Part shown: piece after piece, positions 1 to 41,598 of the stretch | Layout of the letters: the number at the start of each line of letters is the position of its first letter | Numbering within the stretch: position 1 is the stretch's first letter | Source: a virus | Virus genome (UHGV): UHGV-0209794 | Strand: one strand, 5' to 3' | DNA: 41,598 nt | Translations under genes and position numbers: made by a program | The notes under the pieces: model-generated | What the model saw: the letters and a program-made list of their open reading frames with translations, nothing else | Databases searched by the model: none | What the model was told of the DNA's origin: nothing

Positions 1-15
1 ATCGACGAGGTAATT

Positions 16-249
16 ATGTTTAGGCGTTCTTATTTGCCTGATGATTTACCTCACAATCGAGCTTTGTGGCCAGAAGAATATCGCGAGTTAGAACAACTTG
101 ATTTATTAGCTAGTCGATTAATTAGACAGCTTAAAAATCAAAAAATACATAGAACGCGAGTGTTGGTGGAAATTGAAAAGTTGACTGAGGTACATCGGGA
201 GTTTTTTAGAGATAGGTTGAATTATTGGCGTGAGGTAATGAAAGCATGA
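16..249 (+). CDS. hypothetical phage protein (nin-like region)
   Basis: 77-aa ORF; its stop overlaps the next start (ATGA), so it is operonic with the MTase. Confidence 0.4.
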   Translation: MFRRSYLPDDLPHNRALWPEEYRELEQLDLLASRLIRQLKNQKIHRTRVLVEIEKLTEVHREFFRDRLNYWREVMKA

Positions 250-1049
250 GTAAGCATCAAATTAAACACCCCGTGATCCGTTATCACGGAGGTAAATTTC
301 GTTTAGCAAAATGGATATTAAGTTATTTTCCAGAGCATCGTTGCTATGTAGAGCCCTTTGGTGGAGTTGCTAGCGTCTTAATGCAGAAAGAACGTAGCTA
401 TGCAGAAATATATAATGATCTAGATAGTGAAGTTGTAAATCTATTCAAGGTATTAAGAGATCCTGAATTAAACATTAAGTTACAAGAGGCTTGCTTACTT
501 ACTGCTTATTCCCGTGACGAGTTTATGTTAGCTAAAGAGTTTATTGATAATCCATTAGAGAGAGCTAGACGTATGGTTGTTCGCGCTTGCATGGGGTTTG
601 GTTCTGCTTCTGGTTTAAACGGTAACTCGGGATTTCAGTCTGATAGTAAACGTGAATATTCAATCTACTCACATTTGTGGGCTAAATATCCTGAAAACTT
701 ATCTGCAGTTTGTCAGCGTTTGCAGGGAGTCATTATTGAAAATAAGCCGGCATTAGATCTGATTAAAAAACATGACGCCACTGATACTCTATTTTATTTA
801 GATCCTCCATATATGCCTGAAACACGAGTGAGTGGTAATCGTTATTACAACTTTGAAATGACTAATGGGCAACATCATGAGTTACTGCAAATTATTAAGT
901 CTGTTTCTGGAAAAGTAATTATCAGTGGCTATCACTCGAATTTATATGATGATGAATTATCAGGCTGGAGAAAAGTAACCAAAGAGGCTTGTATTTCTGC
1001 CGGTCGTGGTACCAAAATTCGTACTGAATGTTTGTGGATGAATTATTGA
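246..1049 (+). CDS. DNA N6-adenine methyltransferase, Dam-like D12 class (orphan)
   Basis: N-terminal YVEPFGGVASVL (motif I, FxGxG-like) and later LDPPYMPE (motif IV, DPPY). The order and length (267 aa) are typical of phage Dam-like MTases. Confidence 0.75.
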   Translation: MSKHQIKHPVIRYHGGKFRLAKWILSYFPEHRCYVEPFGGVASVLMQKERSYAEIYNDLDSEVVNLFKVLRDPELNIKLQEACLLTAYSRDEFMLAKEFIDNPLERARRMVVRACMGFGSASGLNGNSGFQSDSKREYSIYSHLWAKYPENLSAVCQRLQGVIIENKPALDLIKKHDATDTLFYLDPPYMPETRVSGNRYYNFEMTNGQHHELLQIIKSVSGKVIISGYHSNLYDDELSGWRKVTKEACISAGRGTKIRTECLWMNY

Positions 1050-1059
1050 GGTAAGATCA

Positions 1060-1398
1060 ATGGCAAAAACAGTAGCAGAACGTAAAGCGGAACAACGTAA
1101 ACGGCAGAAAGAATTAGGTGTAACTAAAATTGAATTGCTTGTAGATAATCAAGAATTGGAAATGATAAAGCGTAATTGTGTATTGCGCATGCCTGGTCGA
1201 GAACCGTATGGCATTATTGAATACCTACAGATGCTTATTCGGAAAGATGATGCTGAGTATAAAAAGCAAGTAGAGAAATTATCTAAACGTAAATGTAAGC
1301 GTTGTGGTGATATATTACCTGTTCAGCAATGTTGTATGTCAGGTGATTCCGAATGTTGGGTCACTAGTGGATACAAAGAGTTGAAACTGGTTATCTAA
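1060..1398 (+). CDS. hypothetical Cys-rich small protein
   Basis: 112-aa ORF with a C-terminal CKRCGD...CCMSGDSEC cluster (possible Zn ribbon). Tight spacing after the MTase. Confidence 0.4.
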   Translation: MAKTVAERKAEQRKRQKELGVTKIELLVDNQELEMIKRNCVLRMPGREPYGIIEYLQMLIRKDDAEYKKQVEKLSKRKCKRCGDILPVQQCCMSGDSECWVTSGYKELKLVI

Positions 1399-1475
1399 CT
1401 CAACCTATTGTATTATTACAGTATTGGTCTGAACACCCAATCCTAAATATTTGCTGTGTCAACTGAGAGTTAAGT

Positions 1476-2069
1476 ATGGCACAGCATAGCTTTATCAAAA
1501 TGTCTAACGATACTCTTGTACCGGCTAACCCTGTTACGAGAGATTTTCTGCATTCAAAAATCAAGTGTGGTGATGTGCTTTCAGCTAATTTTAAGAAAGC
1601 TCGTAACCCTCGATTTCATCGTAAATACTTCGCATTACTCAACTTAGGCTATGAATATTGGGAACCAGTTGGCGGTACCATTTCACCTGAGGAGAGGGAG
1701 CTTGTGCGTGGTTACATCACATTCCTTTCGTATCACACGGATAATGCTGACGCGCTCTTATCAGCATCCGATATCTATCTAGAAGAAGTCGCACAAAAAC
1801 GTGCGCAAAATATCTCAGCAACAAAATCATTTGATGCTTTTCGCTATTGGGTTGTAGAGCAAGCCGGTTATTACGATACGTTTGAAATGCCTGACGGTAG
1901 TTTACGTCGTGTCGCTAAATCAATCAGCTTTGCAAATATGGACGACTTAGCATTTAGCGAACTCTACAAAGCCACACTCGATGTGCTTTGGAATTTTATC
2001 CTTCGTAAACAGTTCCCCACTCAAAAAGCTGTAGAAAATGCAGTATCTCAATTATTAAGTTTCACGTAG
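1476..2069 (+). CDS. conserved phage protein of nin-like region (possibly DUF1367-like)
   Basis: 197-aa ORF sitting between the MTase and nuclease/Q genes. The family assignment is from memory only. Confidence 0.4.
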   Translation: MAQHSFIKMSNDTLVPANPVTRDFLHSKIKCGDVLSANFKKARNPRFHRKYFALLNLGYEYWEPVGGTISPEERELVRGYITFLSYHTDNADALLSASDIYLEEVAQKRAQNISATKSFDAFRYWVVEQAGYYDTFEMPDGSLRRVAKSISFANMDDLAFSELYKATLDVLWNFILRKQFPTQKAVENAVSQLLSFT

Positions 2070-2080
2070 AGGCAAGACCA

Positions 2081-2392
2081 ATGATCAAATCAAAGACCAA
2101 AGAAGAAAGACAGTGGCTATCAGATGTAGCAGAACTGGGTTGTATTTGTTGTCGCAATATGGGGCTTGGGGCAAGTAGAGCGGAAATACATCATGTTAGA
2201 ACAGGGCAGGGAATGGCACAGCGAGCCAGTCATACAGATGTTTTACCACTGTGTCCGCCACATCATAGGGCATGTTATGAAACCGGCTTTCATGCATCAC
2301 CTAAATCATGGCAAGAAATTCATGGTAGCGAGATTGAGTTATTAGAACAGACTAAGCAAGAAGTAATGGAGTTACGAGCATGTCGAGTATAA
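2081..2392 (+). CDS. YbcO-like (DUF1364) putative Zn-binding nuclease
   Basis: 103 aa with a CxxC...HH...CPPHH pattern resembling DLP12 YbcO. It lies directly upstream of Q, as in lambda-type phages. The start codon is preceded by the AGAGGCAAGACCA motif. Confidence 0.5.
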   Translation: MIKSKTKEERQWLSDVAELGCICCRNMGLGASRAEIHHVRTGQGMAQRASHTDVLPLCPPHHRACYETGFHASPKSWQEIHGSEIELLEQTKQEVMELRACRV

Positions 2393-2913
2393 AGAGCATA
2401 TCAGATGGGTTAAAACTTGATGATGATCAGGTTGCATGGATCCAGCCTTGGTTATCAAAATTTGGAGCATGGGTATATTCAGGGAGGATAGAAAAAAGGC
2501 AAAGCAGTATTATTGCTGAATTTATGGCGACAGTAGAAAGGCGTGATTATCCTGAGCGAGAAATGTGTAATGACGATGACGGAATGTTGATTGCTAAAGT
2601 AGTCGATAAAATTTATCACATAGACAGAATAGCGTTTACGCTCTTGTTACTGCGTTATGCCTTCGGTAGTTCAGATCGCGCTATTGCTCGTTATTACCAC
2701 AATATAGCAAAACCGCGACAAATGATTAGGCGCAATAGAACGGTAGAATATAGAAAACCCTCGATGTCTACATGCCGAAGAGAAATTGAGGACATTATTA
2801 ATTCAGCCGAATATTTAATTTACCCACATTTAAAAGATGCATTTAAAAAACGAGAAAAAGAGTGGAAAAGTAAAAATAATAGCAAGAACGTGTTGACTTC
2901 TTTGAGCCAATGA
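2380..2913 (+). CDS. late-gene antiterminator Q-like protein
   Basis: Position (last gene before a strong intrinsic terminator and the late/lysis genes) and a C-terminal LLRYAFGSSDRAIARYY segment, which looks like an HTH/sigma region-4-like segment. Assigned by synteny rather than strong similarity. Confidence 0.5.
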   Translation: MSSIKSISDGLKLDDDQVAWIQPWLSKFGAWVYSGRIEKRQSSIIAEFMATVERRDYPEREMCNDDDGMLIAKVVDKIYHIDRIAFTLLLLRYAFGSSDRAIARYYHNIAKPRQMIRRNRTVEYRKPSMSTCRREIEDIINSAEYLIYPHLKDAFKKREKEWKSKNNSKNVLTSLSQ

Positions 2914-2920
2914 TCCACTA

Positions 2921-2949
2921 TTTAAGTATAAGTTGCCGTTTTTATACAG
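2921..2949 (+). promoter_or_regulatory. candidate late promoter (pR'-like) TTTAAG-N17-TATACA
   Basis: Hexamers spaced 17 nt apart, immediately downstream of the Q-like gene and ~10 nt upstream of the terminator hairpin. Weak match; TTGACT at 2893-2898 is an alternative -35. Confidence 0.2.
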
Positions 2950-2959
2950 TGACCAACTA

Positions 2960-2986
2960 ACCCAGCCTAAGTGCTGGGTTTTTTGT
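2960..2986 (+). terminator. rho-independent terminator (tR'-like)
   Basis: ACCCAGC-ctaagt-GCTGGGT hairpin followed by TTTTTTG. Confidence 0.65.
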
Positions 2987-3074
2987 ATCTAAAACAGATA
3001 AGGCTTGCTGTTTCCTTTGTTCAGAGTTACATGTGTGTTCGCGACTAATAACTGACCAAAGGTATTAAAATATC

Positions 3075-3272
3075 ATGTTAAAACATAGTGATATGACAGA
3101 AGAGGCAAGACTTGTTTTTGAAGTTGTTCCGCATACGAAAAAAGTAACAGCTGGCGAAGTTGCACAGTTTACTTATTTAACTGAGCCACGTTGTCAATTG
3201 ATATTAACGCAGTTGGCGATGGCGGGGCTAATCAAAGAAAATATCAAAGAAAACACATTCCAAAATATCTAA
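3075..3272 (+). CDS. small winged-helix-like protein
   Basis: 65 aa; the segment TAGEVAQFTYLTEPRCQLILTQLAMAGLIKE looks like a wHTH. Confidence 0.35.
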   Translation: MLKHSDMTEEARLVFEVVPHTKKVTAGEVAQFTYLTEPRCQLILTQLAMAGLIKENIKENTFQNI

Positions 3273-3414
3273 TACTGTGAAAATGGGCGACTGTAAAAGT
3301 GTTGGTAGCACCTTTACAGTCATTCACCCGTTCAGGTAGATCACGGACAAACTAAAGCCCACTGCTTATGTGCACAAAGCATAGTGAGCTTATCAAAAAA
3401 GGTTCTCCTGATCT

Positions 3415-4461
3415 ATGAAAAATACTGTGAATTTAAACAGTGTAAATTTAGTCAATGATGACTCACTCAGCTATATAAAAACACTTCCCGATAATTGTAT
3501 TGACTTAATCGCAACTGACCCGCCTTACTTTCAGGTGAAGTCTTGTAGTTGGGATAATCAGTGGGAAAACGTAACATCATATTTATCTTGGCTTGATGAA
3601 ATGCTTGCGGAATTTTGGCGAGTTTTAAAGCCTAACGGTAGCCTTTATATCTTTTGCGGTTCGAAACTAGCGTCAGATACAGAATTACTCGTTCGTGAAA
3701 GATTTAATATTCTAAGTCACATTGTATGGGCTAAACCATCAGGACCTTGGCGCAGGGCATGTAAAGCTGATTTACGCAGTTTCTTTCCAAGCACTGAAAG
3801 AATTTTATTTGCTGAACATTATCAAAGTCCATACAAGGGCAAAAGTAGTGCTTATCTTCAGCAATGCAAAGCGCTTAAAGAAAATGTATTTAAGCCTTTA
3901 ATTGAGTATTTTAAATCTGCACGTGAATCGTTAGGAATAACAGCAAAAGAAATAAAACAGGCCACAGGTAAACAAATGGCTTCACACTGGTTTAGTTACA
4001 GCCAATGGCAACTACCGAGTGAGTCTGACTACAAAAAACTGCAGGAGCTGTTTCATCGCGTAGCAAGTGAAAAGTTTAGTAGTAATCCTTTAAATCGTGA
4101 TCATACTGATTTGATAAAGGTGCAGGCTTCTCTTAGTCGAGAGTACCAAGAGCTTGCTGAACAATATCAATTATTGCGCCGTCCTTTTTCTGTCACCGTT
4201 GATGTTCCTTACACCGATGTGTGGACGTATCCACCTGTGCAATATTACGCAGGTAAACATCCTTGTGAAAAACCAGCTGAAATGATGGAACACATTATTC
4301 GCTCAAGCAGTCGCGAAGGTGATCTGGTTGCTGATTTTTTTATGGGGTCGGGTGCAACACTAAAGTCCGCATTAAAGTTAAATCGTCGAGTTCTTGGAGT
4401 TGAACTTGAGAAAGAGCGATTTGAACAAACAAGAGTGGAAATAAATAACATGAAGTCATAA
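3415..4461 (+). CDS. DNA methyltransferase, beta-class N6A/N4C (orphan)
   Basis: N-terminal DLIATDPPYF (motif IV) and C-terminal FFMGSGAT (motif I, FxGxG). The order IV then I indicates beta-class. 348 aa. Confidence 0.75.
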   Translation: MKNTVNLNSVNLVNDDSLSYIKTLPDNCIDLIATDPPYFQVKSCSWDNQWENVTSYLSWLDEMLAEFWRVLKPNGSLYIFCGSKLASDTELLVRERFNILSHIVWAKPSGPWRRACKADLRSFFPSTERILFAEHYQSPYKGKSSAYLQQCKALKENVFKPLIEYFKSARESLGITAKEIKQATGKQMASHWFSYSQWQLPSESDYKKLQELFHRVASEKFSSNPLNRDHTDLIKVQASLSREYQELAEQYQLLRRPFSVTVDVPYTDVWTYPPVQYYAGKHPCEKPAEMMEHIIRSSSREGDLVADFFMGSGATLKSALKLNRRVLGVELEKERFEQTRVEINNMKS

Positions 4462-4723
4462 AGCGGGTTGGCCGTATTTTACATGCTGATGTCATGATTC
4501 AGCCCCGAGTCTCCTAGTAAAGAGCCAGCTTTGCATCTGGTAAGGGTTAATAAGAAAAGAAGCACCGGTAACGAAGCATGAAAGCCAATCGTGCACTGGT
4601 TAGATCCCACAGGGAGCAGAGCCGAACTGGGGTTATAAACTCAAGGGCATGAGCGTGACCACTACGAGAGTGTGGTGAAATTTCATTTCCCATAACACAA
4701 ACAACTCGGACACTCCGTAGGGG

Positions 4724-4999
4724 GTGTATATGCGCATGGACAAATTAACCAATGCTACCTACGGAACGGCTGGCTTAACTGCCTTTTTTGCAAGTCTCTC
4801 ATTGTATGAATGGGGATTTGTAATAGGGATGGGATTCAGCATGCTCCTTGGATTAGCAACTTATCTGATGACATGGCGAGAACAACGAAAACGAACAGCG
4901 TTATTTGCTGAATTAGTTCATCGAAATTGTTCTAGTGATCCGCAAGACATAGAAAAGATAGTTGGCGAGATGCTGACTAAAGCTAAAAAGGACATTTAA
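4724..4999 (+). CDS. holin (likely pinholin partner of SAR endolysin)
   Basis: 91 aa with two hydrophobic TM stretches (GLTAFFASLSLY, FVIGMGFSMLLGLATYL) and a charged C-terminus. Immediately upstream of the endolysin. Confidence 0.6.
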   Translation: MYMRMDKLTNATYGTAGLTAFFASLSLYEWGFVIGMGFSMLLGLATYLMTWREQRKRTALFAELVHRNCSSDPQDIEKIVGEMLTKAKKDI

Positions 5000-5469
5000 T
5001 GAACCTAAAACAGAAAGTGACAGCAGTTGCGAGTGCTGGCGCTGTAAGTATTGCGATAACAGTGATTGGTTATTTTGAGGGTGTGCGTTATGAACCTTAC
5101 CGCGATGTTGCTGGAATTCTGACGGTTTGTTATGGACACACTGGAAACGACATCATTCAAGGTAAGACATACACACAACAAGAGTGTGACGAGTTACTGC
5201 AGAAAGACTTTATCAGAACGCAACAGCAAGTCGATATCCTGGTTAAAGTGCCGGTCGATGATAAAACAAAAGCTTCTCTATATTCCTTTGCTTTTAATGT
5301 GGGTACCACAGCTTTTGCACGTTCTACATTGCTAAAGAAATTAAATGCGGGTGATCAGTATGGCGCTTGTGAAGAAATGAAACGCTGGGTTTATGCGGGT
5401 GGAAAGGTTTGGCGAGGGTTAGTCAGTCGTAGAGAGGCGGAGTCAGCATTATGCAATGGAAGTCTTTAA
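4999..5469 (+). CDS. SAR endolysin (T4-lysozyme-like glycoside hydrolase)
   Basis: N-terminal signal-anchor-release segment KVTAVASAGAVSIAITVIGYF followed by an EG...D...T catalytic triad pattern (EGVRYEPYRDVAGILTVCYGHT), typical of P1 Lyz / phage 21 R. Confidence 0.75.
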   Translation: MNLKQKVTAVASAGAVSIAITVIGYFEGVRYEPYRDVAGILTVCYGHTGNDIIQGKTYTQQECDELLQKDFIRTQQQVDILVKVPVDDKTKASLYSFAFNVGTTAFARSTLLKKLNAGDQYGACEEMKRWVYAGGKVWRGLVSRREAESALCNGSL

Positions 5470-5609
5470 TCATCATCGTCGGTTTTATCCTTACATTACT
5501 CATCTCGGTCGCTGGTGGTATTTATATCTCAATTGATAATTCATGTGTTAATGATAAAGCCAGTTTAGAAAAGCGCTGTCAGATAGCTCTCTCACATCAT
5601 CGGTACTAA
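5451..5609 (+). CDS. small membrane protein (52 aa), unannotated ORF
   Basis: ATG at 5451 gives MQWKSLIIIVGFILTLLISVAGGIYISIDNSCVNDKASLEKRCQIALSHHRY, with one clear TM helix. It overlaps the endolysin 3' end and ends 2 nt before Rz. Confidence 0.3.
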   Translation: MQWKSLIIIVGFILTLLISVAGGIYISIDNSCVNDKASLEKRCQIALSHHRY

Positions 5610-5611
5610 TT

Positions 5612-6073
5612 ATGAAGCACTGGAAACTTTACATTGTCGTTGTGATGGTGGGGATTGTTGTTGGTGGTTGTGTACTGATTAATGCACAAACTAAAAGAAT
5701 TAACATACTGATAGAAAAGAACAAAGAACTTACTACAACACTCGAAGAACAAAAGGCTATCAATACTGAATATCAAGTGCGCATAGAGCGACTCAATCAA
5801 CTTGATACAAGACACACACAGGAGCTTGTTAATGCAAAGAATGAAATTAGTCGCTTGCGTGATCTTAGCGAGCGTAATCCTGAGCGGGTGTACATCAAAG
5901 CTGAGTGTCCAAAAAGCGCTACCACTTCCACCTCCAGCGTGGCTAATGCAACCACCGCCCGACCTACTGACACCGCTATCAGAAATTATTGGTTACTCAG
6001 AGAGCGAATAACACAGTCTGAGCAAATGATATTAGGGCTACAAGATTACATTAGGCAGGAGTGCGTAAACTAA
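5612..6073 (+). CDS. i-spanin (Rz-like)
   Basis: N-terminal TM (LYIVVVMVGIVVGGCVL), a coiled-coil periplasmic domain, and an embedded +1-frame lipoprotein ORF. Confidence 0.7.
   Translation: MKHWKLYIVVVMVGIVVGGCVLINAQTKRINILIEKNKELTTTLEEQKAINTEYQVRIERLNQLDTRHTQELVNAKNEISRLRDLSERNPERVYIKAECPKSATTSTSSVANATTARPTDTAIRNYWLLRERITQSEQMILGLQDYIRQECVN
5832..6011 (+). CDS. o-spanin (Rz1-like lipoprotein) embedded in Rz
   Basis: MQRMKLVACVILASVILSGC has a lipobox (LSGC), followed by a proline-rich mature part (LPLPPPAWLMQPPPDLL). It lies entirely inside Rz in another frame, with AGGAG 8 nt upstream of ATG 5832. Confidence 0.65.
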   Translation: MQRMKLVACVILASVILSGCTSKLSVQKALPLPPPAWLMQPPPDLLTPLSEIIGYSESE

Positions 6074-6549
6074 AGTTTATTTAATTTTTCTCTAATACGT
6101 TTTTTTATGGCTCTATATGAGCGCTGGTACTCGCGGGATTTAATTGCATCTCTACCATCAGCGCGTTTAGCACCATCGGGCAGTAAATTGTGCTCGATAT
6201 TAGATGCTCGTTCTGATTGTTCTGCTAAATCGAAATCTCTACGTTGTGAGCGCTCTGATCCAACTGCTAATTCTGTTGCTGTGGATAAATGGGAGTAATC
6301 AATTTTACCCTCATCAATAATTCGCTGTAATTTTTCTCTGTGTTTCTGGCGGTAGGCAACACCAGCTAGAGGTGTAGTGGCTGGGATATTAAATTTATCC
6401 CTATAATCACTCAGGGTCATATGATGAATTTTAGTGATGTGATTAGCGAGAAATGAAAAACGTTTCCCGCACTCCAGGCATTCAATTTTATCGTGAGCTA
6501 GATATTCTGCTAGCTCCTCGCGATTATTGATGCGTTTATTCGTCATCAC
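6070..6549 (-). CDS. Ros/MucR-family zinc-finger DNA-binding protein
   Basis: CLECGKRFSFLANHITKIHHMTLSDYRDKFNIPATTPLAGVAYRQ matches the Ros/MucR C2H2-like zinc-finger signature (CxxC...HxxxHH, MT..EYR.K). 159 aa. Confidence 0.6.
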   Translation of the reverse strand: MMTNKRINNREELAEYLAHDKIECLECGKRFSFLANHITKIHHMTLSDYRDKFNIPATTPLAGVAYRQKHREKLQRIIDEGKIDYSHLSTATELAVGSERSQRRDFDLAEQSERASNIEHNLLPDGAKRADGRDAIKSREYQRSYRAIKKRIREKLNKL

Positions 6550-7033
6550 TGCGACTCACAGTGTACCAATTGTTATCGTACATCAGGTAATTTTCATCGT
6601 CCCATGAGAATATTTCGTCAGTGTCGGTCGGCTCATTGTTACCAAATGTTTTTAGATCATCAATTTTGATTATGTCCTCAATTTTTTGAATATAATCATC
6701 ATCGGAGTTACGAATATAATCAGCTAATTCATTTAATGAGTTACATAGATCAGTGAGTGATTCGGCGTTATTTACAGCGTTAACTAATACATCTAATTCA
6801 GGGTTGTTAGTTTTCATAATATTGTTCTCAACGTTATAGATTGCTGTTTTAGTTCTATTTAGTTGTTCGTTTAACGCCTCAACAATACGATCTGTTGATG
6901 GCGCTCTAGCTGTTCCAGCAACAATGCGTCTGATAGTTCTGTCGCTCATATTCATCAGTTTTGACATTGGCGTTTGCCACTGGGTGCCGAAAATTAATCT
7001 ACCGGCTTGAATTAATTTTTCTCTATCGGTCAT
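6536..7033 (-). CDS. hypothetical protein with N-terminal HTH-like segment and acidic C-terminus
   Basis: 165 aa with SKLMNMSDRTIRRIVAGT (HTH-like) and a DE-rich C-terminal third. Overlaps the downstream gene by 14 nt, so operonic. Confidence 0.4.
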   Translation of the reverse strand: MTDREKLIQAGRLIFGTQWQTPMSKLMNMSDRTIRRIVAGTARAPSTDRIVEALNEQLNRTKTAIYNVENNIMKTNNPELDVLVNAVNNAESLTDLCNSLNELADYIRNSDDDYIQKIEDIIKIDDLKTFGNNEPTDTDEIFSWDDENYLMYDNNWYTVSRSDDE

Positions 7034-7072
7034 GCTGTCTCTCTTATTGCTCCCATTATCTCTAGGGGGTTG

Positions 7073-7456
7073 TTAAATGATTGGTGATAAATCTTCGTGA
7101 TGAACCCATGAGTTAGTTACACAGTCAAAATAAGGTTTTACTGATAACAGTTTGTACGCACTGGTGTTAGATATTTTCTCGCCGTGCATGTAGGCATAAC
7201 TGATGTTCCCAGTGTTATAAAACCCAATTTCTAATCCGAAAACGGCTTCTAATTTGTCGTAATTGATATACACACGACGTTTGCCGTAGTTTTCCCAAAC
7301 CGAGCAACCTAATTTAATTAACTTAGAGGTTGTTGATTCTACTGTGTGGTACAGGCTACGCAGGGCTAACATAAATGCGATGCGGTAGTCACCAACAACA
7401 GAAACTGTGCTTTTAGCGATTTTATGAGCTGATGTGAATAAAGCTGATTTGTTCAT
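7073..7456 (-). CDS. hypothetical protein
   Basis: 127-aa ORF, first gene of a three-gene minus-strand cassette between the lysis and packaging modules. Confidence 0.4.
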   Translation of the reverse strand: MNKSALFTSAHKIAKSTVSVVGDYRIAFMLALRSLYHTVESTTSKLIKLGCSVWENYGKRRVYINYDKLEAVFGLEIGFYNTGNISYAYMHGEKISNTSAYKLLSVKPYFDCVTNSWVHHEDLSPII

Positions 7457-7845
7457 TTTGAAACCCTCTGGTTATCGGTCGGGACCGTTCCCTTACCGTG
7501 ATTAAATAATATCACTGTCCTAATATTAGGTCAATAAATTTATTCGATATATTGTGATTTGAACCACAAATAGTTGCCTCACAATAGTGGGGGGGCCATA
7601 AGGCGTCGCATTGTCGCCGTCTCTTATGTTAGCCATGACCTGTTTTATTCTCAGCAGATAGCGCATAGTGAGAGTCAAAAACAATGAATACCGCCATTTT
7701 GTTATTTTTCGGTCATTATCAGCAACGTCAGCTGTAGGTAGAAGAAAGGGCGTGACAACCGGAGAGACGAGTACAATTCATAAGAGTCAATCACAAAGCC
7801 TATTTTAACGAATGGGCTTTTTAATAGGCTAAGGAGATAAACACA

Positions 7846-8856
7846 ATGGCAAAACCGGATTGGGGGATGCTACAACAACAGTTCCTCGCCGAACATGCTA
7901 TAACAGGAATATCCCCTAAAGAGTGGTGCGAACTAAAGGAACTAAACTACGCAACAGCACGACGATATATCAAAATATCCAGTGCGCAGAATGCGCAAAA
8001 AACTGCGCACAAGAAATTGCGCACTGCGCAGAAAAAAGAATGCGCAAAAGAGCCAATGCGCAAGAGTGATATACCCGATGCGCAGAGTAATGAATCCAGT
8101 AATGCGCATGATGATCAAAACACCTTTAGTCTGCGCAATTACGGGCTTACTGAGTTACAGGCTAAATTCGTTAATGAATACCTTATTGACCTAAATAGGA
8201 CTGCTGCATATAAGCGTGCTGGTGGTAAATGTGAAGGAAATACGGCATACGCAAGCGCAAGTCGGATGTATAGAAATGTTAAGGTTAATCGGGCAATCAC
8301 TGACGCTTTAGCAGAACGGGAACGCAGAACAGAGATAACCCAAGATGCCGTATTAAAAATATGGTGGGATATTGCAACGGCAGACGTTAACGAACTGACT
8401 GAATACCGTCGATTATGTTGCCGTCATTGCTGGGGCTTTGGTTTCAATTACCAGTGGCGTGATTCAATAGAGTTTGAAGATGCCATTAAAAAAGCGCTTA
8501 CAGCCAATAAACCTCCTCCACAAGATGTGGGCGGTTACGGTTACGATGAAACATTAGATCCAAATCCTGATTGCCCTCGTTGTAACGGTGCCGGTATTGG
8601 TCGTGCGTACTTTCATGATACGCGTGATTTAACAGGGCCAGCTCGTCGAGTATTTGCAGGAGTGAAAGAAGGTAAGTTTGGTGTCGAGGTTATCACTCGT
8701 AATCAAGATGAAGCGCTTAAGATGGTTGCACAGCATTTAGGTATGCTGAAGAACAAGACGGAGTTAACGGGTGCCGATGGTGGACCTATCAAAACAGAGA
8801 TAGCTAACTTGTCACCTCAAGAAGCATCTGACGCATATAAGCAAATCATGGGGTAA
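7846..8856 (+). CDS. terminase small subunit (Terminase_2-like) with long N-terminal extension
   Basis: LTELQAKFVNEYLIDLNRTAAYKRAGG...ASRMYRNVKVNRAI is typical of TerS. 336 aa is long for TerS. It lies directly upstream of terL. Confidence 0.7.
   Translation: MAKPDWGMLQQQFLAEHAITGISPKEWCELKELNYATARRYIKISSAQNAQKTAHKKLRTAQKKECAKEPMRKSDIPDAQSNESSNAHDDQNTFSLRNYGLTELQAKFVNEYLIDLNRTAAYKRAGGKCEGNTAYASASRMYRNVKVNRAITDALAERERRTEITQDAVLKIWWDIATADVNELTEYRRLCCRHCWGFGFNYQWRDSIEFEDAIKKALTANKPPPQDVGGYGYDETLDPNPDCPRCNGAGIGRAYFHDTRDLTGPARRVFAGVKEGKFGVEVITRNQDEALKMVAQHLGMLKNKTELTGADGGPIKTEIANLSPQEASDAYKQIMG
7983..8137. repeat. array of 10 copies of palindromic hexamer TGCGCA within terS (candidate pac site)
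   Basis: TGCGCA at 7983, 7993, 8005, 8018, 8024, 8040, 8056, 8079, 8103 and 8132, i.e. 10 copies in ~155 bp against about 1 per 4 kb expected by chance. Confidence 0.6.
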
Positions 8857-9063
8857 ATTGATAAAAATAGCGGTTTCATTGAAAAATTAGGCTATGCAAA
8901 ATCACACCTATTTTATGCACGTTTTATTCATTCTAATTAGCACTCATTTCAATAGATAACTTAGATAAATAGCGCTTACACATAGAAAATACACTCAGTT
9001 GATTTTCGGTAGGGCGTGTAAGCACGATTATGTTAAATAGATATTGCATTAAAGAAATTTACT

Positions 9064-10668
9064 ATGCCAATCCCATTCCCGTTTGATTTTAAAAATCCTG
9101 ACTACCCGCAGGTATTTGAATGGCGAATGGAACGATTAACACGAATTCGCCAAAATCCAGAAGCTATACCAGCACTCAACGCTTATTACAAAGATAATCC
9201 AGCTCAATTTATTATTGATTGGGGTATGACGTATGACCCACGAAACCCTGAGAGAGGATTACCGTCATATATCCCATTTTTATTATTCCCTCGACAAGAG
9301 GAATGGATTGAATGGTTTATCGAACGATGGAAAGGGCAAGAGCCTGGTATTACAGAAAAGACGCGTGATATGGGTATGAGTTGGCTAACGGTCGGCTTAT
9401 CTTGCACTGTATGTAATTTCAATCGTGGTATTAGTGTCGGCATAGGTAGTCGTAAAGAAGAGTATGTCGATAAAATCGGGGTACCTAAATCACTGTTAGA
9501 GAAAGCCCGTATCTTCATGTCTTATCTGCCGGCTGAATTTCGTTTTGGTTGGAATAGAAACAAAGACGCACCACACATGAGAATAAAATTTCCTCATACT
9601 GACTCAATCATATCGGGTGAGTGTGGTGATGGTATTGGGCGAGGGGATCGCGTAAGTTTTTATATTGTTGATGAGTCCGCTTTCCTCGAACGGCCATCTC
9701 TTATTGACGCTTCTTTATCAGCCACAACTAACTGCAGACAAGATATTTCAACGCCAAATGGAAATGCTAATAGCTTCGCTATCCGTAGGCATAGCGGAAA
9801 AATACCAGTATTTACATTCCACTGGAGAGAAGATCCAAGGAAAGACCAAGCATGGTACGACAAGCAGGTTGAAGTTTTAGATCCCGTTACAGTCGCTCAA
9901 GAAATAGATATAGATTACAACGCATCCGTTGAAGGGGTGATTATTCCTTCTGCATGGATACAGTCTGCAATAGACGCACATATCAAGTTGGGAATTGAAC
10001 CAACAGGTAAGCGCCTTGGTGCTCTTGACGTAGCTGACGAAGGTATAGATAAAAATGCCTTTGTATCAGGTAAAGGAATATTGGTAGATGCTTGTGAAGA
10101 GTGGAGTGGGAAAGGTGCTGATATCTACCAAACCGTGGTTAAGGCAATCAATTTAGCCAGTGATTATGGTTGTAGTGAGGTTCTATATGATGCTGATGGT
10201 ATTGGTGCCGGTTGTCGTGGTGATTCAAGACAAGTCAATGAAGAACGGAAGTTAGCTGGTTTAAATCCTGTTACCTTTTCTGCTTACAAAGGAAGTTCTG
10301 GTGTACTAAATCCGGATAAGGTTTTAATGAAAGATGCCAGCGGTAGAAATATTACGAATAAGGACTTTTTCCAAAACTTTAAATCTCAATCTTGGTGGCA
10401 TTTGCGGACATTGTTTTTAAATACCCATAGAGCGGTTAATGGTATGAAATATGATCCTGATGAGATTATTTCGTTATCTTCAAAAATGTCATCTTTATCG
10501 AGATTAACTTCCGAACTCTGCCAGCCAACGTACACAAAAAACTCAGCAGGTAAAATCGTCGTTGATAAAAAACCTAACGGTGCTAAGTCTCCCAACTGCG
10601 CTGATGGCTTAGTCATTCTTAAATCTCCTGAGAAAAGAAGCGGTAGTTTCTTCACAACTAAGAGGTAA
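9064..10668 (+). CDS. terminase large subunit
   Basis: 534 aa with a Walker-B-like FYIVDESAF and a C-terminal nuclease-like region. Position after terS. Confidence 0.75.
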
Positions 10669-10672
10669 TTCT

Positions 10673-12175
10673 ATGTGGTGGCCGTTTAAGAGGCGAAAAA
10701 CAGAACCACTCGCACCGGTTAAACGGTCAGCATTCACAACTGACTTATATCCTGCGCTGGCGCGAGAACAGGGCTTTGATGGGATTAATTTACCCCAACC
10801 CACAATTGCAGGTGTTGCGATGGATAGCATTGATAGCTATGTGCCCTCATTTAAAGGTGAGCAGGTTTACGGTGTGCCGGAGTCACAGGCCTCATGGTAT
10901 GCCTCACAAATGTTTATCGGCAACAATATGTGTGCGGTTATCGCTAAACACTGGCTGGTGGATAAAGCCTGCAATATGCCAGCTCGTGATGCGATACGTC
11001 AGGGATATGATATTGATTGTGATAACGATGATGATCGCGCTATCAGTAAAAAGCTCCGTAAACGTGATAAAAAATACCGTATTACACACCAACTGAAAGA
11101 GCTGGTTCATTTTGGGAGAGTATACGGCGGTCGCTTAGCATTATTCGTTGTGGAGACATCAAACCCGAAAGAGTGGTACGAAAACCCGTTTAATATCGAT
11201 GGTGTGACTAAAGGGATGTATAAAGGTATTAAACAGATTGATCCACAATGGGTAACGGCCGATTTAACGGATTCCAATGTTCAAGATCCTGCCAGCATGG
11301 ATTTCTACGAGCCGACCTATTATGTGATTGGTGGGCGTAAGTATCACAAGTCTCACTTTATTAAGTTTGTGCCGTTTCCTGTACCTAACGTGCTTAAGCC
11401 AATGTACAACTACTTTGGCGTATCAGTGCCAGAACGTATTTATGAGCGTGTCTACGCTTCAGAACGTACCGCCAATGAAGCACCACAACTGGCAATGACT
11501 AAGCGTTTGCTTACGATGGGGATTGCAGATCCAGAAAGCGCTGATAAGGATATTATTCGCGAAAATATGCTTTATTTTATGGAGATGCGCGATAACTATG
11601 GTGTGCAAATGACGGGCAGTGAAGATACGGTTCAACAGTTCGACACCTCATTAGCGGATTTAGACGCCACGATTATGACGCAATATCAGCTGGTGGCATC
11701 GGCTTCAAATGTACCAGCAACAAAACTGCTAGGTACTACCCCGAAAGGCTTTAATTCAACGGGTGAATACGAAGAAGCCAATTACCGCGAAGAGCTTGAA
11801 AGTATCCAATCAAACGACCTTGAAGAGCTATTGCAGCGCCATTACGACATGCTAATGCGTAGCGATGGTTTACCTGTGACAGAAATCTCTATCACATGGG
11901 CTCCACTTGATAGCCCGACGGCTGTTGAGAGTGCGGATATTGAACTGAAAGAAGCGCAGACCGATGTGGCACTGGCTTCGACTGGTGCGATAGATGGGTT
12001 AGATATCCGTAAAAAACTGGCCAGCAATAAAGCGTCTAGCTATTACGGCATTGAAGTGAACGAGGCAGATTATGTCGAGGCGAATACGAGTACGAACGAA
12101 GCGAGCACAATGGGCAACCTCTCGCCAAGCAGTAATGAAAGGGAAGCCCCTGCAGTATTCAGTCGCCCCAGCTAG
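10673..12175 (+). CDS. portal protein (SPP1 gp6-like by synteny)
   Basis: 500 aa, directly after terL and before the MuF-like gene. Confidence 0.55.
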   Translation: MWWPFKRRKTEPLAPVKRSAFTTDLYPALAREQGFDGINLPQPTIAGVAMDSIDSYVPSFKGEQVYGVPESQASWYASQMFIGNNMCAVIAKHWLVDKACNMPARDAIRQGYDIDCDNDDDRAISKKLRKRDKKYRITHQLKELVHFGRVYGGRLALFVVETSNPKEWYENPFNIDGVTKGMYKGIKQIDPQWVTADLTDSNVQDPASMDFYEPTYYVIGGRKYHKSHFIKFVPFPVPNVLKPMYNYFGVSVPERIYERVYASERTANEAPQLAMTKRLLTMGIADPESADKDIIRENMLYFMEMRDNYGVQMTGSEDTVQQFDTSLADLDATIMTQYQLVASASNVPATKLLGTTPKGFNSTGEYEEANYREELESIQSNDLEELLQRHYDMLMRSDGLPVTEISITWAPLDSPTAVESADIELKEAQTDVALASTGAIDGLDIRKKLASNKASSYYGIEVNEADYVEANTSTNEASTMGNLSPSSNEREAPAVFSRPS

Positions 12176-12191
12176 TCGTTATCAAGGTGAC

Positions 12192-12926
12192 ATGTCACGA
12201 CTCATTAATGCAATGATTAAAGACTATGAAAAAGTGTTTAGTGAATTAAATGACGACTTTGACGGTTTTACGATGGATGCCAGTTTTGCCAGTCAAACAC
12301 GCATCTGGCTTAACCGGCTAAAACGCAAATGGGATAAGATTTTTAAACAAAAATCCACAGAGATTGCGGATAAATTTGTTTCCCAAGTCGATATAGGCGC
12401 AAAGCGTAATTTAGATGATTCTCTCAAACAGTTGTCAGGGGGGATCACCATCAAAACCCCAGCCATGCCCGAAGCCTTGAAAGATAAAATTATTGCCTCT
12501 ACAGCTGAAAACGTATCGTTAATTAAATCTATTCCACTGCAATTTCATCAACGTATTGAAAGTGTTGCATTACGTTCTATTAGCCAAGGTGGTGAGGGCG
12601 CAAAGACGCTATTAGAGGAAATTAGGGATACGGGTAGCGTTACAGAAAGTAGAGCAAACTTTATTGCTGTTGACCAAACACGAAAGATTACAACTGCATG
12701 TAATTACGCTCGTATGAAATCTGCGGGTATTCGTAAAGCAGTTTGGCATCATTCAAACGGTAGTGCAGAACCTAGGGAGTTACATCTTGAGTTAGATGGT
12801 AAGGAGTTTGATTTAGACAATCCTCCTATAATTAACAAAAAAACAGGAAGGAGAGGTTTGCCGGGTGAGGAGCCGGGTTGTAAGTGCTTCTGGACACCAG
12901 TAATAGATTTCGGTGAGGAGACATGA
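12192..12926 (+). CDS. head morphogenesis protein (Mu F / SPP1 gp7-like)
   Basis: Start taken at ATG 12192 (AAGGTGA RBS) to avoid a 100-nt overlap with the portal gene. Size and position fit a MuF-like minor head protein. Confidence 0.5.
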
Positions 12927-14182
12927 CAAAGCGACAATATGATTTAAATGGCTGGCTAGAAGTGAAAGATAACCCCATCTCTAAAGTTGGGGTTTTTGAT
13001 TATTTAGGGTTTGAAATTGGCGCACCGATACCCGAAAAAATTTACAAAGTGTATCGCCCACAAGAAGAATTGGCCAGCACAGAGACAATTAATTCTTTCA
13101 AATTAATGCCCTTTGTTGATGAGCATGAAATGTTAGGGAAAGACGGTACACCCGCGGAGACAAAGGGGATACAAGGGGTCATCGGGGAGCGAGTCTATTT
13201 TGAATATCCCTACCTCAGAGGCAATATCAAAATCCTGTCTAATTCAGCGCTTAACCAAATTGAAGGAGGAAAAATTGAATTATCTCCGGGTTATCGCTGT
13301 GTTTACGATTTCACACCAGGCGAATTTAACGGTGAACGTTATGACGCCATACAACGGCATATTAGAGCCAACCATCTTGCGTTAGTTGATGAAGGGCGCA
13401 CTGGCGCTGATGTTGCTGTGCAAGACCATTCCGTTATTACCATAGACACAAAGGAACTTATTCGCATGAACGAAGAAGAAAACAAAGAGAAGCAAACCAC
13501 TGATGAGGGTGCATTTACGCCCGAGCAATTGGAAGCGTTAAAAGCCATTATCAAGGAAGTCATCACCAGCACTCAACCTGCAACAGATGATGATCCAGAA
13601 GAAGAGAAAAAACCTTCAACGGATTCTGATCCTGACGAAGAGCAGAAAGCAGAAGAAGCAGTGGAAAAAGCCGAAATTGCCACAGAAGAGGCTGAATCTG
13701 GCGAACCTGAAGCAGTCGAGAAAGCCGAAGTCGCCATTGAAGAAGCTGTCGAAGCGATTGAAGAAGCCAAAGAGCATCTTGACCAAGCCACTACCGATGG
13801 ACTTCATCGTCGTTTAAAACGCCTAAATCGTAGCATGACCGCCATGGACGAAATGGCATCGCTAAAACGTAAAATTAAGCGATTAGAAAAAGCCAAACCC
13901 GCAATGGATACGGGGGAGTTACTCAAACAAATCGGTGCGCGTGATTCGTTAGCGCATAAATTAACGCCATTTATTGGTGTGTTTGACCACTCAGCCATGA
14001 CTCAACAACAAGTTGCCGAGTACGGTGTTGAAAAACTGGGTATTCAATGCAGTAAAGGTACAGAAGCCATTGCTCTTGATGCTTGGATGCAAGGGCGTGT
14101 GCCTGATTCTCAAAAGACCAGCTCAACAATGGACTCTGCAGTGAGCAATAAATCAATTATGGATAAATGGGGAGCTAAATAA
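12923..14182 (+). CDS. putative head scaffolding/maturation protein (DUF2213-like) with acidic coiled-coil repeat
   Basis: 419 aa; the central [42 protein letters not shown] acidic repeat is typical of scaffolds. It lies just upstream of the capsid genes. Confidence 0.45.
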
Positions 14183-14679
14183 TGGCAATTCCTAAATCAG
14201 TAGCAAACGGCTTAATTTCTGGTGTTGTCGGTGAAATTAGTCATGCAGGTCCTATTCGCGCTGTTTCCGCCATTCTCAGTTCAGCAGATGAAAAGCTGAA
14301 TATTTTCGGTCGCGCCTATACCTACAAAGATGATTCCGTGGAATCTGTTCAAGTTGGGGGAAAAGGGGCATTTGCGGGGATCATGATTAACCCTAAAGCC
14401 TATCGTATCGAAGAAGAATTCGCTCGTAACGGTACGCAAGGTGAATTCCTGACAATGGGGGAGGTTTTCGTTGAACTAAAAGAAGTGGCAGGAAAAATCA
14501 ACGCACCGGTGGTTTTTGATGAAGCTGACGGCTCATTATCTTCTAAAGCCACCATTAGTGCCGGTGATCGTGTCATTGGTTTTATCAGCCGACACCTTGA
14601 GTCAACAGAAAGTCCTCACTTGGGCATTATTCGTTTAACAGAAATCCCATATCCAGCATCTCCAAAGGAAGGTGAATAA
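14182..14679 (+). CDS. putative head decoration/cement protein
   Basis: 165 aa between the scaffold and major capsid genes. Confidence 0.35.
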   Translation: MAIPKSVANGLISGVVGEISHAGPIRAVSAILSSADEKLNIFGRAYTYKDDSVESVQVGGKGAFAGIMINPKAYRIEEEFARNGTQGEFLTMGEVFVELKEVAGKINAPVVFDEADGSLSSKATISAGDRVIGFISRHLESTESPHLGIIRLTEIPYPASPKEGE

Positions 14680-15746
14680 TGCCAGTCAGTAAAATTAAGT
14701 TTCACATGTCTGGTCGTGATGTCAAAAAACATGGCCAACTAAATATTAACCCTGATCAGAAATGGACATACGGGGAATTAGCGCAAATCGGCTTTGGTGG
14801 TTTTTCTGCGATGGACTCCGCGATCAGCGGTGGTGCAATGCAGGGGGGCTTAATTCAACGCGAAATGTTGCAACACGTTTTACCGGGTGTCATTCGTACC
14901 GCAACGCGTGTGCGTGTGTTAGATGAAATCACGGGTATCGTCAATGCGGGCGAATGGCATGATGAAGAGATCATTCTGAATGTGGCGACACCAACCGGTA
15001 AAGCCGAACTTTATGGTGATCATACCAATGTGCCATTAGCGTCTTATGCGCAAGACCAAGAGCGCCGTGGTCTTGTCCGTTTCGAATTAGGTTTCCAAGT
15101 GGGGAAATTAGAAGAAGCGCGCCAATCGTCTGCAGGCTTTGTTGCGATGGAGGAAAAGCGCAATTCAGTGACTGAATCATTAGAGCAAGGTCGTGAACGC
15201 GTGGGGTACTACGGATTTAATAGCCCTGAAACGCGCGTCTTTGGTTTGATGAATGAGCCTAACTTGCCTGCCTATGAAACAGCAAAGGGTAAATGGAAAG
15301 GTGGAACATTTGCGGATATTACTGCTGATATTACCGATATGTTCTCGCGCATTGAAACGAGCTCTGGCGGTATTATCAAAGATGATACGCCAATCACCTT
15401 AACATTGCCGTTGGGCTTTCGTTCTGCACTGAATGTGGCTAATCCGGTGGCACGTGGTGAAACAGTCAAACAATGGATAAATGAAAACTATCCTAATATG
15501 CGTCTGGTTTTCTCTCCTGAATTTGTCGGCGCAAATGGTGGGGCTGATGTGGCCTATATGTTCGCAGATAGTATTGATGATGGTTCAACGGCAACCAGTG
15601 CCGTGATCCTTCAAGTTGTGCCTGTGAAATACCAGTTATTAGGTTCACTCAACCAAATTAAAGGGTATATGGAAGATGCAACCAATGCGACTGCAGGTGT
15701 ATTTGTGACCCGTCCGTGGGCGGTGACACGCTTAACCGGTATTTAA
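14679..15746 (+). CDS. major capsid protein (DUF2184-like, HK97 fold inferred)
   Basis: 355 aa, last gene of the head module, followed by a strong terminator. Confidence 0.55.
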   Translation: MPVSKIKFHMSGRDVKKHGQLNINPDQKWTYGELAQIGFGGFSAMDSAISGGAMQGGLIQREMLQHVLPGVIRTATRVRVLDEITGIVNAGEWHDEEIILNVATPTGKAELYGDHTNVPLASYAQDQERRGLVRFELGFQVGKLEEARQSSAGFVAMEEKRNSVTESLEQGRERVGYYGFNSPETRVFGLMNEPNLPAYETAKGKWKGGTFADITADITDMFSRIETSSGGIIKDDTPITLTLPLGFRSALNVANPVARGETVKQWINENYPNMRLVFSPEFVGANGGADVAYMFADSIDDGSTATSAVILQVVPVKYQLLGSLNQIKGYMEDATNATAGVFVTRPWAVTRLTGI

Positions 15747-15767
15747 TCTTACCACTTCTCTTTTTGC

Positions 15768-15789
15768 GCCCTCATTTGAGGGCTTTTTT
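15768..15789 (+). terminator. rho-independent terminator after capsid gene
   Basis: GCCCTC-attt-GAGGGC hairpin followed by TTTTTTAT. Confidence 0.6.
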
Positions 15790-15815
15790 ATATCTAAACA
15801 ATAGGAGAGCACTCC

Positions 15816-16157
15816 ATGCCTCTTTACGCATATTGCACCTTATCAAATGACCAGAACTATGCCGTGAAAGACGGGAAAGTGTTTATTGCCGGTCAAGCGA
15901 ACGTGATGACCAAACACATGTACACACCGCGTGGCCGTGTGACGGAAATTTCTGACGAGCAATACAAACAACTCAAAGAAAATCACGTTTTCAATCTTCA
16001 TTGTGACAATGGGTATATTACCGTTGAAGAACGCAAAGAAGATCCCGAAAAAGTTGCTACCAATATGGAAGCGAGCGACCAATCAGCTCCTGACACACCA
16101 GAATCGTTAGAAGCTGAAAAGTTAGACGTTCCTAAAACCAACAAAAAAAGTAAGTGA
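15816..16157 (+). CDS. hypothetical structural-module protein
   Basis: 113-aa ORF with an acidic C-terminus. Confidence 0.35.
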   Translation: MPLYAYCTLSNDQNYAVKDGKVFIAGQANVMTKHMYTPRGRVTEISDEQYKQLKENHVFNLHCDNGYITVEERKEDPEKVATNMEASDQSAPDTPESLEAEKLDVPKTNKKSK

Positions 16158-16591
16158 TCATGGAGACGAGCACATTTCCTTTAACGTCATTCCGTGTGCT
16201 CTATCCGCAGTTTAACGGTGTGGGTGATGATGAAATAGATATCATTGCTCAATCTGCGTTGAACTATTTCTCTGCCTGTAAGGGTGTTTGCACTAACGAG
16301 CTGTGGATGCTCGTTGTTGCACACATGCTAACACTCAGAAAAATGATTGCTGATGATGAGTCGCCTACCGGTGTGGTGACGAGTGTGACTATCGATAAAG
16401 TGAGCGTGTCATTTACGGCACCGCCTGCCGGTTCGGACTGGTCGCACTGGTTTAAAATGACCACCTTTGGCCAGCAGTTTCTTGCACTGATCAAACGTTG
16501 TAGCGTCCCTCAATATTTGGGGGGTGGTGGCGAACGTTCAGCATTTCGTGGTGTGGGTGGACGATTTACACGAGGAGGGCGATTACGTTAA
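16154..16591 (+). CDS. putative head-tail connector/adaptor
   Basis: 145 aa; position, and the N-terminus resembles DUF4054-type phage proteins (recollection only). Confidence 0.35.
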   Translation: MIMETSTFPLTSFRVLYPQFNGVGDDEIDIIAQSALNYFSACKGVCTNELWMLVVAHMLTLRKMIADDESPTGVVTSVTIDKVSVSFTAPPAGSDWSHWFKMTTFGQQFLALIKRCSVPQYLGGGGERSAFRGVGGRFTRGGRLR

Positions 16592-17049
16592 TGACTAAAT
16601 TAGCGCAATTAAAAGCGGTTTACGATGAATTGGCTAAAAAGCGATTAAGTGTTGGTTTTTTTGAACACGCAAAATATCCCGATGGAACACCTATTGCTTA
16701 TGTTGCCTCTATTCAAGAGTTGGGCTATCCGGCTGGTGGCATTCCTCCTCGCCCATTTTTCCGTCCGACCATGAATGACAAAAAGCAGGATTATAGTCAG
16801 TTAATTTTTCGTGCTGTGAAAGCCTCTATTAAGGGAAACATCACGCTGGATAATGGGCTGACACAAATTGGTGCGACGGTAGCGGGAGATGTGAAAATGG
16901 CAATTAAAGCAGTCACCACCCCAGCGCTGGAAGAGTCAACGGTCAAAGCAAGAGCACGTCGCCATAGCAAAGGTAAAGCCACGGATAAGCCGTTAGTTGA
17001 TACCGGCCAAATGCTTCAAGCCGTGTCATTTGTCGTGGAGGATAAATAA
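16591..17049 (+). CDS. putative virion morphogenesis / tail completion protein
   Basis: 152 aa; PFFRPTM...KPLVDTGQM resembles the Mu G/P2 S-type family (recollection only). Confidence 0.35.
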   Translation: MTKLAQLKAVYDELAKKRLSVGFFEHAKYPDGTPIAYVASIQELGYPAGGIPPRPFFRPTMNDKKQDYSQLIFRAVKASIKGNITLDNGLTQIGATVAGDVKMAIKAVTTPALEESTVKARARRHSKGKATDKPLVDTGQMLQAVSFVVEDK

Positions 17050-17420
17050 TGTTTGGTAACTTAAATCGTATTGCTTCACGTTATATTCCCCAGCAAAAGG
17101 TGCTTTGGTTTCGATTTAAAGAACGGGCACCCGATGAACGAGGGAATGACCAAAATTATTATTATGATCCGATAGAAGTTCGTGGCAGTTGGCAAGCGGT
17201 CGATACCCAAGATGTTCAATCCATGGGATTAGATACGAGCCAAGTATACCGACGCTTATATACCTCTCATGATATTAAAGCGGTGCAACGAGGAACATCT
17301 CCTGATTTCCTTGTATTCAATGGTCGAAAATATGATGTGGTGGGTGATGCAGACTGGTACGAACAAGACGGTTGGAAATCGGTGATCTGTATCGAGGCGG
17401 GTACTTATGACGGATTATGA
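17049..17420 (+). CDS. hypothetical head-tail joining protein
   Basis: 123-aa ORF, translationally coupled in the structural operon. Confidence 0.3.
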   Translation: MFGNLNRIASRYIPQQKVLWFRFKERAPDERGNDQNYYYDPIEVRGSWQAVDTQDVQSMGLDTSQVYRRLYTSHDIKAVQRGTSPDFLVFNGRKYDVVGDADWYEQDGWKSVICIEAGTYDGL

Positions 17421-17922
17421 AGTTGATGTCGCCATTCGAAAACAGCTCTTGTTGCAGTTAAAAGTGGTCGGTATTGATATCTCCGTTAAAGCTGGTTTTC
17501 AATCTACTAAGCAAGGCCGTGAAGATAATATGGTGATGTTCTTTCCCATTAATGAAAACGGCTACGGCTGGCAAGGGCGTAAATATAACGTTCAAGGCAA
17601 TAAAGCCAATCACCAAGAAAACCAGTTATCCGAAAAAACGTACCAAGTTCAGGCTTTCGTTACCCAGTTAGGCCATTATTCAGCGAGTGATATTACCGCT
17701 ATTGTCAGAATGATCGCCAATTCATTGCCCTTTGTTGAAGCTCTCCGCAAACAAGGAATTGGCGTTCAGCGGGCAAGCGGTATTCGAACACCTTATTTTC
17801 TGAATGACCAGGGCAACTACGAACAAAACCCCTCATTTGATTTCAATGTGACATTTAATCGCACACTTCATCCTGATACAGACGCCGTGAGTGCGTTGTA
17901 TCCTGATATTTATCGTATTTAA
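17407..17922 (+). CDS. hypothetical neck/tail terminator protein
   Basis: 171-aa ORF immediately upstream of the sheath gene. Confidence 0.3.
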   Translation: MTDYEVDVAIRKQLLLQLKVVGIDISVKAGFQSTKQGREDNMVMFFPINENGYGWQGRKYNVQGNKANHQENQLSEKTYQVQAFVTQLGHYSASDITAIVRMIANSLPFVEALRKQGIGVQRASGIRTPYFLNDQGNYEQNPSFDFNVTFNRTLHPDTDAVSALYPDIYRI

Positions 17923-17930
17923 GGAACGTT

Positions 17931-19418
17931 ATGTCTATCAAACAAACTCGCTATGTTGATATCGCGAGTGCGGTGATTGGCGCGTCTGCTGTACCGATGC
18001 GTAAGCTCACGGCTCGTGTTTTTTCAACAAACCCTAAAATTCCTGCTGGTAAAGTGCTTGAGTTTGCCAGTGGCCAAGTGGATGACTTATTAGGTACTGA
18101 CTCCCCCGAGGCGCATTTTGCGCGTCAGTATTTCAGCTATGTCAGTCCAGCACCGGCAAGTAAGCCGAAAGAACTGCAAATTGCCTCTTATGAGCCTGTT
18201 GGTCGAGCGCCTACCTTGTTTGGCGAAAAGACAGGCGATTTAGCTGATTTAAAACTGATTAATGAGGGGGAACTCAATATCACTATCGGCAAGGTGACCA
18301 AAACAATCACTGGAATTGATCTCTCTGAAAGTACGTCATACGCGGATGTTGCAACAGCTGTACAAGCGAAATTAAATGCAGAAAGCGAGCCTCAATTTGC
18401 TAGCGCTTATGTCACATTTAATTCGCTAGATAGTGCCTTTGTCATTAGCGGTGGTGTACAAGAGCGTGCAGATATTAGTGTGCGTCAATCGGTACTTGCT
18501 GATGCAATGAATATTAGCCACGGTACATCATCAGCCGGTAATCCAGCGCAAACTCCGTTACAAGCCTTTATTGCTTCTGAGGCTGTTTCTGACTCTTTTG
18601 GTAGTGCAACGTTTTTAACGGAACTCTCATTAGAGCATGCCGTAGAGCTGGCGCAGTACGTGGCAGGCGAAAACGTGAAGTATCAATTGCACTTGTCTGT
18701 GACCAATCAAAATGCAGAAGATTTTAGCGGGGCGTTGGTGGGTACAGCTTCAACGGGCTTAAACCTAAAAACAGCAGATAACTTCTTTGTTCAAGCGTTA
18801 CCTATGGCCATTATGTCCGCCACGGATTATGACCGCACCAATGCGACAACAAACTATATGTATCGTCAATTTGGTGTCACGTTCCCATCGCAAATCACGA
18901 CCGATATCGATGCGGATCGCTTAGATAAACTACGGGTGAACTATTACGGAGAAACGGCGGTATCGGGTTCACATATCAGTTTCTATCAACGTGGCTTCTT
19001 ATGTGGTGGGGTTGCTAACCCATTAGATATGAGTGTCCATGCTAATGAGCAATGGTTAAAAGCCTACATCGCGCAACAGTGGTTTAGTTTACTTATGGCC
19101 ACACGCGGAGTACCCGCCAATAAAGACGGTGAAGCACGGGCGATGATGGTGATTGCAGGGGCGGTGACTAAGGCGATTAATAACGGCACGATCCTAGCGG
19201 GAAAAACCTTAACCGATGTGCAAAAAATTGCAGTGACAGACGCTTCTGGTGATGATTTAGCGTGGCACGATGTACAAAACAAAGGCTATTGGTACAACGC
19301 TCAGATTGTCGAAAACACAGGTCCCTCTGATTTACCCGAGTACGTGATGAAATACGTATTGATTTACGGTAAGGGCGACTGGGTTCGTAAAGTCGAAGGC
19401 TCTCACAACTTAGTGTAA
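17931..19418 (+). CDS. tail sheath protein (DUF3383-like)
   Basis: 495 aa, followed by a 150-aa tube-like gene, a frameshifted chaperone and the tape measure: the contractile-tail order. Confidence 0.6.
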   Translation: MSIKQTRYVDIASAVIGASAVPMRKLTARVFSTNPKIPAGKVLEFASGQVDDLLGTDSPEAHFARQYFSYVSPAPASKPKELQIASYEPVGRAPTLFGEKTGDLADLKLINEGELNITIGKVTKTITGIDLSESTSYADVATAVQAKLNAESEPQFASAYVTFNSLDSAFVISGGVQERADISVRQSVLADAMNISHGTSSAGNPAQTPLQAFIASEAVSDSFGSATFLTELSLEHAVELAQYVAGENVKYQLHLSVTNQNAEDFSGALVGTASTGLNLKTADNFFVQALPMAIMSATDYDRTNATTNYMYRQFGVTFPSQITTDIDADRLDKLRVNYYGETAVSGSHISFYQRGFLCGGVANPLDMSVHANEQWLKAYIAQQWFSLLMATRGVPANKDGEARAMMVIAGAVTKAINNGTILAGKTLTDVQKIAVTDASGDDLAWHDVQNKGYWYNAQIVENTGPSDLPEYVMKYVLIYGKGDWVRKVEGSHNLV

Positions 19419-19428
19419 GGAACACAAT

Positions 19429-19881
19429 ATGCATGATGTATCAGCAACTGGCTTGAGTATTGTTATTCAAGCTCATAAAACTTTTCCTGCCGGTATTCAA
19501 ATTACCGCCTTCGCTGATGATGCCGATCCATTGGATTTACCTGCGGTCGATATTGCACAAACAGGAATGGATATCAACGGCAATCTTGTCAGTTGGTCAA
19601 CGCCAACACCTCAAACGGTCACCATTAACGTATTAGCCGGTAGTGAAGAAGACGAAAACCTCGCTATCTTGCTTGACTCCAATACCGCTCGTCGCGGACA
19701 ACGGCATGCAGGGGATGTTATCACCATGGTTGCCTCATATGGCGATGGTTCAACAACCACTGCACGTAACGGGAAAATTACCAATGGTAGTCGCGGTAGC
19801 TCTGTTGCCAGTGCAGGACGACACAAATCCAAAGCGTATACCTTCGTATTTCAAGACTTCGATCGCACTCGCGCACGTTAA
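19429..19881 (+). CDS. tail tube protein
   Basis: 150 aa between sheath and chaperone; a terminator follows. Confidence 0.55.
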   Translation: MHDVSATGLSIVIQAHKTFPAGIQITAFADDADPLDLPAVDIAQTGMDINGNLVSWSTPTPQTVTINVLAGSEEDENLAILLDSNTARRGQRHAGDVITMVASYGDGSTTTARNGKITNGSRGSSVASAGRHKSKAYTFVFQDFDRTRAR

Positions 19882-19885
19882 TTCT

Positions 19886-19908
19886 AGGCGGTTATTCCGC
19901 CTTTTTTT
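19886..19908 (+). terminator. rho-independent terminator after tube gene
   Basis: AGGCGG-ttatt-CCGCCT hairpin followed by TTTTTTTAT. Confidence 0.55.
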
Positions 19909-19921
19909 ATGGATATTAATC

Positions 19922-20380
19922 ATGTTAATTAAACCGAAAGAAATTACGATCACCGATGCTGATCGTGAAGAGCACACCTTTATCATTAGCCGATTACCGG
20001 CAACGATTGGACGTGAAATTCTGGCGAAATACCCTTTATCCAATGCACCTAAAATTGGCGACTATGAAGTCAGCAAAGAAGCCATGTTAAAGATGATGGC
20101 GTATGTTGCAGTGGAAAAAGAGGGGCAAGAGATTTATCTGAAGACCAGCACCTTAATTGATAACCATGTGCCCGATGGTGAAGCCCTTATTCGTCTAGAA
20201 CTGGAAATGTTGAAGTATAACACCAGTTTTTTCGGCAAAGACGGGAGCCAAGGTTTCCTCCAATTCCTGCTCAACAAAATCACCGGTTCACTCCCGTCGA
20301 TTATAAAAACGCTGATGGCTTCTTTGCCGTCATCATCTCAGCCGGTTTCGCCACGCTCACCGAACTCAAAACGTCAATAG
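19922..20380 (+). CDS. tail assembly chaperone (G-like, in-frame product)
   Basis: Start at ATG 19922, after the terminator. The longer ORF-track start at 19643 overlaps the tube gene and is rejected. Lies directly upstream of the tape measure. Confidence 0.55.
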   Translation: MLIKPKEITITDADREEHTFIISRLPATIGREILAKYPLSNAPKIGDYEVSKEAMLKMMAYVAVEKEGQEIYLKTSTLIDNHVPDGEALIRLELEMLKYNTSFFGKDGSQGFLQFLLNKITGSLPSIIKTLMASLPSSSQPVSPRSPNSKRQ

Positions 20381-20460
20381 ATTTAGAAGAGGCGTTTGAT
20401 TTATGGGAAATCGCCATTACCAATCGTTATAACGAAGCGCTGGCTTCATCGAAAGGATAG
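19922..20460 (+). CDS. tail assembly chaperone -1 frameshift fusion product (GT-like)
   Basis: Canonical slippery heptamer T_TTT_TTC at 20227-20233 in the zero frame. The -1 frame stays open from there to TAG 20458-20460 and codes protein-like sequence (...TELKTSIDLEEAFDLWEIAITNRYNEALASSKG). Confidence 0.5.
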
Positions 20461-20463
20461 CTT

Positions 20464-22758
20464 ATGGCTTTGCTAGATACCTTTGTTCAAGTATTCGAAT
20501 TTGATACTCGCCAAGCCGATGATGCGTTTAATCGGGTGAGTAAATCGACCGATGACATTATCGCTGAGATGAAAAAGGCGCAACAATCGGCAACGATGGG
20601 CGCTGATGGGTTTACGCAATTTATTCAAAATCTATCCGCACAATTGACAGAGTTATCATCAAACTCAGTCGATATTCATGTTAATAGTGACACATCCGGA
20701 ATTGCTGACAGCTTGATTGCGGAGATAGATCGCATTAAAGAAAGTGCGACGGACAATTCGCAATCGGTGAATGACTTTATTCAAAGTGTGATTGCCAGTA
20801 TTGAACAGTTATCAGCAGGGGAGGTGATAAATATTGAGGTTGAAGCAGGTGATACACAAGAAAAAATAGCCTCAGTCACCGCTAAAATTGATGAATTAAA
20901 GTCATCAATGAACTTGCTTGATATCCAACGTAACGAACTGTCACAAGGCGTAAATGAAAGCCGTGTTTCATCTGAAACGCTCAATGCCCAATATCAACAG
21001 ATGCAAGATGAGTTATCCCTTCTCAATAATGAATTGGTGTCGCTCACTGATGCAGAGAAAAAGAACCGTGAAGGTAAAGAGGCCATTGATGCCATTGTTA
21101 CCGCATTAAATGCCGATTATACGCAATTTATTGAAACGATGCGGACAAAAGGTATAAAGACAGCGATTGACGAAGCTAAGGCCCAAGAGCATCTACAAAA
21201 AGAACTTTCAGAAACCGGCTCTAAATATCAAGAGGCCGGAAGTTCTGTTGCAGGATTTGCGAAAAAAGCACTTGGCGCTGTCGGTATTGTGATGAGTATT
21301 GGTACTATTTTTGCTGAATCTGTTTCTCGTTCTCAAGAAATTGAAACGCTGGACAAGCTGGGTAAACAAATCGGCGTTGCGACTGCAGACGTTGATGCGT
21401 TTTCTGGTGCGATCGCTGAGTTAGGTGGTTCTAGAGAGTCTGCACAAGCCGATTTATCCGCAATGGCGAAATCGTTCGGTAATACGAAAGACTCAATGGA
21501 AAAGGTACTTCAAACCGCGGATAAAGTTCAAGGCATGAGCTTTGATAAAGCAAAGAAAACACTGGAAGGCATGGGGGTATCGGACGAAAAAACCATTGAA
21601 TTAATGATGAAAGGGCGCAAAGAATTAGAGCGCACAATGGGTATTCAAAAAGAGTATTCAGGCATTAGCAAGGAGAGTATTGAAAGCTCAATTAAATTTA
21701 ATAGTGCTATGGCAAAATTTCAACAATCATCAGGGTTGTTGAAGAATAGTTTTTTAGAAATGGTGATCCCCGCTTTATCTAAAGGATTAGAGTGGTTAAC
21801 AAAATTAGTCACTTTTTGTAAGGGAAACAAGCACCTTGTAGTCGGTTTCTTTACTGCTGTTGCAACTATTTTGCTGGGGAAATATATCTATGCTATGAAG
21901 TTGGCCAGTATTAGCACATGGACTACGCTTTTTCCTATTATTGCCATTATCGCTGTTATTGCCCTATTAGCGGCAGCTTTTGCAATTGTTTATGACGATA
22001 TCATGAACTTTATCGACGGCAACGATTCAATGATAGGTCGTATTCTTGAAAAATACCCGCGATTAAAAGTCGTTATTCTTGCATTGTGGGAAACATTCAA
22101 AAAGCTCTTTGAATATCTAAAAGCTATCGTTGGTGTTGTGGCAGATATTGTTGTTGCCGGTTGGGATCTAATGGCATCAGGCTTAAAAGCTTATGTTACG
22201 TATTTGCTGAGTTGTATTTCAGTCATTGCAGGTTGGGGTAAATCCTTTGCAGGTGTATTTAATACAGTCAGTGATGCCGTTGTGAGTGCGTTTGAATGGA
22301 TGTGGGAGCAAGTCGAAAAAATTATTGGTTGGGTAAATACAGGACTTAATGCGGTTAAAAATGGTTGGAAATCTGCCAAAGAGTTTTTCGGGTTCGGTGA
22401 CGATGAAGAAATCACTGTCAATCAAAACGTAGAGCGTAACGTCAATGATAATGGTGAGATTGAATATGCTATGCCTCAAGAAGAAAGCCAAACGGAAAAC
22501 CAACCACCGGTTAGACACTCTATTGCTCAAGCCAATGCACAGTTAGATGCGATTGCCAATAATGCAATGAATCCTATTACCAGCCAAGCTATTAGCAATC
22601 AATCCAATGTGAAGAATGAAAGTAACGTAAGTATTGGAGAAATTAAGGTTGAAACTCAAGCCACAGATGCGCAGGGTATGGCATCGGGCGTAAAAGATGC
22701 ATTGCAAGATCAACTCGCCGATTTCAATCAGCAAAACTCAACGGGGGTAGCAAAATGA
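20464..22758 (+). CDS. tail tape measure protein
   Basis: 764 aa with an N-terminal coiled-coil region and central hydrophobic segments. Position after the chaperone. Confidence 0.75.
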   Translation: MALLDTFVQVFEFDTRQADDAFNRVSKSTDDIIAEMKKAQQSATMGADGFTQFIQNLSAQLTELSSNSVDIHVNSDTSGIADSLIAEIDRIKESATDNSQSVNDFIQSVIASIEQLSAGEVINIEVEAGDTQEKIASVTAKIDELKSSMNLLDIQRNELSQGVNESRVSSETLNAQYQQMQDELSLLNNELVSLTDAEKKNREGKEAIDAIVTALNADYTQFIETMRTKGIKTAIDEAKAQEHLQKELSETGSKYQEAGSSVAGFAKKALGAVGIVMSIGTIFAESVSRSQEIETLDKLGKQIGVATADVDAFSGAIAELGGSRESAQADLSAMAKSFGNTKDSMEKVLQTADKVQGMSFDKAKKTLEGMGVSDEKTIELMMKGRKELERTMGIQKEYSGISKESIESSIKFNSAMAKFQQSSGLLKNSFLEMVIPALSKGLEWLTKLVTFCKGNKHLVVGFFTAVATILLGKYIYAMKLASISTWTTLFPIIAIIAVIALLAAAFAIVYDDIMNFIDGNDSMIGRILEKYPRLKVVILALWETFKKLFEYLKAIVGVVADIVVAGWDLMASGLKAYVTYLLSCISVIAGWGKSFAGVFNTVSDAVVSAFEWMWEQVEKIIGWVNTGLNAVKNGWKSAKEFFGFGDDEEITVNQNVERNVNDNGEIEYAMPQEESQTENQPPVRHSIAQANAQLDAIANNAMNPITSQAISNQSNVKNESNVSIGEIKVETQATDAQGMASGVKDALQDQLADFNQQNSTGVAK

Positions 22759-23282
22759 TCACAGAGGTCAAAATTTTTGATTTAGCGTCGTTTTCTACAC
22801 TGTTTGATAGCGTGAGTCCGATTCAAATCAATGTAAGAGATGAGCATAAGGCAACACAATTTCAAGTTGAAAGTGGTGAAACTCGTAGTGATCATGTGAT
22901 CATTAACCCCGTTGAGATTGGTATAGATTTGCTATTAACGGGAGAGATGAAAAACATCTTCTCATCGATGCAACAAGCTTTTGACGAACACAAACTTGTT
23001 GGTATTCAAACCCGAGTAAAAACCTATCAACCAATGTTATTAACGGGTTTTAATCATGATGAAATACCCGACATGATAGATGCGATAAAACTGTCGCTAC
23101 GGTTTGTTGAGTGGCGCACCGTTGAGCCTGAATACGGAGATTTACCGCCTCGAGCCACTCAAAAGCCAACGCAGTCATCAACGGTAAATAGGGGAAATGT
23201 GCAAACAAAAGACGCCGATACTGAGACTAAGAAAAAAGGTTCGGTCGCAACACGTATCGCAGATGGGGATTGGAGCTTCTAA
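22755..23282 (+). CDS. putative distal tail/baseplate protein
   Basis: 175-aa ORF coupled to the tape measure. Confidence 0.3.
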   Translation: MITEVKIFDLASFSTLFDSVSPIQINVRDEHKATQFQVESGETRSDHVIINPVEIGIDLLLTGEMKNIFSSMQQAFDEHKLVGIQTRVKTYQPMLLTGFNHDEIPDMIDAIKLSLRFVEWRTVEPEYGDLPPRATQKPTQSSTVNRGNVQTKDADTETKKKGSVATRIADGDWSF

Positions 23283-23599
23283 TGAAAGTCATACCCTTAA
23301 AAGCTATTCCAAACCAACGCTTATCCGTCAATTTGGAAGGTGTTAATTGGACGCTGACAATAAAAGCCGGTCGCCATGCGATGTATCTCGATATTGAACG
23401 AGAAAGTGAGGTTATCGCCGTAGGCATGCGTGCGGTGGCAAATACACCCATTATTCCTTATCGCTACCTGACTGATGGTACAAATTTAGCGTTTATAACA
23501 GAAAATGATGATCTGCCCTGGTATGAATCATTTGATAGAACCCAATCATTAATTATTTGGAGTGATGATGGACTTACGACGAATACGGGTGGGGATTGA
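23270..23599 (+). CDS. hypothetical baseplate-module protein
   Basis: 109-aa ORF. Confidence 0.3.
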   Translation: MELLMKVIPLKAIPNQRLSVNLEGVNWTLTIKAGRHAMYLDIERESEVIAVGMRAVANTPIIPYRYLTDGTNLAFITENDDLPWYESFDRTQSLIIWSDDGLTTNTGGD

Positions 23600-24380
23600 A
23601 GTTGCAGGACGATTGCAATGGTATGAAGGATTGCGTATTAAAGCCAACGGTACCAAGTACGCAAACCCTTTACAAAATGAATGCACAGTTAGCATTGATG
23701 GATTGAACTCCCACACTCGAGATTATCTGCTCACTGAAACCAGCCCTTATCATAAAAGCAAACAAACTCGCCGTCTTTACCTTGAAGTAGGACGAGTCAA
23801 TACCGGATTATTTCGTATCTTTACCGGTGATATTGTCAGTGCAGAAATTGCCTCGCCTCCTGATGTTACGTTAACCATTAAAGCCAAAACTAATAATGCC
23901 AGTTCAGGTAATATTGTTTCTTCCAGTGGTGGTGCCATGCAGAAAATGAGCGAGATCGCATCATCGGTGGCGAAGGATTGCAAGGTTAGATTGGACTTTC
24001 AAGCCACCGATAAGAATATTGCCAATTGGTATTTTTGCGGTTCAGCGTTACAGCAAGTACAACGACTGCAGGAAGCGGGAAATGTTAAAGCCTTTATTGA
24101 TGATGATACTTTGTTTGTCAAAGATGATAACCAAGCCTTAAAAGGTCGTCTGCGCATTCTTAGCATGAAATCAGGCATGGTGGGTATACCGAAAGCCACC
24201 GAAAAAGGGTTGTCCGTTACCTACTTAATTGATGGCGCCTCAGAACTAGGAGGGATGCTAAGACTCGAGAGTAAATTTAATTCCGCACTTAATGGTGACT
24301 ATATTATTGAACAACTGAAATTCGATGTTGCTTCACATGATGATCCTTTCTTTTATCAGGCTACCTGTAAACGAGCATAA
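23562..24380 (+). CDS. putative baseplate hub protein
   Basis: 272 aa; position upstream of the spike gene. Confidence 0.3.
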   Translation: MMMDLRRIRVGIEVAGRLQWYEGLRIKANGTKYANPLQNECTVSIDGLNSHTRDYLLTETSPYHKSKQTRRLYLEVGRVNTGLFRIFTGDIVSAEIASPPDVTLTIKAKTNNASSGNIVSSSGGAMQKMSEIASSVAKDCKVRLDFQATDKNIANWYFCGSALQQVQRLQEAGNVKAFIDDDTLFVKDDNQALKGRLRILSMKSGMVGIPKATEKGLSVTYLIDGASELGGMLRLESKFNSALNGDYIIEQLKFDVASHDDPFFYQATCKRA

Positions 24381-24382
24381 CC

Positions 24383-25075
24383 ATGAATAAACCCAATACT
24401 GATATTGCCAGTGATGGTTCGCTGGCAGGTGCGCTATCGTCTGCATTTCGTAATCTGATGATGAATACAGAAGATATGCTTCCTGCAACTGTGGTGAGTT
24501 ATGACGATAAAACCAATCGTGCTGTTATCAAACCACTGGTGATGATGGTAACAACGGAAGGGGGAACAGTCGGGCGAGCACCGTTGGCCAACATTCCTGT
24601 TTTTAGATTTGGGGGAGGCGGTTTCTTTATTCGCGCACCGATTAAGCCCGGTGATTTTGGCTGGATAAAAGCCAATGACAGAGATATTAGCCTGATATTC
24701 CAGCGTGGAGGATTGGAGGATCAACCTAATACCGCACGCCTCCATTCATTCAGTGATGCGATGTTTTTTCCTGACACCATCAAAGGTTGGGTCATTGATG
24801 GAAAAAACATTGATGCTTTGGTGATCCAATCAATGGATGGCTCAGTCTGTTTCTCGCTACATAGCGATAAAGTGGTGCTAGAAACCCCTAAGTATGAAAT
24901 CAACGCCCCTGAAACCATATTTACTGGCAATGTCACGGTAAATGGTAATTACGCGGTAAATGGTAATAGTGACTCTAACGGTGGCACGATGAAACACAAT
25001 GGAAAAGATATCGGTTCTACGCATCAACACAGTGGTGTTGAAACCGGTCATGGAAATACAGGAGCGCCTCTATGA
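24383..25075 (+). CDS. baseplate central spike (gpV/gp5 OB-fold-like, Gp138 N-terminal-like)
   Basis: 230 aa; N-terminus LPATVVSYDDKTNRAVIKPLV and a Gly/Asn-rich C-terminus (NGNYAVNGNSDSNGG) typical of spike tips. Confidence 0.45.
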   Translation: MNKPNTDIASDGSLAGALSSAFRNLMMNTEDMLPATVVSYDDKTNRAVIKPLVMMVTTEGGTVGRAPLANIPVFRFGGGGFFIRAPIKPGDFGWIKANDRDISLIFQRGGLEDQPNTARLHSFSDAMFFPDTIKGWVIDGKNIDALVIQSMDGSVCFSLHSDKVVLETPKYEINAPETIFTGNVTVNGNYAVNGNSDSNGGTMKHNGKDIGSTHQHSGVETGHGNTGAPL

Positions 25076-25416
25076 GAACATTTTCAATCGATAAAAATAA
25101 TGATCTCTTTATCGGCCCTGATGGAAACCTTCAGTTCAGCGAAAAAGACGATGCGGTTAAAAAACTTTGTCAGCATTTTGCTAAAGCGGTTCGTGGTGAA
25201 ATGTTGCATAAAAAAGATAAAGGTATTCCATTCTGGCCAACAATATTTGGTCGCCAAGCTGATATCCCGATGTTTGAAACAGCATTTAGACAACGTATGA
25301 GTGAAATTGAAGAGGTGGTTGAAGTGACGCATTTTAGCGCCACAGTGGAAAACGGCGAATTGAAGTATCAAGCAACCATTCGCACGATATACGGAGGGTT
25401 TACACTGAATGGCTGA
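25072..25416 (+). CDS. baseplate wedge protein (gpW/gp25-like)
   Basis: 114 aa immediately upstream of the baseplate-J-like gene. Confidence 0.45.
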   Translation: MRTFSIDKNNDLFIGPDGNLQFSEKDDAVKKLCQHFAKAVRGEMLHKKDKGIPFWPTIFGRQADIPMFETAFRQRMSEIEEVVEVTHFSATVENGELKYQATIRTIYGGFTLNG

Positions 25417-26596
25417 TTATCGTTATATCAATAATAAAGGCATTATTCTTCCCGACACGGCCACAATACGTGATGAAGTCGAAAGCGAGTTTCGTGCGGT
25501 GTTTGGTCAATCGATTAACCTTGCCCCTGAAACACCACAAGGGGCATTAGCGACGATGGAAGTTGAAAACCGTGATGCAATGGTGAGAAACAATGCCGAG
25601 TTAGCAAATCAAATCAATCCCGATATTGCGGGTGGTGTTTTTCTTGATGCAATATGGGCGCTAATGGGTGGTCAACGCATTAATGCCACTCACTCTTATC
25701 TTTCCAGTGTTGAATTTAGTGGCGTACCCGGCACCATTATTCCTAAAGGCTCATTAGCGTCTAGTGTTGCTGGTGCCATGTTCGAAACAGTTTCACCCTT
25801 GATTATTGATAATACTGGCAAAGTAACAGGGGATATGAGGGCGGTTGAATATGGTCCTGTTGAATGCGGTGCTGGCCAACTTAATTCGGTGGCTAGCTCA
25901 GTATTAGGTTGGGAGAAAGTCAATAATCCCACTCATGCGGTTGTTGGCCGTTATGCTGAATCTGATATCAAAGCAAGGCGACGACGTAAGCAAACTCTGG
26001 CTAAAAATACCGTCAGTGTTGCAGAAGCGATCACCTCTTCACTGTATGAATTAGAGGGCGTTAATTCACTGTCTTTTCGAGAGAACTACACCGATGCGGT
26101 GCTCACTATTGATGGAATTTCTCTATTGCCTCACAGCATTTACGTTTGTGTTGAAGGGGGCGATAGTAACGAAATTGCTAAATCATTGCTGAGAACCAAA
26201 ACCATTGGTTCGGCGTTTAATGGCGAGATTGAAATCGGTGTTGTAGAGCCAGTGAGTGGACAAGAATATAAAGTGAAATTTTCACGCCCTAAAGAGATCA
26301 CCGTTTTTTGTCGAGTGACAGTTAAAAAATCAGCCGTTGATGCGCAAACTATTATCCCCAGTGCCATAGAACAATGGACGCGCGGAGAGTTGGACGGCGA
26401 TAACGGTTTGATTGTTGGGCGTGAAGTATCACCTTTTGAGATAGCCTCTGCAGTGAATACTGTTGAGCCTCGTCTGTTCGTGACTAAAGTTGAATTGTCA
26501 CTGGATGGGAAAGTGTGGAATGTTGCATTAATTCCGATTGCCATTAATCAAATCGCACGCTTGCAACGGGGTGCTGTGCAAGTGGTGATTGTATGA
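25409..26596 (+). CDS. baseplate J-like protein
   Basis: 395 aa; position and size fit the gpJ/gp6 family. Confidence 0.5.
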   Translation: MADYRYINNKGIILPDTATIRDEVESEFRAVFGQSINLAPETPQGALATMEVENRDAMVRNNAELANQINPDIAGGVFLDAIWALMGGQRINATHSYLSSVEFSGVPGTIIPKGSLASSVAGAMFETVSPLIIDNTGKVTGDMRAVEYGPVECGAGQLNSVASSVLGWEKVNNPTHAVVGRYAESDIKARRRRKQTLAKNTVSVAEAITSSLYELEGVNSLSFRENYTDAVLTIDGISLLPHSIYVCVEGGDSNEIAKSLLRTKTIGSAFNGEIEIGVVEPVSGQEYKVKFSRPKEITVFCRVTVKKSAVDAQTIIPSAIEQWTRGELDGDNGLIVGREVSPFEIASAVNTVEPRLFVTKVELSLDGKVWNVALIPIAINQIARLQRGAVQVVIV

Positions 26597-27249
26597 ACGT
26601 TCAACAATTTGAGTTCCATTCAGACCTATTAAAAGCGATCCTCTGGCAGTATGAAGATGCAGAGAATTTAAAGAAACTCGCCAGTTTTAAAGCCTCTCAT
26701 TTTGAAAAGTCGATGGTGTCATTTTGGCAAAACTGGTACCGAGATGTGTTTAATATCGATACGGCGAATGACTTTGGGTTGTCGATTTGGTCACGCATTC
26801 TGGATGTACCCTTAGGTATTGATATTCCACCGAGCGATAAAAATAAAGTCGGGTTTGGTTTTGGCAAAAAGAAAGCCAATTTTAAATCTAACTTCCGACG
26901 TAATGCGGATTACACCTTGTCACTGACCGTTGATCAAAAACGCATGTTAGTACGAATGCGCTATTTTAATCTGACACAAAGTCCTACGGTCACCAATATT
27001 AATGAGTTTTTAAAACGTTTCTTTTGGCGTGATGACAGTAAAGTCTTTGTCCTTGATCCATTGGATATGACTTACATGTATTACGTCTTTAACTTCAACC
27101 CTGACGAACGTCTACGGGTTCTTCTCGAAAATTTCGACTTAATGCCACGTCCTTCTGGTGTCGGCGTCAAATATCGCATTGTGACCAAAAAAGCCTTTGG
27201 CGTTGGTCAACATCGTAAAAACTTCTTAGGCAGTAACTTCGGAGCATAA
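26593..27249 (+). CDS. baseplate wedge/tail protein I-like (DUF2612-like)
   Basis: 218 aa between the J-like and fibre genes. Confidence 0.4.
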   Translation: MNVQQFEFHSDLLKAILWQYEDAENLKKLASFKASHFEKSMVSFWQNWYRDVFNIDTANDFGLSIWSRILDVPLGIDIPPSDKNKVGFGFGKKKANFKSNFRRNADYTLSLTVDQKRMLVRMRYFNLTQSPTVTNINEFLKRFFWRDDSKVFVLDPLDMTYMYYVFNFNPDERLRVLLENFDLMPRPSGVGVKYRIVTKKAFGVGQHRKNFLGSNFGA

Positions 27250-27254
27250 TTCCT

Positions 27255-28760
27255 ATGACAACTATTTTTAAAACCCCCTTTGCAACACAAGGGGATAAGG
27301 CTTCTATACCCGTAGAAATCCAGCCAGACGGCTCAGTGTCTTATACACAAGGTTATGGTTACGACTATGAGCGTGACCAAGTCACAGATCCTGCTGCGAA
27401 AGATATTGAACGTGAAAAAATGAACGGGATATTTCACGATATCACGGAAGCGATTGGCGAAATTCAGCGATTTGGTTTTCCCAAATGGGATGAAGCCGGT
27501 AAGCCGTATGCGATACGCACTATTGTGTATCATAAAAATAAAGTCTGGCAGTCTAAAGTTGAGAATAACAATATTGAGCCAGTTGCCGGTAATGCATGGG
27601 CTGAGCTAAAAGCTGATATCACCGCGAATGAAGTGGGTGCTTATAACAAAGCCGAGGCTGATAAACGTTTTCAACCATTAGGTAATTACACACCATCTGG
27701 TTATAGTTACTCAAAGGCAGAAACCGACACCAAATATCAGCCAAAGGGTAATTATGCCCCAGCAGGGAACTACGCAAACAAAGGGGATAGTTACACAAAA
27801 ACGGAAAGTGACGGTCGATATCAAGCGAAAGGGAGTTACCAACCGTCTGGTAATTATGCACTAGCAGGGGCATCGTATATTAAGGCAGAATCAGATGGCC
27901 GATATCAACCTAAAGGAAATTATTTACGTACAGATAGTACAGGGGATACTAAATTATTTAATTACGGTGTTGGTAAGCACGCTTATATAAGTTGGAATGA
28001 AGGAGGAAAACGTACTGCATATATTGGATTTGGTAATGATGGTGCAGATGTATTAACTATTAACAATGTTAAGCAAGGTGGATCACTTGGTATCTACAAA
28101 GATAAAATAACGCTTAATAGCCAAACTGTACTTACTGATAGTAACGGTTATACACGCGATATGTCAGATGGAAAATTTCAACCTAAGGGAAACTATGCAA
28201 CAGCTGGAAGTAGCTACACAAAAGCGGAAAGTGACGGACGTTATCAAGGTAAGGGAAATTACCAACCAGCGGGCAATTATGCGCTAGTAGGAGCATCGTA
28301 TACTAAGGCAGAGTCTGATGGTAAATACCAACCAAAAGGCAGTTATCAAGCTTCTGGTTACAGCTATTCAAAATCAGAATCAGATGGTAAGTATCAGCCT
28401 AAAGGGAGCTATGTACCTAATACACGAAAGATTAATGGTAAGCAATTGAGTTCTGATATCAGTATAAACATTGGAGATATTAAACTAAAAAACGCGCGTA
28501 AAATTTGGAATGGCAACGCTCCCCAAGGCACATTAATAAAACTAAATGAAAGTATTAAGGGTTGTTTGTGTGAGTTTGGGGTAGCCGAAGAGAATAAATC
28601 AACAATTGCTTTTGTATCTCCTAGGCCAGTAAAAACAGTTATTAATATTCGTCAAGGTGCAACAGGATTTGTTGATATTATTATTGAGCCAGATGGACGA
28701 GGATTCACAGTGTTAGGTGCACAATGGGCGACATTGAAAGACATTTGGATACTTGAATAA
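27255..28760 (+). CDS. tail fibre protein with tandem fibre repeats
   Basis: 501 aa with about 9 tandem copies of an SY(T/S)KAESDG(R/K)YQPKG(N/S)Y-type repeat (residues ~125-385) and a distinct C-terminal domain. Confidence 0.7.
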   Translation: MTTIFKTPFATQGDKASIPVEIQPDGSVSYTQGYGYDYERDQVTDPAAKDIEREKMNGIFHDITEAIGEIQRFGFPKWDEAGKPYAIRTIVYHKNKVWQSKVENNNIEPVAGNAWAELKADITANEVGAYNKAEADKRFQPLGNYTPSGYSYSKAETDTKYQPKGNYAPAGNYANKGDSYTKTESDGRYQAKGSYQPSGNYALAGASYIKAESDGRYQPKGNYLRTDSTGDTKLFNYGVGKHAYISWNEGGKRTAYIGFGNDGADVLTINNVKQGGSLGIYKDKITLNSQTVLTDSNGYTRDMSDGKFQPKGNYATAGSSYTKAESDGRYQGKGNYQPAGNYALVGASYTKAESDGKYQPKGSYQASGYSYSKSESDGKYQPKGSYVPNTRKINGKQLSSDISINIGDIKLKNARKIWNGNAPQGTLIKLNESIKGCLCEFGVAEENKSTIAFVSPRPVKTVINIRQGATGFVDIIIEPDGRGFTVLGAQWATLKDIWILE

Positions 28761-28772
28761 TATTATAAACAC

Positions 28773-28815
28773 CCCTTACATTCTTATTATATATATTAAT
28801 GTAAGGGAAATTTTT
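28773..28815. terminator. bidirectional intrinsic terminator between convergent tail fibre and acetyltransferase genes
   Basis: 10-bp inverted repeat CCCTTACATT...AATGTAAGGG with an AT loop, flanked by A/T runs. Confidence 0.45.
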
Positions 28816-28817
28816 AA

Positions 28818-29435
28818 TTACCAAATTTTTCTATTATCTTTTTCTGAGAGTCTGAGTGTATTACTGATTTTTGGCGTATAAACAACCATGTTATCTGGTA
28901 TATTATTATTAATAAAACTCATTGCACCAACCATGACATTATTACCAATTTTAATATTATCACCTATGATGCAAGAGTTCGCACCAATAGTTACATTATT
29001 TCCGATATGGATTTTTCCTTTTTGACCAGAATATAGTATACCTATAGTTGTATTTTGTCTTACGTGAAAATTTTCACCAATAATTGTATCGTAGGCTATA
29101 ACTAAGCCAACATAGTGGCTAATCGATAATCCGACGCCAATTTCTGCTCCAACATCTATATCGCATCCATATTTTGCACGAAGTCGTCTATTTATATAGT
29201 TAGCCATAAAGATACTTTTATTTGATTTATATAGAAAACTAGCTATTCTCCACCAGAAATAAAAACGACGCTCAGGATATTTCCATGCTCTTTGAATTGT
29301 TCTTCTCCATGAAAACCCCTTTGTGTCAGATTTTATAACTTCTTTTTGTAAACAAAGTTTTAAAAATTCTATTTGTGAATGGTTCATATAAATACGCTTA
29401 TAAAATAAGTTTTTTATATGATAGTTTATCAACAA
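28818..29435 (-). CDS. hexapeptide-repeat (LbH) O-acetyltransferase, CysE/WcaB-like
   Basis: C-terminal VGAEIGVGLSISHYVGLVIAYDTIIGENFHV...IGNNVTIGANSCIIGDNIKIGNNVMVGA hexapeptide repeats align with serine/sugar O-acetyltransferases. AT-rich island; the true start may be the second Met. Confidence 0.6.
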   Translation of the reverse strand: MLINYHIKNLFYKRIYMNHSQIEFLKLCLQKEVIKSDTKGFSWRRTIQRAWKYPERRFYFWWRIASFLYKSNKSIFMANYINRRLRAKYGCDIDVGAEIGVGLSISHYVGLVIAYDTIIGENFHVRQNTTIGILYSGQKGKIHIGNNVTIGANSCIIGDNIKIGNNVMVGAMSFINNNIPDNMVVYTPKISNTLRLSEKDNRKIW

Positions 29436-29445
29436 TCGATAATCA

Positions 29446-29697
29446 TTAACTTTTTATAATTGATTTACCATCAAAATACTTTTCCAACTTCTCAAACAAA
29501 TCCCTCGCCACAGCCTCCGTCATATACGTCCTCATCGGTTCCCTACGAACATTCTTCATTTCAAACGTATTCTCATCAAGCTTTGGATCAGAAAAAACAA
29601 TGTCCATAAACAAGTAACCATAAGGGTTATCTGCAGATAAACGAGCTTCTTCTAACTGAGCAATATATTCCGCATTATTGATTTCAAGCTTAATCAT
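29446..29697 (-). CDS. hypothetical protein in moron operon
   Basis: 83-aa ORF packed between the DinI-like and acetyltransferase genes. Confidence 0.35.
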   Translation of the reverse strand: MIKLEINNAEYIAQLEEARLSADNPYGYLFMDIVFSDPKLDENTFEMKNVRREPMRTYMTEAVARDLFEKLEKYFDGKSIIKS

Positions 29698-29721
29698 GGT
29701 ATCACCTATTTAACTGTGTTT

Positions 29722-29967
29722 TTATGCAGGAACCCATGAATCATCGAGCCAAATTTCTTCAATGATTTGGTTTATTTCTTTAGCATCATCATCATTTTTG
29801 GTACCGCTTACTATTAGTGATGTTGATGAACTTAAGGCCACTCTGACGTTTAAAGAACCATATTTGTTTCCGACTTTTTGAATGATTCTCTCACGAAGGG
29901 CATCGCGTACTTTTTCTGAGGGTTTGTTGCTAGATTCTTTATCAAAGAGAATTTCAATACGAGGCAT
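29722..29967 (-). CDS. DinI-family protein
   Basis: MPRIEILFDK...LNVRVALSSSTSLIVSGTKNDDDAKEINQIIEEIWLDDSWV parallels E. coli DinI (MRIEVTIAK...VSVRYAAANNLSVIGATKEDKQRISEILQETWESADDWF). 81 aa. Confidence 0.7.
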   Translation of the reverse strand: MPRIEILFDKESSNKPSEKVRDALRERIIQKVGNKYGSLNVRVALSSSTSLIVSGTKNDDDAKEINQIIEEIWLDDSWVPA

Positions 29968-29997
29968 AATGTAATCTCCATGTGTGTTGTTTATCTT

Positions 29998-30017
29998 TAC
30001 TGTATATATAACCAGTA
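29998..30017. promoter_or_regulatory. LexA (SOS) box TACTGTATATATAACCAGTA overlapping promoter of dinI-like operon
   Basis: 18 of 20 matches to TACTGTATATATATACAGTA, about 30 nt upstream of the DinI-like ATG. On the minus strand it is flanked by TTGATA-N17-TTATAT. Confidence 0.55.
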
Positions 30018-30039
30018 AAATAATTTTTTATCAAGCACA

Positions 30040-30350
30040 GATGGAAAATTTTTGTGTTACTGGAAGGGGGATTTTTGTGTTACACGTAAAAACAACAGAA
30101 AAGCAAATCGCAACACAAGATATTAATTTATTGATTTACAATGCATTTAATATGATTGATACACATATCGCAGTTAATACAGCGTTTTGTAATTAATAAA
30201 GACATATCAATAATTTACATTTAATTAAGTTAATAATCAGTAACTTATATCTTGCACCTATTAGTTACTATCGTCTGTTACTTGTGTTTTTATACAGTAT
30301 GATTTACATTGAATAACTCTAATTCGTAACACAAAACCGCAACACATACT
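30040..30350. other. candidate attP / integrase arm-type site region
   Basis: AT-rich noncoding stretch just upstream of int. It holds direct repeats TTTTTGTGTTAC (30049-30060, 30072-30083), an inverted copy GTAACACAAAA (30326-30336), and CGCAACACA at 30109 and 30338. Confidence 0.25.
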
Positions 30351-30421
30351 GTTTTTACTGCTCTTAAAATACCTAATGTGTGAGCTTTAAATTTAATGTG
30401 TTGAAATACCGGAGTATTTCA

Positions 30422-31822
30422 ATGTCAAATATAGCAACACAAAAGCAAAAAACACCAGATAATGATGAATATACAGACGCTCTTAGTCGTTGGGAGTCAT
30501 GTAAGCCACCTTACACAAGTACACACATAAGAATCTGTGTTACTGCTGTCAAAACCATTTTAAAGCATATCAATAAACCACGTCGCTCTAAATATGAAAA
30601 AGAGCACTACTTGCGTATTGATTTTAGTAAGGCGGGTAAGGTTACCATATACGCGGAATATCCTAAACACATGGATATAAAAGGCCAGAAATTAGGGGAA
30701 TGGCCAGAACTATCATTACCAATAGCAAGAGAGAAAGCGAAAGCATTAGCTGAAGAAGGGCTAAGAGCTGAATCTGTTCATCAACTATTAGATCTTTATG
30801 AAAAAGATTTAGCAGGGAAAGTCGAACGCTCAAAGTTAAGTGAAAATAGTTTTTATACTTATCGTTGCAGAGTAAAACAACTGAAGCTAACGTTCGGATC
30901 GCGTGAAGTTTTTAGTGATGTGAAATACTCACGATTAATAGAAATATTGGATAATTGGATACAAACAAAATCAAATAATCATGCATTAGAGTTATTTGCT
31001 GAGATGCGCCGATTTTGGAAATATGCATCCCCCATTTATTCTAATGGAAGAAATATTGCGTCGAGCATTCCTGATGATTATGTGTCGTCACGGGTGCAGA
31101 AACCCATGCCAACGAAACGATATACTGATATTGAGTCCATTGCCACCTTATGGATGAACGTTGCTTCAAGCACCTCTGTGCATCAAAAAAATGCAGTTAG
31201 ATATATGATCCTCACTGGAGTTAGACCAATCAATGTTGTCAATTTGAAGTGGGAATATGTTGATTTAGATAACTTAGAAATAACTTATCCAGCTGGTTTA
31301 ATTGGTATGCGTGGTGCAATGAAAACTCAAAAAGAGTTTAGAGTGCCAATTACAAAGGCAATGAAAAGCTTACTCGAGGAACAATTAGCTTGGAAAAATT
31401 CCACTGTTAATTGCAATAAAGAATATGTTTTCCTACAACCTAGAGATCCACAATTAGCGTTTTCTAAACGTTCATTGGATAAATTAGTTAAAACATATAG
31501 CCCTGAAGGGGCGGTGAAGGGTGTAGTGCATGAGGGAACGGTGAAGGGAAAGTCCGGAGCATTTAATACTATGTGCCGTAAGTTTTTTAAAAGTAATATA
31601 ATTGCACAAATGCGTCAAAAAGGCTTTTCACGTTCTGATACTAAAGAAATTAGCATGCTATGTTTACATCACTCTGATAAAAGTGAAGATCCAATGGCTG
31701 AACATTATGACTTTTCTGATGAGATACTGCAGGAAGAGATAGCGCTAAAGCGTCAAGCATTTGAGGCACATGAAAATAGTATCTTGACTCAAGTAGCGCT
31801 ATTACGTCGTAAACTTAGTTAA
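30422..31822 (+). CDS. tyrosine-type integrase (phage integrase family, atypical C-terminal motifs)
   Basis: LTGVRPINVVNLKWEYVDLD (box I Arg) and FRVPITKAM, with Tyr near the C-terminus (EHYDF). Start taken at ATG 30422, which has GGAG 7 nt upstream; the ORF track starts at 30380. Confidence 0.6.
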   Translation: MSNIATQKQKTPDNDEYTDALSRWESCKPPYTSTHIRICVTAVKTILKHINKPRRSKYEKEHYLRIDFSKAGKVTIYAEYPKHMDIKGQKLGEWPELSLPIAREKAKALAEEGLRAESVHQLLDLYEKDLAGKVERSKLSENSFYTYRCRVKQLKLTFGSREVFSDVKYSRLIEILDNWIQTKSNNHALELFAEMRRFWKYASPIYSNGRNIASSIPDDYVSSRVQKPMPTKRYTDIESIATLWMNVASSTSVHQKNAVRYMILTGVRPINVVNLKWEYVDLDNLEITYPAGLIGMRGAMKTQKEFRVPITKAMKSLLEEQLAWKNSTVNCNKEYVFLQPRDPQLAFSKRSLDKLVKTYSPEGAVKGVVHEGTVKGKSGAFNTMCRKFFKSNIIAQMRQKGFSRSDTKEISMLCLHHSDKSEDPMAEHYDFSDEILQEEIALKRQAFEAHENSILTQVALLRRKLS

Positions 31823-32094
31823 TAAGTGCTTCTACATTTTTCAATAAATGCTTTTATATTTTTGTACTCGTATCGAACAACTTTATTGGTAAATTTGATT
31901 GGTGCGAGTATTTTTCTGTGACGATGTCTATTATTCCAATCGCATAATGTTTTAGTGCTAATTCCTCCTAGTTCAATACAAGCCTCTTCAGGAGTTAACA
32001 TATCATCATCTTCATACTCTTTGTTTTTAACGTTATCTGGGATATTTGTCGTTTCTTTTTTTGTTTTGCGTTCTACGCATACGTCTGTTTTCAT
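31819..32094 (-). CDS. AlpA/excisionase-family HTH protein
   Basis: LTPEEACIELGGISTKTLCDWNNRHRHRKILAPIKFTNKVVRYEYKNIKAFIE is AlpA/Xis-like. The start at 32094 is preceded by GAGGCAAGACCGAA; an alternative shorter start lies at 32001. Confidence 0.5.
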   Translation of the reverse strand: MKTDVCVERKTKKETTNIPDNVKNKEYEDDDMLTPEEACIELGGISTKTLCDWNNRHRHRKILAPIKFTNKVVRYEYKNIKAFIEKCRSTY

Positions 32095-32266
32095 TTCGGT
32101 CTTGCCTCATCATATTAGATATTAACAAGTCGGCAGTCTGACAAGCATTTTTTATTTCTATATCGGTGCAAGATTTATTTTTTATACTCGATGCAAGCCG
32201 GCCTAATTTAATATCAAAATCTGTTAATAATTGAGAACCTGGTTCCCAAGGTGTTAATAATTTCAT
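32033..32266 (-). CDS. hypothetical small protein (uncertain)
   Basis: ORF-track frame starting at MKLLTPWEPG. It overlaps the AlpA-like ORF by ~60 nt, so one of the two starts is probably wrong. Confidence 0.2.
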   Translation of the reverse strand: MKLLTPWEPGSQLLTDFDIKLGRLASSIKNKSCTDIEIKNACQTADLLISNMMRQDRNENRRMRRTQNKKRNDKYPR

Positions 32267-32508
32267 GGTGGTTACCCATTGGTCTTGAATAAACCACCAT
32301 GCTAATAACAACGAAAAGTAAAAACTGATTATGCTTAATCAACTTTTTACTCGAATAATTCCCTCCACTGGATAGCATTCTGCAATTTTCCCTTTGGTCG
32401 CGAGTAATTCCTTATCAATTAAACAATTTTGTTCATCAGGATAAATGTAGCCATAGGGTTCGAACTGACAAATCATCGAACTACATACCAAAAGGAATAA
32501 ACCATACA

Positions 32509-32679
32509 TTATTGTTCACTCCTTTGTTGCTCCGCGGGAGTAGGCTGAAGTTCAATTTTGACGTGTGCAGGAAAATCGTATGAAACATGGCAACGTCTAT
32601 CTGTTGAAACAAAACCGTATGATCCATCTGGTAATGTGATTTTTACTGCTTGGTCTTTTTGTTGGGAGTGTCTTAGCAT
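32509..32679 (-). CDS. hypothetical small protein
   Basis: Start set at the internal ATG 32679 (MLRHSQQKDQ...), which is immediately preceded by AAAGAGGCAAGACCA. 56 aa. Confidence 0.35.
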   Translation of the reverse strand: MLRHSQQKDQAVKITLPDGSYGFVSTDRRCHVSYDFPAHVKIELQPTPAEQQRSEQ

Positions 32680-32934
32680 TGGTCTTGCCTCTTTGTGACA
32701 TGTCACACTAATGAATAATAGCTGTATTTATAGGGCGCCCCAGTTGTAGCAATAACGCTTTTTGCATCGATGAAAGTGCTTGCTGTTCTTGCTCTGTGAC
32801 ATTTTTTGTTGATGCCGTAGACCATTCGATACTGCATTTATTTGTTGTTTCATCATGGGTAATAACAACTTCTAACTTCATGGCCATAACGTTTATCTCC
32901 TGATAATGCGCCCAAGAAAGGGCGCTATTATGAA

Positions 32935-33435
32935 TTAACGAACCATTAATGAACGTTCACCAACTTCAAGATGTGCTCCGGGAATTTCAATACCATTTTC
33001 AAGCGCTTCTTTGATTCCTTTTTTATCGGGCGCTGTGATGGTTTTAACATCAACCAACTCATCTGGTAGTAGTGCTTCATTATCAATAATTACTGAAACA
33101 CTACCTTTTCGTGCTGTAAATGTATTCTTTGTTGTTTTTAATTTATCTAATCCTGAAGCCAATAAGCAGTTAAGAGCATATTCCTTTAGGTTTTTAGCTT
33201 GGTTTTCGAATGATTTTTTACGATCAGATAAACGTTTAGATTCTTCATCAAGTGTTTTAGCTTGACCTTCGATATTGCGAACGTGGTGCATAATTGCATC
33301 CAATTTGTCACCTAACTCGCCCTCGATACCTGCCAATGTATCTGCGATATCTTCAGCAGTGAATTCTCCTGTTTCAACGAGTTGCTGTAATTTTTCATAA
33401 TTGGTCGCCAGTGCGATAGCGGTAGTATTGGTCAT
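32935..33435 (-). CDS. Gp157-family protein (Sipho_Gp157-like)
   Basis: 166 aa from MTNTTAIALATNYEKLQQLVETGEFTAEDIADTLAGIEGEL... Lies directly downstream of the annealing-protein gene (TAATG overlap), the usual Sak/Gp157 pairing. Confidence 0.5.
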   Translation of the reverse strand: MTNTTAIALATNYEKLQQLVETGEFTAEDIADTLAGIEGELGDKLDAIMHHVRNIEGQAKTLDEESKRLSDRKKSFENQAKNLKEYALNCLLASGLDKLKTTKNTFTARKGSVSVIIDNEALLPDELVDVKTITAPDKKGIKEALENGIEIPGAHLEVGERSLMVR

Positions 33436-35402
33436 TAGATTGCCTCTTCTTTCTGTTTCAGTTTGTCTAAACACTCTTTTTCGATTTGGTTTAATCGACG
33501 TAAACGGCCAGACAAATACTTCTCGTAATCTTCGTCACGACGTTCTTTGGCTGATTTAATATGTGCAGAAATTTCGCGTGTTAATGTCGATGCAATACCT
33601 CGTAATTCATTTGCTGTAACAGCACTACGCATCACTTCTGTATGTTTAGTAAATTTCTCGTCTAATTCTTTGCGAATACGTGTGATATCTTCCGCTTTTT
33701 CACTGGCATTTTTGATTTCAAACTCAAGCTTATTGCTTACTATATATTCAGGGTTATCATGCATACCCATAAAGACATCAGAGCTAAAACCAAGCATCGA
33801 TAGGGCTTTTTTGATGGCATCAGTGAGTGATTTTTTAATAGCTTCACCATCAACTTTAATGCCATAGTTAGTTTGATAGCGGTATGGTGTTGCACCATAG
33901 CTTTCAAATTCACCGCGGGTTTCACATTCGATGATGTACCAAAAACGGATCTTAATTGAGTGGTTTTGTTCGCAGAATAACGAGCCATCAGCATCACGTA
34001 AAAAACGGGTTGCGACTTGTTTATTACGCTCATCAAGGACAGGTTCTAAAAGAGGCTTTCCATCAATAAATTTTTCTTCAAGGACTTCATATCCCCAACC
34101 TTCACCAATAGGACCGAATATTTCAGTTGCACGCATAAACATGTAAGTGCTGTTTATACTGGTTCCCGTAAATCCCACGCCTTCTAATGGCTTAGTAAAG
34201 CGCGGGTCTGTACGTTGTACTTGTTTCCAAATACTTAGGTTATTAGCGTCACTCGCGTTAAGAACTTCATCAATAACACTGGCACGTTGCTCAAAATTAT
34301 CTTGTTGTGCTGATGGTGTTTCGGGTTCTTTAGGCTCTACAGTTTGTTCAACCACCGGAGAACTTTCTGTTTTAGGGGCTACTTCTTGCTTTTTACGTGA
34401 ACGTTTAGGCTTAGTTTCCTTTTCAACGGTACTTTTGCTAGATACCGAAGGGGTATTATCCAATTGGTTAGAAGTGATACTTTCTTCTTTTTCAGCATTG
34501 CCAGTAGGCTTGTTAATACCTAAATGACGGTCAATAAATTCTTTTCGCGCATTGGGATTATCTAATAACTCAGGCTGTTTTTTACTTTCAGCTATTAACG
34601 AGAAAATCTTTTCACGTGGTATATCCAAGATGCCAGCTGTTGTGCGTAAATCCATTGACCAGCGTTTCCATGCTTTGTCGTCGTCATCTATCAGTTCTTT
34701 GGCTTTTTTTACTTGAGATGCGAGGACATTATTAGGATCAAAGTCATCTAACAGTGCTAAGGCAATTTCGGTATCTATGGTTGAATAGTTACGTTTGATA
34801 GAAGATGTTTCTTCTTGTTGTTGTTCTGGTTCTTCGGTTAGCCAGCTTTCACCTAATGATTTAGCTTCTTCAACGGTGACATCTTCATTAGCAAACTCAT
34901 AGATAGCCTGTGCTATTTCCATTGTTTGCTCAGCATCCATCAAAGAAAGTTTTGTTATTTCAGCTAGGCCTGTAGCGATATTACGAATTTTGGGATCTTC
35001 TTTTCCTGCCAAATATTCCAGAGCAGTTGAAAACTCATTGTTAGTTATTTGAGTCTTTCCAAATAAAAGTAAACACGCAATTCTGGGCTTCGTTCCTAGT
35101 TTTTTGAAATTCTTATATTCAATAGGTTTCCATTGAGTTCCATCAAACTCATTTTCAACAGCAAATTTCTCATCGAATATATCTAAAGTAGGGCAAACAG
35201 AGCCGTCAAGGTGTTCGCTAATTAACGGATCATCAGTGTTAAAGTTATCCATAGCTTCTGGATATGCTTCAGATAATTTTACTACTGCAGTCGCTGTTGC
35301 CAGTTTTGCATTAGCGGTGTTTAACGCTATGGCCAGCGGTACAGCACCGTTGTTTGTACGAGCCTCGGTCGTAGGCTCAAATACACAGATAAAAGTTTTC
35401 AT
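33435..35402 (-). CDS. Rad52/Sak-type single-strand annealing protein fused to large N-terminal domain
   Basis: C-terminal region GVGFTGTS...IFGPIGEGWGYEV...YGATPYRYQTNYGIKVDGEAIKKSLTDAIKKALSMLGF parallels the Rad52 core (GFGTS...IFGYNGWSTEV...YGT...AKKSAVTDALKRSLRGFG). The N-terminal ~380 aa are unrelated and include a K/E/S/P-rich linker. Start is preceded by AAAAGAGGCAAGACCA. Confidence 0.6.
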   Translation of the reverse strand: MKTFICVFEPTTEARTNNGAVPLAIALNTANAKLATATAVVKLSEAYPEAMDNFNTDDPLISEHLDGSVCPTLDIFDEKFAVENEFDGTQWKPIEYKNFKKLGTKPRIACLLLFGKTQITNNEFSTALEYLAGKEDPKIRNIATGLAEITKLSLMDAEQTMEIAQAIYEFANEDVTVEEAKSLGESWLTEEPEQQQEETSSIKRNYSTIDTEIALALLDDFDPNNVLASQVKKAKELIDDDDKAWKRWSMDLRTTAGILDIPREKIFSLIAESKKQPELLDNPNARKEFIDRHLGINKPTGNAEKEESITSNQLDNTPSVSSKSTVEKETKPKRSRKKQEVAPKTESSPVVEQTVEPKEPETPSAQQDNFEQRASVIDEVLNASDANNLSIWKQVQRTDPRFTKPLEGVGFTGTSINSTYMFMRATEIFGPIGEGWGYEVLEEKFIDGKPLLEPVLDERNKQVATRFLRDADGSLFCEQNHSIKIRFWYIIECETRGEFESYGATPYRYQTNYGIKVDGEAIKKSLTDAIKKALSMLGFSSDVFMGMHDNPEYIVSNKLEFEIKNASEKAEDITRIRKELDEKFTKHTEVMRSAVTANELRGIASTLTREISAHIKSAKERRDEDYEKYLSGRLRRLNQIEKECLDKLKQKEEAI

Positions 35403-35416
35403 TGGTCTTGCCTCTT

Positions 35417-35701
35417 TTATAAAATTCCTTTGCGATAATCTTTTTCTAACAAAGTTTCTTTACTACAAACTTCGATAGAGCCTTTCAATAATTCTTGGTT
35501 AGCTTTACCAATAGGATTATTAGGTCGAACATCTAACCCTTTTAATGGACGAGAAATTGAATCGAATTGACTAATAATCTCTTGGCGTTTTCTATCAACA
35601 CGAGCAATAACTTCGTCAAAGTGCTCTCCACAAGAAATGAATCCGCGATACTCATACGCTTCATATTCATCTATCTCTTTTTTACACAATGAACATTTCA
35701 T
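35417..35701 (-). CDS. small zinc-ribbon-like protein
   Basis: 94 aa with CSLC...C..H near the N-terminus. Confidence 0.35.
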   Translation of the reverse strand: MKCSLCKKEIDEYEAYEYRGFISCGEHFDEVIARVDRKRQEIISQFDSISRPLKGLDVRPNNPIGKANQELLKGSIEVCSKETLLEKDYRKGIL

Positions 35702-35712
35702 GAAATTACCTC

Positions 35713-36045
35713 CTAATAAGGGATTTCTTCGTCGGTTTTTGAAATGGGTTTGCCTTCCAAGCAGAGAAGCATTTGGATTTGATCTTCTAACAAGCTTGTT
35801 TTTACTTGGGCATCAGCTAGGATTTTTTCTTGTTCATTACGTAGAAAATCAATTTCAGCGTGAATGAGATCAGTTTGAGTAGGCTCTTTAAAAGGAACAT
35901 CAACAGTGTGTTCAGCAATAACAAAACCTAGTCCAGCATTGGGATCGGCTTTAAATGCGTAGGCTTTATATTGGTAAGAACCATCGAACTGTTTTTGAGC
36001 ATGAATATAGAGTGTGACTGTTAGGCTTTCAGGTTGTGCTTTCAT
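35713..36045 (-). CDS. hypothetical early protein
   Basis: 110-aa ORF with an AAGGAG RBS. Confidence 0.4.
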   Translation of the reverse strand: MKAQPESLTVTLYIHAQKQFDGSYQYKAYAFKADPNAGLGFVIAEHTVDVPFKEPTQTDLIHAEIDFLRNEQEKILADAQVKTSLLEDQIQMLLCLEGKPISKTDEEIPY

Positions 36046-36068
36046 AGCAACTCCTTTAAAATAACTGC

Positions 36069-36185
36069 GATCAGTGATTTATCATTGGTCTTGCCTCTTC
36101 TAGCGTTTGGTCGCGCTAGTAGAACTCTCGGTTAGCTTTGGTCGGCGACCCGAGGTAAAGGAACCCACTTCGGTGGGTTTTTTTA
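36069..36185 (+). ncRNA. candidate antisense sRNA carrying complement of the shared AGAGGCAAGACCA translation-initiation motif
   Basis: TTGTGC-N17-TAAAAT promoter-like hexamers at 36034-36062. Strong plus-strand intrinsic terminator AACCCAC-TTCG-GTGGGTT plus T7 at 36162-36184, in a region where all annotated genes are minus-strand. The transcript would contain CAUUGGUCUUGCCUCUU. Confidence 0.3.
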
Positions 36186-36318
36186 CATCTTCATCAAATT
36201 CAAGAGTTGCAATTTTATTGTCGGCACAACAATTGAATACTGTTTCAGGGAAAAGATTGCAAAGGTTTAAGACATTATCCAACTTAATGTTTTCCATTTT
36301 ATTTTTACCTATATGCAT
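36100..36318 (-). CDS. hypothetical first gene of leftward early operon (uncertain)
   Basis: 72-aa ORF, but its 3' third overlaps a strong plus-strand terminator hairpin. The C-terminus may be an artefact. Confidence 0.25.
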   Translation of the reverse strand: MHIGKNKMENIKLDNVLNLCNLFPETVFNCCADNKIATLEFDEDVKKPTEVGSFTSGRRPKLTESSTSATKR

Positions 36319-36676
36319 AATATGTCTCCTGTCATTTATGATATTGCTAGTCTAATTTTGGTGATTGGTGGTAGGTGCTTATCTCCTACTTTCGGTCTTG
36401 TTGTGCAAGTATCCGCGTGGGTTAAGTGTCCACTGCTAATCAGCCTTAGCGTTCACCAATCCCAAAAATTGTGTGCCGTCTTTCCGAGCTGTCAGGTCTG
36501 CCTTGTAGCTTTGGTCTGTAACTAATTTAATTCCCTGGTATTGCTAAAAAATCTGCTGTTATGCCGTGGTAATCATGACAGGTCGCGATGAGAGCTGTGG
36601 TTCTCCTCCGACATAACAGCAAAACTAAATCTGAACACTGACCTAAACACTTGCTGTGTTGTTTTTGGTTGCTTTA

Positions 36677-36717
36677 ATATTAGCGTTGCTATTTTAATTG
36701 TCAATAGCATTGCTAAT
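36677..36717 (-). promoter_or_regulatory. pL-like promoter with OL operators
   Basis: On the minus strand, TTGACA (36699-36704) -N16/17- TAATAT (36677-36682). Overlapping palindromic operators AATAGCATTGCTAAT (36703-36717) and ATTAGCGTTGCTAT (36679-36692). Confidence 0.5.
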
Positions 36718-36727
36718 ATTTTGAGTT

Positions 36728-36753
36728 AAAAAAAACCACCGTATCGACGGTGG
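36728..36753 (-). terminator. rho-independent terminator of repressor gene
   Basis: On the minus strand, CCACCGT-cgat-ACGGTGG followed by T8, directly after the cI-like stop. Confidence 0.6.
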
Positions 36754-36775
36754 TTGTATGTAACACATTGTTATT

Positions 36776-37534
36776 TTATGCAAAATCAATCATTTTAATA
36801 GGAAGTGATTTTATTACTTTTCCAATAATTCGGAGATCATACATTTCTGACTCTTCAATATAAAACGTTTCATAAGCAGGATTATCTGATTTAACAGCTA
36901 GTTTTCTGCCCTTAACTCTTTGTAATCTTTTTATAAATAATGAATTTTCAAAACTAAACACATAAACACCATCGCCATCAAAAAATTCATTATGAGTATC
37001 AACAAAAACGACATCTCTTGGGTTTATTGCTGGAGACATGCTGTCACCGCTAATATTAATTATTTCAATCCCTTTTAAACTTTTTCTACCGAATAAATCG
37101 AATACTTTTTCTGGTGAGAATTCAATAGATTTTATAGTGTCAGGGAATTCGTTATTTATAAAGCCACCGGGGCCTGCTTTTGCATATACATCCATCAGTC
37201 TTAACGTCGTATGTTCATTTTGAGTTGATGTAGAAGAAGTTATTTGTTTTATTTCTTCTTCTTTTCCTGTTCGCCTAACGTAGTCTAACAATGTTTTTAG
37301 CTCTGGATTAATATCTTCAGGATCAACTTTCAATAATGATGCGAATTTTAGAATTGTATCAGTATTTAAGGCTGTTCGGCCATTTAAATACTGGCTTACT
37401 GCACCTTGAGTAGCAAAACCCATAATCTCTGCGGCTTTTTCTTGAGTCAAGCCCAGAGATTCTCGTTTTGCTTCCCAAATGTTTCGTAAGTTTCGGGCGG
37501 CAATTTTATCTGATTCTGATATTTTTCTGTTCAT
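36776..37534 (-). CDS. cI-like repressor (XRE HTH + S24 LexA-like autopeptidase)
   Basis: N-terminal HTH (LGLTQEKAAEIMGFATQGAVSQYLNG). C-terminal GDSMSPAI (Ser) and FIKRL (Lys) peptidase S24 motifs. Divergent from a cro-like gene. Confidence 0.8.
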   Translation of the reverse strand: MNRKISESDKIAARNLRNIWEAKRESLGLTQEKAAEIMGFATQGAVSQYLNGRTALNTDTILKFASLLKVDPEDINPELKTLLDYVRRTGKEEEIKQITSSTSTQNEHTTLRLMDVYAKAGPGGFINNEFPDTIKSIEFSPEKVFDLFGRKSLKGIEIINISGDSMSPAINPRDVVFVDTHNEFFDGDGVYVFSFENSLFIKRLQRVKGRKLAVKSDNPAYETFYIEESEMYDLRIIGKVIKSLPIKMIDFA

Positions 37535-37544
37535 TTTAGTATTT

Positions 37545-37612
37545 TATTTGTAATGCTAATAATTATCCAATAGCATTGCTATTGATTTATTAAATTAGCA
37601 CTGCTAATATTC
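37545..37612. promoter_or_regulatory. OR operator cluster with pR
   Basis: Palindromes AATAGCATTGCTATT (37569-37583) and ATTAGCACTGCTAAT (37594-37608) plus a half-site near 37548. pR is TTGATT (37582-37587) -N17- TAATAT (37605-37610), then GGAGGA and ATG 37639. Confidence 0.5.
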
Positions 37613-37638
37613 AGCTATTACATAAGCTGGAGGACAAT

Positions 37639-37896
37639 ATGAAATTAGATCTGTATTTAAAAAAACAAAAAATCAGCCAAACTGAATTTGGGAAATCGGT
37701 TGGAGTAACTCAAGGGTTTATTAGTCAAGTTATTGCTGGTTGCTACTACCCTAAAGGTCGAAAAGCTATCGAATGGTCAGCAAAAACTAATTGGTTAGTA
37801 ACTCCACATGATCTTAATCCAGTTGATTATCCAAATCCTTGGGATGGCTTACCAAAAGGAGTATTCAGTATTACAGGTATCAAATTAAAAAACTGA
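37639..37896 (+). CDS. Cro-like HTH regulator (YdaS-like)
   Basis: 85 aa with HTH QTEFGKSVGVTQGFISQVIAG. First gene of the rightward operon. Confidence 0.6.
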   Translation: MKLDLYLKKQKISQTEFGKSVGVTQGFISQVIAGCYYPKGRKAIEWSAKTNWLVTPHDLNPVDYPNPWDGLPKGVFSITGIKLKN

Positions 37897-37936
37897 TTAT
37901 GCATAATCAATTTTTATAGCGACAGGAGACGCAAAA

Positions 37937-38392
37937 ATGAATTTTGATATCAACATTATCAGAGCTGAAATTGAGGACTGGGCTGTAGAACAAGGGCAAG
38001 AACATGTTGCTATTGAGATTAGCCGAGCTTACTTACGATTAGTGATTAATCAAGAACATGGTCGATTACATGCCATTGAGGATCAAACGGGTAAGGCCGA
38101 CTGGAAAGCAATAAACAATAACCGGCAACAGATATTCCGTTGGTTACGTGGTGATTCTCGCGCATCTCAAAGAAAAATTGCTGAGTTAATGCCAGCGATT
38201 GAAATGGCTCTACCGGCTTCGAGGTTAGCTCGAGTACGTGGAGATACAAAAAACTATTTAGCAACCGTGGCCATTCAGCGTTTTGCTGATGCTATGACTG
38301 AAATCTTATTAGAGGGTCGTGACATGTCACACCAAATAAACAATGTAGTACGTGCACTAAATGAGATATCACGCCCGACCAGCGTGCATTAA
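37937..38392 (+). CDS. YdaT-like regulator (cII-position protein)
   Basis: NRQQIFRWLRGDSRASQRKIAELMPAIEMALP parallels Rac YdaT (NQQNIYHRWLKGETKTQREKIQKLIPAILAILP). 151 aa. Confidence 0.5.
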   Translation: MNFDINIIRAEIEDWAVEQGQEHVAIEISRAYLRLVINQEHGRLHAIEDQTGKADWKAINNNRQQIFRWLRGDSRASQRKIAELMPAIEMALPASRLARVRGDTKNYLATVAIQRFADAMTEILLEGRDMSHQINNVVRALNEISRPTSVH

Positions 38393-38409
38393 TTCAAGAG
38401 GCAAGACCA

Positions 38410-38634
38410 ATGATTAGATCAACTGAAAAAATCACATACCGCAATGGGTTTATGCTGAATGATAAACCTGCTCATATCTCAGATATCCAACATATTTTTG
38501 ATGGTAGACGCGTTATTGCGTTGTTAATTTGGGAGCAGTATGAGCGAGAAAAACAAAAATTACTGTCAAAAAATTTAACCCCTGAGCAGTACCAAAATGC
38601 TTGCCGTAATATAGCTAAAGCACTGGGGGTGTGA
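38410..38634 (+). CDS. hypothetical small protein
   Basis: 74-aa ORF; start preceded by CAAGAGGCAAGACCA. Confidence 0.4.
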   Translation: MIRSTEKITYRNGFMLNDKPAHISDIQHIFDGRRVIALLIWEQYEREKQKLLSKNLTPEQYQNACRNIAKALGV

Positions 38635-38635
38635 A

Positions 38636-39463
38636 ATGAGTAATAAATTAACTGGCTATGTGTGGGATGCATGTGCTGTTTCAGGTGTTAAGGGTACCAA
38701 GTTAATGATCATGGTACGCCTAGCCGATTATTCGAGCGATGAAGGGGTTGCTTATCCCAGTGTTGAAACCATCAGTCGTCAAATTGGTGCGGGAATTAGC
38801 ACAATTCGCAATGCATGTAATGAACTTGAGCGTGATGGTTGGTTAGTTAAAAAGCAACGTAGAAATGGCAATCGTAATGCTTCAAATTTATATTTTTTAA
38901 ATGTCGATAAATTGGAAAAAATCGCATTAGAAGAGAACGCCAAATTAAGAAAACAACGTGAAAAACTATCAAATTTTCACCGTCCAGATTCTGACCGTTC
39001 AGATTCTGACCGTACAGAAAACAGTAAAAATGTACGTTTTGACCCTCCAGAATCTGGCGTTCAAGGTGGTTTTCACCCTCCAGAATCTGGAGGCGATCCA
39101 CAAGTAAATTCAAAACATGATCCACAAGAATTACTCGAGGGGAAAAAATCGAAAAATAAATTCGATCCGAAATTGGCTAAACCGTCAAATGTGAGTGATG
39201 AGGTTTGGCAGGATTGGATTAACTTCAGGAAAGAAATTAAAAAACCGCTGACAGAAACCATGTGCAAGCAACAAGCAAAAAAATTATCGCTTTGCACCGA
39301 TGCCAACGCTGTGATTTGTAATTCAATTGCCAACGGTTGGCAGGGGCTATTTCCTGAAAGATCCGTAGTACAAACTCAAAAAGTAAATTCTCATACTGGG
39401 TTTAGCGAAAAAGATTACCAGTCTCAAGATCCTCATTGGTTTGTGGGAGGTGGAAATGTCTGA
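38636..39463 (+). CDS. replication initiator / replisome organiser (lambda O-like) with internal origin
   Basis: N-terminal wHTH-like domain, a low-complexity middle containing DNA iterons, and a C-terminal domain. Upstream of DnaC-like and DnaB genes. Confidence 0.55.
   Translation: MSNKLTGYVWDACAVSGVKGTKLMIMVRLADYSSDEGVAYPSVETISRQIGAGISTIRNACNELERDGWLVKKQRRNGNRNASNLYFLNVDKLEKIALEENAKLRKQREKLSNFHRPDSDRSDSDRTENSKNVRFDPPESGVQGGFHPPESGGDPQVNSKHDPQELLEGKKSKNKFDPKLAKPSNVSDEVWQDWINFRKEIKKPLTETMCKQQAKKLSLCTDANAVICNSIANGWQGLFPERSVVQTQKVNSHTGFSEKDYQSQDPHWFVGGGNV
38984..39090. repeat. origin iterons: 4 copies of CAGATTCTG/CAGAATCTG core (two direct 15-mers + two inverted 15-mers) followed by AT-rich stretch
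   Basis: CCAGATTCTGACCGT (38984), TCAGATTCTGACCGT (38999), CCCTCCAGAATCTGG (39043, 39076). AT-rich 39100-39180. Confidence 0.5.
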
Positions 39464-40049
39464 ACAAAATTTATTAACTGCGGTGAATATTCCCCCTCGC
39501 TTTGCTAATGCGACATTTGAATCATTTGTCGCCTCAACACCGACAGCAAAACATAATTTAAAAATTTGTCAGCAGTACGTCGAAACTTGGAGCGACCGAA
39601 AAAACGCAGGAGAGGGGCTTGTACTGTGTGGAACACCAGGAACTGGTAAAACACACCTTGCAGTATCAATCGCCCGTCAGATTGCCGGAGAATTGCAAGA
39701 AACGGTATTCATTACCACAGCCTCACGTATCATTCGCGCTTTTCGAAGAACATGGGCTGGAAATTCAGAATTCAGTGAACTTGATGTACTTGAAAAATAT
39801 TGCACACCTGATTTGTTAATTATTGATGAAATTGGTGTTCAGTATGGCACTGATTCTGAACGTAATATCTTGTTTGAGGTGATTAATGATCGCTACGAAG
39901 ATTTGCTACCTACAATTTTGATAAGCAACTTGCCCGTTGTTGATCTACAAGAAATGCTTGGTGAACGAGTTGTGGACAGATTATTACAGGGGGGAACGGT
40001 ATTAACGTTTAACTGGCCAACATATCGTAGAGGTAATCATCATGCATGA
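39456..40049 (+). CDS. DnaC-like helicase loader (IstB-like AAA+ ATPase)
   Basis: Walker A GTPGTGKTHL and Walker B LLIIDEIG. Start at ATG 39456, which has a GGAGGTGG RBS. Confidence 0.75.
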   Translation: MSEQNLLTAVNIPPRFANATFESFVASTPTAKHNLKICQQYVETWSDRKNAGEGLVLCGTPGTGKTHLAVSIARQIAGELQETVFITTASRIIRAFRRTWAGNSEFSELDVLEKYCTPDLLIIDEIGVQYGTDSERNILFEVINDRYEDLLPTILISNLPVVDLQEMLGERVVDRLLQGGTVLTFNWPTYRRGNHHA

Positions 40050-41415
40050 AAAAGAATTAGAACATGCGGTGATTAGTGGTTTGTTAGCTGGTGGTGCTAG
40101 TCAAGATGCATATGAGGTATTAGCCACATTACCTGAAGAAGCCTTTAGTTCTAGATATTTTCGTAATGTCTACAAAGAAATTAAAAAACAAGCGCTAGCA
40201 AGTTCTTTAATAGATCCCTTTTTTATTGCTGATGCGCTAGGTGAAAAAGGCGATTTAGCAAATTTACTTGAGCTATCTAAAACACCTATTTGGACAGCAA
40301 ATTTAAAAGGCTATGCCTCAAAAGTTTATAGTTATTATCGTGTTAGAGAAGTCATTCAATTAATTTCCAAGTATCAAAATGATATTACTACTGCAAATAA
40401 TCATGAACAAGCTGAAGAATTTATTCATCAATTTGCAACCCAAATTGGCCAGCTGACAATTGGTAATCAGAACCTACTTCCTGTGCATTTAAATACACTA
40501 CTTGAAGGATATGTAGATGTTTTAGAACGCAGAAACAAAGGGGAAGATGCTGTTGGGATGATAAAAAGTGGTATTGAAGCTTTAGATGACAAAATTGGAG
40601 GCTTTAATCCAACAGACTTAGTTTTTATTGGCGGTCGTCCGGGGATGGGAAAAACAGAGCTTGCACTAACGATGACTGAGGGAATGACCAGAGATGGAGG
40701 CGGTGCATTATTCTTCTCGATGGAAATGTCCAATCAGCAAATTACTGAGCGTCTAGTTGCAGGTTCTGCTCAACTACCAATATCAACATTGAGACATCGT
40801 GGGCGATTGGATGATGAAGGATGGGGGCGTTTAAGTTCAGCACTAGGCCATTTAATGGATAGAGATATTCATATCATCGATGCGAGTAATCTAACTATTG
40901 AACAAATATGTGCAATCAGTGAAAACCACAAACGTAAATATCCAAATTTGAAAGGAATTTTTGTTGATTATTTAGGGTTAATTAAAAAACCTAAAGCAGA
41001 ACGTAATGATTTAGCAATTGCGAAAATATCTGCATCTTTAAAAGGATTAGCAAAGAGGTTACACACGCCAACTATTGCGTTAAGCCAGCTATCTCGTGAT
41101 GTTGATAAAAGACCTATTAATCAACGCCGTCCTGTTTCTGCTGATTTACGCGATTCTGGTAGCTTAGAGCAAGACGCTGACTTAATTTTATTTACCTATA
41201 GGGAGGCCGTATATAACCCCAATAGCCCTGCGAAAAATTATGCCGAGATCATTATTGATAAATTTAGACACGGAGAAACCGGCACAGTCTATCAAGAATT
41301 TAAGAATGGCCACTATCTGCCTACCGACCAAATTACAGCGTCAGAAGTGTCCAAAATGCAACAACAATCACAGCAAAACGATAAAAGACGTCGTTACGCA
41401 GAAAAAGCATTTTAG
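40042..41415 (+). CDS. replicative DNA helicase DnaB-family
   Basis: 457 aa with Walker A GGRPGMGKTELAL and DnaB-like C-terminal motifs (SQLSRDVDKRP, DLRDSGSLEQDADL). Confidence 0.85.
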   Translation: MHEKELEHAVISGLLAGGASQDAYEVLATLPEEAFSSRYFRNVYKEIKKQALASSLIDPFFIADALGEKGDLANLLELSKTPIWTANLKGYASKVYSYYRVREVIQLISKYQNDITTANNHEQAEEFIHQFATQIGQLTIGNQNLLPVHLNTLLEGYVDVLERRNKGEDAVGMIKSGIEALDDKIGGFNPTDLVFIGGRPGMGKTELALTMTEGMTRDGGGALFFSMEMSNQQITERLVAGSAQLPISTLRHRGRLDDEGWGRLSSALGHLMDRDIHIIDASNLTIEQICAISENHKRKYPNLKGIFVDYLGLIKKPKAERNDLAIAKISASLKGLAKRLHTPTIALSQLSRDVDKRPINQRRPVSADLRDSGSLEQDADLILFTYREAVYNPNSPAKNYAEIIIDKFRHGETGTVYQEFKNGHYLPTDQITASEVSKMQQQSQQNDKRRRYAEKAF

Positions 41416-41434
41416 TTAAAACAGAGGCAAGACC

Positions 41435-41598
41435 ATGACAATTAAAGACTCTCTTACTCACGAATCTCTCGTTCGTGATAATCACCCTATATTACCCGAC
41501 GATGGGTTAGACCATACACAGTGTCATATTGATCGCCTCCATGCATCAGCAAGAGCGAGAACAAAAGCACCTTATCAACCTAAGGTTAAACCACAAAA
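41435..41598 (+). CDS. hypothetical protein (5' partial, runs off window)
   Basis: ATG 41435 is preceded by ACAGAGGCAAGACC. The frame is open to the window end. Confidence 0.3.
   Translation, partial: MTIKDSLTHESLVRDNHPILPDDGLDHTQCHIDRLHASARARTKAPYQPKVKPQ

Follow-up and report, generated by a model that had tools for sequence, protein, structure and literature searches.

The question raised by this locus is why a short sequence that runs up to a start codon should recur, spacer included, in front of genes on both strands of a viral genome. In the 41,598-nt stretch analysed here (UHGV virus genome UHGV-0209794, the whole of which is called the window), GAGGCAAGACC is present in seven exact copies (2069+, 32108-, 32691-, 35414-, 36097-, 38398+ and 41424+) against 0.24 expected from shuffles, and none of 100 shuffles gave eight matches at one mismatch or fewer. 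Five of the seven copies contain the full 16-mer AGAGGCAAGACCAATG, and the two variants, GAGGCAAGACCGAAATG at 32108-32092 (-) and AGAGGCAAGACCATG at 41423-41437, are as the earlier note had them. The copies have unrelated flanks, are followed by an ATG 0-4 nt downstream, and lie in the short gap (up to about 10 nt) behind an upstream stop codon or overlap that stop. All of them are held by the PL operon (minus strand, 36.7 to 31.8 kb) and the PR/nin operon (plus strand, 37.6 kb to the window end and then 1-2.9 kb), with none in the lysis and structural genes (4.7-28.8 kb), which bears out the earlier claim that they are restricted to early or regulatory parts. The majority of early genes in the window do not carry the motif, hereafter called the tag. 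An eighth near-copy that the earlier note did not list, GAGGCAAGACT at 3102+, is located within an ORF and away from any start.

The copy at 36083-36098 (-) was previously taken as the translation start of a four-codon mini-ORF (MINH). Our analysis does not agree with this reading; the segment lies on the strand opposite an IsrB-like small-RNA gene of about 115 nt (36069-36183, +), whose 5' region it complements. This gene was recognised by covariance model and structure. Seven copies of the motif are present as had been counted, but the gene starts among them number six, the seventh copy being the sRNA gene's own antisense. From 5' to 3' the gene is laid out as hairpin H0, the seed CAUUGGUCUUGCCUCU (36083-36098), hairpin H1 (36100-36119), hairpin H2 (36127-36154), both of the latter with the loop UUUGGUCG, and a terminator hairpin (36160-36184, ACCCAC-UUCG-GUGGGU) that ends in U7. 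A putative sigma-70 promoter precedes it at 36034-36062 (+), with a -35 element TTGTGC (36034-36039), a 17-nt spacer and a -10 element TAAAAT (36057-36062), and a TAnAnT hexamer (TATAAT, TATATT or TATACT) is found at the equivalent spot in all relatives. Placed from this -10-like hexamer, the 5' end of the RNA would be at 36069, starting with GATC. As judged from its sequence, the gene appears to be an independent transcription unit with its own promoter and Rho-independent terminator, and its transcript is presumably expressed.

The window contains one match to the covariance model R1 (151.7 bits). The Rfam isrB model RF01386 is matched over its full length with a 42-nt insertion at 33.0 bits (E=2e-4), which makes the window sRNA a near-threshold relative and no formal member of that family because the gathering score is 35. 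In a structural alignment of 23 distinct homologues, which was fitted to the model, 26 pairs are paired in 100% of cells and 14 of the 26 have changed on both sides. None of 500 shuffles matches the observed pairing, and slid controls reach at most 49% paired. The 115-nt gene has four covarying hairpins. The stems vary among the 23 homologues and the seed UUGGUCUUGCCU is identical in all of them; the two seed U's opposite the AA of CAAGACC are unchanged in every IMG/VR homologue. At the seed-antisense copy an ATG is absent from some relatives (CCAACGG), and there the partner strand of H0 carries matching changes, so that pairing is kept.

In its 5' region the sRNA reads CAUUGGUCUUGCCUCU, which is perfectly complementary to the motif AGAGGCAAGACCAAUG from the Shine-Dalgarno sequence through the spacer to the start codon AUG. 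The GACCAA half of the motif is also complementary to the loops of H1 and H2. Six gene starts in the window pair perfectly with the sRNA over 13-16 nt. In the predicted fold both loops are unpaired (p about 1) and so is UUGCC of the seed (p about 0.87), but hairpin H0 takes up CAUUGGUC and leaves no more than about 5-10 nt of the linear seed open. When duplexfold was run over 60 gene starts, the best four energies were those of tagged starts, and all six tagged starts fell within the top eleven. We therefore think it probable that the motif serves as the recognition tag for a base-pairing sRNA, encoded by the phage and acting in trans, which would block ribosome binding on the tagged early mRNAs. 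Because the motif is the exact complement of the sRNA 5' region, one RNA most likely switches off translation of all the tagged genes together. The suggestion of the earlier note that the copies form a shared post-transcriptional control element gains support from this, with the IsrB-like sRNA as the partner, complementary in its 5' region and co-varying in its seed.

On the minus strand, the tag at 35400-35415 precedes the gene for a 655-aa RecE-like exonuclease (33435-35402); in exonuclease homologues of 66-100% amino acid identity the tag stands in front of 52 of 52, regardless of the upstream gene. The variant GAGGCAAGACCGAAATG (32092-32108) precedes the gene of a Xis-like DNA-binding protein (31819-32094), and the tag at 32677-32692 precedes a 56-aa gene (32509-32679, phrog_2482; -47.7 kcal/mol by duplexfold), with a palindrome GTGTGACATGTCACA upstream at 32694-32708. 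A partial tag AGAGGCAATCTAATG at 33433-33449 (-), in front of a Mu Gam-like gene (32935-33435), is possibly a weak target (-30.2 kcal/mol). On the plus strand, the tag AGAGGCAAGACCAATG at 2068-2083 overlaps the stop codon of the ninB/DUF1367 gene (1476-2069) and precedes the gene of a Ref-like RecA-dependent nuclease (2081-2392; -40.5 kcal/mol). The tag at 38397-38412 (-46.9 kcal/mol) precedes a 74-aa gene (38410-38634, phrog_2465), and AGAGGCAAGACCATG at 41423-41437 precedes a gene behind dnaB that continues past the window end. The 74-aa gene comes directly behind a cII-like gene.

A simpler explanation would be that the tag is a locally favoured, efficient ribosome-binding site which has spread by descent or duplication, and that the sRNA acts only in cis as a PL-leader antisense, like lambda OOP or P22 sar. 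The GAGG in the tag does stand at an ideal distance of 8 nt from the ATG, the sRNA runs antisense to the PL transcript over its full length, and IsrB of Gifsy-2 has no trans sites in the 16 kb examined. However, other genes of the same phage use diverse ribosome-binding sites, including a second GAGGTAAT family, and ribosome binding places no constraint on the 8-nt spacer, yet 13 tag positions are invariant across five genera while the flanks hold about 0.1 bit of information. The earlier note was right that this invariance exceeds what ribosome binding alone needs. Pairing with the sRNA would explain why the whole stretch from Shine-Dalgarno sequence to AUG is invariant across genera, because all targets must match one seed. 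After GAGG, a U would extend pairing with the anti-Shine-Dalgarno sequence at the 16S 3' end; the tag has C there, and this C changes to A exactly where the seed goes to U. We consider the plain ribosome-binding-site explanation unlikely.

The changes in relatives bear directly on this point. The sRNA and 4-8 tagged gene starts occur together in more than 130 prophage loci of Proteus, Providencia, Xenorhabdus, Photorhabdus and Yersinia. Where loci were fetched by exonuclease homology, with no use of the motif, 50 of 50 have exactly one sRNA gene and 3-8 tags, and the mean over the 126 loci with the canonical seed is 5.8 trans sites per locus. Loci with a G in the seed contain 646 copies of GAGGCAAGACC and none of GAGGAAAGACC, whereas loci with a U contain none of GAGGCAAGACC and 19 of GAGGAAAGACC. 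The G-to-U change is confined to one lineage, in which every tag has the compensating C-to-A change; in IMG/VR, 19 of 19 U-seed sRNA genes are accompanied by 4-7 copies of GAGGAAAGACC and by zero canonical copies. The base before GAGG behaves similarly, being C in 6 of 203 targets where the sRNA has U there and in 18 of 28 where it has G. Seed and targets thus change together between lineages, apparently through few independent events, and the C/A-G/U switch in effect amounts to a single evolutionary event, confined to one lineage. Gene conversion could in principle have changed every copy in concert, that beneath the sRNA gene too. A natural compensatory pair, seed G/U with tag C/A, is in any case already at hand.

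Some tagged starts carry a further element upstream. A hairpin CACGC-CCGACCA-GCGTG is located at 38370-38386 (+), 11 nt upstream of the 38397 tag, and its stem covaries in relatives (CACGT/GCGTG, CGCGT/ACGTG, GCCCCG/CGGGGC, ATGCGC/GCGCAT and others). Seven nucleotides of its loop, CCGACCA, are complementary to UGGUCGG, a stretch that covers the H2 loop together with its closing pair, and we regard this as a candidate loop-loop contact. Of 204 tagged starts, 34 have a GACCA-loop hairpin upstream, as compared with 6 of 721 other starts, an enrichment of about 20-fold. On the other side of the immunity region, the PL promoter (TTGACA, 16 nt, TAATAT; 36677-36704, -) directs a transcript antisense to the entire sRNA gene. 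An element in the PL leader at 36475-36524 (-) consists of a weak GACCAA-loop hairpin, a tag-like GGCAGACC with no ATG and a GAAAGA-loop hairpin, and relatives carry GAGGCAAGACCAGAC at this position. The element could be an extra, decoy-like binding site of the sRNA or a nut-like site.

The immunity region is flanked on either side by composites of a hairpin and a linear element with a resemblance to nutL and nutR. Together with the separate GAAAGA-loop hairpin, they would suit an explanation in which tag and GACCA-loop hairpins are protein sites, bound by a repressor of the T4 RegA type or by an N-like antiterminator (boxB-like hairpins plus a linear box). We find this very improbable. The composite on the PL side is the opposite strand of an sRNA gene that is complete with a promoter and terminator of its own, and a protein site does not predict Watson-Crick-compensating changes between tag and RNA. 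No arginine-rich N-like protein or other RNA-binding protein was recognised among the early gene products, and no intrinsic terminators that would need antitermination were found inside the early operons. Identification of the composites as lambdoid nut sites was rejected on these grounds and also on the reversed order of hairpin and linear element. The GAAAGA-loop hairpin itself, at about 36475-36490, is possibly a boxB.

The earlier note had offered a linker that promotes modular exchange as an alternative. According to this, the tags would be crossover points of the Susskind-Botstein or 'boundary sequence' type for exchange of early modules, aided by the RecE-like, NinB and Ref-like functions of the phage, and the complementarity to the sRNA would be incidental, one copy being overlapped by its gene. 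Lambdoid boundary sequences are likewise short, conserved and located at gene junctions where the homology of relatives breaks. Between relatives, homology frequently stops at the 5' edge of the motif. BLAST matches of relatives to the window end within 15 nt of the tags at 32102 (29 ends), 35408 (32), 32685 (11) and 41430 (9), against a background of 1.2, and the exonuclease gene with its tag is joined to nine different upstream gene clusters, with three upstream contexts among close relatives. However, untagged boundaries are equally or more rich in breakpoints (67 at 36180, 35 at 35700, 29 at 1420 and 25 at 38640), and the tags at 2075 and 38404 show zero excess. Overall, breakpoints are enriched at four to five of the seven tags and equally at untagged junctions, the compared loci being redundant. 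The tag travels with the downstream gene as a ribosome-binding site would, and 13-16 nt is very short for homologous exchange. A linker also fails to explain the orientation-specific position 0-4 nt before ATG, the GACCA-loop hairpins, the invariance of the seed amid freely drifting stems, and the covariation of the base before GAGG; unlike boundary sequences, the tag has a specific complementary RNA partner with which it co-varies, and a fixed position relative to ATG. The linker is therefore not needed and is at most secondary, and we give it little chance as the main explanation. A shared tag may also ease exchange, the linker and sRNA readings being compatible.

The gene sits inside, and antisense to, the PL early-operon leader of the lambdoid prophage. 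Under the sRNA explanation, its RNA would pair with the tag and occlude the ribosome-binding site of each tagged early gene, and its loops would find pairing partners in the GACCAA half of the tag and in the GACCA-bearing hairpin loops just upstream of some targets. The silenced set would comprise the RecE-like exonuclease, the Xis-like protein, the Ref-like nuclease and three small proteins. Their leaky early expression would be damped jointly, the most plausible setting being the lysogen, in which PL is under repression and the promoter of the sRNA is free. Upon induction, strong PL transcription would cross the sRNA gene in antisense and interfere with sRNA synthesis, and the PL antisense would provide a perfect 115-nt sponge, releasing the targets. 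The sequences show how the gene is built, its structural covariation, its complementarity to the tags, its occurrence with them and the joint change of seed and targets, and from these we infer that the RNA is made, that its effect is repression and not activation, when it acts and how the sponge relieves it.

Comparable circuits exist. The c4 RNA of P1 and P7 and the CI RNA of P4 are small phage RNAs made in the lysogen, which pair with short repeated targets in early transcripts and turn lytic functions off. These RNAs are processed from the operon they control and act on two or three sites in one leader, in P4 through transcription termination. In contrast, the window sRNA is predicted to be separately transcribed, to end at a terminator and to act on at least six ribosome-binding sites over two divergent operons. 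A single temperate phage would thus coordinate unlinked early genes through a shared ribosome-binding-site tag and an sRNA of its own.

A known homologue is IsrB (RF01386), with which the window sRNA has in common the H2 hairpin with its GCUUUGGUCGG loop and the terminator CCCACUUCGGUGGG. Both IsrB (Gifsy-1 and Gifsy-2) and the window sRNA lie antisense within a lambdoid PL operon and adjoin a recE/sbcA-like exonuclease gene; the Gifsy-2 coordinates are about 5993-6080 (+) for IsrB and 3070-5955 (-) for exonuclease VIII, as compared with 36069-36183 (+) and 33435-35402 (-) in the window. However, the window RNA has an additional 42-nt module, made up of the seed and hairpin H1. Gifsy-2 IsrB lacks the seed module and has no multi-copy complementary sites within the 16 kb examined, hence the regulon is not general to the IsrB family. 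IsrB of Salmonella has been detected experimentally in lysogens as RNAs of 88/94 nt (PMC2330248), and is lysogen-expressed and associated with Hfq/ProQ (PMC2330248, PMC7067206, PMC5391140); expression as an RNA of about 90 nt that associates with Hfq or ProQ is known for Salmonella IsrB only (PMC2330248, PMC5391140). The literature searched reports no IsrB targets, and our analysis offers a concrete, testable function and target set for IsrB-like prophage sRNAs.

The tag is common to phages of Proteus, Providencia, Xenorhabdus, Photorhabdus and Yersinia whose immunity regions differ. We tentatively raise the possibility, which we hold to be less likely than not, that the tag is a portable 'address label', by which a gene that gains the tag, or is brought in with it by recombination, falls under whichever resident prophage sRNA has the matching seed. 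On this reading, and given the sharing of the tag, a resident sRNA would also silence the tagged early genes of superinfecting heteroimmune relatives. If true, this would be an RNA-based layer of cross-immunity or exclusion atop repressor immunity, and the lineage with the G-to-U and C-to-A changes would represent an escape or incompatibility group.

The tag may also serve as a template for similar unexplained start-associated repeats in other phages. The SAS of Cluster K mycobacteriophages is a 13-bp asymmetric repeat with a Shine-Dalgarno core (consensus GGGATAGGAGCCC, 11-19 copies), located 3-7 bp before start codons, mostly ATG, of non-structural genes only, from various gene families, about half of the copies having an additional upstream inverted repeat (PMC3203893). 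Its authors did not decide between an RNA and a protein as the molecule that binds it (PMC3203893). The tag differs from SAS in sequence, host phylum and copy number and is a functional analogue only, but SAS may work likewise if the address-label reading is true. Several K1 phages have one reverse-oriented SAS away from gene starts (PMC3203893), and one may speculate, by analogy with the copy under the window sRNA gene, that it marks an anti-SAS RNA.

The phage is a lambdoid temperate phage, with cI at 36776-37534 (minus strand), the early-left promoter PL at 36677-36704 and genes for cro, cII-like, O-like, DnaC-like and DnaB proteins between 37.6 and 41.4 kb. NinB, a Ref-like nuclease and Q are encoded in the nin region (0-2.9 kb); the lysis and structural genes occupy 4.7-28.8 kb, and int, xis and a RecE-like exonuclease gene 30.4-35.4 kb. 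The lysis cassette (lysozyme and Rz, 4707-6030) shows 92.7% identity to Proteus phage vB_BPM-V3, and the GenBank phages searched contain no near relative outside this cassette. The 41.6-kb window holds seven copies of GAGGCAAGACC against 0.24 expected, five of them as the full 16-mer AGAGGCAAGACCAATG (hereafter the tag, a GAGG Shine-Dalgarno sequence with spacer and ATG). Sequences flanking the seven copies are unrelated. Each copy follows or overlaps an upstream stop codon (gap of at most about 10 nt) and is located 0-4 nt 5' of an ATG, and all of them lie within the PL or early-right (PR)/nin operons in the direction of transcription, so that the repetition at early gene starts on both strands described in the earlier note stands. 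Ribosome-binding sites (RBSs) of the other genes are diverse and include a second family, GAGGTAAT.

The 16-mer is present in more than 120 IMG/VR stretches, frequently in 2-5 copies each. Across 230 unique contexts, conservation starts sharply with the A that precedes GAGG and stops with the last base of ATG, and positions beyond this block carry about 0.1 bit of information. Members of at least 21 downstream protein families are preceded by the tag, which is found at 52 of 52 exonuclease homologues (66-100% amino acid identity), behind three different upstream genes and with only rare single-base variants. Single matches in genomes are spread as expected by chance, and multi-copy matches all belong to Proteus, Providencia, Xenorhabdus and Photorhabdus, plus Rouxiella.

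The copy at 36083-36098 (-), which is followed by a four-codon ORF (MINH), points to the tag's putative partner. Both this copy and its adjoining hairpin are kept in relatives, where the stem covaries, the loop is always (C)GACCAA(A) and the ATG is in some cases entirely missing. Scanned against Rfam, the region matches isrB (RF01386) at 36058-36183 of the other strand with 33 bits (gathering score 35; E=2e-4); the GCUUUGGUCGG loop is included in this match, as is the terminator CCCACUUCGGUGGG. Judged from its sequence, the plus strand here is a complete small-RNA gene (sRNA, 36069-36183), with putative -35 (TTGTGC, 36034-36039) and -10 (TAAAAT, 36057-36062) elements, a 5' hairpin H0, the stretch CAUUGGUCUUGCCUCUUC, hairpins H1 and H2, both with the loop UUUGGUCG, and a terminator hairpin with a U7 tail. 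A covariance model derived from the manual structure matches the window exactly once (36069-36183, 151.7 bits) and each related locus once. With the caveat that the structural alignment was fitted to this model, all cells are paired across 23 distinct homologues, both sides have changed in 14 of 26 pairs, none of 500 shuffles equals the observed value, and pairing in slid controls does not exceed 49%. When run on a plain MAFFT alignment, RNAalifold drew H1 and H2 wrongly, and the model-based alignment was used instead.

Because the model and the pairing hold across homologues, the MINH mini-ORF is the 3' arm of H0 read backwards, and this copy is not the gene start that the earlier note had taken it for. 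Where CAATG has become CAACG, the H0 partner strand changes along. A 72-aa ORF at 36100-36318 (-) runs opposite the terminator, H2 and H1 of the sRNA; it matches no family and is therefore probably not a real gene. Close relatives such as locus L241 lack about 280 nt present in the window between a GAAAGA-loop hairpin and the sRNA terminator (36185-36470). The 5' end of the sRNA, GATC (36069-36072, +), is a Dam site shared by 13 of the 15 representative homologues. By pairing with GGUC it can lengthen H0 as well, and methylation-dependent control of the sRNA promoter is possible.

Each of 50 comparison loci picked through exonuclease homology, independently of the motif, contains exactly one sRNA gene, which lies on the strand opposite to the exonuclease gene and 370-780 nt upstream of it. 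The gene also occurs in Providencia, Proteus, Xenorhabdus, Photorhabdus and Yersinia genomes, and is absent from tag loci that are chance matches.

The 5' region of the sRNA is the exact complement of the tag, spanning Shine-Dalgarno sequence, spacer and AUG. Its seed UUGGUCUUGCCU shows no variation in any of the 23 distinct homologues while the stems drift. The H1 and H2 loops are complementary to the GACCAA half of the tag, and a hairpin lying 11 nt 5' of the tag at 38397 has the loop CCGACCA, complementary to UGGUCGG (H2 loop with closing pair). Hairpins with such a GACCA loop are located upstream of 34 of 204 tagged starts versus 6 of the 721 remaining starts led by a Shine-Dalgarno sequence. 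The predicted fold leaves the H1 and H2 loops unpaired (p about 1), as it does UUGCC of the seed (p about 0.87), and has CAUUGGUC locked in H0. When 60 gene starts are ranked by duplex energy with the sRNA, ranks 1-4 are all tagged and the six tagged starts all fall within the top eleven.

GACCAA itself is about 2-fold over-represented in the window (37 versus 19.6 expected), with 11 sense-orientation copies across the 4.9-kb PL operon. Partial tags are seen at 3102-3112 (+) (GAGGCAAGACT, within an ORF at 3075-3272), at 32277-32287 (-) (CAAGACCAATG, without GAGG) and at 33433-33449 (-) (AGAGGCAATCTAATG, 5' of a Mu Gam-like gene).

Natural variation links the two partners. A seed-independent scan for sRNA homologues reveals a lineage with seed UUGGUCUUUCCUC, in which all tags read GAGGAAAGACC. 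Loci with G at this seed position have 646 canonical and 0 variant tags and those with U have 0 canonical and 19 variant tags, the C/A switch being essentially a single evolutionary event. Scanning the whole collection for non-G at this position yields 19 genuine sRNA genes, all with U, each accompanied by 4-7 copies of GAGGAAAGACC and 0 canonical copies. It is possible that the tag copies changed in concert by gene conversion. The base preceding GAGG also tracks the sRNA sequence: opposite ..CCUCU, targets read AGAGGC in 148 of 203 cases and CGAGGC in 6 of 203, while opposite ..CCUCG or ..CCUUG they read CGAGG in 18 of 28. At the two seed U's opposite the AA of CAAGACC, no change was found in any IMG/VR homologue checked. 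The exact complementarity and the joint change of seed and tag support the earlier proposal of a post-transcriptional control element, and the spacer's switch from C to A exactly with the seed agrees with the earlier remark that its invariance exceeds the needs of ribosome binding. A merely favoured RBS, with an antisense RNA acting purely in cis, gives no account of that switch. If the tags were instead points of recombinational exchange, as the earlier note had also proposed, homology should end at them; it does so at several tags, but untagged junctions break equally often, and such a linker leaves the RNA partner unexplained.

Spacer pairing with 16S rRNA was also considered, CAAGACCA being complementary to E. 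coli 16S UGGUCUUG (about nt 983-990); the idea was dropped because this segment is variable, probably differs in Proteus-type 16S and is helical in the ribosome. A protein operator or nut site was a further rival, and the hairpin-plus-tag composites flanking cI did look like nutL and nutR. However, the PL-side composite proved to be the sRNA gene and neither an N-like protein nor internal terminators were found, so N/nut antitermination was rejected; no candidate CsrA-like or RegA-like protein was found either.

Since the pairing spans the Shine-Dalgarno sequence and AUG, the sRNA is predicted to repress translation of the tagged genes. With its gene placed antisense within the PL leader, transcription from a de-repressed PL would be expected to collide with that of the sRNA and also to yield a perfect antisense sponge, so freeing the targets at induction. 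Such action can be likened to that of two RNA immunity factors, c4 of P1/P7 and the CI RNA of P4. The natural compensatory pair of seed and tag makes the pairing model directly testable, and the finding should interest phage and RNA biologists.

With its sub-threshold Rfam score, the sRNA appears as a near-threshold IsrB relative carrying an added seed-plus-H1 module. For the homologous Salmonella IsrB, expression in Gifsy lysogens, association with Hfq/ProQ and a suggested role in lysogeny maintenance have been reported (PMC2330248, PMC7067206, PMC5391140). We find IsrB homologues, unannotated in the GenBank records, in Gifsy-2 (NC_010393 5993-6080 (+), locus L365), Gifsy-1, SPN3UB, FSL SP-016, HK225 and Klebsiella phages. 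Unlike the window sRNA, Gifsy-2 IsrB is without the seed module, and no multi-copy trans sites for it were found in the 16 kb searched; its promoter region overlaps the exonuclease VIII RBS, GAGGACAAAACAATG, which is loosely tag-like. Neither the phage collection nor complete E. coli genomes gave a BLAST match to the window sRNA region. A distant homologue (40 bits, different 5' domain) is located at about 6951-7094 (-) of L358, an IMGVR_UViG_3300023... locus, where two other sites agree with the antisense of this 5' domain at 22 of 23 nt (TCGAGTTTTGACCAATGACCA); neither lies directly at the start of a long ORF. The start-associated sequences (SAS) of Cluster K mycobacteriophages resemble the tag, an RNA or protein partner being left open there, and four K1 phages have one reverse-oriented SAS each, away from gene starts (PMC3203893); by analogy, this could mark an anti-SAS RNA. 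In a text search, the paper on the E. coli NC101 prophage sRNA svsR mentions neither IsrB nor the exonuclease. No paper describing the tag or giving IsrB targets was found in a literature search, in which the motif string matched human GPX4 primers only.

Several further elements accompany the tags. The GAAAGA-loop hairpin of the PL leader (36475-36524, minus strand), also present in loci L038, L063 and L100, is similar to lambda-type boxB; its stem covaries (GCCCG/CGGGC, GTCCG/CGGAC, GCCTG/CAGGC), AGACCTGACA and a tag-like GGCA(A)GACC without ATG lie 5' of it, and some relatives have the element in duplicate. Possible roles are those of a nut site or of an additional decoy that binds the sRNA. 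Weak sub-threshold Rfam matches at 36728-36802 (-), to OmrA-B (27.8 bits) and GcvB (21.2 bits), fall in the cI 3' end/terminator region and are probably due to the terminator hairpin alone. The second RBS family (GAGGTAAT/GAGGTAAG) is seen at 16, 246, 1060, 10673, 35701 (-) and 40042 and frequently includes the TAA stop of the upstream gene; its copy at 1047-1062 (TGAGGTAAGATCAATG) has 3 mismatches to the tag. Directly 5' of the tag at 32677-32692 lies an imperfect 15-nt palindrome, GTGTGACATGTCACA (32694-32708, -), with a perfect 14-nt core, TGTGACATGTCACA, which may act as a DNA operator or fold as an RNA hairpin.

Follow-up and report, generated by a model that had tools for sequence, protein, structure and literature searches.

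Several described systems resemble parts of the locus analysed here. In acr-aca operons such as acrIF8-aca2 of Pectobacterium phage ZF40 (PMC6765145, PMC13551039), a strong promoter lies under an inverted-repeat operator and drives one or more small variable genes, followed by the gene of a small DNA-binding autoregulator, in accessory slots of temperate phages and plasmids. In published examples the inverted repeat covers the promoter, transcription begins 10-15 nt further downstream, the 5'UTR opens with a hairpin and the start codon sits at a fixed position; a 2026 survey of Aca proteins named zinc-finger regulators only as an open question (PMC13551039). The Ros/MucR proteins (Ros of Agrobacterium, PDB 2JSP; MucR of rhizobia, Brucella and Caulobacter) carry a C-terminal Cys2His2 domain, and MucR has an N-terminal self-association domain (about residues 1-55, minimal fragment 17-47) that is required for oligomerisation, DNA bridging and silencing (PMC9410896). 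'MucR family' genes also occur on IncN and IncL/M plasmids. In the CUP/ArdK-ArdR regulon of the pKM101/R46 leading region, repeated promoter/operator units provide repressor-controlled, transient expression of establishment and anti-restriction functions, and lambdoid phages carry morons such as lambda bor at the lysis/packaging junction.

Here, we analysed a stretch of 41.6 kb (the window) from a Proteus prophage, in which a cassette of three minus-strand genes, g1-g2-g3, lies between the genes for Rz and the small terminase. The features of the locus are:

5612-6073, plus strand: Rz gene, whose stop codon overlaps that of g3 by 4 nt
6070-6546 (from ATG) or 6070-6549 (from GTG), minus strand: g3, 158 or 159 residues, basic, net charge +8, with an N-terminal Ros-type finger
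6536-7033, minus strand: g2, 165 residues, HTH-like N-terminus and acidic C-terminal domain; putative autorepressor in the 'aca position'
7073-7456, minus strand: g1, 127 residues, basic, pI 9.0; putative exchangeable cargo
7457-7499, minus strand: conserved 5' leader; a small predicted hairpin (7476-7498) follows immediately on the predicted transcription start, then a GAGGG ribosome-binding site
7506-7534, minus strand: sigma-70 promoter of the cassette, with -35 TTGACC (7534-7529), a 17-nt spacer and an extended -10 TGaTATTAT (7514-7506)
7519-7530, no strand: perfect palindrome of 12 bp, CCTAATATTAGG, which reaches from the promoter spacer into the -35; putative operator
7553-7568, minus strand: CRP-like site TGTGG-N6-TCACA, one mismatch from TGTGA-N6-TCACA

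The initial annotation had described three co-oriented genes opposing the late operon, two of them overlapping by 14 nt and hence operonic, behind a promoter region of their own, and all of this held up. The overlap of g2 and g3 measures 14 nt if g3 starts at the GTG (6549) and 11 nt from the ATG at 6546, which was chosen in six of seven independent annotations and at which the homologues also begin. Judged against an 80%-identical copy on another phage backbone (L008), all three are real genes under purifying selection, with dN/dS of 0.11, 0.13 and 0.10 for g1, g2 and g3 at a dS of about 1. DNA homology with L008 stops at 7570, the upstream edge of the mobile module, and by this comparison the whole module, from the CRP-like site through g3, moves as one unit. 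Homology with a further relative, L002, is limited to 6071-6546; on this evidence g3 also recombines as a separate module, with the break exactly at its own start codon. The module or parts of it occupy the lysis/packaging junction in phages with differing lysis and packaging genes, in line with the proposed status as a moron or accessory locus. With lambda bor, the cassette shares the slot, the opposite strand, the own promoter and a dispensable-looking cargo; bor, however, is a single lipoprotein gene and not a self-regulated operon of DNA-binding proteins and cargo. No terminator was found between the cassette and the late operon facing it, and this head-on orientation would be no less compatible with expression in the lysogen than with an early burst. 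Among sequenced phages, a search for near-identical DNA matched the Rz gene alone and returned nothing for the terminase region; tblastn with g2 and with the cargo and finger of relative L022 gave no match in 50,697 phage records, and no tRNA or Rfam family was found in the whole window.

Co-occurrence of the three genes was confirmed in part. The strict trio is conserved solely among Proteus prophages, on three backbones, with a looser version in L026, and each gene is separable elsewhere: g1 occurs without g2 and g3 (L066; a 64%-identical homologue adjoins an integrase), a g2-type gene and finger accompany different cargo in L021 and L015/L017, and g3 is found with at least six partner families besides g2.

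The last gene had been assigned a Ros/MucR-type finger, and by sequence and structure model g3 indeed has a genuine Ros-type Cys2His2 zinc-finger DNA-binding domain at residues 10-75 or so. It matched Pfam ROS_MUCR (PF05443) with E 2e-14 and 54.1 bits (cut-off 25.4 bits), residues 10-74 matched the NMR structure of Ros87 (2JSP) at E 1.1e-14 in a sequence-profile comparison, and the g3 model (pLDDT 87.5) matched the same structure in Foldseek with a probability of 1.0 (rmsd 2.7 A, 65 columns, 35% identity). The zinc motif reads C23-X2-C26-X9-H36-X4-H41(H42), with C23, C26, H36 and H41 invariant in 18 homologues. Unlike in Ros and MucR, the finger is N-terminal and followed by another conserved, helical half with the motifs RRDFDLAEQSERA and GAKRADGRDA..REYQR.YR, for which a fold search with the model gave no structural match in the PDB. 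This half ends in an amphipathic helix (residues 134-157) modelled with high confidence; short forms of the finger family (127-136 aa; L006, L015, L017, L022) lack it. Since the Pfam match is limited to profile positions 58-118 of 123 and residue 15 already belongs to the finger, the N-terminal self-association domain of MucR is absent from g3. The initial analogy to H-NS-like silencers is thus not upheld, and where phages or plasmids of enterobacteria bear the label 'MucR family transcriptional regulator', this should not be equated with such a silencer, because the domain is missing.

Nor is a Ros/MucR finger unexpected in a gammaproteobacterial phage, as had been assumed. Finger genes occur in phages as well as on plasmids from gamma- and beta-proteobacteria; tblastn located MucR-family fingers on 240 plasmids of enterobacteria, of which 233 are conjugative, close g3 homologues bearing the above label lie in prophage-like neighbourhoods of Proteus and Pectobacterium assemblies, and the same finger is present in further phage proteins. 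The 'MucR family' proteins of IncN and IncL/M plasmids resemble g3 in their N-terminal Ros-type finger, their size (about 165-169 aa) and their residence on enterobacterial mobile elements. Their C-terminal half, in contrast, is HTH_23-like and not a GAKRADGRDA helical domain, and they share only about 45% identity with g3, in the finger region; the IncL/M gene is located after the transfer genes.

The claims on the other two genes stood only in part. For g2, the acidic tail was confirmed (residues 66-165, net charge -19, pI 4.05), whereas the HTH-like N-terminus (about residues 1-65, basic, pI 11.2) matched HTH_3 only below threshold (E 0.003, 17.9 bits; cut-off 23 bits), a match equally weak in five of six g2-family members. 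The g2 profile had no significant match in the PDB (best E 0.11). The position and HTH-like N-terminus of g2 fit an Aca protein, but it matched none of the described Aca families. The first gene had been said to have no recognisable family, and g1 indeed matched nothing in Pfam, NCBIfam, PADLOC or the annotated PHROG families; its first 40 residues, however, matched PHROG 12732 (E 6.5e-6). A g1 homologue in L026 (34% identity, E 2e-18) in turn matched Pfam Phage_Gp111 (E 3e-9), and the N-terminus of g1 is a helical hairpin of the Gp111/PHROG 12732 kind. The conserved C-terminal domain (W.K.GK.R.YIN...Y.TGNIS.A..GE.ISN..AYKLL) is fused to other N-termini in high-GC, integrase-bearing loci. The structure model of g1 was poor (pLDDT 67, pTM 0.39).

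The cassette promoter agrees with the consensus at 10 of 12 positions plus the TG and is the sole strong sigma-70 match in 5500-8000, a region with two sigma-70 sites compared to 7.4 expected in shuffles; it is kept in L008 and L013. The palindrome CCTAATATTAGG in its spacer has no second match in the whole window, even with two mismatches allowed, and is the putative operator of the g2 HTH protein. The CRP-like site is centred about 61.5 bp upstream of the predicted transcription start, a class I position. Such sites number two in the window compared to 1.68 expected, so that the single site is not significant alone; among 18 related promoters, however, four have a site with at most one mismatch (shuffle mean 0.1, maximum 2) and ten with at most two (shuffle mean 1.6, maximum 5). 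Most of these belong to enterobacterial loci, where their distances are alike, and those with at most one mismatch occur in such loci only. We regard 7553-7568 as a candidate CRP-binding site. From -35 to ATG, copies that are almost saturated at synonymous positions still share about 90% identity, and across six operons the leader has a mean column identity of 81%, compared to 22-28% for their g2 proteins; it is even retained in L021 despite the different cargo gene. The leader hairpin (MFE -13 kcal/mol, z -1.08) showed one compensatory pair among the six sequences, and neither z-score nor covariation was significant.

Finger operons in relatives follow a recurring plan: a sigma-70 promoter with a spacer palindrome, variable small cargo, a small DNA-binding gene and the finger gene in last position. 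In about a dozen independent loci, the start of the finger gene overlaps or abuts the preceding stop. The gene before it is always small and recognisably or putatively DNA-binding, and comes from at least seven unrelated families (genes in high-GC relatives were called by heuristic):

g2-type gene: window, L008, L013, L015, L017, L020, L021, L026
gene for a 69-70-aa HTH protein: L002, L006
gene with a Pfam Aca2_YdiL match (E 3.9e-20): L022
gene of a 114-123-aa family: L016, L018, L023, L024, L025
genes of two possibly RHH-like families, assigned by eye with no domain match: L004/L060 and L019/L061
gene for a 51-aa protein: L010

All recognised promoters of finger operons have a palindrome in or over the spacer, and sequence comparison shows that this palindrome tracks the partner family and not the finger. 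Although their fingers share 84% identity, the window and L002 have the operators CCTAATATTAGG and TGCATTCAATGAATG, respectively. Conversely, g2-type proteins sharing the recognition-helix motif SDRTIR keep an operator core of the CCTAAT type (loose in L021) though they are only 23-28% identical, and the g2-type protein of L026, with NDSTIR, goes with a different operator. In a k-mer census of 17 upstream regions, the only common elements were the start-codon context and a partial ACAAACAA (6 of 17), and no candidate g3 site common to the finger operons emerged. Cargo is exchanged between the conserved leader and the conserved regulator: a 52-aa acidic gene replaces g1 in L021, the first gene of L015/L017 is unrelated to g1, and at least ten unrelated small proteins occupy the cargo slot across the loci seen. 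Most are very acidic (pI 4.0-4.8); g1 is basic by contrast. Many anti-defence proteins are very acidic.

Some finger operons keep the company of counter-defence genes. L022 consists of an 89-aa acidic gene, aca2 and the finger gene, with the repeats GTCG-N6-CGAC in the promoter and TTCG-N9-CGAA in the leader; the published Aca2 operator cores are TTCG-N6/N8-CGAA (PMC6765145), and by sequence L022 looks like a true acr-aca2 operon to which a finger gene has been added. In L010, two divergent promoters both have the operator (T/G)GACCGGTCA in their spacer; the anti-restriction gene ardA is under one, and under the other is an operon that consists of the 51-aa regulator and the finger without any cargo; three copies were found compared to 0.17 expected, and none of 200 shuffles reached three. 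An AcrF8-Aca2 pair lies about 1.5 kb from the finger operon of L006, and the related finger gene of IncN plasmids is located in the leading region near ardB and ccgAI. Such company hints that these operons may help the mobile element to establish itself or to counter defence. The independent loci number only about a dozen, and the examples of anti-defence neighbours are anecdotal. The operator shared by ardA and the finger operon in L010 parallels the CUP/ArdK-ArdR regulon; the ArdK of R46, however, is a KorA-like HTH protein (E 6.7e-10) and Pfam gave no match for ArdR, so that neither is a Ros/MucR finger and both were dismissed as a precedent. Literature searches for MucR together with anti-CRISPR or phage-encoded proteins returned nothing relevant, and the library searched had no paper that links YccJ to anti-defence.

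But what does the cassette do? We give an even chance to the reading that it is an autoregulated accessory operon on the acr-aca plan, with g2 as autorepressor, g1 as exchangeable cargo and g3 as a DNA binder acting elsewhere. The near-consensus promoter would drive g1-g2-g3, probably aided by host cAMP-CRP at about -61.5, until a g2 dimer binds CCTAATATTAGG in the spacer and shuts the operon once enough protein is present; such autorepression might yield a pulse of expression as the phage enters, then low, even expression in the lysogen. g3 would be the component that operons of this type always keep, its synthesis matched to that of g2 via the overlapping stop and start codons. As finger-operon promoters have no conserved site in common, g3 most likely binds DNA elsewhere, in the host or the element, and as the MucR self-association domain is missing, it should be a site-binding factor and not a bridging silencer. 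The acr-aca plan is matched in the strong promoter under an inverted repeat, the order of small variable gene and small, putatively DNA-binding gene, the accessory slot, and the true Aca2 with Aca2-like repeats in L022; the leader directly after the start could form a hairpin as well. It differs in that g2 falls outside the described Aca families, that the cassette of the window contains no validated Acr or other anti-defence gene and that an extra conserved zinc-finger gene follows the regulator. Several points count against the acr-aca reading: in Pfam, NCBIfam and PADLOC searches none of the cassette proteins, g3 included, matched validated anti-defence or Aca families, the known plan has no further DNA-binding gene behind 'aca', the L010 operon has a finger but no cargo, g1 is basic, the leader hairpin has no statistical support and the cassette faces the late operon. 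The cassette can be described as a putatively self-repressed operon with a counter-defence-like layout, and the earlier interpretation as a whole is partly supported.

Could g3 itself be the effector? It is unlikely, though conceivable, that the cassette serves lysogenic conversion, with a prophage-expressed, CRP-controlled g3 as nucleoid-associated or site-specific repressor of host or prophage genes, g2 setting the dose and g1 as passenger; this would make g3 the counterpart, on a phage, of xenogeneic silencers or 'stealth' proteins. Opposite orientation and a constitutive-looking promoter are typical of lysogen-expressed morons, and the cassette has both, with the CRP-like site and no terminator towards the late operon. 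The cargo-free L010 operon further implies that the finger may be payload and not co-regulator, related finger genes sit on the 233 conjugative plasmids, and the basic g3 could, according to the model, self-associate via its terminal amphipathic helix. MucR proteins also favour AT-rich DNA (PMC8857273). However, g3 lacks the domain that MucR needs for bridging and silencing, the short finger forms do without the terminal helix, and the variable acidic cargo, the Aca2 partner and the co-regulation of ardA are left unexplained. Stop/start overlap, suggestive of a fixed stoichiometry, together with the many unrelated upstream DNA-binding families joined to one conserved downstream family, would also fit a regulator/anti-regulator pair, in which a dose-sensitive g3 is checked by an acidic, DNA-mimicking polypeptide in an addiction, abortive-infection or switch module. 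Mix-and-match pairing of upstream and downstream genes is the pattern of type II toxin-antitoxin pairs, and all finger operons but L010 encode a strongly acidic polypeptide (net charge -5 to -21, compared to +8 for g3), here the g2 C-terminal domain and in relatives separate small proteins. We nevertheless hold such a pair to be distinctly improbable: a search for toxin families left g3 with nothing but the Ros finger and helices, L010 has no acidic partner, the partner slot of L022 is filled by Aca2, a known pure autoregulator, and a conserved contact with g3 is unlikely because the acidic proteins are mutually unrelated.

The initial annotation had suggested a locus of the kind that gathers exclusion, defence or host-regulation cargo. 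For exclusion or defence speak the moron slot at the lysis/packaging junction, the opposite strand and the own promoter, as do weak similarities of g2 to BrxC helical and KwaB regions, all sub-threshold (E 0.0035 to 0.04). A prophage-encoded defence or superinfection-exclusion system is nonetheless very unlikely, as PADLOC gave no significant match in the cassette (its sole match being g2 to the BrxC helical region at E 3.5e-4 and 16.8 bits, with none for g1 and g3), the three small proteins include no enzymatic, membrane or nucleotide-binding effector, and the conserved neighbours in relatives are anti-defence and not defence genes, pointing to counter-defence. Ordinary life-cycle regulators, e.g. 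an antirepressor or a phage-specific module for late or lysis timing, appear hardly probable at all. Two of the three cassette proteins are DNA binders and a pRha-type regulator adjoins the module in L008, but the g2 operator is found nowhere else in the prophage and no match to known repressor, antirepressor or Q families was obtained. Moreover, finger operons also have integrases or, in L024/L025, tail genes as neighbours, one sits on a conjugative element (L004), and related finger genes occur on conjugative plasmids; they are therefore not tied to the circuit of one phage.

Going beyond the acr-aca reading, it is possible, though rather doubtful, that proteins with an N-terminal finger and the GAKRADGRDA domain are a previously unrecognised conserved component of establishment or counter-defence operons of proteobacterial phages and plasmids, and the first zinc-finger 'anti-defence-associated' member, acting in trans, e.g. 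as repressors of host defence loci or as proteins that mark or protect incoming DNA. If so, the finger gene would be a guilt-by-association anchor for new anti-defence genes, including g1 and the small acidic proteins encoded upstream in relatives. Should the acr-aca reading fail, the cassette would still be a clean, modular, self-repressed moron with possible CRP input, a useful but ordinary case. If it is true, the finger subfamily would become a new anchor for counter-defence cargo and would answer the question, raised in the 2026 Aca survey, of DNA-binding folds beyond HTH and RHH. The subfamily is small, with about 50 clusters (50% identity) at E <= 1e-30 among 1.84 billion representatives.

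The window represents a temperate phage of roughly 41 kb (37-46% GC); many Proteus mirabilis assemblies contain exact copies of its genes. On the plus strand, its late region comprises, in order, antiterminator Q, DNA methyltransferase, holin, lysozyme, Rz, small terminase, large terminase and portal. Three minus-strand open reading frames (g1, g2 and g3 in order of transcription) lie between Rz and the small terminase, as the initial annotation had described. The features of this cassette and its surroundings are:

5612-6073, plus strand, Rz
6070-6549, minus strand, g3, the zinc-finger gene
6536-7033, minus strand, g2
7073-7456, minus strand, g1
7457-7499, leader of the cassette (TCACGGTAAGGGAACGGTCCCGACCGATAACC...)
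7519-7530, perfect 12-bp palindrome CCTAATATTAGG, filling the promoter spacer and overlapping the -35 element
7553-7568, minus strand, TGTGG-N6-TCACA, a CRP-like site whose centre is at about -61.5 relative to the inferred transcription start
7846-8856, plus strand, small terminase

Judged by dN/dS ratios of 0.10-0.13 against an 80%-identical copy on another phage backbone (locus L008), for which synonymous sites are near saturation, g1, g2 and g3 are real genes. The ATG at 6546, used by six of seven independent annotations and shared by homologues opening with MT(N)xKRINNR, is the more likely start of g3; from there g2 and g3 overlap by 11 nt, and the 14-nt overlap initially given applies only to an earlier start. 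No terminator was found between g3 and Rz, so that cassette and late transcription converge. On the plus strand, a hairpin (AAAGCCTATT-ttaacg-AATGGGCTTT; 7793-7826) followed by T-rich sequence directly precedes the ribosome-binding site of the small terminase, and may be a terminator or attenuator to be read through by late, Q-modified transcription.

The Ros-type zinc finger of g3 is genuine, as indicated by its match to Pfam ROS_MUCR (E 2e-14), its profile match to Ros87 (PDB 2JSP; E 1.1e-14), a structure model (pLDDT 87.5) whose N-terminal 65 residues superpose on 2JSP at 2.7 A, and zinc ligands unchanged across all 18 homologues. The analogy to H-NS-like silencers was not supported. MucR oligomerisation, DNA bridging and silencing need an N-terminal self-association domain (PMC9410896); the Pfam match in g3 covers the DNA-binding part alone (profile positions 58-118 of 123) and its finger begins at residue 15, hence this domain is absent. 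Instead, g3 has a conserved, helical C-terminal half with the motifs RRDFDLAEQSERA and GAKRADGRDA..REYQR.YR, for which no structural match was found in the PDB. In g2, the acidic tail noticed earlier is a C-terminal domain of 100 residues with a net charge of -19; the N-terminal region is basic, and the helix-turn-helix (HTH) ascribed to it was matched only below threshold, in five of six family members. The basic g1 protein belongs to no annotated family, and its structure model was of too low quality for use. Its first 40 residues resemble PHROG 12732 and, via the homologue in locus L026, Pfam Phage_Gp111, a family without assigned function, and its C-terminal domain recurs with different N-termini in high-GC loci bearing integrases.

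The cassette has a promoter of its own, as had been supposed: the sole strong sigma-70 match within 2.5 kb lies on the minus strand (TTGACC at 7534-7529, 17 nt, TGaTATTAT at 7514-7506). The palindrome in its spacer occurs nowhere else in the window, even when two mismatches are tolerated. Taken alone, the CRP-like site of the window is not significant. With at most one mismatch, such a site was found in four of 18 related promoters (shuffle mean 0.1), all four enterobacterial and at similar distances; it is perfect in L002 and has one mismatch in L008 and L022, which suggests that cAMP-CRP controls a prophage accessory operon. DNA homology between the window and L008 stops exactly at this site (7570), and from the -35 element to the ATG both copies are about 90% identical. 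In the window, L008, L015, L017, L021 and L026, the non-coding leader is far more conserved than the flanking proteins, and it is retained in L021 despite a swapped first gene. Among six operons it is 81% conserved, compared with 22-28% identity for their g2 proteins. Right behind the start it can fold into a small hairpin, a structure for which neither folding energy nor covariation gave statistical support. By analogy to reports on Aca1 and Aca2, the leader could be a second site, as DNA or RNA, for the g2-type regulator.

Few full-length homologues of g3 were found: 19 clusters in 5.8 billion proteins and 51 representatives (E <= 1e-30) among 1.84 billion. They occur in Proteus and Pectobacterium prophages, viral contigs, a conjugative element, and Oceanisphaera and Duganella genomes. 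At the looser threshold of E <= 1e-10, homologues of the finger number roughly 880. The finger gene comes last at about a dozen independent loci, its start overlapping or abutting the stop of a small preceding partner gene. Partners are recognisably or putatively DNA-binding and fall into at least seven unrelated families: g2-type proteins, a 69-70-aa HTH family, a true Aca2 (L022; Pfam E 3.9e-20), a 114-123-aa family, two families that by eye are possibly RHH-like (without domain match), and a 51-aa protein. The partner is preceded by none, one or two small variable genes. Very acidic proteins (pI 4.0-4.8) are encoded by most of these, and none has an annotated function save one YccJ-like protein. 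A 68-73-aa acidic family with the motif FGR.N.DGNVDIL, which matched neither Pfam nor PHROG, heads the finger operons of four elements unrelated to one another (L004, 4922-5143; L024, 4253-4459; L025, 249-455; L019/L061, about 4286-4495) and is a candidate cargo family.

A palindrome lies within or across the spacer of every recognised finger-operon promoter, and its sequence goes with the partner family and not with the finger. The fingers of the window and L002 are 84% identical and their operators unrelated; g2-type proteins with an SDRTIR helix go with a CCTAAT-type operator core (loose in L021), and the L026 protein, with NDSTIR, has a different operator. No conserved g3 site was found in the promoters of finger operons. 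The 114-123-aa partner family (L016, L018, L023, L024, L025; motif RL..I..RY, PHROG 14350) also occurs without a finger in L066 (5938-6189), downstream of a g1 homologue; the promoter palindrome there is TGTATGACATATGTCATACA, a degenerate form of which (GTATGACA.ATGTAATAC) is present in L024 and L025, which supports this family as an operator-binding regulator.

As to the proposed three-gene association, the strict trio is kept in Proteus prophages only, on three backbones (the window lineage, L008/L009 and L013), with a looser form in L026; in the lineage with the window terminase, the cassette is present in seven of seven contigs listed, standing for 24. Elsewhere the genes are separable: g1 adjoins an integrase without g2 or g3 (L066/L067), and g2-type genes with a finger follow unrelated first genes (L015/L017; L021). 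Homology between the window and L002 starts precisely at the g3 start codon, indicating that g3 recombines as a separate unit.

What kind of operon combines such parts? In acr-aca operons, where a small DNA-binding autoregulator gene (aca) follows anti-CRISPR cargo, an inverted repeat lies over the promoter, the start follows 10-15 nt further on, the 5'UTR opens with a hairpin and the start codon has a fixed position (PMC13551039). The window cassette matches this layout, its leader hairpin being putative. L022 amounts to an acr-aca2 operon, Aca2-type repeats included, to which a finger gene is added. In L010, one operator, (T/G/C)GACCGGTCA, is found in three copies (5077-5086, 5663-5672 and 5735-5744; 0.17 expected), two of them in the spacers of divergent promoters serving the anti-restriction gene ardA and a 51aa-finger operon. 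In L006, AcrF8-Aca2 lies about 1.5 kb from the finger operon. These three loci tie finger operons to counter-defence company, and together with the layout they lead us to read the cassette, most likely, as an autoregulated accessory operon of the acr-aca type. Here g2 would be an autorepressor acting via the promoter palindrome, g1 exchangeable cargo and g3 a conserved DNA binder acting elsewhere; we infer these binding assignments, the CRP input and the counter-defence role from sequence comparison, the sample of finger-operon loci is small, and the roles of g1, g2 and g3 are putative. The third operator copy in L010 precedes the next gene, which encodes 158 aa; the locus resembles a small regulon governed by a single operator.

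It is quite possible that the cassette is instead a regulator or silencer of host genes expressed during lysogeny. Its orientation and CRP-like site favour this, as does the minimal unit of regulator plus finger in L010; the lack of a self-association domain and the pattern of cargo speak against it. The near-universal acidic polypeptide beside a basic finger protein suggested a regulator/anti-regulator pair, a reading made less probable by L010 and by the Aca2 partner. A defence system, which the initial annotation had considered, is unlikely since there is neither a significant PADLOC match nor an effector, and the varied contexts of finger operons make an ordinary phage life-cycle module similarly unlikely. 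On balance, the initial observation was confirmed and its interpretation supported in part. The proposed autoregulated acr-aca-type operon offers a testable hypothesis and possibly a new anchor gene for the discovery of counter-defence cargo.

The finger is less unexpected in a gammaproteobacterial-type phage than initially thought: N-terminal-finger 'MucR family' genes are carried by 240 enterobacterial plasmids (233 conjugative), on IncN in the leading region near ardB, and the finger occurs in other phage proteins, some annotated as endonucleases. ArdK and ArdR of pKM101 were tested as Ros/MucR-type fingers and ruled out. Two aspects appear new: the C-terminal domain of the g3 subfamily, and the constant position of this subfamily as the last gene of acr-aca-like operons. 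Our literature search found no paper that connects fingers of the MucR type with Aca or anti-defence loci, and a 2026 survey names zinc-finger regulators solely as an open possibility (PMC13551039).

At the level of fold, the finger weakly matches larger phage proteins with an endonuclease annotation (BFVD A0A8S5QGQ1 and A0A127AWE2; Foldseek E 0.013-0.021, probability 0.96-0.97), and tblastn with the finger region matched the SPO1-like Bacillus phages SPO1L5 and Goe9 (E 7e-7); in these phage proteins the finger may be a DNA-targeting module. The finger profile also matches proteins with many tandem Ros-type fingers (P0090, P0077, P0167 and others): a protein of 2042 aa has as many as 13 matched stretches, and others near 1100 aa have 7-9; we know of no description of multi-finger prokaryotic Ros-type proteins.

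Within the window, two DNA methyltransferase genes lie on the plus strand (246-1049 and 3415-4461), one of the D12-class N6-adenine type and one N6_N4, located between Q and holin; no restriction endonuclease was evident beside them in the examined stretch. Orphan methylases often provide self-protection against host restriction. After the tail genes, a low-GC stretch (0.32-0.37; about 28000-32500) with open reading frames on both strands (28818-29435, minus; 30380-31822, plus; 31819-32311, minus) could be a second region of accessory or moron genes.

Follow-up and report, generated by a model that had tools for sequence, protein, structure and literature searches.

A TGCGCA hexamer array behind a PacA-like helix-turn-helix domain is a probable recognition element for DNA packaging in a temperate phage

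Bacteriophage P1 depends for pac cleavage and packaging on repeated hexamers that act as duplex, methylatable DNA, and destroying these hexamers by synonymous changes lowers the phage titre about 9-fold (PMC10028697). The P1 hexamer, TGATC(A/G), carries the Dam sequence GATC, and cleavage is controlled by methylation (PMC10028697). Wobble mutants of P22 likewise place pac within the small-terminase gene (PMC11260489), and in the E. coli LF82 prophage Gally a coverage step that marks pac lies inside terS (PMC9928086). Gally was considered as direct experimental support for the locus described below and set aside, its TerS being a 140-aa protein of the Sf6/P22 type that has no comparable helix-turn-helix (HTH) module; Morganella phage Mecenats66 and a study of P22, ES18 and Det7 were set aside as well, as they concern other terminase types. 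The selection of viral DNA by small terminases is poorly understood, and for most pac phages the site is either unknown or a single ill-defined sequence.

In this study, we examine the terS region of the virus genome UHGV-0209794, a Proteus phage DNA of 41,598 nucleotides that is referred to at its full length as the window. The window comprises a complete genome with its genes in vegetative order, and it lacks terminal repeats, all of which is compatible with headful packaging. An earlier note on this DNA had reported ten copies of the palindrome TGCGCA in about 155 bp inside terS and had proposed a probable pac site by analogy with P1. Counting confirmed the ten positions, and comparison with other phages supports the proposal. 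On this comparative evidence we conclude, with a probability of roughly 0.75, that the TGCGCA array serves as the recognition part of the phage's pac and is bound by the N-terminal HTH of TerS. A search of the open-access literature found no description of such TGCGCA arrays. Coordinates of all features are collected in Table 1.

Table 1. Features of the terS region and the adjoining packaging genes (positions in the window)
Feature	Position	Strand	Evidence or remark
terS, small terminase, 336 aa	7846-8856	+	AGGAG ribosome-binding site; N-terminal HTH, predicted disordered linker, Terminase_2 core with Cys4 insert
PacA-like helix-turn-helix domain, aa 1-44	7846-7977	+	AF2 helices, hhalign, PHROG 1711
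HTH third helix, aa 35-41, YATARRY	7948-7968	+	AF2; presumed recognition helix
Linker-coding segment carrying the array, aa 45-100	7978-8145	+	aa 45-91 with pLDDT <50
Terminase_2 core, aa 101-307, with CCRHC...CPRC insert	8146-8766	+	Pfam; invariant Cys columns
Proximal array, seven TGCGCA (7983, 7992, 8004, 8018, 8025, 8041, 8057)	7983-8062	none	Putative core TerS-HTH recognition element of pac
Distal TGCGCA copies (8079, 8103, 8132), wide spacing	8079-8137	none	
Alternative-frame ORF, 70 aa	7982-8194	+	Overlaps terS; artefact of the stop-free repeat
terL, large terminase, presumed nuclease/motor cutting near the array	9064-10668	+	phrog_2, E 1e-22
Portal protein	10673-12175	+	Pfam Phage_portal_3, E 9e-91

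The TerS protein is 99% identical to the Proteus mirabilis TerS P0019 and matches phrog_51 (E 1e-67), and its core matches Pfam Terminase_2 (PF03592) with 96.1 bits against a cut-off of 26.1 (E 3.7e-27). Ahead of this core, AF2 places helices at residues 6-20, 24-30 and 35-41 of the N-terminus (pLDDT about 67-79), and the peptide encoded by the array is predicted to be disordered; the full-length AF2 model was poor (mean pLDDT 55), and the N-terminal domain and the linker disorder alone were used. It is the N-terminal 44 residues that connect this protein to P1, and the analogy drawn earlier thus rests on homology with the N-terminus of PacA. An hhalign comparison of residues 1-44 with PacA N-termini gave 98.2% (E 2.9e-14), pairwise BLASTP of the TerS N-terminus against P1 PacA gave an E of 0.002, and the TerS N-terminus also matches the PacA family PHROG 1711 (E 5e-6), which is matched by the PacA proteins of P1 (E 4e-202) and D6 (E 3e-183). 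In the reverse direction, D6 PacA matches phrog_51 (E 8e-5). A search of the 46-aa domain against a database of 5.8 billion proteins returned 18 fragments.

The first hexamer begins 6 nt past codon 44 of terS, and successive copies follow at spacings of 9, 12, 14, 7, 16, 16, 22, 24 and 29. The earlier placement of the array in the region of the N-terminal extension holds in that the array occupies the coding stretch between this extension and Terminase_2. Ten of the window's 18 exact TGCGCA copies are packed into these 155 bp (7983-8137), where no copy with one mismatch was seen, and the array is the densest cluster of any hexamer in the window, the runner-up having five copies. In first-order Markov simulations of the window (n=100), no hexamer exceeded four copies per 155 bp. 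Outside the array there are eight copies, or about 1 per 5 kb, and the flanks of relatives contain 0.33 per kb, so that the chance rate of 1 per 4 kb assumed in the earlier note was roughly right. Depletion of TGCGCA elsewhere, as by avoidance of a restriction site, was considered and dropped, since eight copies outside the array do not differ significantly from the whole-window shuffle expectation of about 12 +/- 3.

The copies lie in all three codon phases of terS (six in phase 3, three in phase 2 and one in phase 1), and synonymous-codon resampling of aa 46-98 yielded only 0.98 +/- 0.93 TGCGCA and never more than 5 in 20,000 trials. The repetition thus belongs to the DNA and not to the peptide, and a peptide-repeat or low-complexity origin was ruled out on these two grounds. 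The array had been held responsible for the odd peptide it encodes and for the alternative-frame ORF, and both attributions proved correct: that ORF, and two others that overlap terS at the array (7923-8069 on the plus strand and 7942-8118 on the minus strand), arise because the palindromic repeat is stop-free. Could the array, even so, lack a function and stem from slippage or from a low-complexity, Ala/Gln/Lys-rich linker? The linker, whose peptides differ among homologues, is disordered by prediction and simple in composition, and single copies decay in some relatives, as such an origin would allow. Against it stand the occupation of three codon phases, the tenfold or so excess over the synonymous null, and the conservation of the hexamers, whose columns vary four times less within the clade than the spacer columns (0.021 vs 0.084). 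Distant lineages, moreover, maintain arrays of the same word that cannot be aligned with one another. The irregular spacing is also unlike that of the periodic, single-phase tandem repeats met in a control scan for TGCGCA triplets in viral contigs, which returned at least 120 clusters; among the matches listed, 11 of the 19 dense arrays that are not linked to an HTH consist of periodic tandem repeats confined to a single frame. An array without function is, in our estimate, the least credible of the readings considered.

As part of a pac, the array shares with P1 pac its place inside the small-terminase gene, directly 3' of the coding part for a homologous N-terminal HTH; in P1 pacA the hexamers occupy nt 194-233 and 324-352, just after the HTH, with the annotated cleavage points in between. 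In both phages a single hexanucleotide is repeated, 7(+1) times as TGATC(A/G) in P1 and ten times as TGCGCA in the window, and both words are palindromes of the form TG..CA. The two sites differ in other respects. TGCGCA does not contain GATC, so there is no obvious methylation switch, and the only GATC near the array, at 8113, falls between copies. Whereas the 4 + 3 hexamers of P1 lie on either side of some 90 bp in which an IHF site and the cleavage points are found, the 7 + 3 copies in the window enclose no hexamer-free cleavage region and show no clear bipartite layout; the sole match to an IHF site near the array, at 8173-8185 with one mismatch, lies outside it. The body of TerS is of the Terminase_2 type and not PacA, its core showing no similarity to the PacA body by BLASTP (E 0.62), and TerL is not PacB-like (E 0.24). 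P1 is, finally, a 94-kb plasmid prophage, and the window is a 41.6-kb lambdoid temperate phage. The site in the window is thus not a strict P1-type pac; very probably it is a packaging signal related to P1 pac that uses another repeated word.

TerL itself had no match in Pfam or NCBIfam. Its distant tblastn matches include the TerLs of HK620, CUS-3 and APSE, with which it shares about 31-35% of residues, and this only across the C-terminal 230 aa; its nearer relatives are Bordetella IFTN9 and BcepB1A-like. Megablast of positions 9000-33000 of the window against the phage collection gave no match.

Other described packaging systems resemble the locus in part. The pac of SPP1/SF6 (pacL, pacC, pacR) overlaps terS and contains repeated short boxes that are bound by a ring-shaped TerS oligomer, with headful packaging to follow; we take the core of the SPP1/SF6 small terminase, G1P, to belong to the same Pfam family, Terminase_2, as that of the window's TerS. 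To our knowledge, SPP1 G1P is without an additional PacA-like HTH at its N-terminus, and the boxes are neither the same in sequence nor arranged alike. In phages of the P22/Sf6 type, pac is also a site inside the small-terminase gene (gene 3 or terS) of a headful phage, but P22 relies on one asymmetric site, about 17-22 bp long, and not on an array of hexamers. Lambda cosB, made up of R1-R3 and an IHF site, is bound by the winged HTH of gpNu1; much as is proposed for the window, an oligomeric small terminase uses its N-terminal HTH to read several short repeats and positions the large subunit. Lambda differs in being a cos system with precise nicking at a site outside coding sequence.

The repeated word was compared across relatives of the domain. 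Behind an HTH ending in ..ARRYIK, TGCGCA was found at 70 loci with a mean of 6.8 copies (range 3-10) over a background of 0.33 per kb, and behind one ending in ..AKRYIK the word is TGCGAA/TTCGCA, at 18 loci with a mean of 5.6 copies (range 4-8) over a background of 0.42 per kb. Stx phages carry four GATCAT, which is TGATC(G/A) on the opposite strand, all in the same orientation; a Xenorhabdus PacA homologue has three TGATCA straight after the HTH, and the HTH subtype 'SDTAIRKAAKK' is followed by five GCGAAC/GTTCGC. Every HTH subtype examined but one thus has a hexamer array of its own; one distant member (L279) has no obvious array behind the HTH. R-type relatives conserve the spacings 9, 12, 14, 7 and (16). 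In the Aeromonas-type relatives the HTH is 58-64% identical, the body is of the phrog_370 type, and 5-7 TGCGCA stand in arrays that cannot be aligned. The check proposed in the earlier note, whether the array persists in relatives whose TerS is encoded by a different sequence, came out in its favour: in Aeromonas, Klebsiella and E. coli relatives the linkers, the spacings and even the TerS body differ, and 4-9 TGCGCA are retained in the same place. The PacA-like HTH module was found on small terminases only, fused to at least two unrelated TerS bodies. These are a Terminase_2/phrog_51 type and a phrog_370 type, the latter apparently related to PacA; phrog_370 is matched by both P1 and D6 PacA, in D6 over most of the length (E 4e-8).

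The same comparison bears on whether another protein, such as a host factor, the upstream ROS/MucR-like regulator or a phage methyltransferase, binds the array, so that its adjacency to the HTH would be a coincidence of gene order. The window does encode a ROS/MucR-like protein and two methyltransferases (246-1049 and 3415-4461), and among the matches listed in the scan there are a few irregular TGCGCA arrays with no detectable TerS HTH beside them (L137, L149, L168, L207 and L221), which means that other proteins may use the TGCGCA word. Yet the array tracks the HTH subtype across Aeromonas, Klebsiella and Proteus hosts, irrespective of which genes lie nearby, and of the 120 TGCGCA clusters among the matches listed, 74 follow such an HTH at a median distance of 3 nt. 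Dense arrays of five or more copies are HTH-linked in 58 of 77 cases among the matches listed. A different binder is accordingly very improbable.

About equally improbable is a structure in RNA or single-stranded DNA, in which the hexamers would pair within terS mRNA to control translation or stability and TGCGAA would pair with TTCGCA in the K-type arrays. The segment 7975-8145 does have an MFE of -53 kcal/mol compared with -39.6 +/- 4.0 for shuffles (z = -3.35), but any set of palindromic hexamers folds well, and a z-score of this kind is expected regardless. K-type arrays do contain both orientations; forward copies, however, outnumber reverse ones (FFFR, FFFFR), and the reverse copies mostly abut a forward copy without a loop (TGCGAATTCGCA), an arrangement that cannot form a hairpin and resembles a dyad site for a protein on duplex DNA. 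The four hexamers of Stx phages share one orientation, the P1 hexamers function as duplex, methylatable DNA, and a search of positions 7400-8500 for known RNA families gave no Rfam match.

The R- and K-type loci differ in a residue of the third helix; Providencia phage PSTCR3 is one with a K-type TerS. Codon 39 of the window's terS is CGA (Arg, 7960-7962), and AF2 places R39 in this helix. Across 88 loci, TGCGCA occurs behind an R39 domain and TGCGAA behind a K39 domain, a perfect match to C or A at base 5 of the hexamer, as if residue 39 read hexamer position 5. This covariation was downgraded as proof of direct readout. In near-isogenic pairs, comparison of the DNA pointed to an exchange of blocks whose junctions fall just upstream of helix 3, and because codon 39 is also only about 20 nt from the array, the association of R/K with C/A may reflect linkage alone. 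Nor does helix 3 alone set specificity, since an ARRYL helix is common to P1 and Xenorhabdus, whose word is TGATCA. Two chimeras show how far the exchange extends. In L035 and L093, both with a K-type HTH, copies 1-5 have been swapped as a block with helix 3 for TGCGAA/TTCGCA. At the positions of copies 6 and 7 the sequence remains that of the body type, mostly decayed and not TGCGAA. L093 keeps all three distal TGCGCA and L035 the last two. Co-transfer with helix 3 is thus demonstrable for copies 1-5 only, and not all ten copies need be read by the HTH.

These chimeras matter to a further alternative, namely autoregulation, in which the TerS HTH would bind the array to repress or roadblock terS and the late operon, in transcription or in translation, and the pac cut would be set elsewhere, for instance by the DNA-binding region of Terminase_2. 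A site inside the regulator's own gene is typical of such loops, TerS has in Terminase_2 a second potential DNA-binding module, and neither the distal copies nor the positions of copies 6 and 7 track the HTH type. We nevertheless consider autoregulation unlikely, if less so than the other alternatives: P1, the one homologue that has been studied, needs the equivalent hexamers for pac cleavage and packaging, and the module occurs on small terminases only, fused to different bodies.

For the array as the recognition part of pac, the following mechanism can be proposed. The hexamers, embedded in the sequence that encodes the disordered linker immediately after the HTH, would be bound several at a time by several HTHs of one TerS oligomer. 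The bound array would mark concatemeric phage DNA, TerL would cut nearby, and this cut would begin a series of headful packaging events. We infer binding of the hexamers by the HTH, cleavage and the start of packaging at the array, and the direction of packaging.

Because reader domain and target lie within about 300 bp, they would be inherited and exchanged together as a packaging-specificity cassette. A more far-reaching and tentative reading, to which we give a little less than even odds, is that HTH and array form a self-contained, portable cassette of about 300 bp which sits on at least two TerS bodies and whose word has been reprogrammed repeatedly (TGATCR, TGCGCA, TGCGAA, GCGAAC), in at least one case perhaps through R39K together with C5 to A5 in every hexamer. 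If this last reading is true, pac selection would follow a simple natural code of protein-DNA recognition. Reader domain and repeated target are both recognisable from sequence alone, and natural specificity variants exist. On this basis pac could be predicted in prophages of Proteus, Providencia, Morganella, Klebsiella, E. coli (including Stx phages), Yersinia and Aeromonas, hundreds in all. Arrays of this kind may also explain which sequences of hosts or plasmids serve as pseudo-pac sites when virulence and resistance genes are moved by generalised or lateral transduction, and they offer parts for engineering the packaging specificity of transducing particles, a use to which P1 pac is already put.

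The distal copies may be auxiliary sites, or they may go with the TerS body in the mosaic. The tenth copy, which encodes the conserved L-R-N of LRNYGL, is intact in all 22 clade members. Individual TGCGCA copies have decayed in some relatives.

The 41,598-bp window contains 18 copies of the hexamer TGCGCA, ten of which, all exact, are clustered within terS. No other hexamer in the window forms so dense a cluster, the others reaching at most five copies, and in 100 first-order Markov simulations of the window no hexamer exceeded four copies per 155 bp. The array copies use all three codon phases of terS, and synonymous re-encoding of aa 46-98 with the codon usage of the phage itself gave 0.98 +/- 0.93 copies (maximum 5 in 20,000 trials). 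The spread over codon phases, the simulations and the re-encoding therefore establish the repeat as a real feature at the DNA level; one-mismatch copies were not found within the array. The ten-copy array described in the earlier note is thus borne out, with a density above both simulated and synonymous nulls, as is its proposal that the array explains the odd peptide encoded there and the alternative-frame ORF, one of three overlapping ORFs that are by-products of the repeat.

Features of the window and of the compared loci (L-numbers)
Feature	Position	Strand	Remark
DNA methyltransferases	246-1049; 3415-4461		D12-class N6-adenine (Dam-like) and beta-class N6/N4 types
Three-gene block	6070-7456	-	between lysis genes and terS
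ROS/MucR-like zinc-finger regulator	6070-6549	-	in the three-gene block
terS	7846-8856	+	336-aa small terminase, strong ribosome-binding site
TGCGCA copies 1-10	7983, 7992, 8004, 8018, 8025, 8041, 8057, 8079, 8103, 8132		exact
Overlapping ORFs	7982-8194; 7923-8069; 7942-8118	+; +; -	by-products of the repeat
Four-cysteine insert	8410-8590		TerS aa 189-248
terS-terL gap	8857-9063		207 nt
terL	9064-10668
Portal gene	10673-12175
attP	around 28.8-30.4 kb		predicted
Integrase gene	30380-31822
L007 (Escherichia phage phi349)	2630-2760		GATCAT directly past N-terminal domain
L010 (Stx2a phage)	2630-2680		GATCAT directly past N-terminal domain
L035	2357-2780		natural chimera, K-type HTH on the window's TerS body
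L093	1501-1920		natural chimera, K-type HTH on the window's TerS body
L092; L094-L097; L098-L101	1640-1700 (L092)		SDTAIRKAAKKDGW subtype and GC-rich relatives
L207; L137, L149, L168, L221	6780-6940 (L207)		irregular TGCGCA arrays, no detectable TerS HTH

The core of TerS (aa 101-307) matches Pfam Terminase_2 (E 3.7e-27), the family to which SPP1 G1P belongs, and the protein also matches PHROG 51 (E 1e-67). Proteins 99% identical to it occur in Proteus mirabilis, and Proteus, Providencia and Morganella commonly carry members of its family. An AlphaFold2 model run with 53 homologues has helices at residues 6-20, 24-30 and 35-41 (pLDDT about 67-79), and residues 1-44 are predicted to be a helix-turn-helix (HTH); residues 45-91, covering nearly all of the array-encoded aa 46-98, fall below pLDDT 50. 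The four-cysteine insert in the Terminase_2 core (CCRHC ... CPRC) has invariant Cys columns and low model confidence, and looks like a zinc ribbon.

The N-terminal domain also occurs on small terminases of Klebsiella, E. coli, Yersinia, Providencia, Aeromonas and Stx-converting phages. A phmmer search of 1.84 billion representatives returned 234 clusters carrying it at E <= 1e-3, and in most matches listed it begins at residue 1. By tblastn against 2.3 Gb it weakly resembles the beginning of PacA from phage D6 (E 0.7), and by BLASTP it aligns with residues 3-40 of P1 PacA (E 0.002), with TARRY(I/L) as the common motif. The window N-terminus matches PHROG 1711 at E 5e-6, a family matched by P1 PacA at 4e-202 and by D6 PacA at 3e-183; reciprocally, D6 PacA matches phrog_51 (8e-5), and both PacAs match phrog_370. 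Profile-profile comparison of nine window-type domains with three PacA N-termini gave 98.2% probability (E 2.9e-14) over 45 columns. Judged from these searches, the extra N-terminal domain is evidently homologous to P1 PacA; PacA/PacB similarity was not found in the remainder of TerS or in TerL.

In the annotated P1 genome, pacA contains TGATCA/G hexamers at nt 194, 201, 213, 228 and at 324, 336, 347 (375), and the stretch between these two clusters contains an IHF site along with the mapped points of cleavage. Synonymous destruction of the hexamers lowers P1 titre about 9-fold, and their methylation controls pac cleavage (PMC10028697). P1, the one characterised member of the domain family, therefore has as its pac a hexamer array lying within the pacA gene itself, right after the HTH. 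The window site has a homologous reader domain and the same array position, and by analogy is predicted to work like P1 pac. The two systems differ in that P1 hexamers, TGATC(A/G), contain a Dam site that the window hexamers lack, that P1 pac is bipartite, with an IHF site and cleavage centre, whereas the window array has no such layout (the only IHF-like match nearby, with one mismatch, falls outside the array), and that the window phage lacks both the PacA body and PacB. Given the homology and broad comparative evidence, we regard the array as a probable pac site (probability about 0.75), which supports the earlier interpretation. That HTH binding to the array serves autoregulation and not packaging would be contrary to the P1 precedent and is improbable.

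Nearly every domain subtype has its own hexamer array behind it. Arrays were counted within 250 nt past the domain at 88 ..A[R/K]RY.. loci taken from phage records and from IMG/VR. The 70 ..ARRY(I/L)K loci carry 3-10 copies of TGCGCA (mean 6.8; TGCGAA/TTCGCA mean 0.04) and the 18 ..AKRYIK loci carry 4-8 copies of TGCGAA/TTCGCA (mean 5.6; TGCGCA mean 0.39), the flank backgrounds per kb being 0.33 for TGCGCA and 0.42 for TGCGAA/TTCGCA. Stx phages (..ARTRIK) have four GATCAT, corresponding on the opposite strand to TGATC(G/A), the P1 word with its Dam site, and in phi349 two TGCGCA copies lie about 70 bp downstream of these. In a PacA homologue from a Xenorhabdus megaplasmid (..ARRYLR), three TGATCA lie right behind the HTH and more about 150 nt on, and D6-like PacAs have inverted TGATCC/GGATCA. 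Five GCGAAC/GTTCGC, two oriented one way and then three the other, lie behind a more divergent HTH subtype (..SDTAIRKAAKKDGW..), whose GC-rich relatives have GTGCGC/GCGCAC in their place. One distant domain member, L279, had no obvious array. The array is also conserved in relatives with a different TerS coding sequence, a check proposed in the earlier note: Aeromonas-type relatives, with an HTH 58-64% identical, a phrog_370 body in place of the window's and unrelated linkers, keep 5-7 TGCGCA copies at spacings quite unlike the window's. Because the array tracks HTH subtype across hosts and neighbouring genes, it is unlikely that another protein binds it.

Orientation bears on whether the array acts as an RNA structure, which we consider very improbable. 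The array region folds better than shuffles (z = -3.35), but good folding is expected of any palindromic hexamer set. Forward copies exceed reverse copies in K-type arrays, where most reverse copies abut a forward copy without a loop (TGCGAATTCGCA), so that a within-pair hairpin is impossible; Stx hexamers share one orientation, and no Rfam family matched. The abutting pair looks like a dyad site in duplex DNA.

Within the window's own clade (22 distinct sequences), the minor-allele fraction is 0.021 in hexamer columns versus 0.084 in spacers, with 17 of 60 hexamer and 45 of 95 spacer columns variable. Depending on the copy, 14-22 of the 22 sequences have it intact, and the pattern is that expected of redundant yet selected sites. 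The proximal spacings 9, 12, 14 and 7 are conserved across R-type relatives (..ARRY.. helix 3), and the next, 16, in about two-thirds of arrays. A repeat without function is scarcely credible in view of the DNA-level statistics, the subtype-specific arrays and this hexamer conservation.

Residue 39, in the third HTH helix of the model, is the sole consistent helix-3 difference between R-type and K-type (..AKRY..) domains, paralleled by a single differing base between their hexamers. A neighbour-joining tree of domain DNA minus codon 39 requires five or more R/K changes, hexamer type following every time. That residue 39 reads hexamer position 5 directly is a plausible but tentative reading. 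Linkage alone could produce the association, since helix 3 and the array are just about 20 nt apart and move as one block. This co-movement is seen in L067 (R) and L075 (K), nearly identical in DNA to about codon 35 and then diverged at every codon, and in L035, where relative to the window a patch of helix 3 and the first five hexamers is replaced and similarity returns afterwards. P1 and Xenorhabdus have the ARRYL helix in common, yet their word is TGATCA, so residues beyond helix 3 contribute to specificity.

In both chimeras, L035 and L093, the first five hexamers are TGCGAA/TTCGCA, and sites 6 and 7 are unconverted, body-type and mostly decayed; L093 retains TGCGCA at copies 8-10 and L035 at copies 9 and 10. 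Copy 10 supplies the codons for the conserved LRN in LRNYGL, where the Terminase_2 domain starts. The ten copies thus appear not to be all equivalent. Because the chimeras swap copies 1-5 with HTH type while distal copies persist, the proximal cluster (7983-8062) is a candidate core recognition element, of which copies 1-5 alone are seen to travel with helix 3. The main value of the system is that reader domain and target are both identifiable and naturally reprogrammed, making TerS-pac recognition directly testable, and that pac sites become predictable in many enterobacterial and Aeromonas prophages, Stx phages included. Neither TGCGCA/TGCGAA arrays in terS nor a PacA-like module on lambdoid terminases was found in the open-access literature.

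Conversely, scanning IMG/VR for three TGCGCA copies 1-12 nt apart gave at least 120 loci. Among the matches listed, 74 of 120 have an HTH, detected with a custom domain HMM, ending a median 3 nt before the array. Arrays of at least five copies comprised 58 linked to the HTH, all multi-phase, and 19 unlinked; 11 of the 19 are periodic single-frame tandem repeats (collagen-like, DAQVYG, AAHDAART, MRKNS and similar), another three run into contig ends, one of them clearly a truncated module, and only five are irregular and in other contexts. Among these matches, then, TGCGCA arrays that are dense, irregular and multi-phase are for the most part specific to the HTH module. The irregular arrays away from the TerS HTH may serve other proteins as operators or iterons. 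In L207, two clusters of GGTGCGCACCC-like sites lie upstream of an ORF whose translation resembles a ParB-like/methyltransferase fusion.

PHROG and Pfam scans identify the window as a complete lambdoid temperate phage genome in vegetative gene order: methyltransferase, NinB, Q, second methyltransferase, lysis genes and the minus-strand block; terS, terL, portal, head and tail genes; then integrase, Gam/exonuclease, CI, CII, O-like, DnaC and DnaB. No terminal repeat was found in the window, and no close relative in the phage collection. TerL had no Pfam or NCBIfam match; its distant relatives include those of the P22-like headful phages HK620, CUS-3 and APSE, a faint hint of headful packaging. 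Because the integrase gene comes after the tail genes, attP should lie at about 28.8-30.4 kb.

Some terS loci end early. In the Stx2a phage the ORF stops after 59 aa, just past the array. Among IMG/VR relatives whose N-terminal domain is identical to the window's, some have a terS that stops inside or just past the array (L012 and L013, ORFs of 95 and 84 aa), which suggests frameshifts in the repeat region through prophage decay or assembly error. The terS-terL gap of the window contains no ORF of at least 40 aa; at the corresponding site L092 carries an 81-aa gene, and its partner TerL is of Terminase_6 type. Beside the zinc-finger regulator, the minus-strand block holds two ORFs with merely marginal PHROG matches to families of unknown function, and the block looks like a moron inserted in the late operon.

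Follow-up and report, generated by a model that had tools for sequence, protein, structure and literature searches.

What lies around position 36,100 of the viral genome UHGV-0209794, where the first-pass annotation had seen an intrinsic terminator on the plus strand within a block of minus-strand genes, and what an RNA made there might act on, are the questions raised by this locus; the window is the whole stretch of DNA that was analyzed, 41,598 nucleotides in length. That annotation had postulated a promoter, a stretch complementary to a shared translation initiation motif (the anti-motif), a terminator, and a mini-ORF on the opposite strand; a sequence check recovered all four where it had placed them. 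The candidate sRNA gene sits within the leftward early (pL) operon of a lambdoid prophage, and consists of the following parts.

36034-36062, plus strand: predicted sigma-70 promoter of the sRNA, from the sequence; TTGTGC (36034-36039), 17-nt spacer, TAAAAT (36057-36062)
36069-36184, plus strand: predicted sRNA, about 116 nt, 5' end inferred from the -10 hexamer
36069-36090, plus strand: hairpin 1 (predicted fold)
36083-36098, plus strand: anti-motif CAUUGGUCUUGCCUCU, from the sequence
36091-36097, plus strand: exposed seed between hairpins 1 and 2
36100-36119, plus strand: hairpin 2 with loop UUUGGUCG (predicted fold)
36127-36154, plus strand: hairpin 3 with loop GCUUUGGUCGGC (predicted fold)
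36156-36184, plus strand: terminator hairpin region (predicted fold)
36162-36184, plus strand: intrinsic terminator, from the sequence; stem-loop AACCCAC-UUCG-GUGGGUU (36162-36179) and U run

A 119-nt plus-strand stretch folds with a minimum free energy of -51 kcal/mol, compared to -30.6 +/- 3.2 for shuffled sequences (z = -6.3), and our own family model R1 scores the window sRNA at 138.8 bits. The T run of the terminator (36178-36184) counts seven T, two of them within the stem; the terminator scan missed it because greedy G-U extension of the stem consumed the T run. The promoter overlaps the start codon and Shine-Dalgarno sequence of a 110-aa gene on the opposite strand; its -35 hexamer, located in coding sequence, is weak and matches the consensus at three of six positions, and it fell below the threshold of the promoter scan. 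The originally proposed promoter is correct in its position and its -10 hexamer is conserved, but a strong -35 is not part of it. An alternative promoter from the scan, TTAAAA-18-TATCAT (36056-36085), was rejected; its TATCAT is lost in Yersinia-type members of the family. Since promoter and terminator were both missed by the scans, their support comes instead from conservation across relatives.

More than 55 distinct relatives of the sRNA were found in prophages of at least 10 genera, with Proteus, Providencia, Morganella, Xenorhabdus, Photorhabdus, Yersinia, Serratia, and Pectobacterium among the hosts. All of them keep the -10 as TAAAAT, TATATT, TATACT, TATAAT, or TATAGT (TAnnnT), often with an extended TGn, and the distance from the -10 to hairpin 1 is fixed throughout this set; four genome matches (L136, L140, L145, and L151) were excluded as chance matches without hairpins. 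Compensatory changes occur in helices 2 and 3 and in the terminator (13 pairs changed on both sides, 72 cells), and 93.5% of the cells are paired, compared to 86.1% in shuffled and 26-54% in slid controls; in the terminator, CCCAC/GUGGG is replaced by CUGCC/GGCGG while the U tract remains constant. Pairing drops from 93.5% on the plus strand to 73.8% on the minus strand, and 173 G-U cells stand against 11 A-C cells; this excess identifies the plus strand as the folding, functional strand. The same data bear on a reading without any plus-strand RNA, in which the hairpins belong to the pL mRNA as a processing site, a nut/put-like element, or a terminator (tL1-like or bidirectional), or in which the terminator serves only to end stray transcription from the convergent direction. 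The stem of the terminator is indeed palindromic and has an A run on its other side, model R1 finds a weak minus-strand match (17.7 bits), and the minus-strand fold of a wider region is mildly stable (z = -2.3); yet the strand bias in pairing and in G-U versus A-C cells, the conservation of U tract and -10 on the plus strand, the lack of an upstream plus-strand gene whose transcript would need termination here, and the detection of the homologue IsrB as a plus-sense RNA (PMC2330248) make this explanation very improbable.

IsrB (isrB-1 and isrB-2, of the Salmonella prophages Gifsy-2 and Gifsy-1) is likewise a prophage sRNA of the early left operon. In a permissive local search, the Rfam isrB model (RF01386) matched the window sRNA with 33.0 bits (E 1.7e-4 to 5.9e-4), below its curated threshold of 35; model positions 1-87 were fully matched, and a 42-nt insertion in the window sRNA holds the seed. 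At the gathering threshold, Rfam gave no match in the whole window; matches to rsmX, istR, and other Rfam families were rejected as weak. Conversely, model R1 finds Gifsy-2 IsrB as its best match in 16 kb, with 36.6 bits and an E value of about 4e-9 by a rough calibration. Both RNAs share a 3' module, a GCUUUGGUCGG-loop hairpin followed by a CCCACUUCGGUGGG-U terminator, and both lie near a recE/sbcA-type exonuclease gene with flanking genes transcribed in the opposite direction: the RecE-like gene of the window (33435-35402, minus strand) is two genes away from the sRNA, and Gifsy-2 isrB is located between exoVIII and STM1010, in the orientation "<- -> <-" relative to its flanking genes and beside recE/sbcA (PMC2330248). 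In contrast to IsrB, which has 88 or 94 nt and lacks hairpin 2 and the UUGGUCUUGCCUC seed, the window sRNA has about 116 nt and four hairpins, and so falls outside the IsrB pattern of about 88-94 nt with a 5' hairpin, an internal hairpin, and a terminator; what is new relative to IsrB is the 5' module that carries the invariant UUGGUCUUGCCU(C). Northern blots and primer extension have revealed IsrB as a transcript (PMC2330248); it also appears among ProQ-associated RNAs (PMC5391140), and its enrichment with Hfq is only 2-fold (PMC2515195). No paper describing a function of IsrB was found in the literature searched on IsrB and prophage sRNAs. This kinship, the conserved -10, the compensatory changes, and the asymmetry of G-U and A-C cells bear out the plus-strand sRNA gene of the first-pass annotation. 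BLAST searches with the element and its surroundings gave no match among the INPHARED phages (near and distant modes) or complete E. coli genomes, so that, at this sensitivity, the element is absent from deposited cultured phages and from E. coli prophages; a full-text literature search for the motif strings found no paper.

The block UUGGUCUUGCCU (36085-36096), followed by C, is invariant in every family member, and its complement is a sequence that recurs before start codons, the start-site tag GAGGCAAGACCA(A); a longer form of the anti-motif, CATTGGTCTTGCCTCTT, spans 36083-36099 on the plus strand. Placed between hairpins 1 and 2, the invariant seed 5'-UUGGUCUUGCCUC-3' is partly exposed: UUGCC is predicted to be unpaired (p about 0.98), and CAUUGGUC lies in hairpin 1 as its weak, G-U-rich 3' arm. 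Opening 7 nt of the seed core costs 3.0 kcal/mol, and opening 16 nt costs 12.8 kcal/mol; duplex energies computed on whole molecules are inflated and were left out of quantitative use. In the predicted fold, hairpin 1 takes up half of the 16-nt anti-motif and an extension of hairpin 2 pairs UCU, which counts against pairing in trans; the anti-motif is nevertheless the sole invariant, largely unpaired stretch of the sRNA. It remains unchanged in relatives that have lost the minus-strand ATG, where the 5' arm of hairpin 1 changes in a compensating way, and thus is not preserved as a start site. A conserved and accessible seed that is complementary to several ribosome-binding sites is what a trans-acting sRNA is expected to have, and the window sRNA has one. 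Pairing with start sites alone, however, leaves the UUGGUC motif unexplained, which is displayed three times in or beside the loops of the sRNA, is invariant in the loops of hairpins 2 and 3, and in one case is common to the seedless IsrB; this also counts against the trans reading.

The tag copies of the window, and the genes that they head, are listed here.

2068-2083, plus strand: exact tag heading a 103-aa HNH/Ref-like gene (2081-2392), from the sequence
38397-38412, plus strand: exact tag heading a 74-aa gene after the CII-like gene (phrog_2465), from the sequence
35400-35415, minus strand: exact tag heading the RecE-like exonuclease gene (33435-35402), from the sequence
32677-32692, minus strand: exact tag heading a 56-aa gene (ATG 32679, phrog_2482), from the sequence
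36071-36098, minus strand: local tag copy with the 4-codon mini-ORF MINH*, in the pL transcript, from the sequence
41423-41438, plus strand: tag variant AGAGGCAAGACCATG, shorter by one A, before a gene that is cut off by the window end
1047-1062, plus strand: degenerate tag TGAGGTAAGATCAATG with 3 mismatches, heading a 112-aa regulator gene; doubtful target, from the sequence

The exact 16-mer AGAGGCAAGACCAATG occurs five times in the window (2068 and 38397 on the plus strand; 35400, 32677, and the local copy at 36083 on the minus strand), and 8 matches with at most three mismatches compare to 0.31 expected; none of 100 shuffles reached 8, and the match at 7671 (plus strand) was set aside as a probable chance hit. 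The sRNA is complementary to the initiation regions of several genes, as had been claimed, but the "at least six" other genes of the first pass shrink to four exact targets, one close, and one degenerate. The tags stand at intercistronic junctions, 10-20 nt past the preceding stop codon, and cover the Shine-Dalgarno sequence and spacer of several internal cistrons in both early operons, always on the transcribed strand. Beyond the tag copies, the GACCAA hexamer is modestly enriched in the early regions. The local copy heads a mini-ORF (ATG ATA AAT CAC TGA, 36085-36071, minus strand) that is four codons long, as originally described, without being conserved: its length and frame vary and its ATG is missing in the Yersinia-type (GACCAACGG) and Pectobacterium-type (GACCAATACC) copies, and a conserved leader peptide was rejected on these grounds. 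The local tag copy with its mini-ORF is probably nothing more than the reverse of the sRNA, and it may act as a decoy.

Tag and sRNA travel together in the relatives. Of 80 loci picked solely by homology of a CII-like protein, 79 carry the sRNA; the remaining one has only 706 bases left of the match, too short to reach the sRNA site. Each relative phage has 2-7 copies of the tag; 76 counted CII-like loci (1.36 Mb) contain 385 extra tag 12-mers compared to 0.16 expected, every one of them sense to the early transcripts and nearly all immediately before an ATG, and 244 kb fetched by the sRNA pattern alone contain 72 extra tags compared to about 2 expected, with GAG before 66 and ATG after 65 of them. 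All relatives examined have both the tag and the sRNA, with the tag read exclusively as sense to the early transcripts; being drawn from related phages, this co-occurrence is not phylogenetically independent. Viral contigs that bear the tag and seemed to lack the sRNA (39 among the matches listed) were an artefact, partly of short stretches; 18 of the 39 recurred in the CII-like loci, all 18 with the sRNA, and 3 more turned up when scanning for the sRNA pattern. In the targets, conservation begins and ends exactly where the invariant block of the sRNA does, and flank positions co-vary; such covariation may also stem from descent or from gene conversion between copies of the tag, and an invariant seed leaves true covariation of seed and target unscorable. 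In Gifsy-2, both the seed (in IsrB) and the tag are absent; its start sites show only scattered, unpatterned 8-10-mers complementary to IsrB, and the regulon idea therefore does not extend to canonical IsrB.

Since the invariant, exposed stretch of the sRNA exactly complements a 12-16-base tag before several early genes, one RNA probably represses a set of early genes. Our preferred reading, which the comparative data make fairly probable, is that of a phage regulatory sRNA of about 116 nt, a distant and enlarged relative of IsrB that would be transcribed from its own promoter against pL and would pair through its seed with tagged early genes; the invariant unpaired anti-motif and the co-occurring sense-strand tag lend comparative support to antisense action in trans as first suggested. 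It is distinctly less probable, to the point of being doubtful, that the tag GAGGCAAGACCA owes its conservation to something other than the sRNA, as a binding site of a phage or host RNA-binding protein (a RegA-like translational operator or enhancer), an RNA processing site, a linker favoring modular recombination, or an intercistronic cassette, and that the sRNA acts otherwise, for instance by using its UUGGUC loops to sequester a protein. The intercistronic placement shortly past a stop codon, the RecE-like recombination function that these phages encode, the resemblance of three UUGGUC motifs in or beside loops to repeated protein-binding motifs, and the ProQ association of IsrB (PMC5391140) agree with such a role; yet the exact complementarity between the tag and the seed of a neighboring sRNA, and the joint absence of both in Gifsy-2, would be left unexplained, and a linker at the DNA level needs no strand specificity relative to transcription.

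Further relevant features lie along the opposing pL transcript and around its promoter.

36495-36516, minus strand: pL leader RNA site; GACCAAAGCUA, complementary to the hairpin-3 loop (11 nt), then CAAGGCAGACC
36677-36704, minus strand: pL-like promoter TTGACA-16-TAATAT between operator-like palindromes
36734-36755: cI terminator
36100-36318, minus strand: 72-aa ORF, running through the terminator hairpin

In the leader site, CAAGGCAGACC is a degenerate seed complement; relatives carry cleaner sites, such as CCGACCAAAGCUACAAGGCAAGACC. Many relatives have a non-coding pL leader site with a seed complement of 10-14 nt, and in Proteus/Providencia relatives the leader additionally matches the hairpin-3 loop over 13 nt; judged from this conservation, the sRNA probably acts on the pL transcript besides the start sites. 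The terminator hairpin overlaps the 3' part of the 72-aa ORF, as noted in the first pass. The first 42 codons of this ORF lie in an insert of about 272 nt (36193 to about 36464) that is missing from relatives, and its last 30 codons read the sRNA gene from the opposite strand; with an insert-derived start and an sRNA-antisense end, it falls outside the element, and neither this ORF nor the 4-codon mini-ORF should be annotated as part of it.

The whole sRNA is antisense to the pL transcript, between the leader (or the 72-aa ORF) and the 110-aa gene; in its opposite strand and full complementarity it has the marks of a cis-antisense RNA, with which action in trans is still compatible. A real sRNA that works exclusively in cis, in the manner of OOP or IsrB, by RNase III cleavage, transcriptional interference, or premature termination on the pL transcript and its leader site, with an independent tag whose local copy merely underlies the sRNA, appears unlikely. 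The perfect complementarity to the pL mRNA just upstream of its first conserved gene, the bipartite leader site conserved in many relatives, and the seedless IsrB at the equivalent place of Gifsy-2, where no tag regulon exists, speak for it; but complementarity is automatic in cis and makes an invariant 12-nt block needless, the block persists while stems drift and the minus-strand ATG disappears, and neither the coincidence of block and tag edges nor the strand specificity of all 385 extra tags follows from it.

If the regulatory sRNA acts on tagged genes as preferred here, the exposed UUGCCUC would nucleate on the GAGGCAA Shine-Dalgarno region of tagged mRNAs, and pairing would spread into the weak, G-U-rich hairpin 1 and cover the AUG; 30S binding would be blocked, and decay by RNase III or RNase E probably triggered. 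In the lysogen, for which expression is modeled on that of IsrB from resident Gifsy prophages, the sRNA would hold down leaky tagged early genes, the RecE-like exonuclease gene among them. Upon induction, strong pL transcription would collide with the sRNA promoter, and the full complement and leader site made from pL would titrate the sRNA and free the regulon. A bolder extension, speculative but possible, would make the sRNA the master switch of the tagged regulon, flipped by pL titration, and also a cross-immunity weapon against heteroimmune relatives that bear the tag: a prophage would silence its own leaky early genes together with the tagged early genes of incoming relatives, through a 12-13-nt "zip code" that related phages share across many Enterobacterales genera, irrespective of the specificity of their repressors.

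Several phage systems offer partial parallels. P22 sar and lambda OOP are short antisense RNAs of temperate phages that have their own promoters, are directed against an early operon, and end at an intrinsic terminator; sar covers the ribosome-binding site of ant, OOP targets cII, and both are strictly cis-encoded. They differ from the window sRNA in having a single target and no multi-gene tag. The CI RNA of satellite phage P4, processed from the same transcript on which it acts, pairs through its conserved segment seqB with repeated seqA and seqC sites in the early operon leader and causes premature transcription termination on one transcript; its sites resemble the pL leader site described here, but sequence and structure are unrelated. 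T4 RegA is a translational repressor protein that binds a loose AU-rich element where translation of many early mRNAs is initiated; it likewise is one regulator with an element shared by early mRNAs, where the present proposal has an RNA and an exact 12-13-mer. The c4 RNA of P1/P7, which serves phage immunity, matures from a longer precursor and has two sites on one transcript (icd-ant); in the account of Citron and Schuster of 1990, it reportedly pairs in trans with short sites overlapping the ribosome-binding site and thereby shuts off an early function. Short complementary sites in trans at the ribosome-binding site are common to c4 and the window sRNA, but fold and genomic context differ, and the Rfam C4 model had no match at E<=10 in 35900-36800, where sar and OOP were unmatched as well. 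Of the analogy to c4 and sar in the first-pass annotation, the idea of a multi-target antisense RNA is supported; as the closest family, IsrB takes their place.

To our knowledge, the antisense RNAs of temperate phages (OOP, sar, c4, and P4 CI) each have a single transcript as their target. In this prophage, one sRNA appears to fit an exact tag that several cistrons of both early operons share, and the tag is conserved over at least 10 genera and different immunity types. If this reading is true, the sRNA would be the RNA counterpart of a protein regulon such as that of T4 RegA, and would add a layer of lysogeny control that is separate from the repressor; it would account for the odd, invariant spacer between Shine-Dalgarno sequence and AUG, and would provide a testable function for a relative of IsrB, a family that was detected in 2008.

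The window is a lambdoid-type prophage, and the putative sRNA gene (36069-36184, plus strand) lies within its pL operon on the opposite strand. Leftward from pL, a ~190-nt leader is followed by a 72-aa ORF, genes of 110 and 94 aa and the RecE-like exonuclease gene, the sRNA element being placed between the 72-aa ORF and the 110-aa gene. The sRNA contains a stretch (36083-36098, the anti-motif), holding the seed, that is complementary to a start-site motif found before early genes (the tag).

Features of the early region of the prophage
37937-38392: CII-like gene
37639-37896, plus strand: Cro-like gene
36776-37534, minus strand: CI-like repressor gene, facing the Cro-like gene
36734-36755, minus strand: terminator ending the repressor gene
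36677-36704, minus strand: pL-like promoter TTGACA-16-TAATAT, beyond the repressor terminator and between operator-like palindromes
36495-36516: site in the pL leader complementary to the sRNA, matching the hairpin-3 loop over 11 nt and the seed in degenerate form
36100-36318, minus strand: 72-aa ORF, starting inside an insert and running through the sRNA antisense to the first stop
33435-35402, leftward from pL: RecE-like exonuclease gene

Palindromes resembling operators, of the form ATAGCAnnGCTAT, are present between cI and cro (37567-37585) as well as around the pL-like promoter (~36680-36730), which fits a classical immunity region. In the relative locus L020 (6206-7770), the repressor gene is directly followed by two additional, inserted genes (247 and 274 aa) that look like defence or abortive-infection cargo and displace pL further off.

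Homologs of the sRNA were recovered by nhmmer from motif-fetched loci (61 matches, 48 distinct) and by scanning a genome collection with an RNA-specific pattern (36 loci, 32 genuine), giving 55 distinct family sequences in combination; the 32 genuine loci come from Providencia, Proteus, Morganella, Xenorhabdus, Photorhabdus, Yersinia, Rouxiella, Serratia, Pectobacterium, Symbiopectobacterium, and one record labelled Martelella. This last (L147 6568-6769, labelled Martelella alba) is a genuine, rather divergent member with three tagged start sites nearby, on a contig attributed to an alphaproteobacterium; the label is probably due to contamination or to mislabelling of an Enterobacterales prophage.

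The sequences quoted in the first-pass annotation, which had proposed a trans-acting antisense sRNA at 36034-36185, are all present there. Simple promoter and terminator scans found neither of the sRNA signals: the -35 element matches at three of six positions, and the terminator was missed because G-U pairing let its stem grow too long and reach into the T run. On the plus strand, the 119-nt stretch is predicted to form four hairpins, with an MFE of -51 kcal/mol (shuffles -30.6 +/- 3.2, z -6.3). In a 26-sequence alignment, compensatory substitutions occur in hairpins 2 and 3 (CUAGCG/CGCUAG is replaced by CUGACG/CGUCAG or GGGGCGG/CCACCCC) and in the terminator stem (CCCAC/GUGGG by CUGCC/GGCGG). 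The four-hairpin structure pairs in 93.5% of cells, against 86.1% in shuffles (0/500 reach the observed value) and 26-54% with slid partners; changes on both sides involve 13 pairs and 72 cells, and G-U cells outnumber A-C cells by 173 to 11. On the minus strand the same helices pair in 73.8% of cells. The -10 hexamer stays a -10 across relatives despite sequence change (TAAAAT, TATATT, TATACT, TATAAT, TATAGT, often preceded by TGn), and a U tract stands behind the terminator in every member. Together, the compensatory changes, the G-U and strand asymmetries, the conserved -10 and the U tract speak for a ~116-nt transcript from the plus strand, its 5' end placed from the -10, and make it highly improbable that the conserved entity is a minus-strand structure or a terminator only.

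The element had no match in cultured-phage records or E. coli genomes, none above threshold in Rfam, and none in the literature searched. A permissive Rfam search aligned it with isrB (RF01386), the Salmonella Gifsy prophage sRNA, over the full model length (33.0 bits, E 2e-4; threshold 35), with a 42-nt insertion relative to the model that carries the anti-motif and hairpin 2. Gifsy-2 isrB (5993-6080) is flanked by the exonuclease VIII (recE/sbcA) gene and STM1010 and lies on the strand opposite to them, a neighbourhood and orientation identical to those of the sRNA considered here; R1, a covariance model built from the latter's own family, has IsrB as its best match in 16 kb of Gifsy-2 (36.6 bits, E ~4e-9, a rough value). 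IsrB-1 and IsrB-2 are RNAs of 88 and 94 nt, detected by northern blot and primer extension (PMC2330248); no paper describing their function was found in the literature searched. Since 3' module, context and orientation are shared, whereas the curated score and the size of the family are missed, the element is best described as an enlarged, distant IsrB relative.

Within the anti-motif, all members have the block UUGGUCUUGCCU (36085-36096) unchanged, in most cases with C after it. UUGCC is predicted to be unpaired in the ensemble (p~0.98), and opening would cost 3.0 kcal/mol for UUGCCUC and 12.8 kcal/mol for the whole 16 nt; the 3' arm of hairpin 1 is CAUUGGUC, with which the 5' arm is predicted to pair largely by G-U. 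The Yersinia type (GCCGUUGGUC) has lost the minus-strand ATG, its hairpin-1 5' arm being altered so that the helix is kept, and the Pectobacterium and Serratia type is without any start codon on that strand; the block is invariant in both. As the mini-ORF on the minus strand differs in length and frame among relatives, the block is not being kept as a start site. Action in cis only, from a gene antisense to the pL operon, is an unlikely reading, as a purely cis antisense RNA would not need this invariance. The hairpin-3 loop is slightly less constrained than the seed, since L274 (6346-6479) and L280 (5866-6000), two relative loci, have single changes in this otherwise constant loop (CTTTGGTCAG, CTGTGGTCGG) with the seed intact.

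The exact 16-mer AGAGGCAAGACCAATG occurs five times in the window (2068+, 38397+, 35400-, 32677- and the local copy at 36083-), next to a copy one base shorter at 41423+ and a degenerate one at 1047+; at up to three mismatches there are 8 matches against 0.31 expected. Each non-local copy directly precedes an early-gene ATG. The proposal that the complementary motif heads other genes thus holds for four exact, one close and one degenerate copy, and its count of at least six other genes was overstated. Across the 32 genome loci retrieved with the sRNA pattern (244 kb), 72 further GCAAGACCA copies were counted (~2 expected), 58 of them distinct in their flanks; GAG precedes 66/72, and ATG follows within 9 nt in 65/72. 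Information content falls sharply beyond GAGGCAAGACCA(A), the exact complement of the invariant sRNA block. A second count used 80 loci picked by CII-like protein homology alone (61-100% identity): the sRNA was present in 79, always on the CII strand, and the 80th has just 706 bases left of the CII-like match, too short to reach the sRNA site. In 76 non-identical loci (1.36 Mb), the 12-mer has 385 extra copies where 0.16 would be expected, and each phage carries 2-7 of them. The 189 copies on the plus strand are all found right of the sRNA, within the pR operon; of the 196 on the minus strand, 185 fall left of it, within the pL operon, and the other 11 in the pL leader, so that all are in the sense orientation of an early transcript. 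The early region of Gifsy-2, whose IsrB is without the seed, has no tag copy and no start-site pattern complementary to IsrB. Retention of the tag for a protein or for recombination appears quite improbable. Where the sRNA has CCUCG, 6/10 targets have CGAGG, against 3/62 elsewhere (Fisher p ~1e-4), and of the three AAGG targets, two belong to the lone locus with CCUU in the sRNA (p 0.007); this co-variation is partial and could also stem from gene conversion or common descent. Two Xenorhabdus loci (L134 1638, L150 2514) have tag variants in which one half is duplicated (GAGGCAAGACCAAGACCATGA), and other copies have GACCA and then 1-3 extra bases before ATG; tag-to-start-codon spacing is therefore not fixed.

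The 72-aa ORF falls outside the sRNA element. It arises from a moron-like insertion (36193 to about 36464, ~272 nt) between leader and sRNA terminator, which is missing from L122, a relative with another immunity region, and replaced by different DNA in other relatives; the ORF has a good Shine-Dalgarno sequence and no PHROG match, and over its last 30 codons it runs antisense to the sRNA gene. The leader itself (36462-36672, minus strand) is kept even in L122; within it lie a long, imperfectly paired hairpin, GCUGUUAUGUCGG...CCACGGCAUAACAGC (MFE z -2.5), and what may be a 13-codon ORF, MSEENHSSHRDLS, and its conserved stretch could be a nut/put-like or processing site. Just past the terminator, many relatives have same-strand repeats of sRNA parts. 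In Proteus and Providencia such a repeat unites seed and hairpin-3 loop (GGTCTTGCCTTGTAGCTTTGGTCGG is an example), in Yersinia and others it is a 10-14-nt seed copy, and in Xenorhabdus it is made up of fragments of seed and hairpin-2 loop. A non-coding site complementary to the sRNA is thus present in the pL leader RNA; in relatives with both parts, the order of the halves fits antiparallel two-site binding. The site in the window recalls those of P4 CI RNA and P1 c4 RNA, which use leader sites, and this complementarity suggests that the sRNA may act on the pL transcript in addition to the start sites.

A prophage antisense sRNA is a known class and IsrB, its nearest family, is known as well; neither the extra seed module nor the multi-cistron tag is. 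Most probably, the sRNA would be produced in the lysogen from a promoter without operator sequences, and its exposed anti-Shine-Dalgarno core would pair in trans with the start sites that bear the tag, blocking translation from them. On induction, convergent pL transcription and the complementary pL RNA would neutralise the sRNA, which may thus serve as a titration switch.
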